Assembly: GCA_958009085.1 (NCBI GenBank) | Contig: OY253673.1 | Location: 1,302,001-1,366,000, forward strand | Direction: 5' to 3' | DNA from: Protoeuglena noctilucae | Lineage: Eukaryota | Length of the DNA: 64,000 nucleotides | Shown here: positions 1 through 64,000 of the stretch, in pieces | How positions within the stretch are numbered: position 1 is the first letter of the stretch | Layout: the number at the start of each line of letters is the position of its first letter | The notes under the pieces: generated by a model | What the model was told of the DNA's origin: nothing | The model's input: the letters and a program-made list of their open reading frames with translations, nothing else | The model's database searches: none | Program-made: the position numbers and the translations under genes

Positions 1-669
1 CACGCGGCACGGTGCCTGGGAGCGCCTCAGCGTTGCACAGAACAGGTCCATCAGCATGCTCTTGCCGGTGCCCACGGGTCCGTGCACGTACACGCCCAGC
101 GGGGCAGCTGGCATCGTGGGGGGCGCCCCGGCACCCTCGTCGACCTCTCGCTCTATTCGTCGCATCGCCTCACGACGCGCCCTCTCCGCAGCCGGTGGGG
201 AAGCCCCACCAGGGCCCGGCCACAGGGACTGAAGCCACGATTGGATCGGCCATTCGGTCCCTCTCTCCTGACGCAGCGCCTCCTTTGTGTAGGCCTCCAG
301 TCGCTCGCTGGTGCGGGACGCCAGCAGCCGCTCCTTCGCTGTTTGCCAGCGCCGGTAGCTCCGGAGCCACCCCGCGTACGCCTCGCTGTGAGCCACCACA
401 GCGCTCAGCGTCTCGTCCAGGACGCTCGCGCACTGCGTGCAGCAGCCAAGAGAGGTGTTTGTATGCATCAAGCGAGACGTGATGCGTTTTTGCTTTACCA
501 TGGTCACCTTTCGCTGCGATTCATCCCTCCGAATTGCTCCCCGCGACACTAGAGCATCGTATTGCTCGCGGATGGCCCCTGCAGCGAGCGAGCTGAAGAA
601 GCGCCTCGACGTGAAGCCCAGCCATGCTCGCCGGCGAAGGCTCCGAGCGGTGCAGGTATGCCACGTCAT
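1..669 (-). CDS. AFG1L: AFG1/LACE1/ZapE-family ATPase, 5' part (runs off the window start)
   Basis: Exon 669-508 reads MTWHTCTARSLRRRAWLGFTSRRFFSS...QYDALVSRGAIRRDESQRK (mitochondrial-type presequence). GT-AG intron 507-433. Exon 432-1 contains the family Walker A context GVYVHGPVGTGKSMLMDLF. Confidence 0.88.
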   Translation of the reverse strand, partial: MTWHTCTARSLRRRAWLGFTSRRFFSSLAAGAIREQYDALVSRGAIRRDESQRKVTMVKQKRITSRLMHTNTSLGCCTQCASVLDETLSAVVAHSEAYAGWLRSYRRWQTAKERLLASRTSERLEAYTKEALRQERGTEWPIQSWLQSLWPGPGGASPPAAERARREAMRRIEREVDEGAGAPPTMPAAPLGVYVHGPVGTGKSMLMDLFCATLRRSQAPCRV

Positions 670-1042
670 GGCAGCGATGGAGATGTGGTAGACGTCCGCC
701 AAAGCGCAGCGTCCTTGCATCGGCGCAAAACAGTGCAAGTCCTCGGCACGTGTCAGAACAGCTCGTGCGTCGCAATGAGTCGACTTTTCGAGCGCAGCAG
801 CGCTGCTCTGACAACAGCTATCCTTCCATGAGCTGTCTGCGGCCGCAGTTCTGGGCATCCCAACAGCACTTACTCCCAGCACAGACTTGTTCTCCCTTGC
901 GGGCTTCCCTGGACGCCTGCCTGCGCAGCTTGCAGTGCGGTAGCTCGTGGGAAGTCCCCGCACTGGAACGCCAAGATCGCGCGGTCCCATCGCCCACAGA
1001 GCGAGCCAGCCCACGGCGGCCCCGTGCCACGGGGAGGAAGCC

Positions 1043-2254
<1,212 letters not shown>

Positions 2255-2970
2255 CTGGAGCGGCGCAGATGCTGCGTGCTGGTTTGCTCGGCTTGTGCCG
2301 CACTCCCTTTCCCTCGTTCAAGTCCGGTCAGCCAGGCTGTCGTCAGGTGCAAGTGCCCTCGTGCGGAGTGGGTAGGGGACAGGAACACTCTTGCGACTGT
2401 GCGTGTGACACAAACTGGTCACAGCGAACGCAAACGGCCTCGAGCGCGCGCTTTATGGGTGTGGAATCGCACACACACTTTGCGGAAGCTTACTCCTAGG
2501 TCTGCAAAGTCTGGAATGAGCGAAGCACATCGCTTGCTTCCACTGCCAACATGGCAGTGAACAAGCCGGACGCGGTAGCCGCTGCCCTGAATGCGGAGGC
2601 CAGCAAGGGGCCGACAGCAGGTGCGAAATTTTCCGTGGTGCACCGCCTTGGCCTCGCCTTGGGACGGGTTTAACTGTGCTAATGCTCCTTAGCATAATCT
2701 GCAAACGATGCAACAGTAGCCAGGTATTGTGCGCACTCCTCGCGCTGCATGCCTTCCACACATGCACGTGGCCCGTGCGGGGGCGGTGCTCCGTCAGCCG
2801 TCCCTATCTCGCCCTGCTTGCCGCATGGCTATGTGACATAATAATAGCGCAGCGTGTCGCGCAAATGGACGAACGCGAGGGCCTTTCTCCCGTGCGCAGG
2901 GCCTCCACGTGCCGCGGGGCCCGCCGGGAGTGCGAATTTGGCGAACACAGGAGGAGCGCCCTCTCCCGGA

Positions 2971-5900
2971 ATGACTGGTCAAGTGAGACCAGGCCCAGGA
3001 GGCCCACCAGGTGGGCCTGGTGGGCCAAGGCCGGGGTTCCAACCTAGGCCAGGGATGCCGCCGGGCGGGGTGCCCCCCAACGCAGGAGCTGCTGGCCCCA
3101 GGCCCAACATGATGGGCCAACCGAGGCCAGGGATGCCGCCAGGCGGGATGCCCCCTAACGCGGGCGCTGGGGGTCCTCGGCCGAACATGATGGGCCACCC
3201 CAGGCCAGGGGCACCCCTGGGTGGGGTGCCTCCCAACGCGGGTGCTGGTGCTCCTGGTCCTCCTGACCCAGGGCCCAACCCCATGGGCCAGGCCAGGCCC
3301 GGAGCTCCAACAGGTGCCCCGCCTCCCAATGCGGGTGGCGCCGGCCCAGGGCCCACTGCGTTGGCCCAGCCCAGGCCAGGGGCGCCGCCTGCCGGGCCGC
3401 AGCCCGCTGGGTCGTTGCGCCCGGCTCCGAGCAACGCCGCGGGCCTGCAGGCGGGCGCGGGACCTTCGGGGGCTGCCGCCGCCGCCGCTCCCGGTGCCGC
3501 GCCCGCCAGCCAGGCGTCTGACGTATCCAAGGCTGCCGCGGAAGCAATGAAGGAAATCAGTTCCCGGGGCCTCTCGGTGGCACAACGCGGACCTGCCGGG
3601 GGTGCAGCGGAGCCTGAGGGCACGAGCGGCGACGGGGAAGCAGGCGACGGCGACCACGCACCGAAGAGGGAAGCGACGCCGCCACCTGCGGACCGCACCG
3701 CTGATCCCGGGCCCGCCTCGCCGGCAATGGGTGAAGCGGGGGGGCCCAAGTCGCCTGAGGCCGGTGGGCGCGAGGCGGGGGCGTCTTTGAGTCCGGCCCC
3801 GGCGTCCTCGGAGATTGCCTCTCCGCGGTCGGTAAACCCGGCGAGCCCCCGGCCAGGAGGGCCACCACCCGCGAAGGCCAGCATAAGGGGTGGGGCTGTG
3901 CCTGGGGACGGCCAGGGGGTGGCAACTGCTGCGGGTGCGGCGGCGGCTGCCCGCGCACCGTCCCTGCCCCACGGCGCGAAAGCCGAGGCCCCGGATCTTT
4001 TGCGGGAGCTGGAGGCGATGGGGGTGGACCTCGAGTCGGGCTTGGGCCGCCGGCTGCGGGCGTATTGTGCTATGGACGTGAAGGAGCTCTTCCGGGCAGC
4101 CGTGAAGCTCGAGCTGGGCGTGGCGGCGTCGCAAGGTGACCGGCATGGCGCACGTGTCAAGCACTTGCGGCTGTGTCAGTGGCGTGGGCAGTGCTACGTG
4201 CTGCGTTGACATTGATGCCGCGCGCGCGGCGCTCGTAGCTCTGTGTAACGCGCCCGGTTCCCCACCGTGGCCCTGCAGAGCGCTCGCGGCTGGACGAGTC
4301 GACGCGTCGGGAGTTGGAGGAGATGCTTGTGCGATTAGAGAAGCACGTGCGCGAGCAAGAGGAGGCCAGGGGCCGTGCGGAGGCGGATCTGGAGCGGGTG
4401 ATGGGGCAGATGTCGATGGGGCAAGAGGGGCGGCTCGCTGCCGAGGACCGGATGCGGGAGATGGAAGCGGAGCTGGAGAGCGCGCGGGTGGAGGCACGGC
4501 GAGCGACGGCGCTTCTAGACCAGGCAGCAGAGATCACGAGGGCGCGCGTGGAGAGCGAGTGGGCTGTGCGGTTCACGCGGGCGCAGGCGGATGCCGAGAC
4601 GAGGGCCGCACGGCTCATGCTCGAGAACCAGCGACTGCAGCAGGAGCTGCACTACCGCACGGACATGATGGGCGCCGAGGCGAGTGCAGGGGTGGAACAC
4701 GATGGAGCGCTGCTGGCGTGGGTGGGCTTTTGTGAATGCAACTGTCGTGGTTCTACACCTTTGCTGGCACAAGCGAGGCTTTGTCTGCCTGCGGGTGCTG
4801 TGGGTGGTATTGCATGGGACAGACCGACTCACAGGGACTGGGGTTGACACCTGGAGGCCCCAGGTGTCACATCGCGGGCATCTGGCACCATGCAGCGTGT
4901 GCATACGTCGCATCGTCGCTCGCCGTGCCGCAGATGTCGCGCTGGAAGGCGCAGGCAGAGCAGAGCAGCAAGGCGGTGGCCGAGGCAAGGACGGAGGTGT
5001 TGGCTCGGAAGAAGGAGTTAGACCACACGAACCACAAGCTCAATCGTCTCATGGAGACCCTCGCGGCCGGTGACCACGTCGGGTCCGTGCTGCTGGACGA
5101 GATCGGCATGCAGCTCAACCGCGCGCAGCAGCAGAGCGACTGGGACAAGAAGGCGAGCGGTGGCGGCGCGACCGTTGCATGGCTAGACAGGAACCTTGCA
5201 CTGGAAGGACGGAGCAGCACAGATTGCTGTCCAACGCGTGACAGAATTGGTATTGGTACCGCCAGCGTGGGTGGCCACAGCGACGGTGCAACATGCGACC
5301 CTGTTTGCTTCCCGCAGCTCGCCAAGCAGCACCGGGCGTCCATGGCACCGGCACCCGCCCTTGTCGCGCCCCCGCGCATGCCCATGTTGAACGGAGGCGA
5401 GGCTGCGGGCCAGCGCTAATGGCCATCCTTTGCCATGCATGTGGGTTGGTTAGACATCGTACCTGAGGCAAGGCTTGTGGTTACCACATCCGCCGCCGCC
5501 TGTGCCCGCAGCCGTGGCGCCCATGCCCCCGGGACCGGATGCTTTCCACGCGTCTCCGAACAAAAACAACGGCTTCTACGGTGAGTCTGAGGGAGGGCCA
5601 CGAGGTACCAACTGAGCGTGACGTCTGCCGCGCCATCTCTGAAGACGCCGTGCCATGGAAGAGCATGAGGTTGCTGGTTAGTGGCGTGTTACTGCTGGCC
5701 TACATCTGCAAACCCGTCCCTGTTTTGCACCTCGCAGGGTCTGTGCTCAACGCGGGCCCCGTGGGATTCGGTGGTGCTGGGGGGTTCCCGTACCCCCCGC
5801 CCGCCATGCATGGGATGGGCTTTGGCCCTGGCGCCATGTGGGGGGGCATGGCGCCGCAGATGAGGTGAATGGCTCGGCAGAGGCTGACTGTATCCTAACC

Positions 5901-6523
5901 CTGCAGCCTGGTGGTACACGGGGTGCGTGGCGAGGGCTGAGGTTGACGAGGGAATATGTTGCCCTGTGTCTGACTCGGCAACGTTGCTCCACACCCCACA
6001 GTATGGCTGGCATGCCCCAAGTGATGGACTCCATGGGCAGCATGGAGCTGTCCCCGGTCCGCCAGGCGAATGGCGCGATTTCGTTCCAAGACGACTCGCC
6101 CAAGCGCAAGGTGAGCGGTGGATGAGGTGCACTGGCTGCCATGAGAGATAGACGTTACATGGGGAAGAGCCTTCTTGGGAGCCTCGCAACGTGCTTAAGA
6201 CCGCAACGCCTGCGTAGTATCGACACTTGTGCATCATCTGTCGTGCGTCGCATGCGCCCCAGCACACGCTTTCCGAGATAACGCAAGGAGCCTGCTGTTG
6301 CGCGCAGGCTTCTGCCCGCGGTGGCAACGCGGGGCCGAGAGGCGGCAAGGCGCCGGGAGCCAACGCGGGGGTGGCGCGGCGGGCTGCAGAGAGGGGCGTG
6401 GAGGAGGCCAAAAGGCGTGCGGGGAACGCGGGCCGTGGCGGGAAGGGACCGGGCGGCGACGACCGGTGGCAGGAGCGGGAGCGGGAGAACAAGCTGAGCT
6501 ATGGGAACCCGAAGAACTGGTAG
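2971..6523 (+). CDS. Uncharacterised protein: Pro/Gly repeat N-terminus, central coiled coil, ~8 exons (start uncertain)
   Basis: Frame-consistent splicing with donors at ~4135, 4680 (GC), 5153 (GC), 5397 (GC), 5582, 5865 and 6111. E/R/A-rich heptad-like segment 4280-5150. Ends ...YGNPKNW-TAG. Confidence 0.7.
3043..3400 (+). repeat. Coding tandem repeat, ~78 bp unit (PRPGMPPGGxPPNAGAxGPRPNMMGQ), 3 good and ~2 degenerate copies
   Basis: Visible directly in the DNA and in the translation of ORF 2854-4209. Confidence 0.85.
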
Positions 6524-6724
6524 CATTTGCCGTGGGGCCTGTGGGATCATGTAAGTCACCGCGCCTGGCACCCAGCACGTTGCTTTGCAAGTCACTTGCA
6601 CGTCTGTATTTCGCTGTGTTTGCCTCGTTCTTGAACTTTGACGCGTGATAGCAGGTTGCTTTCAACCGCCAGCGACGCAGGGATCCCATCACAAACGCTC
6701 GCCGCTCGCCAGCGCGCGCGTCCC

Positions 6725-9700
6725 TCACGCCCCGTTCTCTGCGCCCTTCGCGTTCATCTTCTCCGCCTGCGCATGCCAAAGATAGAGTGGGTATGAAAGC
6801 GCATAAGGTGCAGAGAGAGCGCTGCAAGTCGCCATGAACGCACGGGAACGGAGCCCGCATTCGACCCCGCCCTCGCCGTCCGCCGCGCACCTTGAGGGCC
6901 TGCCGGAGGCTCTTCTCGGCGATTTGGATGATCCTGTCCATCTTGGCCTCCTCGAGCTCCTGCAGGGTCTTGCCCTCGACCGGGGCCGACGACCGGCGCA
7001 GGTTGGGCGAGAGCTTGAGGAGCGTGACCCGGCCCTTCTCGTCGCCCACCAGCACGACGGGCTGCTTCGGGTTGAAGGCGATACGCGTCAGCTTGGCCTT
7101 CTTGCTGGGCATCTTCTGCTCGCAGATGGGCTCGTTCTTGTTCTGGGCCAAATCGAACACGTGCACCTTCCCGTCGGCCGTCTGCGGCGGGGAAAGGATA
7201 ACTTAAGGGTCAAATTACGCAACGAGTGCGTTTCTGTCGAGCGTCGCGCGTATAAGAGCCTCGGCTCCGCACCACGGCAGCGAAGACGGTGGAGCTGTAG
7301 GGCGCCCACACGGCGTCTCCCACGGGCGACCCGAGGTCGAAGGAGAGGAAGGGCCTCTCGGAGCTGGTGTGGTCCCAGAGCTTGACGCTCCAGTCGGCGG
7401 ACGCGGAGAGGAAGACGCGCGGGTGGAGGTGGTTCCACCGCACGGCATACACGGGCATCTGGTGGGCGTTGTACGTGTCCAAATACTGCGAGTTGTAGGC
7501 CTTGCTGCACTTGTGGATGAGTCCCTCCTCGGTCCCGACGACGAACAGATGGCCCTGCGCCTGGTTGAAGTCGAAGCAGCACCCGCCGGCCAGGGCGTTG
7601 ATCATCGCGTCCTCGTCCTCCTCCTCCTCCTCGGCCCGCGTGCTCATCAGCCGCAGCTCCATCGCCACCGACATCTCCACCTCCGCCTTCGTCACGGACC
7701 ACATCGCCACGCGGCCGTCCGTGGAGACGGAGTAGAACTGAAGCGACTTGGACATCTCGTCCTCCTGCCAGCGGATCTGCCACACGGGGTCCGTGTGCTT
7801 GCCCACGCGCACGTTGCTCTGCGGAACAAGTGACACGGCGCTTCCAAAGGCAGCTGCAGTTGGGGGCGCGTGCTGTGACGCCCGCCATAGGCCAGACCGT
7901 GACATGCTGCAAAGCCATGACGCACATCCGGCGGAAAGCTAACATCACAACGCATGCAGGCACGCACCTGGTAGAGGGGCTTCTTGGACCCGCTGGCGAT
8001 GTCGAACACCAGCACCGAGCCGTCGTAGAGACCCACGGCCAGCAGGTTGGGGAAGTTGGAGTGGAAGTCGAGGCACATGGCGCCGGAATCGCACTCGAAC
8101 ACCGCCTGGGAGCGAGGAAGAAGGGCGGCACGGGTGCCTGATGCTGTGCTGGGGGTCGCAGTGCGGGGGAGGCGGGCAATGCGCACAGACGCTCCCCCCC
8201 CCCTGCTCGCGACTGCTACCATGTGCCCAAGCCATGCCACCGCATATGCATCGTATGCGCCACACCGCACCCTGTGCCACTACGCCAGCGCCATGCTAGT
8301 GCCTTTGCATGGCCATTGCCCGTCATACCGCACCTCTGGCTCGGTGGGGTTCTTAAGAGAAAAGATGCAGACGTCCCCCTTGCCCTGCCGGTGGAAGTCG
8401 AAGGAGCCGTATCCCACCGCGAAGAGGTCGGCGTACTTGGGGTTCCAGCAAAGAGCTGTGACGTGCTTGCGCTTAACCGAGGGGTTGCGGAAGCTGGGGT
8501 CGTGCCAGAGGGGCAGCAGCGTGCCCTCCCCCTGCCGGAACTGGTCGCTCTGGTCCTCCCAGTACTTGTAGTCGAGGATCAGGTGGTTGAACATGTTCTG
8601 GCTGATCATGCGGCCCATGAGCTTCATGGCGTGTTTCATCTCGTTGCTCTCCATCACTTCAGGGTCGTCCTTCTCCTCGGCCTCCAGCTCCAAATCCACC
8701 TCCTCCGCGTCCTGCGCAATTGACAGCGGGGAGGGAGCTTAGCAGCGGGGAGGGAGCGGGCGTGAGGCGGAGTCACGGGTGCACCCTTGCATGGTGGTGC
8801 GCGACGGGACGTGGGGCGCAGGGGTGCAGGCGAGAGCGATTTTGCGGTGGAGAGCAAGCTTGCAGCAAAGAGTGCAGGTCTCACTCACGCAGTTGTCGCA
8901 CTGAGGGGCTGCAGTCACGCATCACCACTCCCCACACCCCACACCGCACACCCACTCTCCCTCCCCAACCCTCGCCTGCTTCTTCTGCCCCTTCTTGCCC
9001 TTCCCCCGCAGCTCCCTCTGCGCCTTCTCCTGCAGGTGGATGCGCGTCTGGTCCGCCAGGTACGTGTCGTAAATGATCGAGAAGGAGCTCTCGCCTGACG
9101 CCGTCTCCACGGGCGGCGGGTCCGTCTGCACGAACCGCTCCCGCTGCGGGAGGTTCTTCGTCTGCATGGCGCGCTCGGCGAAGTTGAAGACGTTTTTGAG
9201 CTCCACGACGCCCTCGTGCGCCGCCTCCTGCTTCTTTTTGGCTTGTACGCGCTCGTACTCCTGCTTGGCCTCGTGCTCTGCCTTCTCGTGCTCCAGCTGC
9301 GCGTTCGCCTCATCGGACCCCGGGCTGACCAGCCACCCGTTGGTCGCGTAGTGCACAATCGTGTGCTGGATGATGGCCTCGGCCTTGAACGCCTTCACGT
9401 TCGGGTTGTAGCGCACCACGTTCTCGGGGGCCACGGGGTTCTTGGCCGTGAGAATCATCGGGATCTCCTCCTCCAGCTCCGCCTCCGTCAGCTGCGAGGG
9501 TGAGGGCCGGGTCAGGTGGGATGCAGCATATGGGGTCGCGAATGTGGGCCCATCTGTTCGTAAGAGGGGGTTGCATGGGGGGTCGTGTATCTGAGGGGTC
9601 GTGAAGTTGCTTCCTTAGAACCCGGCATGCGAGGCGTGAGAGGGCTTATGGAGGGGCCACTGGGGCCAAAGCCAGTGCGAGGCGTCGGTTGCGATCACCA

Positions 9701-9979
9701 CGCCAGCGAGCTGGGCACGCACCGCGAGCTGCAGGCTGGGCCGCTCATGGTCCTTCTCCGGTGCCGACCTCGCCACGGACTCCAACGGCAGGTCCAACAC
9801 CTGCTTGCTGGCCGCCCCATCCCCCTTGGGCGGCTGCGGGTGCAAAGGCACGTTTGCAGTTCGCAACAGCTCGTGAGATGGACTGACTGGGGCGCTGCCT
9901 GCTCGCGGACGCTGCTCTGGCCGGCGCAATGACAGGAAGCTTGAGACGATTGGGGCTCGCGAGGTTGACGACTCACCAT
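6725..9979 (-). CDS. DNAI1: Axonemal outer-arm dynein intermediate chain 1 (IC78/ODA9-like WD40 protein), ~8 exons
   Basis: Motifs ILTAKNPVAPENVVRYN, LKNVFNFAERAMQT, DYKYWEDQSDQFRQGEGTLLPLW, DLFAVGYGSFDF, KHTDPVWQIRW, GTEEGLIHKCSKAYNSQYL, LKLSPNLRR. GC donor at 8975. Confidence 0.92.
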
Positions 9980-11038
9980 CGACGCAGGCCCCTCCCGACC
10001 TCGGTGTGGCCCCTGTGTTTCGCCCTCGCCGGCGCCCTCAGATCTGCTGCGGGCAACAACAGTGGAACGATGAGCTCTGTCGGAGTCACGAGAGGCTCCG
10101 CGCGTGCGGCTACGCGGCGCAAAAGGCGCGGGGAGGGAAACACATGCCTCTGCTCGTCGCCCCCGCCCGCTGCTGCGGAGTCTCCGTATCAGCCACCGCG
10201 TATTGCTCGCAAGAGTAAAGGGCCTGGCAAAGCGATGCGAGGTCTAGGAGAGACGGCCCAGTGCGCGCCTGCCCGCCTCGCTTGCCCCCAAATGGCCGCG
10301 TTGGCCTGCCCGACGCTCTGGACCGCCGCAAGAGCCACTGACCTGCTGAGCCGGTGCCTCTTCTATCTTCTCGCGCCACTCGGATGCCAGCGGTGCACCG
10401 TGACTTCCACTCTGCGTGGGGGAATGGTCATAAGCAATGAGGCCATGTTCACGAGGCCCGGGCCAGGTCGCCGAAGGGCGCGGCAAGACCCTGCGGCGTG
10501 CGATTCAGTGACGCAGGCCACAGCGTCACGAAGGGGTCGCAAGCCCCTCCGCTGCGGCCTGGGGCCTGCCGTGCAAAGCAGAGGACATGCCTGGCCCTCC
10601 CCAGGGCTGGCGGGCCCTCAAAGGTCGACCCCGCTGCATGCGCACGCAAGGTGGTCGCGCCATGCTCACCCTGGGCCCCTGCGATGCCCAGCTGCCGGCG
10701 AGTGCCGCGCGCGAAAACAAACCCGACGCCCACGGCACGCTGTCGTCCAAACGATATCACAGGCCTCCCTCTCTTGTACAAACATGAGCGGAGAATGCCG
10801 TCGCTAGCGACGGGAAGGCCGGGCGATCCTGCCAGTGAGAAGTGCCAGAAACAAGCAGAGCAGGCCGATGGGATTCACTCACGCCATTGCCAGATGATGA
10901 AATATTTGCACCAATAGCGTACCGGACTCGCTCCGGGGTCCAGCCTGCCGTTGACTTGATTGACACCGCTCCTCCTCGTCTTCCATCCATTGGCTAGCAA
11001 AAGGCATCCAGTCCTGTACATGTCCTGACGGAGGCGCG

Positions 11039-14000
11039 ATGCCGTCGAAGAGACAGCGGGAGGAGGCGCCAGAGGAGGCGTTCCCCCGCGGGGGAGGCAA
11101 GGCCCTAAAGGCCGCCGAGGACGACGAGGTCCCGGCTCTGTTCGCGAGCAAACCCAAATCCAAGAACAGCAGACATAAAAGCTTGTTCGGGGGCCAGGTG
11201 GGGAAGGGCAGGGGATTCCTTGCGCGGCGGCTGGCCTCGACGGCCGTCCTGCGTGCAAGAGCAGGGGACCTAGCCGTCGGGGGGGGGGCACTTTTAGCGC
11301 CCTCTCGTCGTGAGCGCGATACGCATAACCTACTCTATCGCGTGAAACCGTGGCTGCATGCTCCGGGCTTGAGACGCGCCGCTGCTGGCCTTGCGACGCG
11401 GGCCGCCGCACCATGCAGCGCGGGTGCGGGAGTGCGGCCCACGACAGGACTCGCACCGGATCCCTGCTTTCGTGACCATGCATCACTCCCGCGCGCCTGG
11501 TCCCTCGCGACTCGTGCGCTCGCGGCGAGCCTCGTTACCTCGGCCCGCGTGCCCTACACCTCGCGCGGACCCTTTCCGGGAGCTCATTAGCGCCGGTTCC
11601 GTGTTCCGCAGAATGAGTTGCTCGTGGACGATGGCCCGTCCGCCAAGGAGCAGCGTTTCGTGGAGCTGCTGAAGCCCAAGGCTCTCCACCGCGGCACCAA
11701 GCTGTGGGGCTGCGTTTCTGTGATAAGCAGAGACGGCATCGTGGTCTCCGTCCCTCACGGCCTCAGGTAAACATCCTGTCAGAGACACAGAGCATAAAAG
11801 CGGGCGAATGGTTTGAAGTAATGACACCCAGCTGCGACCCGCAGTGCACCAAGGCTCAGCCATGCGCCCAGAACATGGACACCCCTTTCAAAGCCCCCCC
11901 GTGCCCCCCGCTCCTCCCCAGAGTCCACGTGGATGCCGAGGAGCTTTCTGACACGGTGGGCCCCGAGGATGACGTGGACCCAGCGGCCCTCTTCCGCATC
12001 GGCCAGCTGGTGCGCGTTTGCGTGATGGACGTCGTCATCGGGGATCGAACCAAGGTCGTCGGATCCACCAAGCCTTCTCTGCAGGTGCGCACGGCGGGGT
12101 GCGCGAAGTCACATGCTGCCACAGCCTCTCCTGCTGCACTTGTTGACTGTGGCGACTCCGCTGGCCTCTGCTTTGCCATGTCTCAACCCCACTCGCTCCC
12201 ACACCAACATCCGCAGAACAAGGCCCAGTCGCCCTCTTATACCCGCCCATCTCTGCCCTGTTTGATCCCCACCCTCCCTCTCATACAACACTCCCACATT
12301 ATCCCCGCAGAACAAGGCCCTGTCGCCCTCGGCCCTGCAGCCGGGCATGGTGGTCCCCGCCTCCGTGCGCAGCGCAGAGGACCGCGGCTATGTCCTGGAC
12401 CTGGGCATGCCCGGGTGCACCGCCTTCCTCTCGGACACCGACGCACGGGACGCGTTCGGCGACGAAGGCGAGTAGAAGTGGTGGTGGTGGTGGTGGTGGT
12501 GGTGGTGGTGGTGGTGGTCAGTTACTACCGCCGGTTCGGTGACGCCGCTGGTGTATATGAGGCATAAGTATGGGTAGATGGATGGATGGCATCTCAGTCA
12601 TGTCAATTCTGGTCCTATCCGATTCCCTCAACGCTGACTGTCTCTGTCCCCCACCCATCCCTCGCAGCCCTGCCCCCCGGGCTGGTGGTCGATGCTTTGG
12701 TGGCCTCCGTTCCCGCCAGGAAGGGCCGGGCGGTGCAGGTGGTGTGCACCCCGCAGAGGGTCGCAGAGACGGCCGTCACAGACTGGGGAGGGCTCACCCT
12801 CGAGTCCCTCGTGCCGGGGTCACTCGTGCAGGTGAGGTGTTACGCATTTGAATGTGACATGCGAGGGTAGGTCGTGCAGGTGACATCACATGCCCTCACA
12901 CACCAGCCAAATGGCCGACACCCACCCACCGCACCCCCACACACCCTCGCCCCTAACCCCATCGAACACACCCTCCCCACCCCCACATCCACCTTTGCCC
13001 CCGCAGTGCAAGGTGCTCCGCGTCATGGACGACGGCATCCAGGTCTCATTCCTCGAATATTTCACCGGCACCATCGACCAGTTCCATTTGGGCCCTCGCG
13101 CCCTTGCCCCCGACTGGCGCTCCGCGTTCCCGCCCAACACGCGCCTTCCCGCGCGCATCCTCTTTGTCGATGCCGAGACGAAGCGAGTCGGTCTCACCGC
13201 CCTCCCGCCACTCCTGGCCTTTCAGCCGCCCGGGGGTATGCCCCCGCTGGGAGCGACGTTTTCTGACGCAATTGTGAGGAGGGTGGACAAGGGCGTGGGG
13301 GTGCTCGTGGAGCTGCGGGACCAATCGGGGGAGAGCGTGGGGGCGGGGTACGCCCACATATCAGCGCTGTCGGACACCAAGGTGGACAAGGTGAGAGGGT
13401 TAGGGTGGATGGATGAGGAGGGGTGGACTGGTGGATGTCGGTAGCGGCACTGGCGTGACCGGGTGTCTAGCCAGATAGATACCTAGCTAATGATCCATCC
13501 ATCCATCCATCCATCCACTCTCTATCCATCCATCATCCCGCTATCCATCTGTCCATTCCCTTACTGCCATTCGCAGATAGAGAAGCTCTTCCACGTCGGC
13601 CAGGAGGTGCCGTGCCGGGTCACGGGATACCGCCCCATGGACCACCTATGCACGGTGTCTATGAAGAAATCGATCATGCAGCAGTCGGTCGTGTCCATGA
13701 AAGAGCTCACGCCGGGGCAGGCGGTGTCTGGGGTGGTGAAGGAGGTCACGGCCAATGCGCTCTATGTGGAACTGGCCCCGGGGGTCAAGGGGCGCGTGGC
13801 GGCGATGCACATGGCCGGTGAGACGCGGTGTCGGGTGCGGTCGTTGCGATGTGAGCGATGGGAGGTGTGGTGGAGTCGCTGTGGAGTGGGTTGCCTGCCG
13901 TCGGCTTGTTGCGTGGGTGGTGGGTTGCAGCTGTGCAGTAGCGGGATGTAGGGGGTGCATGGAGGCGCGTGGTAGACAGTTACAATGCATCTCATCATAC

Positions 14001-17000
14001 ATATATATCATATATATCTCATATATCATATCTAGCTCTCCGTCTCACCTTACCCCCAGACGCTCGCTTCCACCGCGCTCACAAGAAGTTCAAAGTGGGC
14101 CAGGCCGTGACGGGCCTGGTGCTGGGCGCTCCCAGCAAACCCGGCCGGGCGTGCCCGTTGACCCTCAAGCGAGCGCTGATCGACTCCAAGCTGCCTCGCA
14201 TCGTCAGCATGGACGGCACGGCGCCTGGGACCAAGAGCCACGGCACGGGTGAGAGGACGATAGTGATGGTGGGCATATTGCCCATCGTATGTGTTGATGA
14301 TGATGGGTGGATGGGCAGATGTATGGGGGGAGAGATGCAGCAGGGTTGAGATGGGCAGGTGGGTGGCGGGAGACGGGTGAGGGTGGGTGACATGGGCAGG
14401 TACGTGTGGATGCATGTGGAGGGAGAGGTGGCTTGGTTGAGATGGGCAGGTGCACATGCACATAGCTTCACTTAACTTTCCTTTTTCCTTAACCCTCGCA
14501 TCCATGTCCCCCCTCGCAGTGACGGGCATTGAATCCTACGGCGTCTTCGTGGAGTTTTTTGGGGGCGTGACGGGCCTGGTTCCCACGAAGGAGCTGGGAC
14601 TCGAACCCGGGCAGAAGGCGAACGAGGCATTTGAAGTCGGCACCGTGGTCAAAGCAAGGGTAATGTCCGTGGACGCTGCCAAGGGCCGGCTGCGGCTGTC
14701 GCTGAGCGCAAAGGCAGCGGCGGAGGCGGCGGGTGGGCCGGCGTTGTCGCCTGGCGATGTGGTGGGGGGCACGGTGACTGGGGTGGAGAGAGATGGGAAT
14801 GGGACGCTGCGGGAGCTGCGTCTGCGGGCGGGGGCGGGGCAGGCGCTGGTAATGCCGACTGCGCACCTGTCGGACCATCCACTGGCGATCGAAGCACTGG
14901 CGGAGGCTGTGAGGGAGGGAGACGAGGTGAGGGGTGGTGCTGTTCATGGGGTTGTGAGGGAGGGAGACGAGGTGAGGGGTGGTGCTGTTGGTGGGAGATG
15001 TGAGGGTTGATGCTGATGGTGGGGGCTGTGAGGGAGGGAGAGGACAAGCAAGCGTTGCTGCACCACAGCCACGCTACCATCACGATACGATAGTGACGGC
15101 GTAAGCTACTGCCACTTAACCTCACATACACCCTCACCACTCCCCCACCCCCCCAGTTCCCCGACCTGCTCGTGCTCGACGTCTACCCCACCACGGGCGA
15201 CGCGCTCGTCACACGCAAGCCGGCCCTGCTGGCCTCTCGCGACGTCATGCCACGCGACATCAACGCTGTATCTGAGGGCCTCACTGCGCCCGGATACGTC
15301 GCGAGCGTGACCGAGGAGGCGGCGTTTGTGAGGTTTTTGGGTAGGTTGACGGGCCGCGTGCCTCGCTCGCATGTGCCGGGCCCCGGGGAGCAGGCAAACC
15401 CGAGAGAGAGTTTGGTGACTGGTCAGACGGTGATGGCCCGCGTGACGGGCGTGGATGTCGCCAGGGGCCGCGTCGCGCTCTCGCTGCGGCCCAGCCTGTG
15501 CGCGGCGGCCACCACGGCTGCCCCGCTGCTGGCGTCGCTGTGCCGGGACTTGCACCTCGCTGCGGCGCTGCAAGAGCGGCGGGGGGGAGCGGGCGACCAG
15601 GGCGGCGTGCCGCTGCAGGTGAGGGGTAAGGGGGCGGGGCGGACATGGCTGCGATGGACCTGCAATAGTGGGTGCATGTTGACCATCCTATACAGATATG
15701 ACAACACCCACCGACCACTCCCCCATCGAGTGTTGTTAACTCTCTCATTTGCTTTCTTATATCCTCTCCCATCCACTCTCCCATGCACACTCCCCGCAGA
15801 CCTTCTCGAGTGGCCCCCTGCGCCCGGGGTCCCTGGTGACCGGCACGGTGGATGAGATGTGCGACTACGGAGCCGTCTTGACGCTCACCGAGTGCGACGA
15901 GGCCATCGGATTGGTGCCCACGGAACAGCTGTCAGTATTAGAGACGACTTTCGTGCCCGGCAGCGCGGTGCGGGGGGTGGTGGTGGATGTGACGCTGTCC
16001 CAGGGGCTGGCGGAGGTGAGCGGCCGAGCAGACTTGCTCGAGGCAGCGGAGGGGCGGGCGAAGGCAACAATGAAGGGAAAGAAGAAGAAAGCGACTGCTG
16101 CGGCTGCGGAGGGGGCGAGGGAGGTGGAGCTGGGGGTGGGGGACCGGGTGACTTGTCGGGTGGAGGTGGTCAAGCCGGGGTACGCGGCAGTGTCGCTGCC
16201 TGCGACCCACGGGCGCGCGATGGCGCTGCTATCGACGTGCACGCTCAACACGACGCGGGCGCACGGGGCGCGGCTGTCGGTGGGGCAGGAGGTGGCAGCG
16301 GAGGCAGCGGTAGAGCCTAGCGAAGCGTCGTTGGGGCGGTGGGTGCTGAAGTTGGTGCCGAGGGACAAGAGCGAGGGAACAGAGGGGGTTAAGAAGGAGA
16401 AAGGGGAGCGAGGCAAGGAGGCAGGGCCGGAGGTGGGGCTGGGTGACGTGGCGGACGCGACCGTGACGGCCGTGCATGCGACGCAAGTGGAAGTGCGGCT
16501 GCCGTCGGGGCAGGTCGGGAGGGTGCATGCCACGGAGGTGAGGGTTGGGAGGGGTGGGATGGATGATGTGGGGAGGTGGTATTGAATGGTGCTGTTGACA
16601 ATAACAGGGTGGCGAGTGTGGCACCTCTCTGTCTCTCCTCGCTCATCTCTTTCATCTCTTTTCTTCCATCACTCACCTCCCATCTCTCACCTCTCATCTC
16701 TCACCTCCCATCTCTCACCTCTCATTCCACCTCTCACCTCTCACCTCCCTCTCTCACCTCTCCTCACCCCCTCAACCCCTCAGATCCTCGACTCCATGGC
16801 AGGCGACCGTGTCCCCCTCGAGGGCCTCACCCCAGGCACCCACCTGCCCTGCACCGTGGTAGCGGAGGTGCAGGGAGCGGGGAGCAAGAAGGTACACGCG
16901 TTGGAGCTGTCAGCACGGCCGGCAGCCGTGGCGGCGGCGAGGGAGGGGCGGCCCGCGGGGTTCCGGTACACGCTGCCGGGGCTGAGGCAGGGGCAGGTGA

Positions 17001-20000
17001 GAGGGTGGGAGTGGTGGTTGTGGTACACGCTGCCGGGGCCGAGGCAGGGGCAGTGATGGCATAGCTGAGATGCACAAGTGACTACTGTGCCCTTCCTCTC
17101 CCCATCACACTGTCATCCCACTCCCTCTCTCTTACCCACCCCCCCAGGTGGTGGAGGGCGTGGTGCAGGAGACGCACGATCGATTCCTGTGGGTCTCCCT
17201 TTCCCCCGTGCTGCGTGGCCGGCTGCTGCGGCTGGACGCCTCCTCCGACCCCAACGCCGTCGCTGCTTCAGAGACCTTCCCACCGGGGACGCCCGTCCGG
17301 TGAGGGAGCGAATATTGGATGTGGTGTATGGTACATACATGGTGGTGGTGGGAGCGGGTGGCGGATGTGGTGTCTGGTAAACGGTGATGGCGGTGGGTGC
17401 GGGTTCGGGATGCAAGTGTGCGCGTCCATGCCCCCTACGTTATTCATCCATTCCTATCCCTTATCATCTTATCCCATATCAGTTCTCCCTCACCATCCCC
17501 CACACCTCTCCCTGACGCCCCCAGTTGCCGCGTGGCTGCCGTGGACGTGGGCGCGCGGTCGGTCGACCTCACGCTAAGGGACGAGCCGCCCTGCACGTCC
17601 CTGCCAGCTGACGGGTCCCTCGTGATGGGCGCGGTGGCCAAGCTGACGCCCACGCACGCCCTGGTGTCGCTGGGGGGCAGGCGGTGTGGGCGTGTTGGGG
17701 TGGTCGATGCCGACGACGCGTATTTGGACAAGCCACTCTCCCGGCTGCGTGTGGGTGCCTACGTGAGGGCCTACGTGCTCCGCTGCGACGAAGACGGCGC
17801 CCGCATCGACCTGTCGCTCCGGCAGCAGCATGGGGCGGCGTGGGAGGGGTGCGAGCGGCCCTCGCGTGTGGCTAAGAAGGATCGCGTGCCGATGAGCCTG
17901 GACCCGCGGTGGCTGAAGAAGGGCGACAGCGTGCGGGGGTGGGTGACGGAGGTGTCCAAGAAGGGGGTGTTCGGTGAGAGATTACGGGGTTGGGTTGGTG
18001 CGTAGGGGTGGGTGGGGTGGTGGTGGTTGGGTATGTGGGGTAGAGAGAGCATGAGGGTGGGTTGGTGGAGGTCGAGTTGGTGAAATCACAAATTGGGACT
18101 TGGGAGGTTGCTGTCTGCCTCACTTACCATGCATCGATCCCTTACTAGTACTAAAAGTAGCACTTAGTGCTACTAAGTGTACTCGCTTCGTCTCGCAGTT
18201 GCCCTCCCTGGCTCCGCGTCCGGTCGCGTCAAGCTCTCTCATTTGTCTGATGGCTACGTGGAGGACCCCGCGGCCGCCTTCCCACCGGGCACACTCGTGC
18301 GCGGCAAGGCGAGTGGGTGGGGGTGTGTGGGTGGGGGTGTGGGTGTGGGTGGAGATGGGTGTGAAGGGTGATGAGGGGCTCTGTAGCTTAAGAATACTGC
18401 TGTCTGAGAATGGCTCTGCGCATGTCGGGAAGCACGGGGTGTAGAATCTGCGGAGTGGACTTACACGCACACATGCGCACACGCACCCATGCACACCAAT
18501 GCAGCACATCCCACTCGCGTCAGCCTCCCCTCGCTTCCTCGTCAACAACATTCAACTCTTAAAAATCCAAATTCAAATCCTCCCCGCAGGTGCTGGAGGT
18601 GGACCCCGAGGGCAGGGTGGACATCGACCTCCGTTCGGGCGCGGGGCGGCAGCCCGGGGTGCGCACCTTAGAGGAGCTGAGCGAGGGCGAGGTGCTGTGG
18701 GGAGTCGTGAAACGAGTCGAGAAGTACGGGGTATTCATGCTCCTGGACGGCACGGCCTGCACGGGGCTGGCGCACGTGAGCGAGTGCGGGGACGGCTTTG
18801 TCAGAAACATCGGGGAGCTGTTTCAGGCGGGAAAGCGGGTGCGGGTGAAGGTGATCAAAGTGGATAGGGACGCGGGGCGCGTGTCGCTCAGTGCAAAGCC
18901 ATCGGTGGTGGGGGCGGAGGGCGGGGGCGGGGCGGAGGGGGCGGGGAGGGCGGAGGTTGATTTCGAGGATGTGGTGATGGAGGGAGACGATGGGGGTGAC
19001 GATGGGGAAAACGAAGCGTCGGGGAGTGAGGGCGAAGGGGATGGGGACGGGGGCAGTCTGTCCGAGTCGGATTTGGTGGGGAGCAAGGGTGACGGTGGGG
19101 ATAGCGACGATGACGACGGCGGCAGTGATGATGGGATGGGGGAGGGAGAGAGCGATGGGGAGAGTCGTTCTGAGGAGATGGGCAGTGAGGAGGAGGGTGG
19201 GGACGCGCGAATGGGGGAGGAATCATCGAGCGGGGATGGGTCCGATTCTGGCGATGGGGACGATATCGGTGATAGTGACGATGAGGATCTGGATAAGGTC
19301 GATTTCGACGACGTGGGGGTGCGGAGGGGGGTGGCGGGGGAGGGGATTGGGGCGGGGGGCGAGGGCGAGGGCGGGGGTGGGGGTGAGGGTGGGGAGGGGC
19401 GGGCGCGGATGGGCAGTAAAGAGAAACGGCGGAAGAGGGAGGAGAGGGAGAGGGCCGTGCTCGAGGCAGAGGTGAGTGTGGGGTTTGTGTTAAGTATGCG
19501 TGCGGGTGTGAGTGGCGATGGGGGCCATCGGTTTGTGGCTTGCGTATGGGTCACGCGTGCTCGGGCAATGCTGAAGCAATGCGCGGCACCCTGTTGCGCG
19601 TGCGGGGATGTTCGATTTCATCCCCTCGCCTCGTGAGCTATCGTGTCTTCTTTCGATGTTACCCCAACGTGCCGTAGCGCCGGCACGCAACGTGCTGTGC
19701 GCATCATTCCGCGAACCTCGCCCCCGCAGCGCCGCAAGGTGGAGGGCGACGCGCCCGCGAGCGAGCACGAGTTCGAGGCCCTCTGCGTCGCCTCGCCCAA
19801 CAGCAGCTACATCTGGGTGCGTTACATGGCGTGGCTGCTGTCCCGTGACGACGTGGCCCGGGCACGCGAGGTGGCCGAGAGGGCGCTGCGGACCATTAGC
19901 CAGAGGTGAGGGAGTGCGATGGGATGTGGAATTTGCATGGCTGTGTGTTGTGAAAAATGGGTGGGACCCCCACCCTGGGAGGGGCTGAGAGTGACTCGTC

Positions 20001-21301
20001 GCACCGCCATCCGCCCCCGCCTGCCTCATGCAGCACCTCTCTGAGAGGGGCTGGGAGATCGCCCGCTGCTAGGAAGTCGCGGAACGGTTCGAATTTATAT
20101 ATAAATTACAATTATCGTCGCAACTGCAGGGAGGAGAGCGAGAAGTTCAACGTCTGGGTGGCGTATTTGAACCTGGAGGCGCAGTATGGCGGCCCCTCCG
20201 CCGCCGCGCAGCTCTTCCAGCGCGCGCTGCCCTACTGCGAGCCCAAGAAGATTTATATGGCGATGCTGGACATCGCGGAAACGAGGGGCGACAAGGAGAC
20301 GGCGCAGGCGAGCGATGCACGCTAGGATGCGCTGCGGCGGTGCAGGACGCATTTGCAGTCACAGGAAGGGGCGGAGAGGTCGTCGGGGGGTATGTATTGT
20401 ATATATAGAGAATTCAAGAGTCATAGGGAGGTGCAGGCTGGGCGCAGAGAGGCGCAGCGGGGAGTTGGGCCATGCGCTTCCCCACCGAGCTGCAGCTTGC
20501 CTCCAACCTCCTCTCCGCTCCGCGACACACACTACGCGACGCTCCGTGTCACCCTTTTCGTCACGAACCCGCATCCGCGCCCCGCCCCGCAGGACATGCT
20601 GCGCCAGCTGTGCAAGAAGTTCCATGACGATCCCCAGGCGTGGCTGCGGAAGGTGCGGTGGCATCTGCGCCAGTCGGACGCGGCCGGCGCGCGGCAGGCG
20701 ATGGAGCGCGCCATGCAGGTGCTTCCGCGGCACCGGCACGTGGAGATGGCCACGCAGGCGGCGCTGCTGGAGTTCCGGGAGGGGGCGCCCGAGAGGGGCA
20801 GGTGAGGACCTGCAGGAGTAGTGGCGAAGGGAGAAGCATAGTGCGTGATTGGATCGAACGATCGAACAGGCTTGTAAATGAAATGTCACTGTCATTCGCG
20901 AGCTTTTCCGTGCCTTATCGTGCTACCTTGCACACCTGCCCCTCTCCTGCCCCTCTCCACGCACCGCACCGTCACCCAACACACCCTCCGCAACCCTTCA
21001 CCTCTTCATTCCCCGTATACTATCCCCCAGGGGCGTGATGGAGGGCATCCTGCGCAGCTACCCCAAGCGCACGGACATATGGGGCGTGTACCTGGACCAG
21101 GAGGTTAAGCTGGGAGACGTGCTACGGGCGCGTGCTCTGTTCGAACGTGCTGTGGCCACGGACCTGCCCCCCAAGAAAATGAAGGCATTGTTCAAGAAAT
21201 ACGTGGCGTTTGAGGCGAGGAACGGGGACGAGGGTCGCGTGGAGGAGGTCAAGAGGAAGGCGATGGAATACGTGGCAAGGACGCTGAGGGTGGAGGGGTG
21301 A
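11039..21301 (+). CDS. RRP5: rRNA biogenesis protein RRP5 (tandem S1 domains plus C-terminal HAT/TPR repeats), ~20 exons
   Basis: N-terminal FPRGGG; repeated S1 motifs (GVVKRVEKYGVF, GIESYGVFVEFFGGVTGLVP); acidic linker; HAT region PNSSYIWVRYMA, EKFNVWVAYLNLE, YPKRTDIWGVYLDQE, PKKMKALFKKY, VKRKAMEYV. Confidence 0.95.
12478..12517 (+). repeat. (GTG)n microsatellite, ~13 copies, at the 5' end of an RRP5 intron
   Basis: Read directly; lies just after the GC donor at 12468. Confidence 0.95.
16630..16770 (+). repeat. Degenerate (TCTCACC)-type pyrimidine repeat in the 3' half of an RRP5 intron
   Basis: Read directly. Confidence 0.8.
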
Positions 21302-21994
21302 TGAGAAGGGGGGGTGAGGTTGGTGGAGGTGGTGGTGCAGAAGTGGGGTGGGCGAGTGAGGGCGTGGTGGTGGGGTGTGGAAGTGGCGTGGTGAAGAGTG
21401 GGAGGTGGCTCATGCAGTGCTGCATTGGAGAGATAGATGTTGGGCTCTTTTGAGTCGCCTTGTGGGACACAGTTCGCTTGAAACACAAGAGTAAACACAT
21501 GAGTTGTGTTCGGACAATGTCATTCTGGTAATTAGCCACAATCAGTGACGTCGCTTGGTCGCATTCAACACGCCCGACAGCTGCTGGTGCTGCCCAGGGG
21601 CCGCCCTTGCCGGCACGGCTCTGCAGAGAAACGCTCGCATGGGCAGAGTGGAGGGTGAGAAGTACACAGAAAAGGCTTGAAACACGGAAACGCGAGAGCA
21701 CAGGGATCGAACAGTTACACACCTGATAGCCACACCACCCCGCACCACGCATGGCGCGTTGCGATGGGCGGGGATGGGCAAAGGCCGGCGGAACGGTACG
21801 CAAGGGCAATGCGTCGTTGCCTGATATGCGCAAACACACGTGCGTGTAGAGAGCAGCGCCGCAAGGGCCGCGGTTGTTGTGGCACTCGAACATCGCTGAG
21901 TCAAAGCCGGGTCGCTCGTCACTACTGAGAGAGCACCGTCGCTTGGGCTCATGGCCCTCTTGAGTCGAACCAATCCCGTGCCTCGCCCTCCCCA

Positions 21995-24900
21995 TCACTT
22001 GAGTTTCTTGCGCGTCAGTTCGAACAGCACGCTCGGCACGCGGTAGATGGTGACTAGTGTCCAGAAGAGCTCCTCCTCCATCTCAAGGTCACCCTCGGCG
22101 CGGGCGATGTAGATGTCGTCGATCAGGGCACGCATGCGCTGCGAGGGGGGGTGTGGGTGTGGGTGTGGGTGTGGGTGTGGGTGTGGGTGTGGGTGTGGGT
22201 GTGGGTGTGGGTGTGGGTGTGGGTGTGGGTGTGGGTGGGTGTGAATGCTAGGGGGTGGGAGTGTCGATTGCTGTCAACTACACACTAATCATATCATATC
22301 TTACCTTGGGATCCGGCGTCTGCTCGTAGGGTATCTTGAGCTTCATGTTAGTGACCGACACTCTCACGAACTTGCCCACGGCCCACACCACGCCCAGGTA
22401 CAGTCCGCTGATGGAGAGAGACGAGAGCTGGGACCCAACGCCGCCCGTGCTGACCTTGTCGAGCAGGGTCACGACCTGGGGGGGTGATGGGGGGGAGGGG
22501 TGGGGTGAGAGGGGTGGTGAGGTGAGAGGGGGGTGGGAGGTGGGGGGTTGATGGGATGGGGTGGGGGGTGAGGGAGTGTGGCAAGGGAGGTGGGAAGTAA
22601 GAGGGGCGATAAGGGGACTGGGAGTTGCATGAGTGGCAAGCGGAACTGCACCAAGCTCCCTTACTCCCCTCAAAACCCCATCACCTGCCATGCCTTTTCC
22701 TAATTACCCCATCGCCCCCCATCATCCCCCTCATGTCTCGCCTGTGGTCCGTTATAGTTCCCGTTCCCATAGCACGTCGCGTGGCTGTCGTTGGTCGATG
22801 CCCCGCTGAAGGCCGCAGCACGATTGGAGGCGTACCCGCAGTACACGGCCCACCAGGCGTCGCCCGCCGCATCCGTGTCCAGTTGCAGGTCACAAAAGAC
22901 CTGAGAGCAGAGGTGTTGATTTTGAATGAAGATGACTGGAATTGTAATTGGGATCTTTGGGGTGACTGCAACCTTCTGGTCGCTGGTCCACAGCCCCATC
23001 GACGACGCGCTGCTCCCCACTCACCCACTCACCCACACCCATTCACACACCCATTCCCATTCATCTAATCACACCCACTCTCATGCAACCTCCCACCTTC
23101 TGGTCGCTGGTCCACAACCCAGTTGACGACGCGCTGCTCCCTTCCCCCGCCGCCGCCTCCCTCAACACCGCGTACTTCTCCCTCCTACTATACAGCAGAT
23201 CGATCCCCTGGTATCCCGTATTCACCGAGCACGTGCTCCCACCCACGCGCCAGAACAGCGTGTAGAGCCCCGCCTCGCTGCCGGCTGCCGCGTCCAGCGT
23301 GGCGCGCGTGGCTGTCCCGTTCAGCACCGCCAGAACCGCAGACACCGACGTTGGGCTCAATTCGGTCGACACCTGCGCCTGGCACTCCCCCGCAGCTTTG
23401 TCGTTGCGGCTGAAGGACCACTGGAAGTCCACGGTCACTGACGCCAGGGGATCCGCCAGAACCGCCGCCAGTCTGGCGCGTAGCGGGGGGGTGACCTGCC
23501 AGCGCGTGGACGACCGCGGGTCGATGCAGAGGAGTTGCAGGGCGGATGGGGCGTAGTTACTGAGCTCTGGGGGCCTCGCATTGGCCCCAGTCCAGTCCTG
23601 GGTGGACCACCGGTAGCCGCCCGTGTAGACGGGGACGGTGAACTTGGCGCCGATGGGGGCGCCGTCGACGGAAGTGGACTGCGGTGAGGGGTGGGGGAGG
23701 GGTGATTGGGGTGATTGATTGGTCTGTGCCGACGTGTTAACGGTGTCGACAGGTGCCTATGTCTACCACACATAGACTTCCCATTCACCAACAATGCCCA
23801 TTGCAACTACAAATGCTCCCACATCACGCTCAGTCACTCACCGTCGGCAGCGTCGCCCCAATGCTGACTTGCACGGTATCCACATGCACCGTGGGCACTT
23901 GGAAGGCCGGGTTATAAGCGGCGAAGAGCATCAGCGGCATCCACACCAACGCGCACAGGGCGCAGAAGAGCAGCACTCCCTGCAGCACCTTGCGCCAGCT
24001 CGGCTCCTTGCGGCCCAGGTAGCGGAAGTGACTGGGGGTATGAGAGGGGGGAAGAGTGAGTGAGTGGGGGTGATTGGGGGGTCGCGGAAGGGGGGAGTGG
24101 GTGGGGGTGGTGGGGAGGTGAGTGGGGGTGGGGGTGAGTGAGGGAGTGAGTCAATGAGTGAGTGAATGAGTGAGTGAGGGAGGGAGGGAGGGAGTGAGGG
24201 AGTGAGTGAATGAGTGAGTGAGAGAGTGGGTGAGGGAGGGAGTGTGGGTGAGTGGGTGAGTGAGTGTGGCATGTGTGAAACTGAGTGCATTGCTTATCAC
24301 CCCCCAAACCCCCCACCCCCCATTATTACTCCTCTCCACTTACCGAATGTTCCTGTCGAAGGTCGCCAGGAACAGCGCCGCGTGGATGTCCTCGATCAGC
24401 AGCCAGTCGGAGAACCGCAGCGTGGTGAGCGTGCACGCCCAGTCCAGAAGATGCCGCAGCTCAAACACGAAGGGAATACCCGTGGTAATCGTGTAGATGT
24501 ACCACCCGATCGCATTCGGGAACTGCAGGAACAGCTGCGAGTATCTGCCGATGCCGTTGCGGTAACTGGATGCTTCCGGGTAGCCCGACCGCAGCTGCAG
24601 CGCCCCAAACACCAACGCAGATCCTTTTAGCAAAAGGAATATTCGCAGGTGCACGCCGGCCGGGGACTTGAGGCTGGAGTACCAGTAAGCGCTGGTCACG
24701 CCGCCGACCAGTATTGACACTTGGAAGTAGTGAACGATGGCTTTGAGGAAGTGGGAGCCCATGGTGTAGGCGAGTCGGTCGAGCACCATGAGCAGGAACA
24801 TGCCGATGAGCAGGCCCAGGAAGGAGAGGGGGACGATGCTGGTGCCTGGGGGGTTTGGGGGGGTGGGGTGGGGGGAGTGAGGGAGGGTTGGAGTGGGTTG

Positions 24901-27900
24901 GTGGGGTACAGGAATGGTGCGGTATGGAAGGGCGGGACATCGAAAGCGCAACCCTTGCTTCTGCTACCAAGCCATCCCTCATCTCACCGGTGTTGGCGAC
25001 GTCATTGTCAATTCCCAACACCCAACCCCATACATACTACTACATACTACTTACTTGTCATTCACCACTCCCAACACCCACATCCTCACATATATAACTA
25101 ACATACATCAACCACTCATCTAACCCATCTCACCCGTGTTGGCGAAGTCGGCGACGGTGGGGAAGGTGGCCCGGAAGAATATCGCGGCGTACAGGAAAGC
25201 GAGGAAATCGAGTCCGATCGTCACGGGATAGAAGTCCTGCCTTTCCCGGGAGTGGCCCTCGATGTGCAGGATCTGGGAGCCGCCGTAGCCGCAGTCGGGG
25301 AGAGCGGGGTCGTAGACGGGGTTGGGGTGGAGCCTGGGGTTGGGGGGGTGAGGAAGTGAGGGGTTGGTGAGATGCCACTCATTGCACCCTGTTAGTAGCC
25401 CACTCCTCTCACCTGATCGCACCTCATGCCACTTCCACAGTCACACACTCATCTCACCTCACGCCACCCTCGTGCCCCTCCCCCGCCCCATTCCCCTGCA
25501 TCACAGGCCCCGCCGTCGACGGCCGCTCCCCATCCCCAGCCGCCCCCGCCACGCGTAACGCGCGCCCGCTCCCGCCCTCCTGATGCGCCACTCCGCTGAT
25601 CGTCACGACGCTGGAGGCCGCGGGCGGTGGCGCGGGGCGGCGGGGGCCCGATACTTCGCCAGGCGAAGCGCCCACTGCCGCCCCCGCTGCCGCCTCCGCT
25701 GTCACCCCCGCCCCCGCCCCCGCTCCCACATTGGTCGGAGTGACGACATCCGATCGCATCTCTTGCTCTGGGGTTGGCTCGAGGGTAATGGACACGCCAG
25801 CGCCCGCAGAGGAGGCGGAGGGTGGGGGAAGGGACGGGGGAGGGGTGCGGGGATGGAGGGGCGTGCCGGCTGCAGGGGCGGAGAGGGGAGGGGTGGGGTT
25901 GAGGATGGGGTTGTGTTGGTAAGCACATGTGAGTCTATGTAAGCATGTGAGCATGTGTAAACATGTGAGCATGTAAGCATATACACATGTAAGCATGTAA
26001 GTAGTAGTACACTAGTCCTGATATAGCTATGCAAGCATCCCTGCAGTCCCTCACTCGTGGCGCTGAAGGGCGAACGTTGGTGCTGGTGCGAACCCAGCGC
26101 CCCCACCCCCACCCCAGGGGCGTCAAACGACGCCCGATTGGCCATATCCGAACTGGATCGATACACCGACTCGATCCCAATCCCAGGCCTCCTCGCAAGC
26201 GCCGGCAAGCCGTCGGCCCCCACACCGCCCCTCAGCGTTCCCTCATCCCCCACCCCCGCCATGCGCCCCTGCGCACCCCAACCCCCGGACTGCGCCGCCC
26301 GCAGCTCAAAGTCGTGGCTTTGCGTGGGCGACCGACCCCACGGCACGGCCTGTAAGGGCGCGTGGGCGGCTCGTGCCATGGGGAGGTGCCTCACAGCACG
26401 TGTGAGGTCCACCTCGGATCGTGATGCGGCCATGGACCGGCTCGCCAGGTCCAGGGGCCCGGAGCTCTCCGTGTGATGCACGACGGTGTCCTGGGGACAA
26501 GGGGGAGTGGGGGTAAGAGATGAGGGAGTGGGGTGTGGAAAGTGGTGAGCGATGAGGGGGTGGGTGGGTGCGGGATGGAGGTGTGTGTGGGTAGTTTGAA
26601 GTGGAAGAGCGGGTGGGTTAAGGACAGGGAAGGTGCATGCACGCGAATGCAGGTGGTGTGGGTGCGAGTGTGCGTGCATACGCGTGCTCAGGGCGTGTGT
26701 AATGGTTGCGAAGTAACAACCCATGCACGGCTCGCCAGTAGCACAAACACAACACCATTACACCAGCCACCCCCCTCACCCTCCGAATCCCCGACAGGCT
26801 GTTGGCGACGCTGCGATCGGGGTGCCTCCTGCCACTTGCATCCGACCGCAGTTGCGGGCGGTGGGGGGAGGGCGTGACCCGACCGCTGTCCGGCCCCTGC
26901 GTCCCCTGCCACCCCTGCGCCTTCTCCTCTTCCATTATCTCATCGTCTGAATCACCGGGCATCGCGTCGCGACCCGGCACGAGCCCCTCAGCCACCTTGA
27001 GCCGGATGGGCGATGGGGCGTGCAGTGCGGCGGGTGCGACATCACCCTGCATGTCAGTAACCAGTGTGGGGTCCAATGCTGCCAGGTCGACGCCAGTATC
27101 GATGCCCAATGAGCGGCGGCGCTGCAGGCGGTCCAAGTCCGCGACCTGCGTGGGGGGGGGGAGATGGGAGGGGTGCGGTGAGGTGTGGCAGACATGCGTG
27201 GGGTGAGAGGGGAGGGCGCGTGTGTGCAACGGTGTGTTGTCCGAGACTCAATTCCATCAGTCGTCAACCTGCCCATGTGTCGCAACATTATACATTGTCA
27301 AAAGCAAGGCTCTTGCATCCATACTCACCTCCAGCTCTCTTGCATCAACGCAACGCAATGCACCGCATCCCCTCACCTCCGCAACACCCTCGTCGCAGGT
27401 GAGCATCGACCCCAGTGCCGCGCTGGGCAGCAGGCATCGGTATTCCCTCCACGTGACACCCGCCGCATCTCTCCCTTTGATCTTGGTCGACAATGCCAGG
27501 CCCTCCAGCATGGGGAGCATGTCCCGCATCCACTGCAATAGGTGAAGGGATGTAAGAAGGGTCTGTTAGAGTAGACAGTGAGAGGCCCAGCATCATAGCA
27601 TGGGGAGCAGGACTCGCATCCACTGCGACGGATGATGGGGTGGCTGTTAAGTGCATATCGTGCGATGAGCCTGTACTAGGAAGGGTGCAAGGGGTACCAA
27701 GTGCACATGGGGCAACAAGCATTGAGACGCCGCTCTGCACATCCACACTTACTCGCCATGCCCATCCACCCCGCACACCCCCACCCCCCAACCCCCCCAT
27801 CACCCCACCTGCGGCCTCTGCCCCGCCCACATCTGGTCGATGTGCCGCGTGTGCCTCCCCGCCAGCACCAGAGCCCTGACAAAGTCGCGAGAGGGAGTGA

Positions 27901-30900
27901 CTGACCGCGGCACCAGCCCCCGGCCTTTGCGGTGGGCTGGGCCGAAGCCGGTGCGCGGGAAGAGCTCCACGGTGAGTGCCAGGATGGTCCAGCCGCGGAT
28001 GGAGCGGCCCAGGCGCTGCGGGGGGGGTGGAAGGGGTGGGCAGGGTGTGAGAGGGGCAGGGGAGGGCGGTGCAATGCGAGGGGTGTGACATTGGTGGGAG
28101 TAATGCGAGGGACGCAAGTCACACGGCTGGAAGGCAATGACAGTATGCAACTACACAGTGACTGTGCAAGAGATACAACCGACGCAACTGCTACACCCCC
28201 ACCCCACCACCCCACACCCCCCCACTCCTTTCTCTCCCCTGCCCCCCTCACCTCCGTCACGGGCAGCTGCATGGCCTCCGCGGGGTCGACGATCTGCTCC
28301 AATCGGTACAGCCGCAAATCCATCGGACCCACCGCAGCCAGGTTGACCTGCCCCTCGCCCCACCTTGCCTCAGGCAGGCCCATCCTAACCCCCTCCGGAT
28401 CCCCCGGCGACGCCAGATCTCCCCCGTTGCTCCCCACCTCCTGCCGCGGCGACCCCAGCTGCGATTCGCCAGACAGCCCCGCATCCGACTGCCGCGATGC
28501 GTGCTCCTCCTCCACCCCCGCCCCTCGCGCCCCCTCATTCCCCGACTCCCTCGCGCCCGGCCCCGCTGCGGATTCTTTCTCAGACGCCCGCGCCGCCCCC
28601 CGCCTCTCCCACACCTCCGGCGCAGCGTCTAAGTCATGACGCGCCGTGTTGAGCCACTTGCGCTCCACGTGCCGCACCTGGGCGATCCTCACAGTGTCCA
28701 AAACCGCTTGCAGGAACTCCTGCATGCGCGCGTGGGCCTCCGAACTCTGCGGCGGCACCGCTGCGGCCGCCCCCGCCCCAGGCGCCACGACCCCGGTCGG
28801 CAGCACCGGCTCGCGCGTGTTAAGCGCCACCACCACTCTGGCAAAGTACGGCTGCCGCTCTGTGCTCGTCGCCGTGCCGCGCGCAAACACCAGCGCGCGT
28901 GTGAGCGCCAGCCGCGCCCAGAACAGCACGCTGCGCCAGAGGGACTGTGCACGCTCGGCGTGGGTCTGCTGCCCACGCCCCTCCGCACCCCGGGGTCCCC
29001 TCAGCCCCTTGCCGCCCATCTGCCGCCGCAGCGACCCAGTCTCCGCAGCCTGCCCCATCCTCCGCAGCTCCCGCGCTTCCTTGACCCGCTTGTCCGCCTG
29101 TGCTTGCACCTCATACTGGCTAGTCAACACCGCACCCTTCGCCGTCCCCACCATCTTCAGAGCCTCCATGCGCCGCGCCCCGCCGTCGCCGCCCGCGCCA
29201 TCCGACGAGCTCCGCCGCGCGGCGTCAGTGTCGAAACCCTCCTGGGGTAATTGGCCCCCTTGCCCGCCCGCCCCTGCACCGCCACCCCCCGGTGACAGCA
29301 GCGGCCGCCCCGGCGCGCCCTGCATGGCCGCGCGCTCCGCAGCGCGGGAGAAGGCGCGGCGGGTGCGGAGAGCCGCGGTGTAGGCGATGAGCGAGAGATA
29401 GGCGAGGAAGAGGGGGATGGCGCTGGCGGCGTGCTCGTGAAGGCCGGCATACAGCACGTTCACGGACAGGACCGAGTAAGGCCCGAAGTCCTTGCAGTAG
29501 AGCGACGTGAAGATCTCCAGGAGGTAGTCGATCACGATCATGGCCTCTAGGTACGTCTGAAGCGCTTGCCAGAAGCTGTGAGAGGTCTTTTCGGCCACCA
29601 GGCACACCCCGAGCACAATCGCCACCAGCAGAGCGCTCAGCACCCCAACGTCGATGACGAAGAGCAGCGATAGGAAGAGATAGGAGAGCAACAAACGGCC
29701 GTCCGTCTCACGGAAGAAGGTCCGCATGTGACGGGCCACCCAGAGGCCGAACCGCACGAACGGGCTCGGCGGCTCGCCCACTTCCGACGACCAGATCATC
29801 TTCGGGCCGTGCCGGGCGGCGCCGCGGCCCGTGGCGCTCCTCGCGCCGCCCACCGTAGACGCGGTATCCTTGGCAGTGCCTGCCCATAGGTCGCTCGGGT
29901 CGCGTTGGTCAGACACATTGGACGTCGACCCTTGGCGCTTGTGCCGGGGCGTCAGCCGCGCTGGGGGCTTGCCGACAGCCGTCCCTTTGGATTTCGCCAA
30001 CACCACGCGGCGCGTGGGGCCCTTGGAAGCGCCCTTCTGCCTATCAGGGCCGCCCCTTCGGTCGTTGTGACTGTGACCGTGGTGACCGTCAATGTCGTCC
30101 ACCCACCCAGGGCATCCCTCCAGATAAGCGTTGCCCGTGAAGCCGCGCAGCTTGGCGAGCTTGATTGCCTGCTCCATGGCCTGTGGCCGCCTGACGCGAG
30201 TCGAGTCAGCACCAGCCGCCAGCACAGATACCGACCGCTTGTGGGGGCGCATGGCGGCAACCGAGGTGTGCGCTGCAATGGCCCCCGAGTCCTGCGCTGC
30301 GCCGGGGTGCGCTGCGGTGGTGGCACTCGCGTCGTTGAGGTGCTCGCCCTCCAACAGACCCACCAACTCCTGCAGGAGAGGGTGGGTGGGGTGGGGTGAG
30401 CGGAGTGGGTTGTGTAAGCAGGGTGAAAGTGTTGGTGCTGGATGAGGGCGTTCACGAGAGACACAAGTAACTCAAACCATTCAGCAAATAGCCGTGCATG
30501 CTTCGCTCACCTGTAGCTCTTGGGGGTTGGGGTTGCCGGTATATGCGACCTTCATGACCGCCGCCCTCAGCTCCTTGACCCTCCTCTTCCTCCTGGCGCG
30601 CCACTTGCTGGTCGCCTCCGCCACCGCGGCCTGCTTCGCCTTCCACGCCTCGGCCTCCCTGGCCCTCGCCTCCTCTCTCTTCATGTCCAGTTCGGCCGAC
30701 AGTCGCACGATGCGTCCGAACAGGTCCGAGTTGCGCACGTTGACCAGGAGCCTCAAAAGCATGAACAGCAGCACCTCGGCCAGGTTGCCCCGGCGCGTGA
30801 GGGCCAGGGAGTCCTTTGCGCTGTAGACCTTCCGCATGCCGAAGATGTGGGTGGCCTGGCAGGACCCGCCACCGTGGAAGGACGAGTAGGTGGCGTAGCT

Positions 30901-33900
30901 GAGGAAGTCCCACGGGGCTTGCACGGCCAACACGACCAGGATGACGACCAGATTGACCAGCTGCAGGGCGCGGAGGGACAGCCAGGCGGCCAGGCCTCGG
31001 CGGCGGGTGCGGAGGCGCAGGTTGGTGCGGATGCTGCGGGTGGTGGGGTGAGAGGTGAGGGGTGAGGGCGAGGGGTGGAGTGGGGTGAGCATGTGGGGTG
31101 GGGATGATGGGTGGGTGGTACACAGCAGTGCGAGGGGTGCTGTGGCATGAACGGTGCTGTGGGGTGTAATGAAAGAGGTGGGGATAGTAAGCCTCACCGG
31201 AACAGGTATGTGGCGGCGAGCAGGTAGAAGAGGTGTAGCACGTCTTGGGAGACCGTGGTGAGGATGACGACCACGACCAGCAGACTCGAGTAACAAGAGG
31301 TGGGCGTAGAAGCGCAGTGCGTCCAGCACCGTGTGGCATCGCCAGTGGGAGGTGGACAGGCGGGACCAGAGCAGGCCGGCCTCGTCTCTGCGGAGGGGGG
31401 TGGGTGGGGGTGACGGGTGGGTGGTGGTAAGAGTGGTAGAGGGTGGTTCAAGGTGAGTGGTGGTGGTGAGAATAGACAGCCACTCAAGGCCAGTTAATAA
31501 GGCTATCACTTGTCCCACCCTCACCTCCTCAGTCCCTTCACCATGCCCTGTCAATAACACCCATCCCACCCTCACCTCCTCAGTCCCTTCACCATGGCAT
31601 GCACCAGCTTGGGGACCTTGGCGACCGGGTTCTCGACATCGGCACGCTCGTGCGACCGCCACGCCTGGGCCATGATGGCTGCGGGGATGGGGGTAGGGAT
31701 GGGGTGAGCAGTGAGATGGGCAAAGTAGGCAATGTAAAAAAGCAATCAGTGACATGTGCAGAGCAGGCGATGTGATGTGGGTGAGCAGTGATGGTGCAGA
31801 CAGTCGAGGGGAACAAGCAAGCAGCGATGGTGCAGACACAAAAAGGCGAAGCGGGTGACCAATTCTGCCACCTGCTCGCATCCATAGTAACCATCCACCA
31901 CCCCCACCGCCCCTCACCCCCATACTCGTACGTCATGCACGCTCACAGCTACTCATGCACCACCATCACCCCCACCGCCCCTCACCCCCATACTCGTACG
32001 TCATGCACGCTCACAGCTACTCATGCACCACCATCACCCCCACCATGCCTCGCCCCCGTACTCGTACGTCATGCACGCTCACAGCTACTCATGCACCACC
32101 ATCACCCCCACCATGCCTCACCCCCATACTCGTACGTCATGCACGCTCACAGCTACTCATGCACCACCATCACCCCCACCATGCCTCACCCCCGTACTCG
32201 TACGTCATGCACGCTCACAGCTACCCACCCTACCCATCCACCATCAATACCACCACTCACCCCCGTACTCGTACGTCATGCAAGCGAAGGCAAAGAAGAG
32301 GAACCACACCGTCGCCGACTCCACGCGGCGGTACCCCAGCCACCGGCCGACCGTAATCCACATAAGAGACGACCCCTGCAGAGCCGCAAACTCCTCCCTT
32401 GTAGTGGCAGTCGGCCTCGGCACCGGTTGTGCATATGGCTGCACGTAGTCTGGGCCGTGGTAGCCGGGCACGTTGGGCGGCAGTCCCACAAACACCAAAT
32501 ACTGGTAGGTCAGGATGCCGCACACGATGGCCATGACCCAGGGGTACACCCGTCGCAGCTGCGTCGACCGCGTCACAGCTGCGTGGGGGGCCTTGGATGC
32601 TCCTTCTCCGCAGGCGTCCCCAGCGTTGCCGGTCTTGGCAGCGGGCGGCTCGGGCGCGCGGGCGGCGTACATGGTGGTGCTGAGGAGCACGGCTAAGGCG
32701 ACCAGCGCGAACGATATCACGCTGAACGACGAGAAAGCCGCCAGGAGCAGGAACAGCGAGGCGGCCTCTCGTCCCAGGATCAGCCACCCGCGCTCCATGA
32801 GCACCATCAGCCCCACCCCCGCGAACCGCATCTGCAGGTTGGCGCGCAGCGTGCGCTCTTTCCGGTCCCTCAGCTCCCGCGCCTCCCGCTCCGCATTAGC
32901 CTCCGCCCTGTCCCTCCCCTTGCGGCCCTTGCCCAGCCGCCGCGACCCCACAACCTCCGCGCTGCCCGCCAGCCGCGCCCCGGGGCCGTCGGCTTCCCCA
33001 TGAGACGACGCGTGGCGGACGGGTGGCGCGTCAACCGTCACGTCCCGCACCTCCCTCGATAGCACGTCCGCGGCCCTGCCCAGATCGAACTTCCCGATGT
33101 TCTCGCCCGAAAGAGAGCGATAGTGCTTCTTGGGCCTGGCACCCCCTGCCCCCGTGGGTGGGGTCCAATTTAGCGCCAACGATGCCGCGACGGACGCTCC
33201 CATCGCCGAGGGGCCCAGGGACAGGCACCCCATGGTCTGGCCGCGGCGGTGGCCGGGGCGAACGGGGAATGCGGGCGCGGGGGCGGGGGCGGGGGAGGGG
33301 CCAGTGGGGTCGGGCGACAGGCGTCGCCACGGAGCGTCCGCGTTGGGGAGGGGCAGGGTGCGCGCCAGCCCCACTGCTGCGTCCCGGGAAGGACTGAGCC
33401 CGCGTCCCAGCGGCGCCTGCGCCGTCTGCGGCCGGCTGACCCCCGGCTGGCTGTCACCCGGTGCGTCCGCCCCCACCGCGCTCGCCCCCTCAGCCCCGGG
33501 CGCCCTGGCAATCGCCCTCTGCCCCAGCTGCCTCTTGTTCATCTCCTCCTGCTGCGTGCGGATGGCCGACAGCAGCGGCTCTGCCAGCTTCCTCAGCCGC
33601 TGCGCGAGCGTCATCTCCAGCAACCCGCGCTTGGGCCCCCGCAACTGGGCGCTGACGCTCCGCTCCAATGCCTCCAGTCGATCGGCGGGCGCCGGCCAGA
33701 AGAGCGCGCAGGGCTCCCCGAGGTCCCCCGCGTCGCGGCGCAGCACGTCCGGCAGCGATGCGAGCCACCGAGCGGACGCAACCTCGATGGCGACAAAGGC
33801 CACCAGGAGCGCCTTGGGCCTCAGCACTCGCTCCATGTCCGGCGTGGCGCGGCTGAGGCTGATCCCCGCGGACACGAGGTACTCGGTGGAGGGCAGGCCG

Positions 33901-36900
33901 AGCCAGTTGAACCAGTTGAGGGCGTTGGGGCTGACCTCCTCCAATCGCTGTCGTAGGTCGTTAAGCTGCAGCAGCCACAGCATGAGCAGCGTGGCGACGG
34001 CATAGGTGCGGATGACGGCGACGCCGAAGAGGGAGAGGCGCGCGGAGAGGCGCCGCGCGTGGTCGCCGTTATCTGGCCGGCACGACACCGCCCACGTCAG
34101 CACGCTGAGTGCCGTTAGCACCAGGAACAGAGCTCCCAAAGCGCCCCGGTTGCGCACGGAGTCGAAGAAAGTGAAGAGCAGCAGCATGCCGACGCGGTTG
34201 CGGATGAAGAAGCGCTGCAGGGTGTGCGCAACGTTCGCGTGCTTGCCCATCGGGTCTTTGGCGGGCGGGCCCGCAGCGCCCGGGCGAGCGGTAACCTCGG
34301 CTCTGCGTGCTCTGAGGATTGCGGCGTACTTGGTGGCCATGCCGGCCCGGTAGGACATCCTGTAGAGTGCCACGAGCCACAGGATGAGGGCGGGGCGCAG
34401 CAGCTTGCGGAACAGCTGCCACCCTGTGGGGTCAGTCAGGAAGCCCCATGTGTACCGCAGCTGGGTGACCTCGGTAGCCGGGAAGGAGTAGAATCGCTGG
34501 CGTAAGGGGAAGGAGAGGGCGTACTGGGTGAGGAAGTCCCCCAGAGCGTAACACGCCAAAGCCGTCACGAGTAACCACCGCGCGATGCCCAGTCGGGGCA
34601 GGTGGTAGGGGTTCGCGTCGACGGGCTCGCCGAGGCGGGCGGCGATGGAGGCGCGCACGAGTGGCGGGTAGAGCAGCACCGCGCAGATGAGGACGAGGTA
34701 TCCCAGGCCCACGAGGGACCCCGGCTCGACGTCCACCACGACCATCACGTAAGTGGCCAGCACGATCACGTGGATGCCGTAGGAGGTCGCCAGGTGCCCC
34801 GCGACGCGGATCAACGCCTCCTGGTACCCCCGCAGCTGCTTGTTGCGGCGAGTGCTCTCGGCGCTGACGACGCGCCTCTGCCGGGCGAGGGCCTCGCGGG
34901 TCGCCGCCTCCTCCGCTGTCCCCTCTTCCTCGTTCCCCTCCTCCTCCTCCACCCGCACGCGGTACCGCTCCGGCGCCGGCTGCTCGCGGGGCGCGGCGCG
35001 GAACGCCCCCAGGCTTAGCATGCGCTGGCTAGGGGACGCGAATCGTCGCCTTCGCCCTTCCTCATTGAAGGCGTGCCACGTGGCGAGGAGCAGGATGACG
35101 AGCACGGGTATCATGTCGCTGACCGGAGAGGGGTCCCAGAGGCCGAAGAGGCGAATGGTGGTCTCCGAAGAGGTCAGTCGGGTCGTGCTTGACGGTTGGG
35201 GCACGGATGTGGGGATGCTGGCGTAGGCGTGGCAGGTGGAGAGGCGGTCGTGGTAGATGAGGTCCGCGGAGGTGCCGTAGATGCCGCTGCGAGGAGGGAG
35301 TGGAAGGGGTGCGCGTAAGACACCAGTGGGTTGGTGACGGTGGGTTGCTTTGTGCGATGGGTAGCTGTGAGGCGAGGGACGAGCAGTTGTGGTTTCGATG
35401 GGTTGCGGGGTAGCAAGCGAGCCGCTGGTTAGGCAAAGATTCGATTCTCACCACAGCGAGGGCATCTTGAGGGCGAACATGGTGAGGAGGTGGAGGGAGG
35501 CGTAAAGCCGCACCGAGTAGTGCTTGTTGGTCTTGCCGGTGGTGAAGATGGTGAGGATCGAACCCTTTTCGAGATGGGGCACCACCTCCATGACTCCTCT
35601 CCCCAGGATGCGCAGCACGAAGACCACGTAGATGGCGTGCAGCACGTCGTTGTGAGACACGCCGACGGCAAAGAGGGCGATGGGGAGGCCGGCGTAGACC
35701 AGCGCCCACTCCACCATAGCCAGCCACCGCTGCATGGCGATAAGGATCTGCAGCCAAGAGACGGGCGAGCCAAAGATGGTCAGTGCATGGGTCGGGTATA
35801 GCAACTAGATGGCGACGGTGCAGTTCGTAGTGGGTGCGCTCACTGCCAGCCCACCAAGCCCACTGCTGACAGTGCAGCAATTGCCGAGGCTGTATAAAGA
35901 CAACCAGTGCATGGTGCGATTCTAACACCCCACGCCCCTCGCCTGCTCTCTCCACCGCTCCACATCCTCCTCCGTCACCACAGGCGCGTGGTTGCCCGCC
36001 CCCGCCGTTGTCCCCAGGGCCGGAGGTGACGTGGCCCTCGCCCGCGTCTCCACCTCGCCCCCGCGGGCAGGGGCGCCCTCCGTGGCCCGCTTTGGGGACG
36101 CCCCGCCCCCGCTATTGCCCGTGTCGGCCCTCTGTAGGTCTCGGTTGGCGCCTGTTGGCCGGGCGTGGTGGCCTAACGGCGTCTCTGGGGAGCTAAGGGT
36201 GTCCTGGCCCTGGATGACGGAGCTCGTGTCGGATTGGTAGCCCGAGGTGAGGCCGGAGACGCCTGGGGGGCACATAAGCGGGGTGGGGTAATTGGACGGA
36301 TGGCGTGCGAGGGTGACGGTGTGACAGCTGCAACGCACGCAGTGCATGGAGCCAAGCGCGGTGCAGAAAGTCGCAGTGCTTGCCGTACAGACGATCATTG
36401 CTAGCTAGTGGTGATAGAGTGGGCCATGGCAGCTGGTAAGGGGTGCTGGAATGCCGGTGCATGCGCGAACACTGTCGTTGTCACATACCGCTAACCCGCT
36501 CTTAGCTAAGAGCCACGACGCCCACCTGGGTGCAGGCTGAGCCCGCTCTTGACCAGGTACATCGACCGGTACTTGCGGCTGACGGTGGCCATAAAGAAGG
36601 CCTCGCCGAGGATGCCTAAGAGCGGCAGCATCGCCATAGGGTGCGCGTCGAAGGAATAGAGGCCGATGGAGTGGGCCAAGTCGATGCGGCCGAGGGTGGA
36701 GCCCGACAGGGAGTAGAGCAGCACGGGGCGCAGGGCTGCGGGGGGCGGGGAGGGTGGGAGTTGGGTGACGGTCTGCGGTGTGTGGGCTGGGGGCCGCTTA
36801 CGCAACGACCGGCCCCGTCGCTCCTCAGCCGCACCTGTGAAGGTGTAGCAGCCAGCGAACCACGCGAGGAGCCAGTAGAAGATGGGTCGGGCCACTTTGT

Positions 36901-39900
36901 CCACCTTCCGTGCGCCCCTGCGCGCAGAAGCGGGGGCAGCATGGGTGGCATGGGTGTACAAGGGTGCCAGTCAACTGGGCAGGGGTCGAGCAAAGCGGTG
37001 TAAAGTCAGACCCCATTAACATTTACGTCGTGACTCTGACCCGATATCGTGTGCGCATGGGCTCGTGGGGCGAGCGCTGTGTCACCACACCCGCGCACTC
37101 ACCACCGCGCCTCGGCAGACAGCACGAAGAGGCCGAGGGAGAGGGAAAGGAAGGCCAGGAAGCTGGGCAGCGCGAGGCTGACGAAGCACAGCGCCGTGGC
37201 TGCCACGTAGGTCTTGCCGCAGACCGCCTCGGCCACGGTCGTGATGTAAGCCACCGTGGTGTCGACCGTGTTGTTCAGCACAAGGTCCGCCAGCTTCTTG
37301 AAGAGCATCAGGATGATCTGACGCGCGTAGCCGGACCGCGCCAGGGTCGTCGCCTGCGGCAGACACCACAGTGTTGAGAGGTCGTCAAATGCATTGCGCC
37401 TCTTGCTTTGCATTCCTAGTGAACCCACACCCACAGTACAGTGCGCCACACTTGCGCGCATGCGCATCTCTCGCACCTAAACCTCAAAAAGCGACTGTGT
37501 GTCTTATTTGCAAGTAGCGCTCCCCGACACCCCACACTCCTCACCTCTGCGCCCTTCTTCGCCTCCCCTCCCGCATCCCCAGCGCCGCCCTTGGCCCCCG
37601 CAGTGGCCCGCGCCTGCGTTGCCCGCGCCGCCACCCGCGGCGACAGCAGTGACCCCGCCTCTCGCAGTTGCGAGGGCGACCGGGAGGGCGGCATGGTTCC
37701 CGTCCGCACTAGCGCACCCCTCGGTGCTTTGGGCACAGGGTCCACTTGCTCCTCGTCCGCGATGTCCGGCGGGAGCACCGACAGCCCCCCGGCCTTGAAA
37801 TTTGCCATCTTGGCTGGGGATGACAGCACGGTCTGCAACCGCCTGTCGCTTGGCACCTGCACCACTAACCCACGCCCCGCCGTGCTGCCCGGCCCCCGCG
37901 CCCCGGCCCCCCCCGCGGAGTCGCTGGCCGGCGCGATCTCCTCCGGAATTCTCGACACCTGCCGCCGCAGGAAGCCCCCTCCCTGGGGCACCACCGACCG
38001 CTCGCTCGCCGTCACGGACCCCTGTCGCGTGTTGCGAGGGCCGTCCTGGAAGCCACCCCCCTCCATCCACCCCAGCACATCGTACTGCAACAGCAAAGAC
38101 CAGGACAAAGGTCATGGCAACACTCTCACTCCAATGTCACGGGCGCTCTGTGTGCAACGGATGCGTACTAACACCACAGCCATCAATGCCACATGCGCAC
38201 ATCGCGTGCCGCCCCTCGCCTCGTCTTCGCTGCTCTCGAGTTCGTCCTCAAAGACGATGTCCGGCTCCGTGACGCCGAGCACCTGCCGAGCCATCTTCTC
38301 AGAGATACCGTACTGCGCCGCCTGTAGGACCATCGTGTCCTCTGCCCTCACCACCACGTGCTCGTGCCCCACCGCGCCCCTCGATTCCTGCGAATAGGAA
38401 TCGAATAGGAGCGATAGATGGGAAGATACGTGTGCTTCGCCCCACCCTGTGCGCCAACGCCACAGTCGCATTCATTGCCGCTGCTGCGTTCGATTCGATC
38501 ACTACAATGCTCAAACCAGATACCATCCATGGCACGAGTCCTCATACCCCATCGCAGCGCACCTGCTCCTTCGCGCGCGCGTGCAGCCACTGCTTGCTGG
38601 CCAGCGCCCCGATTGCCACGTACAGCCCGCACAGAGCCATGGCGTGCAGCACCCTCGGGACCAGCTGGTATGCCTTCAGCGACGCACTGATCTCGTACAG
38701 ACCCAGTCTGCGGGGGAAGGCGCACCCGCGCATCGCTACCACAAACGCCGTCCAACTCAGTGACACAGCACGTGAGCCCTGCTGCGGTCGGCGCGTCGCT
38801 GCCGGCCCGCACTCACCCGAGCCCCATCTGCAGCGGCAGCCTCTTCCGGAACTCCGGGATCTGCCAGAGGTACTGCAGGAGGCCGTAGAGCAGCGTGTAG
38901 ACCTGGAGCAGGCGGAACTGGTAGGCACGCACGGGCAGCTGGTAGCCCTTGCCCCAGTGGAGCACCCCTGCGGGGACGAGGAAGGCAAGGAATGCGTGTC
39001 AGGGCAGGCATGAAGAGGGCGAAATGGCTTAGAGGTACTCCAATCTGCTATGGGTGGAGAGGGTTGTTGCTAGTGAGTGTGAAGAGCAGGGCATCGCACC
39101 TCTCACGACGAGGGCCGTGTAGGGCAGGGAGAGCGTGCTGGGCCACGCGAGGCCGCAGACGACGATGCAGACGGCGGTGAGGATCTGGAAGGTGCCCACG
39201 CGCTGGTAGCGGTAGGGCTTGCTGTCGAACCCTTTGGCCCCGATGGCCTCGCGCAGGAAGACGAGGTTGTAGTTCTCGTGGAGCAGCGACTTGGCTTGGA
39301 TCAGCTGCCGGGGCGACAGGAGCAGGAGGTAGTGGTGGCGCTGGGCGTGGGCGAGGAGGTCGCTGTGACGCAGGAGCTCGCGCGTGCTGGCGATGAGGAG
39401 GAGGAGCTGCGGGACGAGGTACCGCGCCCACTCCGTGCTCCGCGACAGTTCCGAGAAACCCATCACGCGCACCACAGTCGCGGCGGCCGCGGTGTGCGAC
39501 ACCTGCGGGCATTTGCGTCGTTGCGGAGCGTGAGGGGTCGCCGGGCTCGCCCGCTCGGCGCCCGCGGGTCTCGCTGCGCAACGAGGATGCAGCTGAGACG
39601 CGTCTCACCTTCGCGCCCAACGCGTAGCAGACCTGCAGCGCCATGTTTGCGAGGAAGTCCAGTAACGTGACCGCCAGGACCGCAGCGGGCAGGGCGCGCA
39701 TCCACGCGACGAACGCGTACGTTGTCCGGTACCGTGTGCAAACGATGCCATAGACCATGAAGAGAAGCATGTAGACGAGCCCGACGATGGAGAAGGAAGT
39801 CAGCACCTGCGCGCGAGGCCCGTGAGCGGTGTGCTGGAGGTGCCTTCAACCCCGGATGGTCCAGACTCCTCGATCTCGCAATTTGGGATAGGCGGGTGCG

Positions 39901-40151
39901 CCCCCGGCTGCCGCGCGCCTCACCCGGGCGGCGAGGAACACGCCGAAGGCGAGCGTGGCTGGGTTCATCACCACGGCCCATTTCTTTCGGATAGACATCA
40001 CCGTCGCCTCGTCCACCTCGTTGGTGACGGCGCCCGTCGGCACATCGCTCGTCGGCAGAACGGGCTGCCTGCCGCTGCGGAGGCTCCACCGCGCCGACAT
40101 CTGCTCGCAAGGTGCAAGAGTGGGACCTTTCGGCGGGGAGATGGGCGACAT
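21995..40151 (-). CDS. PIEZO: Piezo-type mechanosensitive ion channel, ~29 exons, roughly 4,100 aa (start uncertain)
   Basis: Many transmembrane segments. Piezo signature IPFVFELRHLLDWACTLTTLRFSDWLLIEDI and ALQLRSGYP; inner helix SISGLYLGVVWAVGKFVR; C-terminus DDIYIARAEGDLEMEEELFWTLVTIYRVPSVLFELTRKKLK-TGA. Confidence 0.93.
22149..22240 (+). repeat. (GTGTGG)n hexamer microsatellite, ~14 copies, adjoining the last PIEZO 3' splice site
   Basis: Read directly; reads (CCACAC)n in the transcript sense. Confidence 0.95.
24055..24268 (+). repeat. Degenerate (GAGT)/(GAGG) repeat in a PIEZO intron (C-rich in the transcript sense)
   Basis: Read directly. Confidence 0.8.
25921..26000 (+). repeat. Degenerate AGCATGTR octamer array in a PIEZO intron
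   Basis: Repeated agcatgtg/agcatgta units. Confidence 0.75.
31900..32283 (-). repeat. 68-bp minisatellite: 5 intronic copies, each containing the PIEZO exon end and 5' splice site, plus the genuine junction
   Basis: Core TACTCGTACGTCATGCA (+ strand) starts at about 31923, 31991, 32059, 32127, 32195 and 32266; the last is exonic. Confidence 0.92.
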
Positions 40152-40715
40152 GCGTTGTACGAGAGCGTCATCAGCACCGCGCAGACGCAGGGATCCCAAG
40201 GTCGCCGCGACACAGGCATTCGACGTCACCTTGGCTGGTCCTCAGCCACTGGGCACGTCCCCCAAGCGCTTCGTCCCAGCGAGTCCCCGATGGCCTAGAG
40301 GCCCTCAACCCGAGGCCATCTCACAGCATGTCTCGCCGGGATTCAGTCCCCGCGCGTGCAGGGGGGCTTCAGAGGACTCCACATTCACACCGGTCCCAAC
40401 TCTTGCTAACACAGGCAGCCACCGCACTTAAATGTCATATGTTGAAAGATCCACGGTCCGTTTGCATCGACAACGGCGGAGCGAGTTGTTTTCTGACAGG
40501 GGTAGACCCCGCGCGTCCCAGCGCAAGCCGAAACAGGCGTGACGGCATCGCGTACAGTACACATTGCATGCAGGAGTCAGGAGCGATCACCGCCCGGCCG
40601 AGCTGTCCGCCGCCGGGCGCGGCAGTCCTTTGAACCGTGGAGGCGGAGGCCGCACGAGCACGCCGCTGGGGGAGCCGCTGGCCGCGAGACGCCCCTGAGC
40701 GGGCGCGCTCGTGCC

Positions 40716-43700
40716 ATGGATCCCGATGGAATCGACCGGCAGGCGCAGGGTGAGTGGGAGGACGGGCGCTGGCCCGCTCGCGCATGCACGCTCCTCCGGC
40801 AGCGTCGCTAGCGCGCGCACTCGCAGGCCTGATGGATGACGTGCCAGTCTACGGCTGGATCCTTGATGGGGAGCCCCCGGGTGGCCAAGCTGAGGAGTCC
40901 GCAGCGGAGGACAGCGTGTCGGCCTCGCATCTGGAGGTCCCGGAGGCAAGCCGACGCACCGGTGAGGTCGACAGGGACGCCAGCAGCTAAAACCAAAGCA
41001 AAGGAAGGCGCAGCAATCGATGCGGGCCCGTGAATTCTCTCGCAGAAGGGCAGGAGACGCAGTCGCGCCTGGTGCGGCAGAGCGCCCTGGGTGACGCTGA
41101 GCAACGGGCCCGGCAGTTGTTCGAAGAGCACTATGGCAAGTCTCTGCCCATGGGCGTGGAGCTCCGGAGCATGAGGAGGAACCAGGAGCAGAGGGGTGTC
41201 CGGTGCGGACCGACAAAGCCACCCTGCACAGCACGTCTCGCTCTGACACTCTAGCCGCACCTGCGCTGACCACGCGGCCCTTCCCCGAGCGCAGGGAGTC
41301 CTACACCCTCGAGCACCTCCGCCGCCTGGTGTTGTGGGAGAGTAAGCGCCCGCTGTTCTCGACCAGCAAGGCCCCTCACTGCTCCAAGTTGGGCCACCCA
41401 AATACCTGCAAAACGTGCACGTCATGCCACTTTTGCCGGCAGAAGACGATGGACATCAAGACCTTCTGTCCCTGCGAGCACATCGACGAGGTGGCGGGGT
41501 CCATGCGTGGCGCGTGGTGCCGGAGTTGCCTGGAGGGGCGCATGGGGGAGGACTTCGAGGCCACGATGAGGCGAGTTGTTTGCACAGGGGCTAGGAAATG
41601 TCGAGTTCCCGATGAGGTGAGTGGGCTGGCAAGGGGCCAGTATATGTCGAGGTAACGACTAGGTGCTGAGCGCAGCAGGGGAGTGGGTGCATGCCGCGGA
41701 TGTTGAGATGACGCCCGTGTGTGTTCTTAGGGTGCGGCTGTCGGAAGGGTGAGGGTGTGGCCGGGTTGATGGCACGCAGGGCGTGCAAGGAGGGCCGCTG
41801 GCGGTGCCCGTGCTGTCGCGACATCTGCAATTGCTCGGGGAAGACGTGCGTGCGGGGCAAGCGGAACTGGGATACGACGGGCCAGCTGGCGGGCGAAGCG
41901 AGGAAGTGAGGAGCGCATGCCATGCCACGTGAATGCTTCCTGTGCATGTCATGGCTGGGTGGTGGTGGCAGGGCTCGCACTCGCACAGCTGACGCGCGAC
42001 CCGACCCTTTCCGCAGGAACGGGTTCCTGTCCGCGGCTCATTACCTCATCCTGACGGCGCTGGCCAAGCATGGCAGTGTGAGGCCCGTCGACCACGTCCC
42101 GGCGCATGCGTACGGAACAACCAAGAGACTTCAAGCGCAGGTGTGTGAAAGAGAGGCCAAGGGATTGTTCAAGAGTTTGACGATTTGTGAGGCTACTTAG
42201 CTGTTTGTTGGAACCACTGGTGGCATGGGTGACTGGGTGGCAGGCTGGCGGGCTGCGAGGCTGACGGTGGCTTGCCCGCTTGAGTGCTGGAGAGCCGCAG
42301 AGACCATGTGTTGCAACCCACTCCCCACGCTGCCGCAGCCGTCGGGCCCCGTGGCTCCCGCGCAAAGGAGGCGCGAGTCGGTCAAGAAGCGAGTGCGGCG
42401 GGAGAAGGCGGCAGTGCACGCGGTGCTGATGGTGAGAGTTGCTGAGGCAGACAGTCGGTGGGTGGCCGTACGCTTTGCACTGGGCTCACAGACACCGCCT
42501 CATGTTCGCGCCCACCCATGCCTCTCCCGTGCTTGTTGTCTCCAATCCTCGCCTAGCCCCGGCCTCCTCCCCTCGTCCCCTCCCCAGGCGCCATCGTTCC
42601 GGGCCCCCGACCTCTCTCCCTTCCGCGCCCTGATGTGCGCCTTCAGCCTCTTTGCGCCCATGGACAGGCACGAGGACAACGACGACACGCCTCTGGACGA
42701 ATTCGCAGACGCCGACGGGGCGGCCCAGCAGCAGCCAGCACCGGCGAGCCGAGGCATCGTCGTGGGCCGTGCCGTGGTCCCAGGCAGGGTCGCCCCCGCG
42801 GGTCTGGCCCCTCCCGCACCTGCCCCGCGACAAGCCATAGGCCCTCCCGGCACGTCGGCGGCCGCCGCGCGTGCCGTCAGGTCGCGCACTGGCAGGGCGG
42901 AACCAGGAGTCGATGCCTTGGACCCCATGGAAGCAGCCGGGTTCCGCCATGAGGGCGCCTTGCCAGCCCAGCTGCCCTCGGAAGGCCCCAGTTGGGGTGA
43001 CGCGCCCGCAGCAGTGGGACCCTTGATTGGCGGCGCTGGGCTGAGGCCCCGCGAGGGGACTGCAGGCGCTGCCGGGGTCGTCATGCCTCTGGTGCCGCTC
43101 CCTGCTGCCACCTCCACCGCCACCGTCACGACTGGTGCGCCCGGTGGGTCCGGTGTCGCCACGGCTGGGCCTTCAGACGACGACCTCCTGGCCCTGGACG
43201 TCGACAGCCTGGTTGGCGGTGCCAGACCGATGGCTGAAAGCGTCGATGGCCCAGTGGCGGCTTCCCAGGGGCACTCGGTGGCGGCGGTCACGGCCGACGC
43301 AACTGTGGAGGGCATGTCGCCTGGCCCTTTCATAAGCCCAGACGATATGAGGGGCGTGAACCCCGCTCGGCAGCCGCTGAGGACGCTGGGCGGGGTCCCT
43401 GCGGTGCGCGACAGGGCGGCGGGGTGGGGCGGGGTGGTGAGCGTGACGCAGCAGGACGGAGGGGGCGAAGGCGGGGCCGGCAGGGTCGTGGTGTGGGACG
43501 CGGGGGCGGTAAACATGGCTCTCGGGGCGCTGGAGATGGCCCAAGTGGCGCAGGCGGGGGGCTTTGGGGGCCGGCAGCCGGCGCCAGTGTGGAACATGCC
43601 CCCGCAAGAAACACGCGCGTCGGGCCGGGAGGGCAGTGGCGTGCGGGATCCTGTTAGGGCGGAGACGGGGCTGTATTTCGATCGGGCGCAGTCGTCGGGA

Positions 43701-46700
43701 GTGGGCGGGGAGACGCGGGGGGAGTCGGGCGGACATGTATTATTAGTGGGAGTGACGGGGGCTGGGGTGGGGGCGAGCAGCGGGGGCAGCGTCGCGCGTG
43801 GCAGGGCAGTGCCGGTCCCGGTCGCTTTGGTGGAGCCCGGGGCTTCGGAGGTGGAGCAGCAGGCGGTGTGGATGGCGCCTCTGGTGCAAATGAGGTGACA
43901 CGGAAGGAGTAGGCGTGGCTCTGCTGATCGCTGTGCCTCTGTCCTGCATCAACCTCAATGCAAACCTCTTCTGTTAGATGCCATCGCTACTGGGTAATTG
44001 CCCTAGTATCTCATTCCCAATGATCGACTCCCTCGCAGGGAGGAGGCCCGAGCGACGCGGCGTGCGGCCCGGCAGGTGGTGCGCAAGCGCAAGGGCCCGC
44101 CGCTGAAGCGACCGGGGGATCCCAAGCGCCGGGCCGGCACAGAGCGGCCGCGACTGGCCCCGGCTTTCTCGTCAGGGCAGGGCGGCCGGGCCGTGACGGA
44201 GCGGCGCGAGCGTGCACAAGCGCCATCCACGTCCGCGCAGCCCTCCACCTCCGGGCGGGGATCGGAGAGGACGCAGTCGGGGCACAGCAGGCCCAAATCA
44301 CGGGGCCGTGTTCTGCTGGACGATTCGGATTCGGAAGATGAGGTGGACATGGGTGGGGATGCCGACGAGGTGTCCAGCCCAGGGGTCGGGAGGGGCCAGG
44401 CGTCACAGGTCAGCGTGCCTGCCACGCAAGAGGAACAGGATGCGCGTATGGAGGCGAGCGAGGGTGCGGGGGTGGCACGGGGTGCATTGGGGCGCGGGGT
44501 GGGCGCGGACGGGTCTGCAGGAGAGGGCGACATGGGGTATGGGCCGGGGAAGCCCGAACGCCCTGCAACTCAGCTGGAGGGGTTCGAAGTGGATGGGGCG
44601 GATGAGGACGAAGGCGATGGATTCGACCTGGAGTTGGAGCTGGCAAAGGGGGACTGCGCGGCTGCAGTGGAGGAGGCCAATGCGGTGGTGGCGGTGGTCA
44701 AGGAGATGGGCAAGGTGAGGGTGCAAGTGTGAGTGGAGTGGGTATGGGGGGTAAGGAAGGGTGTTCGCACGGTGAGGGTGAGTAGCTGCAGCGTCGCATA
44801 TATACGTGCCCACAGTGTACAATTTGCTTTTTCTGACCCTTCCTCTGACCCCAGACCTGGCTCGAGCAGTCCGCGGACCCCAACGCCTCGGCGTCCTTTG
44901 AGGCGGTGTGCAAGAAACAGCTGACGGACCTGCAGAACCGACTGGCCGAGCCGAGCCTGGGCCTGGCGTCCTCCGTCTGCTTTGATGTGCTCAACGCAGA
45001 CGAGTGCACGGCGACGCAGGCATCGGCTGCGTCCACGCTGCTTCATGTGCCCGAGGGCAAGCGCAGGCGAGGGGCAGCTAGTGATGCCAGAGACGGCGCT
45101 GGCAGATGTGGACCGATCGCATGGACCAAGACAGCGGCTGGTTTTGTGGGTGGCGTCAGGCGTGGTCGTCCCTGCTGCCTACCTGGGTGGGGGGCCCTGG
45201 GTAGGTGGCACTGCGTCACCGCCTGTCTTGCTCATCCCGCTCCGCCTTTCCTACCCCCTCAGGGTGCCAGTGTGGCTCCTGGACCGGATGCTGGAGGTGG
45301 CGGGGGTGGTCTTTGCGTGCCTGCCCCTGCCAGTGCTGCGTTCCCAGTGCAAGGTGCTCCTGCGGTGGTTCTTCTCCGGAAAGACATTTGTGGACTTTGC
45401 CAGGAGCCACCCGGACCCCCAGACAAGGTGCGGTGATGCCTCAGAGACACGCATGTTGGTGTCGCGTGGGTGCGATGTGTTGGTAAGCGCATGCTGCCTC
45501 CTGCTCCACGCCCGTCCACGGCCACCGCGGCCACTACCGGCGTCTTGCACATGCCCGCAGAGCCATCTCCGCCCTCGTCGCCACCCTCCGCACCCTGTCC
45601 GAGCGCGGCGCCGACCACTCCACCGTCGCGCCCGTCGCGGCCGAGCTGTTCCGCCACCTGGACTGCGCGCGGGCGCAGTGGCACGCGGCGCTGCACGCCC
45701 GGTCCTGCCTCGTGGTCCAAGCCACCCTCGACGGCATCCCAGACGTGGTCTTCCGACGCGACCCGCACCCCGTGACCCTGTGCCACCTGGTCCTGCCACC
45801 CGCCGAGGACGACGAGAGCGCCCTCCGTCGCGCCGCCGCCGCCGACACCGTCCTCGCCATGACCACCAACGTTCTCCTGTCCGCCCTCGCCCCCCTGGCC
45901 GGCCTCTGCCTCGGCACCCTCGTGCGCGATGAAGCGGGGGCCGTGGTGGCCTACGAGCTCACGCCGACCCTCGCGCCCCTGCTGCGCGCCCTCTGCGGCC
46001 CGGAGCTCGTGCGCCTGCTCTTTGAGCCCGCCCTGGGAAAGGCGAGGGGTCGCTGAGTGGGATGCTCAGCGAGCGCTTGTGTGATGGCCTGTGTGCGGTA
46101 TCGTTGCCGAGCCCTGCGGACCTGGCACCCACCCGGCGCCTCAACGGCCCGCCCTGCCGCTCCCGCAGGCCTCCGTGCGCCACGCCGTCATGTCTATCCT
46201 CACCCAGGCCGCCTGCCACGCCTCCCTCATCCTCCAGCACCAGCCACGCCACGACCCCTCCAACCCCCCCAGCGTGACAGCCGAGGACGCCGCGGCCGCC
46301 CTGCGCGCCTGCTCCGACCTCGTGCTCCCCGCTTTGGAGCTCTTCATCCGCCAGGACTTCCCAGCGAGGGCCGAGCCCGGCATGGCTGCCTCGACCGCCA
46401 CCCCCGACCGAGCCGCCGCCTTCGCCGCCCAGCATCTCAACCCGCAAAGCGATCCCTGCGCCGTCGCCGCGTTCGGCGCAGCGCCCGCGGTGCCCGGCGG
46501 CCTCGGCCGTGCCGCCCTGGAGTGCCGGGCCCACGTGCACGGCGCGATTGTGGCTGCGTCGGCATGGCTGCCCGGCTGCCCCGATGCAGAGTGGGCGTCC
46601 GTGGAGGCCTTCGCTTTCATGCACCCCGAGGGCGCACGCGGTGGCTGGCGGCGCCTCTTCGCCTCCCCCTACCGAGCTGCAGCGCTGGCCTACACCTTTG

Positions 46701-49700
46701 CGGCGGCATCCAAATGCGCATCCGCGGTGCGCGCCCGGACCGCCACCGTCGCCAGCCTCACCTCTTGCTGGCTCATGGCGAGTGGCATGCGGGAATATCA
46801 TCCACAACGTTGTGTCGCAATCTCTCACAGTTACTTACTGCTCACACTCCCTTACCCCTCACAGCCTCTTACCGCCCACACGCCACCCTTCCCCACCCGC
46901 AGGCGTGCCTGGACATCGGCGTGGCCCCAGAGCTGGCCGCAGCCACGCGCATACTCAGTCATCCCTCTTTGCTAGGTACCAGTCTCTTCCACGCCGTCCC
47001 CGCCATCCCTGTGCGTGACGTCCAGGGCCGCGCCCGCACCGCCGCCGTCCGCCAGGTCCTCTGCAACGCCGCGTGGCTAGGCGTGGCCTCACCCCTGCGA
47101 CCCGCCGACTGCCTGGCGGGTGCCGACGTGGCCCTCCTACGCGCCTGGTCGTCGGTGCGCTGCACGGGCGTCGATCGCGCCGACACATGGACCGCCGCGG
47201 CCTGCCGGTGCCTACACGCCGCGCTCACGAGCCCCGGGCTGTGGGACGCAAACAGTGCCGTTATTAGCAGTCTCTGGGGCCAGTGGGCGGCCCTGGCTGT
47301 GGCCGCACCCGCCTGGCACAAACACCAGTGGCTGGAGGGGCTGGTGGACGGGGGTGCGAGTGTGGGGGAGGGACAGGGCGACGGTAGCGGTGGCGTGGCG
47401 GGGGAGTGGGAGGCGGCGCGACGGACGCTGCGCGCGGGGCTGGGGACGGTGCTCCGTGAGGCGCTGACATCGGCGGAGGTCGGGGCAGCGAGCGGCGGTG
47501 GGGTCGTGGACCTACTCGCCAGGGTGAGGACGCACCTTGCAGCGCTTCGATAGTGCCGTTGGCATGAAATACTTGCCACGTCTGCATTCCTTGCCTCCCG
47601 ACCCTGCCCGCAGAGCCTATCCCACCCTGCGCCGGGCGGCCTCCCTCCGTTAGCGGCTGCGGTGGTGTTCGTCATCGATGCAGCCCTGCGCATTGCGGGG
47701 CTTCCCAACCCGCGCCGCTCCGAGTCCCGAGCTCCTAGTGTGGGAGGCAGAGGTGGTGGTGCAGTTGATGGGGATGCCGGTGGTGGTCCGGCGGGTGGTG
47801 CGACGGCTGGGTACTCGGGCCGTGACCCCTGGGGGGACGCTACGGTGGCAATCGTGGCAGAGGCCGTGGCGGGCGCTGGCTTCAAGGCGGCGGCGCTCGT
47901 GGCCGGCTCCCTGTGCCGCGCTTGCATGCGGGAGTGGCGGCGGGTGCCTAATGGGATGGGGCGGGCGGTGGCCGCAGCCAAGCTGGTGAGGGCCGGCAAC
48001 GCATGCCATTACCCATGTCGTGCATGAACGCAGGCGCGGTACACTTGCTCAGCCACACATTCCCTGGCCCTCACTGGGCAACCCTGTTGCTGCCACAGCG
48101 TGCGATCCCAGCCCTTACCTGCCAACCCTCTCTCTTACACACACAGGGATGGGCCCTCGTCGGGCATTGGCCCCCCGACTCGGACGAGGCGCGGGGATGC
48201 GCCGCACACCTCTTGGGCCCGACTGCAGAGCTCCTCACTGACCTGCTCCAAGGCACACCGCCCCCGCCCCATGCCGGCCCGCACCCTGCGACCCACGTCG
48301 CCCGCCTCCTCGAGACCCACACCCCGCACGTACCCATGCTCTGCGCCGCCACACTCGGGCCGCAACCCCCACCCGCTGCCAGCCCCAACCCCGCGCCCCT
48401 GCGCCACCTGTCAGGCGTCACCGCCTCCGCCTTCCACCCCTGCGCCGCTGCGACCCTGGCTGCGCTCCGGGACGCCTGCGTGTCCGTCGCGCTGCGGTTC
48501 AGCGGGGCACCGAACCCGTCCGCAGCTGCGGCAGCAACCGGCCCCGCCCGTGCTCCGGACCCCGCCCTTCTCCGGGCCGTCGATGAGCTTCAGGCCACCC
48601 AAGAGATGCAAGCGCTCTCCACGCAAGCGGCCACCCAGGCACCCGGGCTTGCGAGGGGCGGCGGTGACTCCCCCGCGGCAGCTGGGCCCCTGACAGCCGC
48701 GTCGGCCCAGGCGCTCGCCCACTGCCTGTCCCTCAGCCTGGGCCTGTGCTTTCCGTCCGAGGCCTCGGGAGACGTCATGCGGCGCCAGCACTTGTCGGGA
48801 CTGCTGTGGCGCGTGGACCACATCTCCGGCGACGACACGCCCGATGGCAGTGCACGCGCGGGGGTGGCGGGGGCGAGAGCTGGGGCAGTGGCAGGGACAG
48901 TTGCGTGCATGGAGTGGTACCCGGCGATGTCGAAGGCAATTCTGCTCCTGGGAGCGGTCGCCAATTACGGGGGACGCGACTTGGTGGGTGGCTTCTTCCA
49001 ATACACCCACCCGGCCCTGAATGAGCTTATGACATCGGGGCATGTGGGGCTGGAGCCGGAGCAGGCCCTGCGCGTGCGCAAGCAGCTCTCCAAGGTGGCT
49101 GAGACGCACAACAAGCTCGTCGACGCGTGCGGGCTGAGCAGGGAAGCGCGGCGTGAGCTGCGGCTGCAACTAAGAGTGCCAGAGCCGGTCGGGGAGCAGC
49201 GGCCGGATGTTGGTGGGGGCGGAGGGAGGGGCGGAGGGGTGAAGTCGCGCGGCGGGAGGGCACTGCAGCGGCGGGACGGGAACGCGGCGGGCGGCAGCGA
49301 CGCCGGGCACACTCGCAGGGCCACAGAGGGCGGGGCAGCACGCACGCCTCCGTTGGGCGCGGCGGGGGGTATGGTCGGGGCTGGGGCAGCGGAGGCGGGT
49401 GCCTCTGTCCGCGAGGTGTGCGTGGGGAAACCCGCGCAGCGTCGGGCGATGGTTATGGAGATGAACGGGCGGCCAGTGCACGCCCTTAAGATGGTGGGGT
49501 GCGGGAGCGGAGCGAAGAAGGTAGTAGGGAAGGTGCTGTCTGTAGAGTGGGTGGAGGTGCCAGGGGAGTCTGGGGAAGCATCGAGGGCCTTGATGGTGGG
49601 AGTCGAGGCAAAGGACCCCGATACCCAGCAGCTGTGCAAGGCCGAGGTTGAGTTCAGGTGAGGGCGGCAGTGGGTAGCTGGCCGCGCAGGGGCGGCCATA

Positions 49701-49914
49701 AGAGCATGAACGACACTGTTCTCGTGTCTCCGTGTGCAGTGGGGGGTCCGAGGAGGCGCTGGATGAGTGGCTGCAAGAGCATAAGCAGTGGGTCGCGGGG
49801 CGTCGTTTGGGGAAGAACGTGCAAATGGCAGTAAAGGGAGGCAACGTGTTGGTGACTCTGCCGGGGTGGAACGACCCGCAGTGCAAGTGCAGCTGCCGAC
49901 TGCCCCACAAATGA
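40716..49914 (+). CDS. Large protein (~2,350 aa, ~17 exons) with an N-terminal CDCA7-type zf-4CXXC_R1 zinc finger
   Basis: Spliced finger: SCHFCRQKTMDIKTFC...RGAWCRSCLEGRMGE...WRCPCCRDICNCS...TGQLAGEARKNGFLSAAHYL. All downstream junctions are phase-compatible through to the TGA at 49912-49914. Confidence 0.75.
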
Positions 49915-50414
49915 ACGGGGCTGCGATGGGCGGTGTTGGCTGTAGTCACCCTGTGTGGTTGGGTGTGAGACATCAGAGTGATGCATTGCGTTCGAGCGCA
50001 GCAGTTAGCGTTCGCGTTGATGCCTGCGTCATTCAATCAGGACAGCAACGGCATGGACACACTCGCGCCCCGTGTTGTCCTCCCCACACGGACAAGGCGC
50101 CCTCCACAACACAGCATGCGATCACAAGGAACAAGCACGCACAACAACACCCTCATCCTCCGCAAACATCGTTTTGTCACGTGCACAATAACTGCCATCA
50201 CACGCTTGAATAGGATAGACACGCACAACCATGCGACAGCAGACATGATAAGGGCGGGATGCTGCAGGGGAAACATGGGTCTCTGGCAAAGGTAGCGCTC
50301 CTGAGCTGATATTATGACTACTATACAGCTGCTGACGGATCACGACATGGCCAGTCCATGGCGGATCATGAAAGGGGAGAGTCTATCACTAATGCCTGGC
50401 GAGTAGTAAACTGT

Positions 50415-52019
50415 TCACAGCTGGCTGAGCACGCTGCACGCCGTGTTGGACACTGCATTCGTGGGGCTCAATGCCGTCGTGGCCTTGCAGTACTGTGGGC
50501 ACAGAGGGCGACGGCCACAGGTGGGTCAAACGCAGCTGGCCGTGCGTAATGTCGAGGTGCTGTCGCACGGTGCTGGCAGCCCCACTCCACAGACAACCCC
50601 ACTGGACATCCATCCCCATCCTTGCGCCCCCGCACCTGGGTGCGCGTGCAGAAGCCCTGGTTGAGCCAGTCCGCCGCCGTTGTCTTGACGCAAGTGACGA
50701 AGGTCCTGCGAGCGATGGACCCACACAGGCCGAGTGGGTGCAGGGGATCCGGGCAGCGCAGGCGGTGCTCAGCTTAACGCAAAGCGCACGCACGTAGGGT
50801 CGCCGGACGCGCAGTCGCACTTGGTCGACACGCTCTGGCCTTGGTTGTCCTGCGGCGGCAAAGGAAGGTGCGTCACGGCCTGAATGCGCAAGCCCGCACA
50901 TAGCGTAACCAGCCGCTGCCACAGTCCCCCACTCACCGAGCAAGGGTTGTAGTCTCCGGTCAGGGGGTCCAGCGTCGGCGGGGCCGGCGTGGTCGCGGGG
51001 TAGGTCACTGTAAGTCCGTTCATAATCACGGAGCCTGGCGTGTTGTCCATGAGGAGCACTGGTGTCTTGACACCGCCATTCGAGAACGTCGGGGCCGTGC
51101 AGGTGAAAGCTGTCACGCCAGTAGTGGCCCCGAACGAACCCGCGTACTGAACGTTGTTGCACGTTACGCCGTCCACGGTCGCAGTGTAGCGCGCCGTGCT
51201 GGGGCCCAGGGTCCCCGCGAAGAGCAACTGGGGTTGCACTGAGCCCCCAGAGCAGGGCACCTGGTACAGGACGCCCGTGTCGAGCGTGATGAAGGAAGCA
51301 GTGCTGCCCTGGGTGGTCTTCGCGACGCAAAGTGTCCCGGACACTTCCGCAAAAGTAACGGTCGCGACAACGGAGGCGGCCGTATAAGTAGACACGTCCG
51401 TAACAGTGACCGTAACGCTGGTACGAGGAGGGACGCTGGACACGGCTCCCGGCGTGCACTCGAGGTGCGTCGCCGTCAGGGTGGAGGTGTCGACGGTGCA
51501 TGGGACACGCTGGGCAGCCACGTACGGGTCGCTCACCAGCACCTTCGTCGTCGAGCCGCTGTTGAGCGACGTGAACGCGGTCCCCGTCAGGGTGAGTACG
51601 GCGCCGCTGGCGGGGCAGGGCGTCCCGTCGCTGTTGCAGTAGGCGCTGGAGATGACGGGCAACACCTCCACCAGGAGAGGGGCACTGGCGCTCCCCGCCC
51701 CCGTGATTGAGACCGCGACTGTCACGGATGTCGACTGGGTGATGGACGAGATGGCTGTGCTCGGGTCGCACTGCAGCGAACCCCCATCGCTGCTGACGTA
51801 GGTCACGGAGCAGTTGGTGCCGCCCACGGTGACGGTGATGGCGGACGCCGTCGTTCCAAACTAGCTGCCCTGGACAGTGAGCGACGTGTCGATGGTCGTG
51901 CAGAAGCCGGTGGTCTGGTTGCAGCCCAGCGCAGAGATGGTCGGCGTCTGAGCAGAGGCCACCCCGACGGCGGCCGCCAGCAGCGCGACGGCCAGCGCCA
52001 CCGCCCGGTAGAAGGCCAT
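50415..52019 (-). pseudogene. Secreted IPT/TIG-domain, Thr/Ser/Cys-rich surface protein, 4 exons, with one in-frame TAG at 51861-51863 (nonsense allele, sequence error or readthrough)
   Basis: Signal peptide MAFYRAVALAVALLAAAVGVASA. IPT-like repeats LTVQGS*FGTTASAITVTVGGTNC and LTLTGTAF. Spliced end CTRTQ|YCKATTALSPTNAVSNTACSVLSQL-TGA. Confidence 0.65.
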
Positions 52020-52550
52020 GGTGCGCGTGTGTGGTCCTGCGGGGGCCACGATGGGGCTAGCGGTGACGGGATGGCCACGATAACTGTCAGTACGACTGTT
52101 GGCACTCACGAGCCATTTCCGGACTCGCGACGCCCGCGAACGACGAATGATGATATTTGGCATGGACTGGCCGCGCGCAAATTTCCTTAAACAGCTTGAG
52201 GCGCGCGAGGGCCGATGCATTGGCGAGCGGGTCCTGTTACAGCCCCGCTGGCTCAGAGACTCGACGCAGCGGCACACGGCGCGCTATAACAGACTCATGG
52301 AAAAGAACAGAGCAGTTAGACTCACCTGTGAACGTGAAATGCCCACCGTACTCGCACGTCCGCGTTCCACCTACCCGAGCGCGCCAGAAAAAGGCTTAAC
52401 CACCGATCCGGTGCAGGCGAGACAGGTGCGGATGCCGGAGAAGCATGGTATGGCTTTGCTTTCACGAGCCAGCAGGCGTCCTGGCAGTTTGGAATGCCCC
52501 ATGAGAAACGTCAGTGACGGTCACATGCCGCCCTACAGATCGCAGGCTCG

Positions 52551-55500
52551 TCAGCGCGAATCGAGCTGTCCCATAACCCTCCCCGCCACGACCCACTCCG
52601 CGAAGCTCGCCTCCCGCGCCACGTCCTGCACCGGCGCCATGTCCTGCTCCCCGACGTGCCCGCGGTCGTCACGAAAGTCGAAAAGCACCGGACCACCGTG
52701 CGCATCCCCATCCGTGGCGCACGCGCGCGCCCGGGCCACCCACCTGCGAGGCACCCGACCCGGCAAGCGCTCCATCTACGCGTGACGCCCGCGCCGCACC
52801 CGGCAAGCCCTCTCTCTCCCGACCCCCGCACCGTGGTGCCTGCCTGCGCTCCCATCCCAACCCCACCTGAGGATGCCTGAGACGTCGACATGCTCGTCCA
52901 GCAGTCCCCCCGTGACCAGCACGGGCGGCCACGGCTGCCCCAGTCGCCCTTCGGCGTCGCGGCGAGTGGTGGGCGAGGACGGGAGGTTCCAATAGGGGCA
53001 GCATGCCATGATGCTCCGGATGCCCTGCGCGCGAGCCAGCGTTGTTACGTGTTCACCCCGATGGAATGAGCGAGGAGGCAAGTACGGGCGTGGGCGACCC
53101 ACACATGTCACATAAACGCACGACTCACCTCGGGCGTGGCGGGGTCTCCCCACTCGTCCCTCTCGAGCAGTTCCAGGAGGCCTCGCCGCAGCGCCATGGA
53201 TCCCAGGACGTCCACAAAAGGGCACTGCGCCACCACGCCAGCCACCAGCGCCGGCCGCGCGTTCTGCAATCACTGCGAGTCCGTCAACAACAGGCGCGGG
53301 GCTACCGAGCTGCCATCCATCCCTTCAGCGCCCACCGCTGCCGTCGCAGCAGCACTCACGAGCACGCTGCCCGCCACCACGCCACCCGCGCTCTCCGCCC
53401 TCAGCACCACGCGCCCGGCCGGCGCGACCCCCGCCGTCTGCAGATGCTCCAGGCACGCGATGGCGTCGCTCACGGATGTCCCCTTGTTCCCCTCCCTCCC
53501 CGCCCGGTGCCATCCCCGGCCCTTCTCCCCGCCCCCTCTGACATGCAGCTGCGCCAGCACCCAGCCCCGCTGCAGCATCGGGCCCCACTCCGGGCGATGG
53601 TCGGCGTGGAGCGAGTGGCCGTAGGCGCCGTACACCTCGGCTGCGGCGGCAGGGGAGGGGGCGCATCAGAGAGCTCCCAGGGCAACATGTCAACAGACCA
53701 CGCTTGCTGACACGTTGCCAACCAGAGTGCAGCCCCAATGGCAACCCACCAATGCACCCTGGGGCGTCCACGCCCCGCACCCCCGCCTTCCTCGCCACCG
53801 TGATGGGCACTCGCACGCCATCCGAGCTGACGGCGTGCGAAGCGATCCACTCCAAACCCTGGGGACGCGCGAGTCTAACGATGGGCCGCCTGCCCTAACC
53901 ACAGCCATACCCGCCGCCGCAACAGCGCCTGTGCCACCTCTTGCGCCTCGCCTGGGAGTCTGGGGCGGGCAGCTCTCGTATCGACAGGCGGTAGGCGGGA
54001 TCTCTGAAACATCGGGCAAGGTCGATGTCCACGGGGGTGTCCGGGTGAACGGGGGAGGCCAGCACCAGGCGCAGGTGGGTCTTGCCCAGGTTCGCGCCCC
54101 CACGCACTGAGGCGGCCCAGGCGGGGAGCGGGAGGTCCAGGGGCGCGGGCGAGGCCGCGTCCATGTCCAGCACTGCGGCGGGAGGGTGCGGGCGTGTCGA
54201 GGGCCTTTGCAGCGGGGCGATTGCCTGGCGCTAGGGAAAGCGACCTTCGACAGGCCCGCAACTCACGGGACACGCCCGGGCGCCCGTCCCGCCGCTCCAT
54301 GAGCACGAGGCAGCTGCCGATAAGGTCCATGTCCTCGACGCTGACCCCCGGACGCTGAGGCACCAGTGGCCGCCATGCCTCCTGCCCCGGTCGTGCCACG
54401 TCTGCCACCATCACCGCGTAGTCCTCCGCGCCGCCCGCGTTTGTGAGGATCGCGAGGCGGCCCCGGTGGTGCTGCACGAAGTACTCCAGCCCCGCGGTGC
54501 GGCCCTGCACCAGTGCTGGGTCGGAGACGGGGCGGGCCGCGTCTAGCAGGTGCACCTCGCTCGAGGAGCGGCTGTTGCTGTTGATGATCACAAAGGCATG
54601 GTCCTTGGAGCCTGCGGAGAGGATAAGAGGGTTCGGATCGGCCGCGGCGGGGTGCAGCGCGGCGTCTCGCTGCGACGTCACGACGCTCGCCTGCCACCTC
54701 GACCACGCAGCCCTCGCAGTCCTCGATATGGACGCACACGTCCTGCGAATGCGCATTCCCGATCTCGTGCACGAAGACCTCCCGCGGCGCCCCGGCGTCG
54801 TCCGGCCGCGCGTACACCACGAATTGCGAGTCATGGGAGAAAGCCACGCTGGACGCGGGCACCTCCGGACCCTCCCCGACGCGCTTCCCGGCCGCGATGT
54901 CTCGGATTGACAGCACAAAACCCCCGGCCGCGTTCCTGGCCGTGCGCAGGAACGCGGCCAGCCTGTGGTCGGGGCTGACGACCAGCGCCTTAATGCCCAC
55001 CGCGTCGTCCGCACCGCCGACCTCACCCAGGTCTAGCACCACCTGCAGCACATGAAGACCCGCAGTCGATTGAAGGGTCATCTGGGCTCATGCGCGCGTC
55101 CCTGGTGGGCAGGGCCTCGCTTCGTACCTCTTCGTGCTGCGGGTCCGCGACCCGTCTCCGCTTGTACACCAGCGGCCTCTCCGGGACGTCCTCAACGAAG
55201 TAGACAAAGTCCCCCACTCTTTCTGGGAAATGGGTTCCACTGACGCCCTCCGCCCCTCGCATCTCCTGCATGTACGCCTCCTCGCTTGTCGCAAAGGCCG
55301 TGCGCACCTGCAAGTGATTCACAGGCGCCTTTGAGCATCACGAACTGGACTTCTGATTTTGAACATGACTGTCCATCCGTCACCTTCTCGAAATATGCCT
55401 TTTCGGCTCGCAGTGCGGCGGCGAGAGTCCGGTTGCGCTCGAACATCCACTTGTACTCGTCCACCCACCGCCTGCCGCCCGCCTCCACGGTGTCTTTCCT

Positions 55501-55772
55501 TCCCTGCATGAAGAAGGCAGAGGCGGTCACATCGCTGCGAAAGCGCCCCCAGGGACGGCGGGGAGATGCTGGGGACTGTTGCGCACCTCGTACATCGGCG
55601 CTCCCGAGGGCGATGCGCTGACGGACTTGACGGACTTCGCCCATGGCATCCAAGCAAAACGTCTGCGCGCCGCATCCGCGCCCATCGTCTCCCCTCGCGC
55701 CCCGGCATCGCCCAGGGTGTGCGCGATGCCTCCCGCGCAGCCGCGGACGAGACGGCGGACAGCCCAGGGCAT
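52551..55772 (-). CDS. Prolyl oligopeptidase family S9A (oligopeptidase B/protease II-like), ~11 exons
   Basis: Motifs DEYKWM...AEKAYF, beta-propeller (SPDHRLAAF, NSNSRSSSEVHLLD), VYGAYG, HVRGGGEKGRGWH, nucleophile AESAGG, PFVDVL, EWGDP, Asp in GLLDEHV, His in DRGHVG. Confidence 0.88.
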
Positions 55773-56207
55773 TGTCCGCGTCCGTCGAACAGATATCTCG
55801 CTCTCAGCGCTGCATGGAGCGCGAAAACCTCGTGGCAGAAGCACAGGGCTTCAGCAATGCCAAGCCCTCCCTCCACACAACTCCCTTCCACGCGTACCTG
55901 CTTTCAGTCGCCCCGTCTCTCCGACAGCAATCTCTGACGCGATGCCCATGCTCAGTTCAAAAACGTCGAGACCAGCACCCGGCCAGACCTCGCCGCTGTC
56001 AGCAGGTCAAAACACAACGTGGCAAATCGGCACACTCCGGGAAAATGTGGCCCGGGAGAAACGCAAGGCAAGCACTTTTGCGTCAAGCAACACCCTCGGA
56101 CGGGCCCACTGCCCCATCCCCCTCCCCCCCAGCGCCGCCCGCCCCCACCGCCCTCGCGGCAACCGGCGGGCCGCGCCCCTCCGCAACCCCCGGCCCCATT
56201 CCGGGGC

Positions 56208-58678
56208 TCAGAGCTCGTCGTGGACGGTCTGGTGCTGGAGGATGAAGGACTTGAAGGCCTCGAGGGTGCGGTCGCCCTCGTAGAGCACCACGTCGCCCGT
56301 CGCCCCCTCCACGAAGTAGATGGTCGGGAAGCCCGTGACGGTGAACTTGCGGTTCGTGACGTCGTTGACCGTCGCGTCCATCTTGGCCACTACCACGTTG
56401 GTCTCCTTGTTGGCCCACCGCGCCACGTCCTCGTACGTCGGCGCGAGGTTCTTGCAGTGGCCGCACCTGCACGGCCAAAAGGGTTGTACAAGTAAGAAAA
56501 AGGAAGATTAAAGCTAGCAGCGGTGTGGGGAGCGAGCGGCGGTGCGCAGTGGTACAGGTGGCGAGCTCTTCGCAAGTCATGCCACCGACGTCGGCAAGTG
56601 TGTCGTGTGCCCATGACCACCCCCCTCGGCTCCCCGGCCAGTCCACTCGCTCACCAGGGCGCGTAGAACTCGATCATGACGTCCTTGCCGCCCATGACCT
56701 CCTCCTCGAACGTAGAGGCCACGATCACACGCACGGGGCCGTCGTTGGACGTAGGGACCGGCTCCGACTTGATATGGGCCTCCAGGGTGCCGTCGATGAC
56801 CCCGCGGGCGAAGGTCTCGATCGCCGCCGCCGTCACGGCCGCGCGGGGGGCGCCGATGAACTTCTGGTCGGTCGCGGGGTTGTGCGCGGCCACGACCGGC
56901 ATGTCGCCCTTCTCAACACCAAAGAAGCCCGCGGCGCGCTCGCCCTCGGCGAAGTTGGCGCCGATGACGTCCGCCTGGCCGTCGAGAGCGCGGGAGGCGG
57001 CGATCACGGCGGCCTTGGTCGCGTCGCTCCAGTCAACCGTGAAGACGATGATCTTGGGGTTGGTGTTGCCGAAGACGCGCTGCAGCGGGACCTCTGCGGG
57101 ACATAAGAGGAGGTGGGGAAAGGGATATGGAATGCAGTTGAGGAAGGGCCGGGTGAGGGCGCTCGGGCGAGGGCACGGGGGAGTCACAAGCAAGGCGCAC
57201 AGATCCGGCCAGGCACAGACATTGACAGGCGCACGCAGGTGGCCCCTCGTAAGCAGCTGTCGTACCGTAGATGGGGTCGGGGCTGAGCATGACGAGGGCG
57301 GGGATGGCGGCGTCCTGGACGAAGTTGGAGAGCACTTCGGCATCGTCAAAAGGCCCAGAGAACGTGACGACGGGGTCATCGAACGACCGCACCACCACGA
57401 TGGGCGCGCCCCCGTGATTCATATTCTTGGGGAGCTGGGCGTGCGAGTCGACGTGCGCGAACTTGTACGGGCCCGAGCGCAGGTCATCTGCGGGCGAAGG
57501 AAGCCACAGGCGATCGCGAAGGCACTCATGACACGCGAAAGCTGCTGGCCACCGCAGCCCCGCTGGCAGTGGTGGCTCAGGACGCAGACGGCGCCGACGA
57601 TCGCATCAAGACGCACCTGCCACGATGTTGTGCGCCTCGAGGGCAGCGGTGCCCACGGCAAAGACGACCACTGCGTGCTTGTCGATGAGCTTCTCCGCCT
57701 CTGCAGCCGAGGAGACCTTCAGGGACGCGGGGCCCGCGAGAGACGTCAGGTACTGCGAGCAGTAGCGGGGTCGGATCGCGCGGGAGGCGCGGCGACGGCG
57801 CGCGGAGGCGTGCGCGATGCCCGAGGGCCCACCTGCACGATCCCAGCGGCATCGCGCGGCCCGGCGTACTCCTGCGCATCGTTGACGTTGCCCTTACGGA
57901 AGATCTTGATCGTGGGGTACCCGCGGACGCCGTACTTGGTCGCCAGGCCCGTCTCGGCCGTGGCGTCCACCGCGGCCAGCTTCACCTCCACCGCGAGCTC
58001 CTCCGGCGGATCGTTGGCGAAGGTCTCCGCGGCAGACTTCCACTCGGGCTCCAGGCGCTTGCAGTGCCCGCACCAAGGCGCAAAGAACTCCACCGCGATG
58101 AAATCGGAACTCCCAACAACCTGGGGGCAGGGGCCGGCGCGGGAGGGTCCCGGGGGCACGCTGTGCGACGCCGGAGGCACAGCGGCTCCATCTGCATCGA
58201 CACGGCTGGTATGGAGCGGGTGAAAAGCGCGGCGCGGCTTCCCAGCGGCGCGCGCGACACCAGCCTCGAGGCCGCCCCGCAGCGCCGCGAGCGAGGCCCC
58301 CGGGAATCCAGGGACTTCACCCCAGGCTCGCGGAGAATCAAACACGATGCACCGTGTGCACCGCGAGCCGTGCGGCCCCCCCAGCGCGCGAATTCTGCGT
58401 CGCCAGTCCCAGGGCGACGGTCCCCGGCGCTCCGTGCCCGGATAGCGAGATCCCGCCCAGTGCATCATAAGCACATCCAGACGGTCGGATTCGTCGGGGC
58501 CAAAGCGCTGGAACGGCGCCGGGGGCCTGGTCCGAGTTGGTCCGCACCCCAGCCCCAGCCGATCCCGACCCACCTGGTTGAAATTGCTCTGGGTAAGCGT
58601 AATCACGCTCGCGTGCGCCACCAGCGCCCCCGCCAGCGCGAGGAGCAGCGCGGTAGCGAAGCCTCGCGACAGCTTCAT
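56208..58678 (-). CDS. PDI: Protein disulfide isomerase (a-b-b'-a'), 6 exons
   Basis: Signal peptide, two APWCGHCK active sites (the second split by an intron), GYPTI and GFPTI, IKSEPVP, C-terminal HDEL. Confidence 0.95.
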
Positions 58679-58803
58679 GGTTTCCGCAGCTCAGCGCCCC
58701 GCCTACGCGCGCAGTCAGATGAGGGGAGCGCGGACTCTGGACGCGGGGGCCTAGCGTCGCCCTCCTTGGCGCCCGCTAACCCCGGTTTCGCTGTCAGAGA
58801 ACT

Positions 58804-61443
58804 TCAGACACGCGAGGTGTGCGCCAAGTCGTATTTTGCACGCCTGTCCGGCTCCGAGAGTTCCTCGTATGCCGCCTGGATCCGCCGGTAGGTCTCTCGC
58901 GACTCCTGCGGGCCCGTGTTGCCTGGTTACGCGGCACGCTCCGAGCTCGTCGCCACTGATCCCCCCCACGGCGCCGGCGCTCACCTGCCGCTCCTGCTCG
59001 GTCTTCCCCTGCGTCTTGTCGGGATGGTGCGCCAAGCTGAGCGCGCGGAAGGCCTTGCGGATGTCCTGGGCCGTCGCTGACACGGGCATGCCCAGCGTCT
59101 TGTACAGCCACCCGCTCGTCTCCGTCCACTCCCCGCCGTCGCTGTCTCGCTCGCCTCGCGCCACCATGGCCGCTGCGGGCGGGCCCACGTCGGCTGCGCC
59201 TCGTACCAAGCACTCGAGACCGCATCTTCCATTCCAAGCTCTGTCGCCACCACTCACCGAGCTCCGCCACCATTGCCTCGATCTCTTCGTCCGCTCCGAT
59301 GACCGACGCAGCCTGCAGATGCTCCAGCGCTTCCTCGTACCGACCCATCTCGCGGAGGCACGCGCCCCGGTGCCTCGCCAGGGCCAGGTCCCACGGCTCT
59401 AAGCGCCACGCGTCCTCCACCGCCCGCAACGCCTGCGGACACACGTGTTAAGACAAGGTTTAATGGTTTTCTCGCTTCCCGGCACTGTGCTGACACCAAC
59501 TCGGGCGAATGGCTGCATGGCCGTCTCGACAGTGTCACCTCCTGCACCCGTCGCTGTTGGCGGAGGCTGGTGGCCAGCGCGCACGTCACGCGCGCGAAGA
59601 GGCCCGACGCGCCCTGCCCGCACACAGCCGGAGATCCTGCGGGTGGTTGAGGAGCGAAGCATACTTGCCTATTCGCCCAATCATGGCCCGCGCACGAGTC
59701 TTGCTGCACATGTGAAACGCAACCTCAAGCCCTCACCATCGCGGCCCTTGCTTCCCGAAAGCCCATCCCAAGAACACAGGAGCCAGCAGGCGTCTTCAGC
59801 GTCCGCCCATCGCTGCTCCTCCACAGCCGCCTCGGCCTCACGCACCACGCCCGCCACATACCCAAGGTCCGCTGCCAGAGACCAGCACTTGGGCACCTCG
59901 GGATGAGCGGCCAAGACCTCCGCGGCCTCCTCCACCCGGCCGCTGCGCCACAACGCCTCCGCCTGCGCAGTGGGGCTTTTCGACATTGATAGAGAGTCCC
60001 GTCGCACTGACCTGGCCTCGGCACAGCAGGCACAGTCGTTGACCACGTCAAGGAGTCTCTTATAGGCCAAGCATACACCATTTTGTATTACCTGTAGGTA
60101 GTCTCGGTCGGGCCCTGGCAGGAGGGTCTTGCAACGCTCGAGTGCGTCGGCATACCGTCGGCACATGATGAGGGACTCGACCATCATGCAGCGGGCGCAC
60201 TCCCTGTGCAAAGCAAACCCACGCACGGCTTCGGGTGCTTTGGGAGGGTCCAGTGGGCGCCTTGCTGAGTGCAGCGCGGGCGGCAGTGACACACGCTTGG
60301 CTAGCCACGTCGCCGATGCCCTTGCCTGTCCGGCTGGGCCTTGAGCATTCCATCCGCGCTCTCCCACAACATCGCCGCGTCCTCTTCTGGCATCCCCTCC
60401 CGCGCCAGGGCCGTCCGCAGTCCCTTGGTGGCCGCGGCACGATCCGCCTTGCGCCTCGAAGCTTCGCCCTCCTCCCTCGCCCGCACCTCGCGCTCCAGCT
60501 CCGACCTGCGGGATGGTCATTTTCGTTGGCATTTGACCACACATACCATGCCATGCCATGCCAGAGGGCTCTTGTCAAAAAGGGGGCTGTGTTGGTCGCC
60601 GCACTGTCTGTCCCATCCACAGGCCTCTGCTTAAATGTTGGGGCCCCAGTGCCCCAGTCTCACCTGTCGCCCGTCTCGTCCCATGGAATGCTCTTGGCCC
60701 AGTCGCCGAGAGCGGCGCGGGCGTCGGCCGTGGCACCCATGCCAAGAAGCGCCTTCAACAGCTTGGCACGGGTCGTCGCGCAGTGCGGGCGGACGGTCGC
60801 GAGGCGGTGCAGGGACTCGGCGGCGACGCTCGCCGCACCCGCTGCCGTCGCAGCAGATGCGCGGTTCGACCAATAAGCGGCCGAGTCGGGGCAGAGGCGA
60901 ACCGCATCGGTGAAGGCCGTCAGCGCAGCGCCGAATTCGCGGCGACGGTACAGCGCTGCGCCCGCCTCGTTGCGTTCCTGCAAACGCATCGTTACACTGA
61001 TGATCGGCGCGCGTCCAGTTAGCAGCGCACGGCGCCTGGCAGCGCGGGCGGAGAGTCACGCAGGCAACGAACCTCGGCGCGGCTTTTGTCGTATTCTCCG
61101 TCCGCCCACCACGGGATGTCACGAGCGCCAGACTCCTGATCATGCGACAGCTGCGTGAAATGGATGCGCGGACTGATGGGGCACGCGCGGCGCGCGCAAT
61201 GCTGGTCGTGGCCGTTCGTGTTCCAGCCCCGGCAGCGCTCACCTGGTCGAGGTCGCACGTCAGGTCCTTGATCCTCGCCAGCAAGAACTCAACCTCCACT
61301 CTGCCGGCGCAGCCCAGCTCCTCTGCCCTTTGCTCGAGCTCGCTCAGCGCCCCATGCCTCCACGCCGTGGCCCTCCTCCCGCACTCCGCGAGATCGACGC
61401 CGAAACTCATCGGGATGCAACTTACGAGACGTTTCGCATGCAT
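58804..61443 (-). CDS. TPR-repeat plus C-terminal J-domain co-chaperone (DNAJC7-like architecture), ~8 exons
   Basis: TPR motifs (GAALYRRREFGAALTAFTDAVRLCPDSAAYWSNRA; RGACLREMGRYEEALEHL). J-domain LYKTLG...DIRKAFRALSLAHHPDK...IQAAYEELSEPDRRAKYD. Confidence 0.85.
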
Positions 61444-61776
61444 AATGTTTGCCTCGTGCCGTGTTCGTCAAGAAGGCTGGCCGGTCTTGCTGGTTTACGC
61501 CCGCAAGAGACCGTCAGTCGCCTGAGTCGGCAGATTGTGCCCAGCATTTGACACCTTCACGCGCCTCGCTGTCGGGCAGAAAGGGCACCCACTTGACAAG
61601 CTTCTGGCATCGCAAATTTTGCCGTTCGCTGCCGCCGTGTTTTAGCTTGCCTTCCCCAGGGACTCTGCGCTCGGGTGGCTCATCCCTGTGACCCACTCTA
61701 CCCGCCACGGCTTTCTTTTCTAGCGATATTGGTCATCCCATGACGCTTCTGCGCTGACGGCCGCGTGGTTGGGGCG

Positions 61777-62385
61777 ATGGCGTACCCCGGCATCTACCAG
61801 GATGGCCAGCGCCGCAGGCAGCCCCTGTTCGGGCAGGCTCAGGGGCAGATGCAGCAACAGCGTCCCGACATTGACCAAGAGGTTGGGTTGCTGCAGGCGA
61901 GAGGCGCAAGAAGTGCGCAGGGAAGCGTGTTGCCTTTGTTTTCTGCACGACACGCTCTGCCGGCTCGCTTGAAAACCTTTCCGCGTAATGTCGCAGGAGG
62001 GAGTGGACCAGCTGAAGTACATGGCGCGGGAGATTGGGGAGGAGGCGCGGCAGCAGGGTGCCGTCATCGACGCCTTGGTGCGCACTGCAAATGCTCCCGC
62101 AGCGACGCGCGCGCGCGGCGTTCGCGGCGCTCCGCATCTGCATCGTTGTAACAATTTCCTACTGCGCAGGAAGCGACGCTGGAGAAGGCGCGGGGAGCCC
62201 TGCGGCAGGGCATGCGTGGCTTGAACCGCGTGTTTGCCCAGTCTCAGTCCAACCACATGATATACCTGCTGCTCTTCGCCCTCGCGATGTTCACGCTCGT
62301 GCTGTTCTTCTCCCGCATCATCGGCATCGTGCGCTTCTTCGTCTGCATCCCCAGCGTCGTCTTCGGCTACTGCCACAAGCACTGA
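61777..62385 (+). CDS. Bet1/Sft1-like Qc-SNARE, 3 exons
   Basis: SNARE helix GVDQLKYMAREIGEEARQQGAVIDAL|EATLEKARGALRQGMRGLNR, then QSQSNHMIYLLLFALAMFTLVLFF (transmembrane). Confidence 0.85.
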
Positions 62386-62591
62386 GACACACTGGGTGCT
62401 TTGCTGCTGCCTTTGCTGCCGCCACTGTCCCACACGCCCGTCCACTTCTCTAGTTTGTCGGCCGCTCATCTAGTCGGCCTTCCTTAGCAGAGTGAAAGAG
62501 TTCACAGTGACTCCGCGCTTGCAGCTTGCCACGCCGTGCCGCTGCAAGCCCACCACACACCACCGCATGCCCCATCGCCCGCCAGGCGTCC

Positions 62592-64000
62592 CTAAGCCGC
62601 AATGGCCTCCCCGCGCACTCCAGATCGCTTCTTAGCCGAACCCCCCGGCCTCGGCGCTGCTTCGTTGTTGACGCTCAGCGACCCCAGCAGCGACCGCACC
62701 GCCTCCCTTTCAGATGCCTCTGACGCTGCGTCACCGCGGCTCTGCGTCTCCGATTCGTCGCGAGAGGCTGCGGGGGGGATGGGGGTGGATTGTAGGTGTG
62801 ACTGGGCGGGGTGGGAGAGAGAGATGGCAGGGGACACTGACATGTGTGGGGGACATGGGACGGAGCATCCATGCACACCCCCTCCCACACCTACTCCCTC
62901 GCCGGCACCTGCCCCATGCACTCCCACTCCACTCCCTCCCCCATACACGCCCACCCCCACTCACCCGCACCCTGCCCCTCCCCCTGCGGCCCATCCTCGA
63001 TGTCCACCAGGTCCACCCACTCGCGCGCATGGGGCGGCAGCCCCGCCTGCTCCTTCCAGTGATCGACAAGCTTCTTCAGTCGCATCATCTCCTTGCTTGA
63101 CTCGTTCTTGGTCACGCTGCAGGTGTGTGGGGGAGAGTGGTGGGTCAGGGGGGAGCAGTGCGTGTGGTTGTGTGTGGGAGGGGATGGAGATAAGATGGGA
63201 CGTGTTGGATGGCCATGTGGGGTGGGGTGTTGAGGTGATGTAAATGGGAAACATTGCGAGCCTCTGATGCGTGCTGCGAACTCGCGCTAGCCTTGGTCAC
63301 CACCACCGTCCTCCCTCCCCCATCTATCCCCTCGCCAGTTCTTGCTAATCCCCATTCCACCACTCCCCCTTCCCCGACTCATCCCCATACCCCCTCGCCT
63401 GTTCTTGATGGTCCGCACGCGCTGGGCATACGTGAGCGAGTTCTGCGTCTCGTCGAGGTTGCCGTCCGTGGGGGACACGTTGACGAACATGAGCGTCTTG
63501 GCGTTGCCGCCGAGCGAGTCGGACATCAGCATGGTCAGTTTTGAATTCCGGTAGGGCACGTGGGGGGTGCCGGAGGCCAGGGCCGAGATGACGTCCCCCA
63601 GCGCGCTCAGGGACTTGTTGATCGCCGCCGCCTCCTTCTGCTGCACGCCCTCGGAGCCGGACTTCTTGAGGCGCTCCGAGCCAGCCAGGTCCACGAAGGA
63701 GAGCTTGCCGCGAGTGACGGACTGCGGGGGTGGGGGGGTGGGGGTGGTGGGTGGGTTGACATGCGCGGGGTGGGGATGGGGTTGAGGGGTGGGTGAAGGG
63801 GATGGGCGTGGGGTGCTGGTAAGGGTGCGAGGTGCCGGTTTCGCTTCAGCACCGCTGTTAATGTCCAGTCGGGTTGATGGAAAGGTGCAGGGGTGGTGTC
63901 GCGAGTTGCCACAATCAGTCACACCCCTGCGTCACCACACGCCACCCCCGCTGCTGCACCCCGCTATGCCACGTCCCCTGCCATGCCACAACCCCCTCCC
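62592..64000 (-). CDS. KCBP: Kinesin-like calmodulin-binding protein (kinesin-14), last three exons; the window ends in an intron
   Basis: Exon 63721-63398: [42 protein letters not shown]. Exon 63116-62965: calmodulin-binding helix [19 protein letters not shown]. Last exon 62767-62592. Confidence 0.92.

Follow-up and report, generated by a model that had tools for sequence, protein, structure and literature searches.

Introns are reportedly gained, or slide along a gene, through tandem duplication of a segment that holds an AGGT proto-splice site (the Rogers model). The new intron is said to begin with the GT of the first copy and to finish with the AG of the second, so that a copy of the exon end stands at its 3' end. 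Intron creation and movement by duplication are outlined in Lehmann et al. 2010 (PMC2891723) and Hellsten et al. 2011 (PMC3265369). As summarised in PMC2671141 (2009), nearby sequence can be copied into a break close to its source, with filler of 1-68 nt and microhomology at the breakpoints, and exons and intron splice sites are reported among the duplicated sequences. For breaks with complementary overhangs, the abstract of PMC8355091 describes small tandem duplications made by CST-guided Pol alpha-primase fill-in and end joining. Finally, introner elements are presented in PMC9481584 (citing Huff et al. 2016) as transposon-derived introns of marine algae. The picoalga treated in PMC9481584, marine and GC-rich, has 0.45 introns per gene, unlike the host of the DNA studied here, where a single gene has 27. 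Transposon-free intron growth and splice-site movement are poorly documented, and the intronic junction copies reported here, which we call echoes, offer a dated series of junction copies.

We analysed a window of 64 kb from Protoeuglena noctilucae (contig OY253673.1, positions 1,302,001 to 1,366,000, forward strand), on which all coordinates below are counted. The host is a marine eukaryote with a GC-rich and intron-rich genome. In our judgement, the echoes are probably short same-strand local duplications that arise through error-prone repair or slippage, in repeat-prone introns that are G-rich at their 5' end.

Reality and layout of the junction echoes

The gene model was self-trained, combining codon-bias Viterbi segmentation with a splice-site PWM, and gave 93 candidate introns in the 64-kb window, 54 of them confident (score at least 8, length at least 100 nt). 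The model is supported by a Piezo-like gene that reads stop-free through 28 exons (27 introns) and 4062 codons, by an RRP5-like gene without stops from exon 12311 on, by a tblastn HSP to RRP5 homologues that terminates at 14929, beside donor 14927, and by a kinesin Pfam match that terminates near 63406. The RRP5 homologues found in a protein search were only 30-32% identical. All the sites claimed in an initial annotation of this DNA fall on predicted junctions.

Each 40-nt junction window (-25 to +15) was aligned to its own intron by Smith-Waterman, using foreign introns as control, and a score of at least 14 was called an echo, separately for donor and acceptor sides. Own-intron matches were obtained for 8 of 54 donor windows and 2 of 54 acceptor windows, against 2 of 2862 and 0 of 2862 foreign pairs, respectively, and the echoes are confirmed as real. 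They affect about 1 in 6 introns and about 15% of the confident donor junctions in 64 kb, and account for about 1/10 of the total length of the confident introns. The best donor matches, found blind at 14927, 31575, 32260, 23096, 16997, 25133, 25457, and 63398, are sites that the initial annotation had already named. Nine of its ten echo pairs stand above chance; the tenth lies within it. This is the pair at donor 12832 of the RRP5-like gene (12824..12883, plus strand; original 12824-12835, echo 12872-12883), a 12-nt exact match 48 nt apart with a score of 12. Since 0.6% of foreign pairs score at least 12 (about 0.3 expected per 54 introns), such matches are common enough that the pair is not separable from chance.

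It is extremely improbable that the echoes as a whole are chance matches or assembly artefacts, as the pair at 12832 could suggest, together with a 68-nt array whose copy number is as assembled only. Beyond the excess of own-intron over foreign matches, the copies are mostly diverged and every one is shorter than a sequencing read. Moreover, an independent re-assembly of four DNA runs, from one sample, contains a fraction of 0.99 of the 31-mers sampled from 22900-32400, which is weak independent support since the runs are possibly the source sample.

Two donors carry true tandem arrays. At donor 14927 (14905..15041, plus strand), the original 14905-14944 and its echo 14950-14989 are 40 nt long and 45 nt apart, in a repeat of 45 nt x2.2 (TRF, 92%) with a decayed third copy near 15017-15041. 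At donor 32260 (31890..32285, minus strand), the array is 68 nt x5.7 (31890-32282, TRF 92% matches), and its first, exon-side unit holds the donor and the last 25 exon nt.

Six donor-side pairs are instead arranged as copy, spacer, and copy, the spacers being unique, G/T-rich, and 18, 21, 36, 43, 77, and 122 nt long. At donor 16997 (16965..17056, plus strand; original 16965-17000, echo 17022-17056), 36 nt including 32 exon nt recur 57 nt away with 1 mismatch and 1 gap (97%), after a unique 21-nt spacer. Donor 23096 of the Piezo-like gene (22971..23141, minus strand; original 23095-23141, echo 22971-23017) shows 47 nt at 91.5% identity, 124 nt apart; the spacer is unique, G/T-rich, and 77 nt long, and the echo sits at the intron's G-to-C switch. 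For donor 25133 (24980..25149, minus strand; original 25126-25149, echo 24980-25003), 24 nt with 2 mismatches lie 146 nt apart, across a 122-nt spacer. The pair at donor 31575 (31513..31596, minus strand; original 31564-31596, echo 31513-31545) is identical at 33/33 positions, 51 nt apart, with a unique 18-nt spacer. At the GC-type donor 63398 of the kinesin gene (63325..63407, minus strand; original 63388-63407, echo 63325-63344), where the kinesin motor Pfam match stops at the exon end, 20 nt with 2 mismatches (score 15) are 63 nt apart. The copies at donor 25457 (25401..25482, minus strand; original 25446-25482, echo 25401-25436) are gapped and diverged, 46 nt apart, and score 15; 0.03% of foreign pairs score at least that.

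On the acceptor side, the pair at 27533 (27507..27642, minus strand) joins an original at 27507-27552 (20 nt of intron and 26 nt of exon) to an echo at 27597-27642, 46 nt long and 90 nt apart. The pair has the appearance of a tandem unit of 90 nt that has decayed, and beyond the echo the sequence can still be aligned with the exon where it continues (p=0.007 relative to shuffled sequence). The pair at acceptor 12310 (12196..12330, plus strand; original 12291-12330 with 20 nt of intron and 20 nt of exon, echo 12196-12236), absent from the initial annotation, spans 40 nt and scores 25 (26-nt HSP, 96%).

Overall, the copies are 12-47 nt long with 45-146 nt between the copies of a pair, and they are direct: at equal threshold, 36 local HSPs (about 17 events) were direct and 2 inverted. 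On the donor side, the copied segment always takes in 8-45 nt of exon and the first 2-18 nt of intron. Each event adds 45-146 nt to its intron, and the 68-nt array about 340 nt, which bears out the proposal of the initial annotation that local duplications across junctions lengthen introns. Identity between copies runs from 100% down to about 75%; thus, duplication events recur over time. TRF returned 44 rows in the window, about three quarters of them within 12-32 kb.

Copies stand head to tail only at 14927 and 32260, and partly at acceptor 27533. The spacers of the six donor pairs do not resemble the sequence that follows the echo (p=0.06-0.95), so one simple tandem duplication cannot account for them, and a simple tandem-unit model is ruled out. 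A search for nearby spacer templates gave no 11-mer source except low-complexity matches. The pentamer GTGAG occurs 28 times in introns, no more often than its anagrams ATGGG (42) and GATGG (38), and the idea that introns consist of decayed donor copies is rejected.

The same arrangement recalls an insertion between two copies of a duplicated target, and three spacers have the 10-mer GGGAGTGGTG in common. On this view, the spacers would be short mobile insertions (introner-like or of another kind), with the junction repeats as their target-site duplications. We regard this as very improbable. To our knowledge, repeats of 20-47 nt exceed the target-site duplications made by transposases in general. 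The spacers vary in length (18-122 nt), have no common ends or extended similarity, and show ordinary 5'-intron composition. The target-site duplications tabulated in PMC2671141, at 4-21 nt, are also far shorter than the repeats here. Within the 64-kb window, no dispersed repeat was detected at E<=1e-3, which for this window upholds the earlier view that no transposon is involved. Protein-based and exact-DNA scans of metagenome contigs found no relatives or empty-site alleles.

Echo donors as putative decoy splice sites

Six of the eight echo donors score 8.7-14.7 bits, like real donors (median 10.3 bits), and echoes gave rise to 11 of the 21 strong decoy donors located in introns. At the level of sequence, another proposal of the initial annotation, that echoes create decoy splice sites, thus holds for donor look-alikes. 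The echo donor at 14972 equals the real donor 14927 (13.7 bits), and the same is true for the echoes of 25133 (at 24987, 10.9 bits) and 31575 (at 31524, 13.5 bits). The echo donor of 25457, at 25412, reaches 14.7 bits, and the 68-nt array holds 4 more donor-like sites of 8.7-10.5 bits. The echo donor of 23096 is weak (1.3 bits), and in the echo of 16997 a 1-nt deletion takes out the G of GT (PWM -10.4).

If used, six of the eight echo donors would run into a stop codon, immediately so at 31575, which fits use of the upstream donor in the stop-free gene models. At 14972, it would insert 15 in-frame codons free of stops. Exon 14522-14926 as query against a protein database had as its sole match the window's own unspliced ORF, P0003. 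For annotation, this means that gene finders and ORF callers may choose an echo donor or read through, as ORF P0003 does.

Real-donor strength in most echo donors, their share of the strong intronic decoys, and the stop-free extension at 14972 could all point to selection for functional decoy or alternative 5' splice sites. Decoys might tune expression via nonsense-mediated decay or add peptide segments; as extra U1-binding sites, they might help recognition of the real donor. We find such selection improbable. The 8-45 nt derived from the exon have no bearing on U1 binding and suggest a recent origin rather than constraint, and the spread of identities (100% to about 75%) resembles neutral decay. 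Two echo donors are already destroyed, six of the eight would lead to premature stops, and the alignment to RRP5 homologues requires no 15-residue insert at 14927.

Placement of the duplications relative to junctions

The initial annotation held that duplication repeatedly spans splice junctions, with the proviso that short duplications might be equally common away from them. Counted per window, local-repeat matches were as frequent in intron interiors (27/214) as at donors (8/54, p=0.65), so by this count no donor bias is seen and the proviso applies in part. With four array-bearing introns excluded, 7/50 donor windows matched versus 7/186 interior windows (p=0.013), and a donor excess appears. 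It also appears at the event level, where a uniform-placement model expected 1.9 donor events and 6 were observed (P=0.004); granting donors a twofold detectability advantage raised the expectation to 2.7 (P=0.03), and including weak events gave 9 observed versus 2.4-3.5 expected. The event list for this model was hand-curated from TRF, HSPs, and alignments (n=12-19).

Echo-bearing introns differ from the others in their first 60 nt, with a higher G4Hunter score (0.99 vs 0.43, p=0.006) and a lower C fraction (0.07 vs 0.21, p=0.001), and the points where the eight echoes were inserted all fall inside the G-rich 5' intron segment or at its end. Pairing of an intron's 5' end with its 3' end gave no signal, at -31.5 kcal/mol for own pairs, -30.2 for foreign pairs, -30.6 for shuffled pairs, and -33.4 for exon controls. 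By region, 9/29 introns (31%) at 11-32.3 kb bear echoes versus 1/25 elsewhere (p=0.014). This cluster coincides with the repeat-rich stretch of the window.

These data bear on whether donor junctions are genuine hot spots of mutation, an explanation that we consider possible but doubtful. The G-rich non-template strand starts at GGTGAGGG, and R-loops, G-quadruplexes, or stalled forks would readily arise in the first tens of intron nt. Breaks in this stretch would be mended by short templated synthesis running back over the junction into the exon, and this preferential copying of junctions would drive intron growth and donor turnover. The donor excess, both at the event level and with arrays excluded, argues for such a process, as do the limits of the copied segment, always with 2-18 nt of intron and 8-45 nt of exon, and the fact that the most G-rich, C-poor 5' ends belong to the echo-bearing introns. 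The placement of the insertion points in the G-rich segment agrees too, although it is almost forced because the events are short-range. Against a hot spot, the counts are small and come from a single 64-kb window, the per-window rate equals that of intron interiors when arrays are counted, and the G-richness figure includes part of the echo itself. Detection at junctions is also inflated because an exon-anchored copy cannot decay, and the breaks, R-loops, and G4 structures are postulated.

We extend the idea to other genomes with G-rich 5' intron ends only tentatively: the 5' splice junction might be a hot spot there, and introns might grow in large part through echoes, with no transposon involved. 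If so, full-strength decoy donors would come mainly from echoes, which would also supply material for the turnover of donors and the lengthening of exons, as with the stop-free 15 codons at 14972.

The explanation that we favour, local duplication as a background process, would start inside introns, either where breaks or nicks undergo error-prone repair or by replication slippage. One outcome would be head-to-tail tandem repeats, as at 14927, 32260, and, in decayed form, 27533. The other would be a junction copy of 20-47 nt placed 18-122 nt deeper in the intron with a spacer between, an arrangement that would fit microhomology-primed copying of neighbouring sequence at a break. The duplications, their orientation and geometry, the decoy strength, and the association with G-rich 5' intron ends are observed; the pathway of repair, the neutral character of the events, and a survivorship filter are what we infer. 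A wholly exonic duplication would be removed by selection because the mRNA gains sequence, whereas one that spans a donor would be harmless because the upstream donor gives the same mRNA and the second copy turns intronic. Introns would gain 45-146 nt from each surviving event, and strong decoy donors would remain in them. Exon-interior tiles were copied into the adjacent intron in 1/215 and 0/223 cases, the sole match being the long 23096 copy, and this near-absence is what the filter predicts.

A background process is in line with interior windows having local repeats as often as donor windows do; donors matched above uniform neutral placement speak against it, and it explains the asymmetry between donor and acceptor echoes (8 vs 2, p=0.09) only loosely. 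If the donor bias proves genome-wide, it would tie the evolution of splice sites to the base composition of introns and the fragility of DNA in a way that can be tested. If it fails, a background of small duplications and selection on the mRNA would still be seen shaping intron ends.

Comparison with described systems

PMC2671141, PMC2891723, and PMC3265369 already outline how splice sites are copied by small duplications and how introns are created or moved by duplication. The events are thus not new in kind. The initial annotation knew of no description at such density; in the literature searched, we found none of dense junction echoes inside introns, and the density alone is possibly new.

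The duplications of PMC8355091 are, like the echoes, short, direct, local, and tens of nt long, and are described there as abundant across the genomes of many species. Their head-to-tail form is common to the 45-nt and 68-nt arrays and to the decayed 90-nt acceptor unit. Unlike the products outlined in that source, the six donor echoes carry a unique spacer of 18-122 nt. Its abstract draws no link to splice junctions, and a role of the pathway here would be by analogy.

The echo layout, with spacers of ordinary G/T-rich 5'-intron composition, would fit repair-mediated capture (SDSA or templated insertion) and a duplication with filler alike. As summarised in PMC2671141, the insertions detected there were at least 50 bp long, came from vertebrates, and lay on average 1.2 kb from their source. 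The echoes are 12-47 nt long, lie 45-146 nt from their source, are all direct and anchored at junctions, and are known from one allele only.

Introners, as presented in PMC9481584, are like the echoes in that the eukaryote is marine and rich in GC, the introns measure about 200 nt, and direct repeats are tied to introns. Unlike introners as described there, the window's introns and spacers form no multi-copy family and have no common ends or dispersed similarity. Introner insertion is rejected on the evidence of this window, given the missing dispersed repeat (64 kb, E<=1e-3) and spacers that share one 10-mer only.

Finally, Rogers-type duplication and the echoes both involve a local copy of exon sequence with a splice signal, and in both the mRNA is unaltered because one copy is spliced out. 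Rogers-type intron birth is nevertheless ruled out at this locus: in introns 124-582 nt long, all donor-side echoes stop 52-154 nt past the donor, and tens to some 240 nt of intron still follow before the acceptor. The echoes are extensions of pre-existing introns, not intron births.

Intron structure and genes of the window

We built the gene model from a codon-usage log-odds model trained on the window itself, followed by Viterbi segmentation; exon ends were then refined using iterated PWMs and GT/GC...AG pairs consistent with the frame. It retrieved 93 candidate introns, and 54 of these (score of at least 8 and length of at least 100 nt) were kept as good introns. The donor consensus was CAG|GTGAG. 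The base composition of good introns was strongly polarised, from a G-rich start (first 10-70 nt: G 0.37, C 0.21) to a C-rich end near the acceptor (last 70-10 nt: C 0.45, G 0.16), and C-rich words of the CCCACC and CACCCC type were the commonest in introns. Predicted pairing between the two ends of good introns was no stronger than in controls. GC-AG introns sharing a uniform donor, AG|GCGAGG (e.g., 63398, 8975, 35942, 38219, and 22741), were frequent among candidate introns: 12 of 93, and 2 of the 54 good ones.

GC content is ~65%, and GC periodicity at the third codon position is strong. The + strand carries an RRP5-like gene (about 11-21 kb; Pfam S1 and OB_RRP5 domains), and the - strand carries a kinesin motor (63.3-63.9 kb; Pfam) and a very long Piezo-like gene (21998-40106), which has a weak Pfam THU_Piezo1 match and whose nearest Atlas clusters bear the name 'Piezo THU9 and anchor'. 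The model of the latter has 28 exons, two of them 3026 and 2118 nt long, and 4062 codons with zero stops; its likeness to known Piezo families is limited to the C-terminal part. For 22900-32400, DNA runs of one organism contain 0.99 of the sampled words and marine metatranscriptome runs 0.20-0.51; since ~61% of this stretch is exon in the gene model, the RNA shares are roughly consistent with expressed, spliced genes.

The RRP5-like gene has no stops from the exon start at 12311 onward, and the tblastn HSPs of two RRP5 homologues stop at 14929 and restart at 15166-15202. RRP5 homologues also match a missed exon at ~18198-18308 (+; tblastn, E about 1e-5), which falls in a 596-nt low-scoring model 'intron' outside the good set. 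The coding frame shifts at about 12473, beside a perfect GTG microsatellite, (GTG)x13.7, at 12478-12518. A GC-type donor near 12465, AAG|GCGAGT, is the probable start of the intron in 12465-12667, instead of the model's 12539, in which case the microsatellite would be intronic.

Copies of exon-intron junctions within their own introns

The initial annotation had proposed that introns contain copies, or echoes, of their own junctions, and its ten sites all lie on predicted junctions (nine donors and one acceptor, 27507). We aligned a 40-nt window around each junction (-25 to +15) to the remainder of the same intron, using all other good introns as control. At a score of at least 14, donor windows matched their own intron in 8/54 cases and foreign introns in 2/2862, and acceptor windows in 2/54 and 0/2862, respectively. 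The eight donor matches (14927, 16997, 23096, 25133, 25457, 31575, 32260, and 63398) coincide exactly with sites of the initial annotation, and an acceptor-side echo at 12310 was absent from its list. The same pairs were recovered by an independent blastn self-comparison. The echoes are real and above chance overall. The pair 12824/12872 fared worse: donor 12832 ranked ninth, with a 12-nt exact match of score 12, a level reached by 0.6% of control pairs, so this match may be due to chance. Identities span from 33/33 (31575) to roughly 75%, gapped (25457).

All echoes are direct repeats. Direct HSPs numbered 36, representing about 17 events, and the opposite-strand search yielded 2 matches that were local and inverted. 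In two cases, 14927 (45 nt x2.2) and 32260 (68 nt x5.7), a true tandem array takes in both the donor and the end of the exon. On the acceptor side, the 27533 echo resembles a decayed tandem unit of 90 nt, and the sequence past it still aligns to the continuing exon (p=0.007). In the remaining six donor pairs a spacer separates the copies, and the duplicated segment of 12-47 nt comprises 8-45 nt of exon end and only 2-18 nt of intron. Their spacers (18-122 nt) are unique, unrelated to the sequence after the echo, of the ordinary G/T-rich 5'-intron composition, and without a detected template elsewhere in the window. In 8/8 cases the echo lies within the G-rich 5' intron segment or where that segment ends, which is nearly forced because the events are short-range; those of 12832 and 23096 fall exactly at the G-to-C switch. 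Self-comparison found no dispersed repeat in the 64-kb window.

The 10-mer GGGAGTGGTG occurs five times in the window (17007, 25063-25072, 63357-63367, and 8922-8932 among them), against ~0.3 expected from composition for a motif chosen post hoc. Four occurrences are in transcript orientation in G-rich 5' intron parts, three of them in spacers of echo pairs.

The duplications lengthen introns as anticipated, by 45-146 nt per event and by ~340 nt for the array at 32260. They also leave candidate decoy donors. Six of eight echo donors score 8.7-14.7 bits with the donor PWM (real donors: median 10.3, 10th percentile 6.2); the other two, 17054 (where a 1-nt deletion hits the GT) and 22972, are inactivated. 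Among the 21 intronic GT sites of at least 8.5 bits in the 54 introns, 11 are within echoes, including the three strongest. Splicing at the echo donor is predicted to reach a stop codon in 6/8 cases. Only 14972 would give a stop-free in-frame extension (+15 codons); the extension from 17054 also lacks a stop, although the donor there is destroyed.

The public protein collection contains P0003, a product of 168 residues that an ORF caller derived from the same contig and that is 100% identical over the whole exon 14522-14926 (+). Its length agrees with the frame between stops at 14441-15010 (+), which continues beyond donor 14927 into the echo region and suggests that the product reads through this donor. 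If so, it would be an example of mis-annotation due to open frames across echoes.

Possible junction preference and proposed origin

Evidence on a special role of the junction points both ways. Tiles of 40 nt from intron interiors matched elsewhere in their own intron about as often as donor windows did (27/214 vs. 8/54, p=0.65), but four array-bearing introns supply most of these matches, and without them donors exceed interiors (7/50 vs. 7/186, p=0.013). Exon-interior tiles gave no echo in the neighbouring intron: matches were 1/215 and 0/223, the sole match being the long 23096 copy. Tandem repeats are common in the window (44 TRF rows), and junction echoes cluster with them (9/29 introns in 11-32.3 kb vs. 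1/25 elsewhere, p=0.014).

We also modelled events as placed uniformly wherever the mRNA stays intact, given copy length and intron length, with a small, hand-curated event list from this single window. Among 12 strict events, 6 were donor-spanning against 1.9 expected (P=0.004), or 2.7 if the exon-anchored copy is taken to be twice as detectable (P=0.03). Adding seven weaker events gave 9 against 2.4-3.5 expected, and the 2 acceptor-spanning events were at expectation. The first 60 nt of echo-bearing introns, which partly include the echoes, were more G-rich (G4Hunter 0.99 vs. 0.43, p=0.006) and C-poor (C fraction 0.07 vs. 0.21, p=0.001).

The main rival is a true hot spot close to donors, distinguished chiefly by the supposed location of the breaks. 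The donor-spanning excess speaks for it and the similar rate in unfiltered interior tiles against it, and we consider it rather unlikely. The best-supported explanation is that short, direct, local duplications arise at a high background rate and are filtered by selection on mRNA. Slippage, or the repair of breaks or nicks, would produce them in introns that are G-rich and prone to repeats, and selection would remove those inside exons. Donor-spanning ones would be tolerated, harmless because the upstream donor yields the same mRNA. In a version of this background process that we infer, the intron would break within its G-rich part, one broken end would prime on G-rich microhomology in the intron's first nucleotides, and copying would run leftward over the junction, through a few tens of nt, before rejoining. 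Such primed copying would account for three features: copies are direct, the spacer looks native, and the right end of the copy is fixed a short way into the intron. The observation was confirmed and its interpretation partly supported: the duplications are direct, local, and span junctions, but their preference for junctions is equivocal.

Other tandem repeats, of short period, lie in 31006-31118 (18 nt x2.2, 13 nt x2.4, and 36 nt x2.3; - strand gene), where intron 31034-31197 has its acceptor end, and immediately within that end; the 18-nt repeat crosses the acceptor junction 31033/31034. A 78-nt tandem repeat (x2.8, 80% matches) at 3039-3255, where the coding signal is weak, may be intergenic or UTR.

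Comparison with known systems

We found no literature report of such echo density or donor-side bias. We rejected Rogers-type intron birth, which would place the echo at the acceptor end, where it does not lie, and introner insertion, because the window contains no repeat family. Small tandem duplications form at breaks with complementary overhangs (PMC8355091), and the head-to-tail echoes match these. Capture of proximal DNA at breaks is reported to leave filler and microhomology and to have duplicated intron splice sites in vertebrates (PMC2671141); the spacer-separated echoes match such capture, or synthesis at a break templated by nearby DNA. Local duplication that copies a splice site underlies described intron sliding or gain (PMC2891723; PMC3265369). 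The kind of event seen here, a small local duplication that copies a splice site and leaves the mRNA unchanged, is already published.

Follow-up and report, generated by a model that had tools for sequence, protein, structure and literature searches.

Only two protein modules are known to sense hemimethylated CpG. One of them is CDCA7, which is described as a small adaptor serving the remodeler HELLS/DDM1 (PMC11343034). Within its zinc finger, Q275 distinguishes hemimethylated from fully methylated CpG, S330 makes a backbone contact, and the conserved C-terminal helices past the cysteine-rich part are required for selective binding (PMC11343034). Among the zf-4CXXC_R1 classes described in PMC10538959, the class I proteins have a C-terminal finger and no other domain. 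Class II is defined there by substitution of the glycine equivalent to G294; it includes DDR1-3, with DDT and WHIM1, and chromodomain fusions in Acanthamoeba and Taphrina. The plant class III proteins (IBM1 and JMJ24) are about 1,000 residues long and combine an N-terminal finger with a C-terminal JmjC domain (PMC10538959).

We analysed a zf-4CXXC_R1 finger and the long coding region that follows it in a 64,000-nucleotide stretch of DNA (the window, whose numbering is used throughout). The full model comprises seventeen exons on the + strand (40716-49914) and about 2,336 residues, and was assembled from a mix of RNA joints and hand-placed splice sites (Table 1). The start and stop given in an earlier sequence-only reading of this DNA (40716 and 49912-49914) are both compatible with a consistent gene model. 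ATG 40784 is an alternative start for exon 1, in which case the first intron is absent. One exon (45263-45427) had previously been assigned to the frame of ORF 44849-45433; the RNA joints place it in frame 0 instead.

Table 1. Exons of the full gene model, with their positions in the window and the evidence for each.
Feature	Position	Strand	Evidence
Exon 1	40716..40749	+	Hand model: donor gtgagt, phase fits acceptor ctcgcag at 40826; intron without RNA joint
Exon 2, acidic N-terminal region	40827..40961	+	RNA joint 40961/41046 (GT..AG, run X2); coding score positive in frame
Exon 3, helix-like pre-finger region	41046..41202	+	5' end RNA joint; 3' donor gtgcgg placed by frame
Exon 4, first finger half (CHFCRQKT ... 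RG ... CLEGRMGE)	41295..41570	+	PF10497 E 7.5e-9; 8yv8_K E 5.9e-5, R274/Q275/G294/R304 kept
Exon 5, second finger half (WRCPCCRDICNCSGKTC ... TTGQL)	41780..41905	+	PF10497 E 2e-7; 8yv8_K E 0.0096, S330 kept; zero RNA cover
Exon 6, C-terminal finger helix (GFLSAAHYL)	42017..42077	+	Acceptor tccgcag, donor gtgagg; aligns with the relatives' AHYL helix
Exon 7 ('exon D'), basic NLS-like stretch linking finger and downstream part	42339..42431 (93 bases)	+	Acceptor gccgcag, donor gtgaga, phases 0/0; without RNA joint
Exon 8, low-complexity A/G/P-rich	42588..43894	+	RNA contigs over 42482-43171 and onward; 3' end RNA joint 43894/44039
Exon 9, basic (RKRK) and acidic stretches	44039..44714	+	5' end RNA joint; 3' donor gtgagg placed by frame
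Exon 10	44855..45066	+	RNA joint 45066/45263, GC..AG after shift inside tolerance
Exon 11	45263..45427	+	RNA joints both sides
Exon 12, helical region	45561..46041	+	RNA joints 45427/45561 and 46041/46169 (latter GC..AG)
Exon 13, helical region	46169..46777	+	RNA joints both sides; AF2 single-sequence model all helix, pLDDT 41.7
Exon 14, helical region	46903..47523	+	RNA joints 46777/46903 (GC..AG) and 47523/47614
Exon 15	47614..47985	+	5' end RNA joint; 3' donor gtgagg placed by frame
Exon 16, helical part, G/A-rich linker and start of beta-rich end	48147..49657	+	X2 contig 48146-48880; RNA joint 49657/49740
Exon 17, stop 49912-49914	49740..49914	+	RNA joint and X2 contig record 12; contig extends to 50001

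Judged by sequence comparison, the locus carries a real CDCA7-type zinc finger. A Pfam profile search matched collinear segments of PF10497 (zf-4CXXC_R1) to two successive exons of the + strand, both above the gathering score of 22.7: ORF 41101-41652 reached 36.1 bits over profile positions 3-54 of 99, and ORF 41712-41906 reached 31.5 bits over positions 46-88. The best solved-structure matches of the finger were PDB chains of human CDCA7. In the alignment to one of these, 8yv8_K (residues 264-371, with chain position + 263 giving the residue number), the equivalents of human R274, Q275, G294, R304 and S330 are kept in all five cases. The residues named as the class I criterion in PMC10538959 are here the R in CRQKT, the G in MRGAWC and the R in CLEGRMGE, while the Q275 equivalent is the Q after the R in CRQKT and the S330 equivalent is the S in ICNCS. 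Nine of the eleven signature cysteines are in place in the 8yv8_K alignments. The fourth is displaced (C-P-C), a shift that PMC10538959 reports in Arabidopsis class I as well, and the eleventh comes two residues later (CNCSGKTC), beyond the printed alignments. The segment TTGQL...GFLSAAHYL is present and aligns with relatives of the finger; the PF10497 match extends to position 88 of the 99 in the profile, and no match was obtained when the ORF of exon 6 was scanned by itself.

The CDCA7 hallmarks listed in the sequence-only reading (CRQKT, RG, CLEGRMGE, WRCPCCRDICNCS, TGQL and GFLSAAHYL) were all recovered in the + strand translation, as were the NCSGKTC insertion and the extra Cys/His residues upstream of the finger. 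Its identification of a CDCA7-type finger thus holds down to the DNA-reading residues, given the PF10497 match and the 8yv8_K alignment. The finger had also been called N-terminal, and in the full model, at about residues 146-255 of about 2,336, it lies near the N-terminus, but not at it.

Among proteins 323-2000 residues long, a search with the finger exon found five relatives in 768 candidates (P0001-P0005, 42-46% identity). Exon 3 aligns with the pre-finger region of three of them (P0001, P0002 and P0005), and its helix-like region is a candidate HELLS-binding helix. When all five were compared with 40001-50500 by tblastn, the finger alone was significant and the remainder, tails included, was low-complexity noise; an apparent likeness of the relatives' tails to the downstream exons was dropped after this comparison. 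Metagenome scans gave 0 matches to an exact 50-base stretch of exon 7 and 236 pattern matches to the finger exon as protein, 0 of which were confirmed.

The coding region downstream of the finger is real, spliced and expressed. Its ten exons (42588-49914) make up a single stop-free frame of 2,042 codons, and seven of the nine downstream introns have spliced RNA contig joints with GT/GC..AG ends in run X2, bearing out the earlier proposal of a long spliced + strand coding region in this position. GC content in the region is 0.805 at third codon positions (GC3) vs 0.586 at second positions (GC2). A gene end near 43.9 kb had been considered beforehand; the RNA joint 43894/44039 bridges that boundary in frame, so that no gene ends there. 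Every RNA joint comes from the single run X2, with one contig apiece at a depth of 2.4-9.3. Runs X1 and X3 yielded zero joints and crossed proven introns unspliced, possibly through DNA carry-over. The fit of one X2 contig (record 11) begins at 48146, and the 12 letters preceding it lie elsewhere. Loose ends of X2 contigs at 40507, 40635, 42410, 43155 and 44095 were compared with the window as consensus strings; 0 of 5 were found there, and they were treated as chimeric or unrelated sequences sharing short words.

The extension encoded by these exons has no known relatives, family or confident fold in the searches made. Pfam gave zero domains on the downstream ORFs (scan of the twelve ORFs that lack a finger match, E up to 1). 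Against 1.84 billion representatives, exon 16 matched its own ORF call alone (P0006, whose cluster consists of five unnamed ORF calls). Exon 8 likewise matched its own ORF call alone (P0007) among proteins of 310-989 residues, and nothing among those of 763-2175 residues. The combination of finger and extension was not found elsewhere in the finger search (up to about 2,000-2,175 residues) or in the searches with exons 8 and 16. Atlas returned no usable match for exon 16 or exon 12, with recognition values of 1616 (low) and 2630 (above the 2300 mark), respectively. AF2 without an alignment reached a pLDDT of 47.5 for the beta-rich end and a lower value for exon 13 (Table 1), giving no confident fold and values too low for a fold search or, in the beta-rich end, for assigning an OB fold. 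A PDB sequence search with two downstream pieces had best E values of 0.18 and 0.33.

The finger and the downstream region probably belong to one gene, a reading that we prefer because of splice-site, frame and composition grounds. The sequence-only reading had the finger spliced in frame to the downstream part. Both parts are real, but the joint itself falls where the RNA contigs of X1-X3 give no cover (41388-42355), so that exons 4-7 have no linking joint; this gap is neutral as to the link. The hand-placed upstream acceptors all read cgcag (6/6), matching the proven ones, and the hand-placed donors gtgagg, gtgcgg, gcgagt and gtgaga resemble proven donors. The GC donor of exon 4 (gcgagt) in particular resembles RNA-proven GC donors elsewhere in the gene. 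Exon 6 has an alternative donor at 42141, and with the next intron retained its frame stops at 42198. Phase 0 is common to both candidate exon 6 donors, exon 7 and exon 8. The 156 bases of 42432-42587, with zero in-frame stops, could be intron or read-through, and the frame is kept both ways. Since frame 0 stays open over 42201-43895 and 42432-42587 is stop-free, any transcript with exon 7 in frame reaches exon 8.

Exon 7 has a coding score of 0.48 bits/codon and a GC3 of 0.87, compared with scores of -0.10 and -0.42 for its flanks and an intron maximum of 0.10 (375 scored windows). The score is unspecific, as the presumed 5'UTR upstream of the start (40590-40715, with zero ATG) reaches 0.46, and it was rejected as a decisive test for this reason. 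Exon 7 also aligns, with weak likeness, to the basic 'AQRE..RRRR' tail found at a similar distance after AHYL in P0001, P0002 and P0005, and it holds one of the two basic clusters in the whole model.

Other readings of the locus differ in how probable we consider them. That the downstream frame encodes no real protein, and is either a frame left open by chance in GC-rich DNA or part of a non-coding transcript, is highly improbable: it would suit the low complexity, the want of a domain or relative, the low Atlas value of exon 16 and the low AF2 confidence, but the seven independent RNA joints all keep the 2,042-codon frame (7/7), twelve of the sixteen introns of the full model bring in an in-frame stop if retained, the third-position GC bias is clear, and exon 12 exceeds the Atlas mark. 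A division into two tandem genes is a stronger contender that we nonetheless judge unlikely. It would pair a short canonical CDCA7-like gene (about 300 residues with a C-terminal finger, between 40716 and the stop at 42198) with an orphan of about 2,000 residues, for which ATGs 42306, 42633 and 42660 are possible starts. Read-through past exon 6, ending at the 42198 stop, produces a protein laid out like a textbook CDCA7, but the short form would be without any basic cluster. The nearest relatives are ORF calls of 354-511 residues, yet their lengths are weak evidence for a short protein because they were called on unspliced DNA, and P0003 and P0004 visibly run into introns. The RNA gap agrees with two genes, and two contigs begin within the proposed intron 42432-42587, upstream of the acceptor at 42588 (X3 contig 42482-42701 and X1 contig 42577-43171); these starts would also fit a separate transcript beginning near 42.3-42.5 kb, although X1 and X3 yielded zero joints even at proven introns. 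The locus is compact, with convergent 3' ends at 50001 and 50064 only about 60 bases apart, but a 3'UTR, a promoter and a 5'UTR would have to be squeezed into at most 108-460 bases, the lower figure being the distance from the stop at 42198 to the first downstream in-frame ATG (42306, P0007). UTR-like sequence is able to score as coding; against this, exon 7 combines the top coding score and its high GC3 with consensus sites on both sides and phases 0/0, and it matches the post-finger tail of the relatives in position and basic nature.

A doubtful but conceivable variant is that both forms come from one locus, retention of intron 42078-42338 giving the short CDCA7-like protein and full splicing the giant one. 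The stop at 42198 is in frame only when this intron is retained, although zero reads fall over it. Contigs unspliced across proven introns are common in X1 and X3, but they may be DNA carry-over and not retained introns. GC-AG introns are present here (three of the eight proven + strand joints), and E. huxleyi is reported to have both GC-AG splicing and frequent intron retention, the former possibly adding to the latter (PMC4028052).

Under the preferred single-gene reading, the predicted protein would consist of an acidic/helical N-terminal part, the class-I-like HMZF finger, the short basic NLS-like exon, about 650 low-complexity residues, about 1,100 mostly helical residues and a small beta-rich end. 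By analogy with human and Arabidopsis CDCA7, the finger would bind hemimethylated CpG. In doing so it would tether the large lineage-specific extension, as a putative scaffold, to newly replicated methylated chromatin. Retention of the intron that contains the stop at 42198 may in addition let this locus produce a short form of about 300 residues that resembles canonical CDCA7. We tentatively propose, as an idea we hold with low confidence, that a GC-rich marine alga has a class-I-type hemimethyl-CpG reader embedded in a scaffold that is lineage-specific and about 2,300 residues long. One retained intron would switch between the short canonical CDCA7 and the giant form, and the reader would come with a large effector or scaffold of its own, which would replace the recruitment of HELLS or add to it. 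If fused, the protein is an altered version of a known reader with about 2,000 residues of new sequence. This would mean that a hemimethyl sensor with intact reading residues can be wired to other machinery, and would offer a handle on DNA methylation inheritance in marine algae. If there are two genes, the locus holds a CDCA7-like gene that is ordinary but for its slightly unusual subtype of finger, and an orphan gene adjoining it.

The architecture had been put forward as possibly undescribed. It matches none of the zf-4CXXC_R1 classes described in PMC10538959, a distinction that stands only if the fusion is real. As in class III, the finger would lie near the N-terminus of a long protein, but the class III fingers described there are without all three ICF residues, which are kept here, and the downstream ORFs have no JmjC or RING match. 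As in class II, the finger would be combined with other, chromatin-related sequence; here, however, the G294-equivalent glycine is kept and the downstream ORFs have no DDT, WHIM1 or chromodomain match. Membership of class II or class III was rejected on these residues and domains. The finger sequence also differs from that of the E. huxleyi finger protein XP_005791698 (eLife supplement).

The closest resemblance is to class I (the HMZF class, comprising animal CDCA7/CDCA7L and plant CDCA7). The layout of a short protein with a C-terminal finger fits if the gene ends at 42198 and does not fit the 2,336-residue model, in which about 2,070 residues follow the finger if the single-gene model holds; there is no other Pfam domain either way. 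The fourth cysteine is displaced here (C-x-C), and the last lies two residues on (CNCSGKTC), an arrangement common to P0001-P0005; the class I finger listed for Micromonas in the eLife supplement shows the usual CNCSFC. Like class I, the finger has four CXXC-type pairs, a putative helix-forming tail (GF..AHYL) and an N-terminal helix-like stretch before it, and it shares with the class I proteins described in PMC10538959 and PMC11343034 the same Pfam domain and all five reading residues.

A CDCA7-type zinc finger was confirmed in the candidate. Every finger motif named in the sequence-only reading was found in the forward-strand translation, and the zf-4CXXC_R1 family (Pfam PF10497) matched two ORFs, 41101–41652 (E = 7.5e-9, profile positions 3–54 of 99) and 41712–41906 (E = 2e-7, profile positions 46–88). 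These matches are collinear halves of the finger with an intron between them. The top solved-structure matches were human CDCA7 chains (8yv8_K, 8tlk_A, 8tle_A). Because 8yv8_K corresponds to human CDCA7 residues 264–371, we took chain position + 263 as the human residue number. Aligned to human CDCA7 in this numbering, the equivalents of R274, Q275, G294, R304, and S330 are all kept (5/5), and the finger is CDCA7-like at every checkable residue. According to the excerpted text of PMC11343034, CDCA7 owes its selectivity for hemimethylated CpG to R274 and Q275, contacts the DNA backbone through R304 and S330, has its zinc coordination supported by G294, and requires the helices downstream of the cysteine-rich part for selective binding. 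Exon 6 and the last part of exon 5 encode the equivalent post-cysteine tail (TTGQL...GFLSAAHYL).

Judged against the criteria in the excerpted text of PMC10538959, the finger is class-I-like in sequence but shows two departures from the class: its fourth cysteine is out of place (C-x-C) and its last is shifted two residues further on (CNCSGKTC). Both are common to P0001–P0005, the only relatives found for the finger (42–46% identity), whereas a Micromonas class I finger (eLife supplement) has the usual CNCSFC. Within the finger, the P0003 and P0004 ORF calls part from P0001, P0002, and P0005 after GENI and after CSGANC; both calls seem to run on into introns, and the first divergence is close to the position of the candidate's exon 4/exon 5 intron.

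Downstream of the finger, the proposed spliced coding region on the forward strand was also borne out, and this frame is a genuine expressed coding region. It comprises 2,042 stop-free codons across ten exons (42588–49914), with a GC3 of 0.805 against a GC2 of 0.586, and in-frame stops would follow retention of 12 of the 16 introns in the full model. RNA evidence came from three marine metatranscriptome runs (X1–X3) that match the window in part; the near-identical match to the whole window was a DNA-like run, X8. The spliced contigs came from X2, and joint positions are given after shifts within the alignment's stated tolerance. The gene break suspected at 43.9 kb is bridged by an RNA joint. 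The predicted intron at 47986–48146 agrees with an X2 contig whose match begins at 48146, the 12 preceding letters mapping elsewhere.

Features of the candidate and its neighbours, with supporting evidence
Feature	Coordinates	Strand	Evidence
RNA joint, upstream of the others	40961/41046	+	X2
GC..AG intron	41571-41779	+	predicted
RNA joint	43894/44039	+	X2
Intron	44715-44854	+	frame and consensus
RNA joint, GC (GC..AG intron 45067-45262)	45066/45263	+	X2; donor G|GCGAG
RNA joint	45427/45561	+	X2
RNA joint, GC (GC..AG intron 46042-46168)	46041/46169	+	X2; donor G|GCGAG
RNA joint, GC (GC..AG intron 46778-46902)	46777/46903	+	X2; donor G|GCGAG
RNA joint	47523/47614	+	X2
Intron	47986-48146	+	frame and consensus
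RNA joint	49657/49740	+	X2
RRP5-like rRNA-processing gene	15097-19633	+	S1 and RRP5 OB-fold matches, three ORFs
Part of Piezo-type channel gene	23064-23756	-	Piezo cap domain, E 4e-11
Spliced upstream gene, divergent from finger gene	38580-39921	-	joints 38707/38817, 39803/39921
IPT/TIG-domain gene	50064-52325	-	domain match; four RNA-proven introns (CT..AC joints)
Ordinary nuclear gene	53878-55087	-	prolyl oligopeptidase beta-propeller, thioredoxin and WD40 domains matched across this and the next two regions
Ordinary nuclear gene	57749-58690	-	shared with the row for 53878-55087
Ordinary nuclear gene	7213-7938	-	shared with the row for 53878-55087

Introns are abundant in the window, and its GC content is 0.61–0.71 (2-kb steps). 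GC..AG introns account for three of the eight RNA-proven forward-strand joints and none of the six in the two neighbouring reverse-strand genes. The predicted GC..AG intron at 41571–41779 has the same donor, G|GCGAG. In the excerpted sources, GC-AG junctions make up 56% in E. huxleyi, where intron retention is frequent (PMC4028052), and 14–17% in two pelagophytes (bioRxiv 2024.10.30.620910). This comparison gives no more than a hint at the type of alga.

The extension had been sketched as disordered, then helical, then beta-rich, which is reasonable, though the predictions behind it are weak. In composition, residues ~300–960 are rich in A, G, P, and S and include acidic runs and one RKRK cluster, and residues ~1,020–2,100 are more hydrophobic. 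AF2 without an alignment (pLDDT 47.5 and 41.7) placed helices across exon 13 and strands at the extreme end. Among the 14 ORFs scanned against Pfam, the 12 without the finger had no family match with E ≤ 1, bar one below threshold (Peptidase_M15, 11.6 bits against a cut-off of 27), which we set aside as chance. The sole match to exon 16 among 1.84 billion representatives was its own ORF call, whose cluster consists of five ORF calls made on unspliced DNA, all unnamed. Protein searches with exon 8 returned its own ORF call or no match, Atlas searches with exons 16 and 12 gave no usable match, and PDB sequence searches with the downstream pieces were empty. If fused to the finger, the extension would be tethered to hemimethylated DNA.

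Exons 4–7 are without an RNA joint because 41388–42355 is uncovered by any X1–X3 contig. Contigs from X3 and X1 begin at 42482 and 42577, respectively; neither run shows a single joint, and both read straight through proven introns, so the starts decide nothing. We nevertheless lean towards the finger and downstream region being one gene, and consider the finger–extension fusion probable. The hand-placed upstream acceptors are all cgcag and the donors all of proven types, and phase 0 holds throughout exon 6 (donor 42077 or 42140), exon 7 (42339–42431), and exon 8 (42588). Exon 7 has a GC3 of 0.87 and a coding score of 0.48 bits per codon (intron maximum 0.10 in 375 windows, coding mean 0.34) between negative flanks. 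Only two basic clusters occur in the model, one of them in exon 7, which also aligns, at similar spacing, with the basic post-AHYL stretch of P0001, P0002, and P0005. Frame 0 is open over 42201–43895, and the 156 bases of the putative intron at 42432–42587 are free of in-frame stops and might be translated rather than spliced out. Thus any transcript with exon 7 in frame enters exon 8, spliced or unspliced.

A finger gene followed by a separate downstream gene seems rather unlikely. The second gene may start at ATG 42633 or 42660 with a 5′UTR of a few hundred bases, in a locus already compact (convergent 3′ ends ~60 bases apart). The coding score is also unspecific, an ATG-less stretch upstream of 40716 reaching 0.46, and the similarity of exon 7 to the relatives' tails is weak. 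However, the stop at 42198 would lie only 108 bases before the next in-frame ATG, at 42306, where P0007, an ORF call of the candidate itself, begins. Within the one-gene reading, that stop would be reached in frame if the putative intron 42078–42338 were retained, and the locus would then make a short protein of canonical CDCA7-like form; short and long forms may therefore both exist.

The coding-like stretch before ATG 40716 (40590–40715, up to 0.46 bits per codon, no in-frame ATG) is either a 5′UTR that resembles coding sequence in composition or a piece of a further exon upstream, so far unrecognised. Long ORFs of the divergent reverse-strand gene had no Pfam match. The 3′ end of the IPT/TIG gene (50064) lies ~60 bases from that of the forward-strand gene (50001).

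CDCA7 orthologs are broad in Archaeplastida, Amoebozoa, and Opisthokonta in the excerpted text of PMC10538959. The sole haptophyte in its table, in the row as parsed, is without CDCA7 and has only a divergent finger protein, whose finger sequence is unlike the candidate's. Among the matches listed for literature on CDCA7/zf-4CXXC_R1/HELLS evolution and on zf-4CXXC_R1 in algae, in the text excerpted, none described a giant algal CDCA7-type protein. The zf-4CXXC_R1 fusions described in that excerpt of PMC10538959 join the finger to JmjC (class III), DDT/WHIM1 (class II), or a chromodomain, partners absent from the candidate in the Pfam scan of ORFs. In the fingers of those fusions, ICF residues are missing or the glycine is replaced (PMC10538959, same excerpt), whereas the candidate keeps both.
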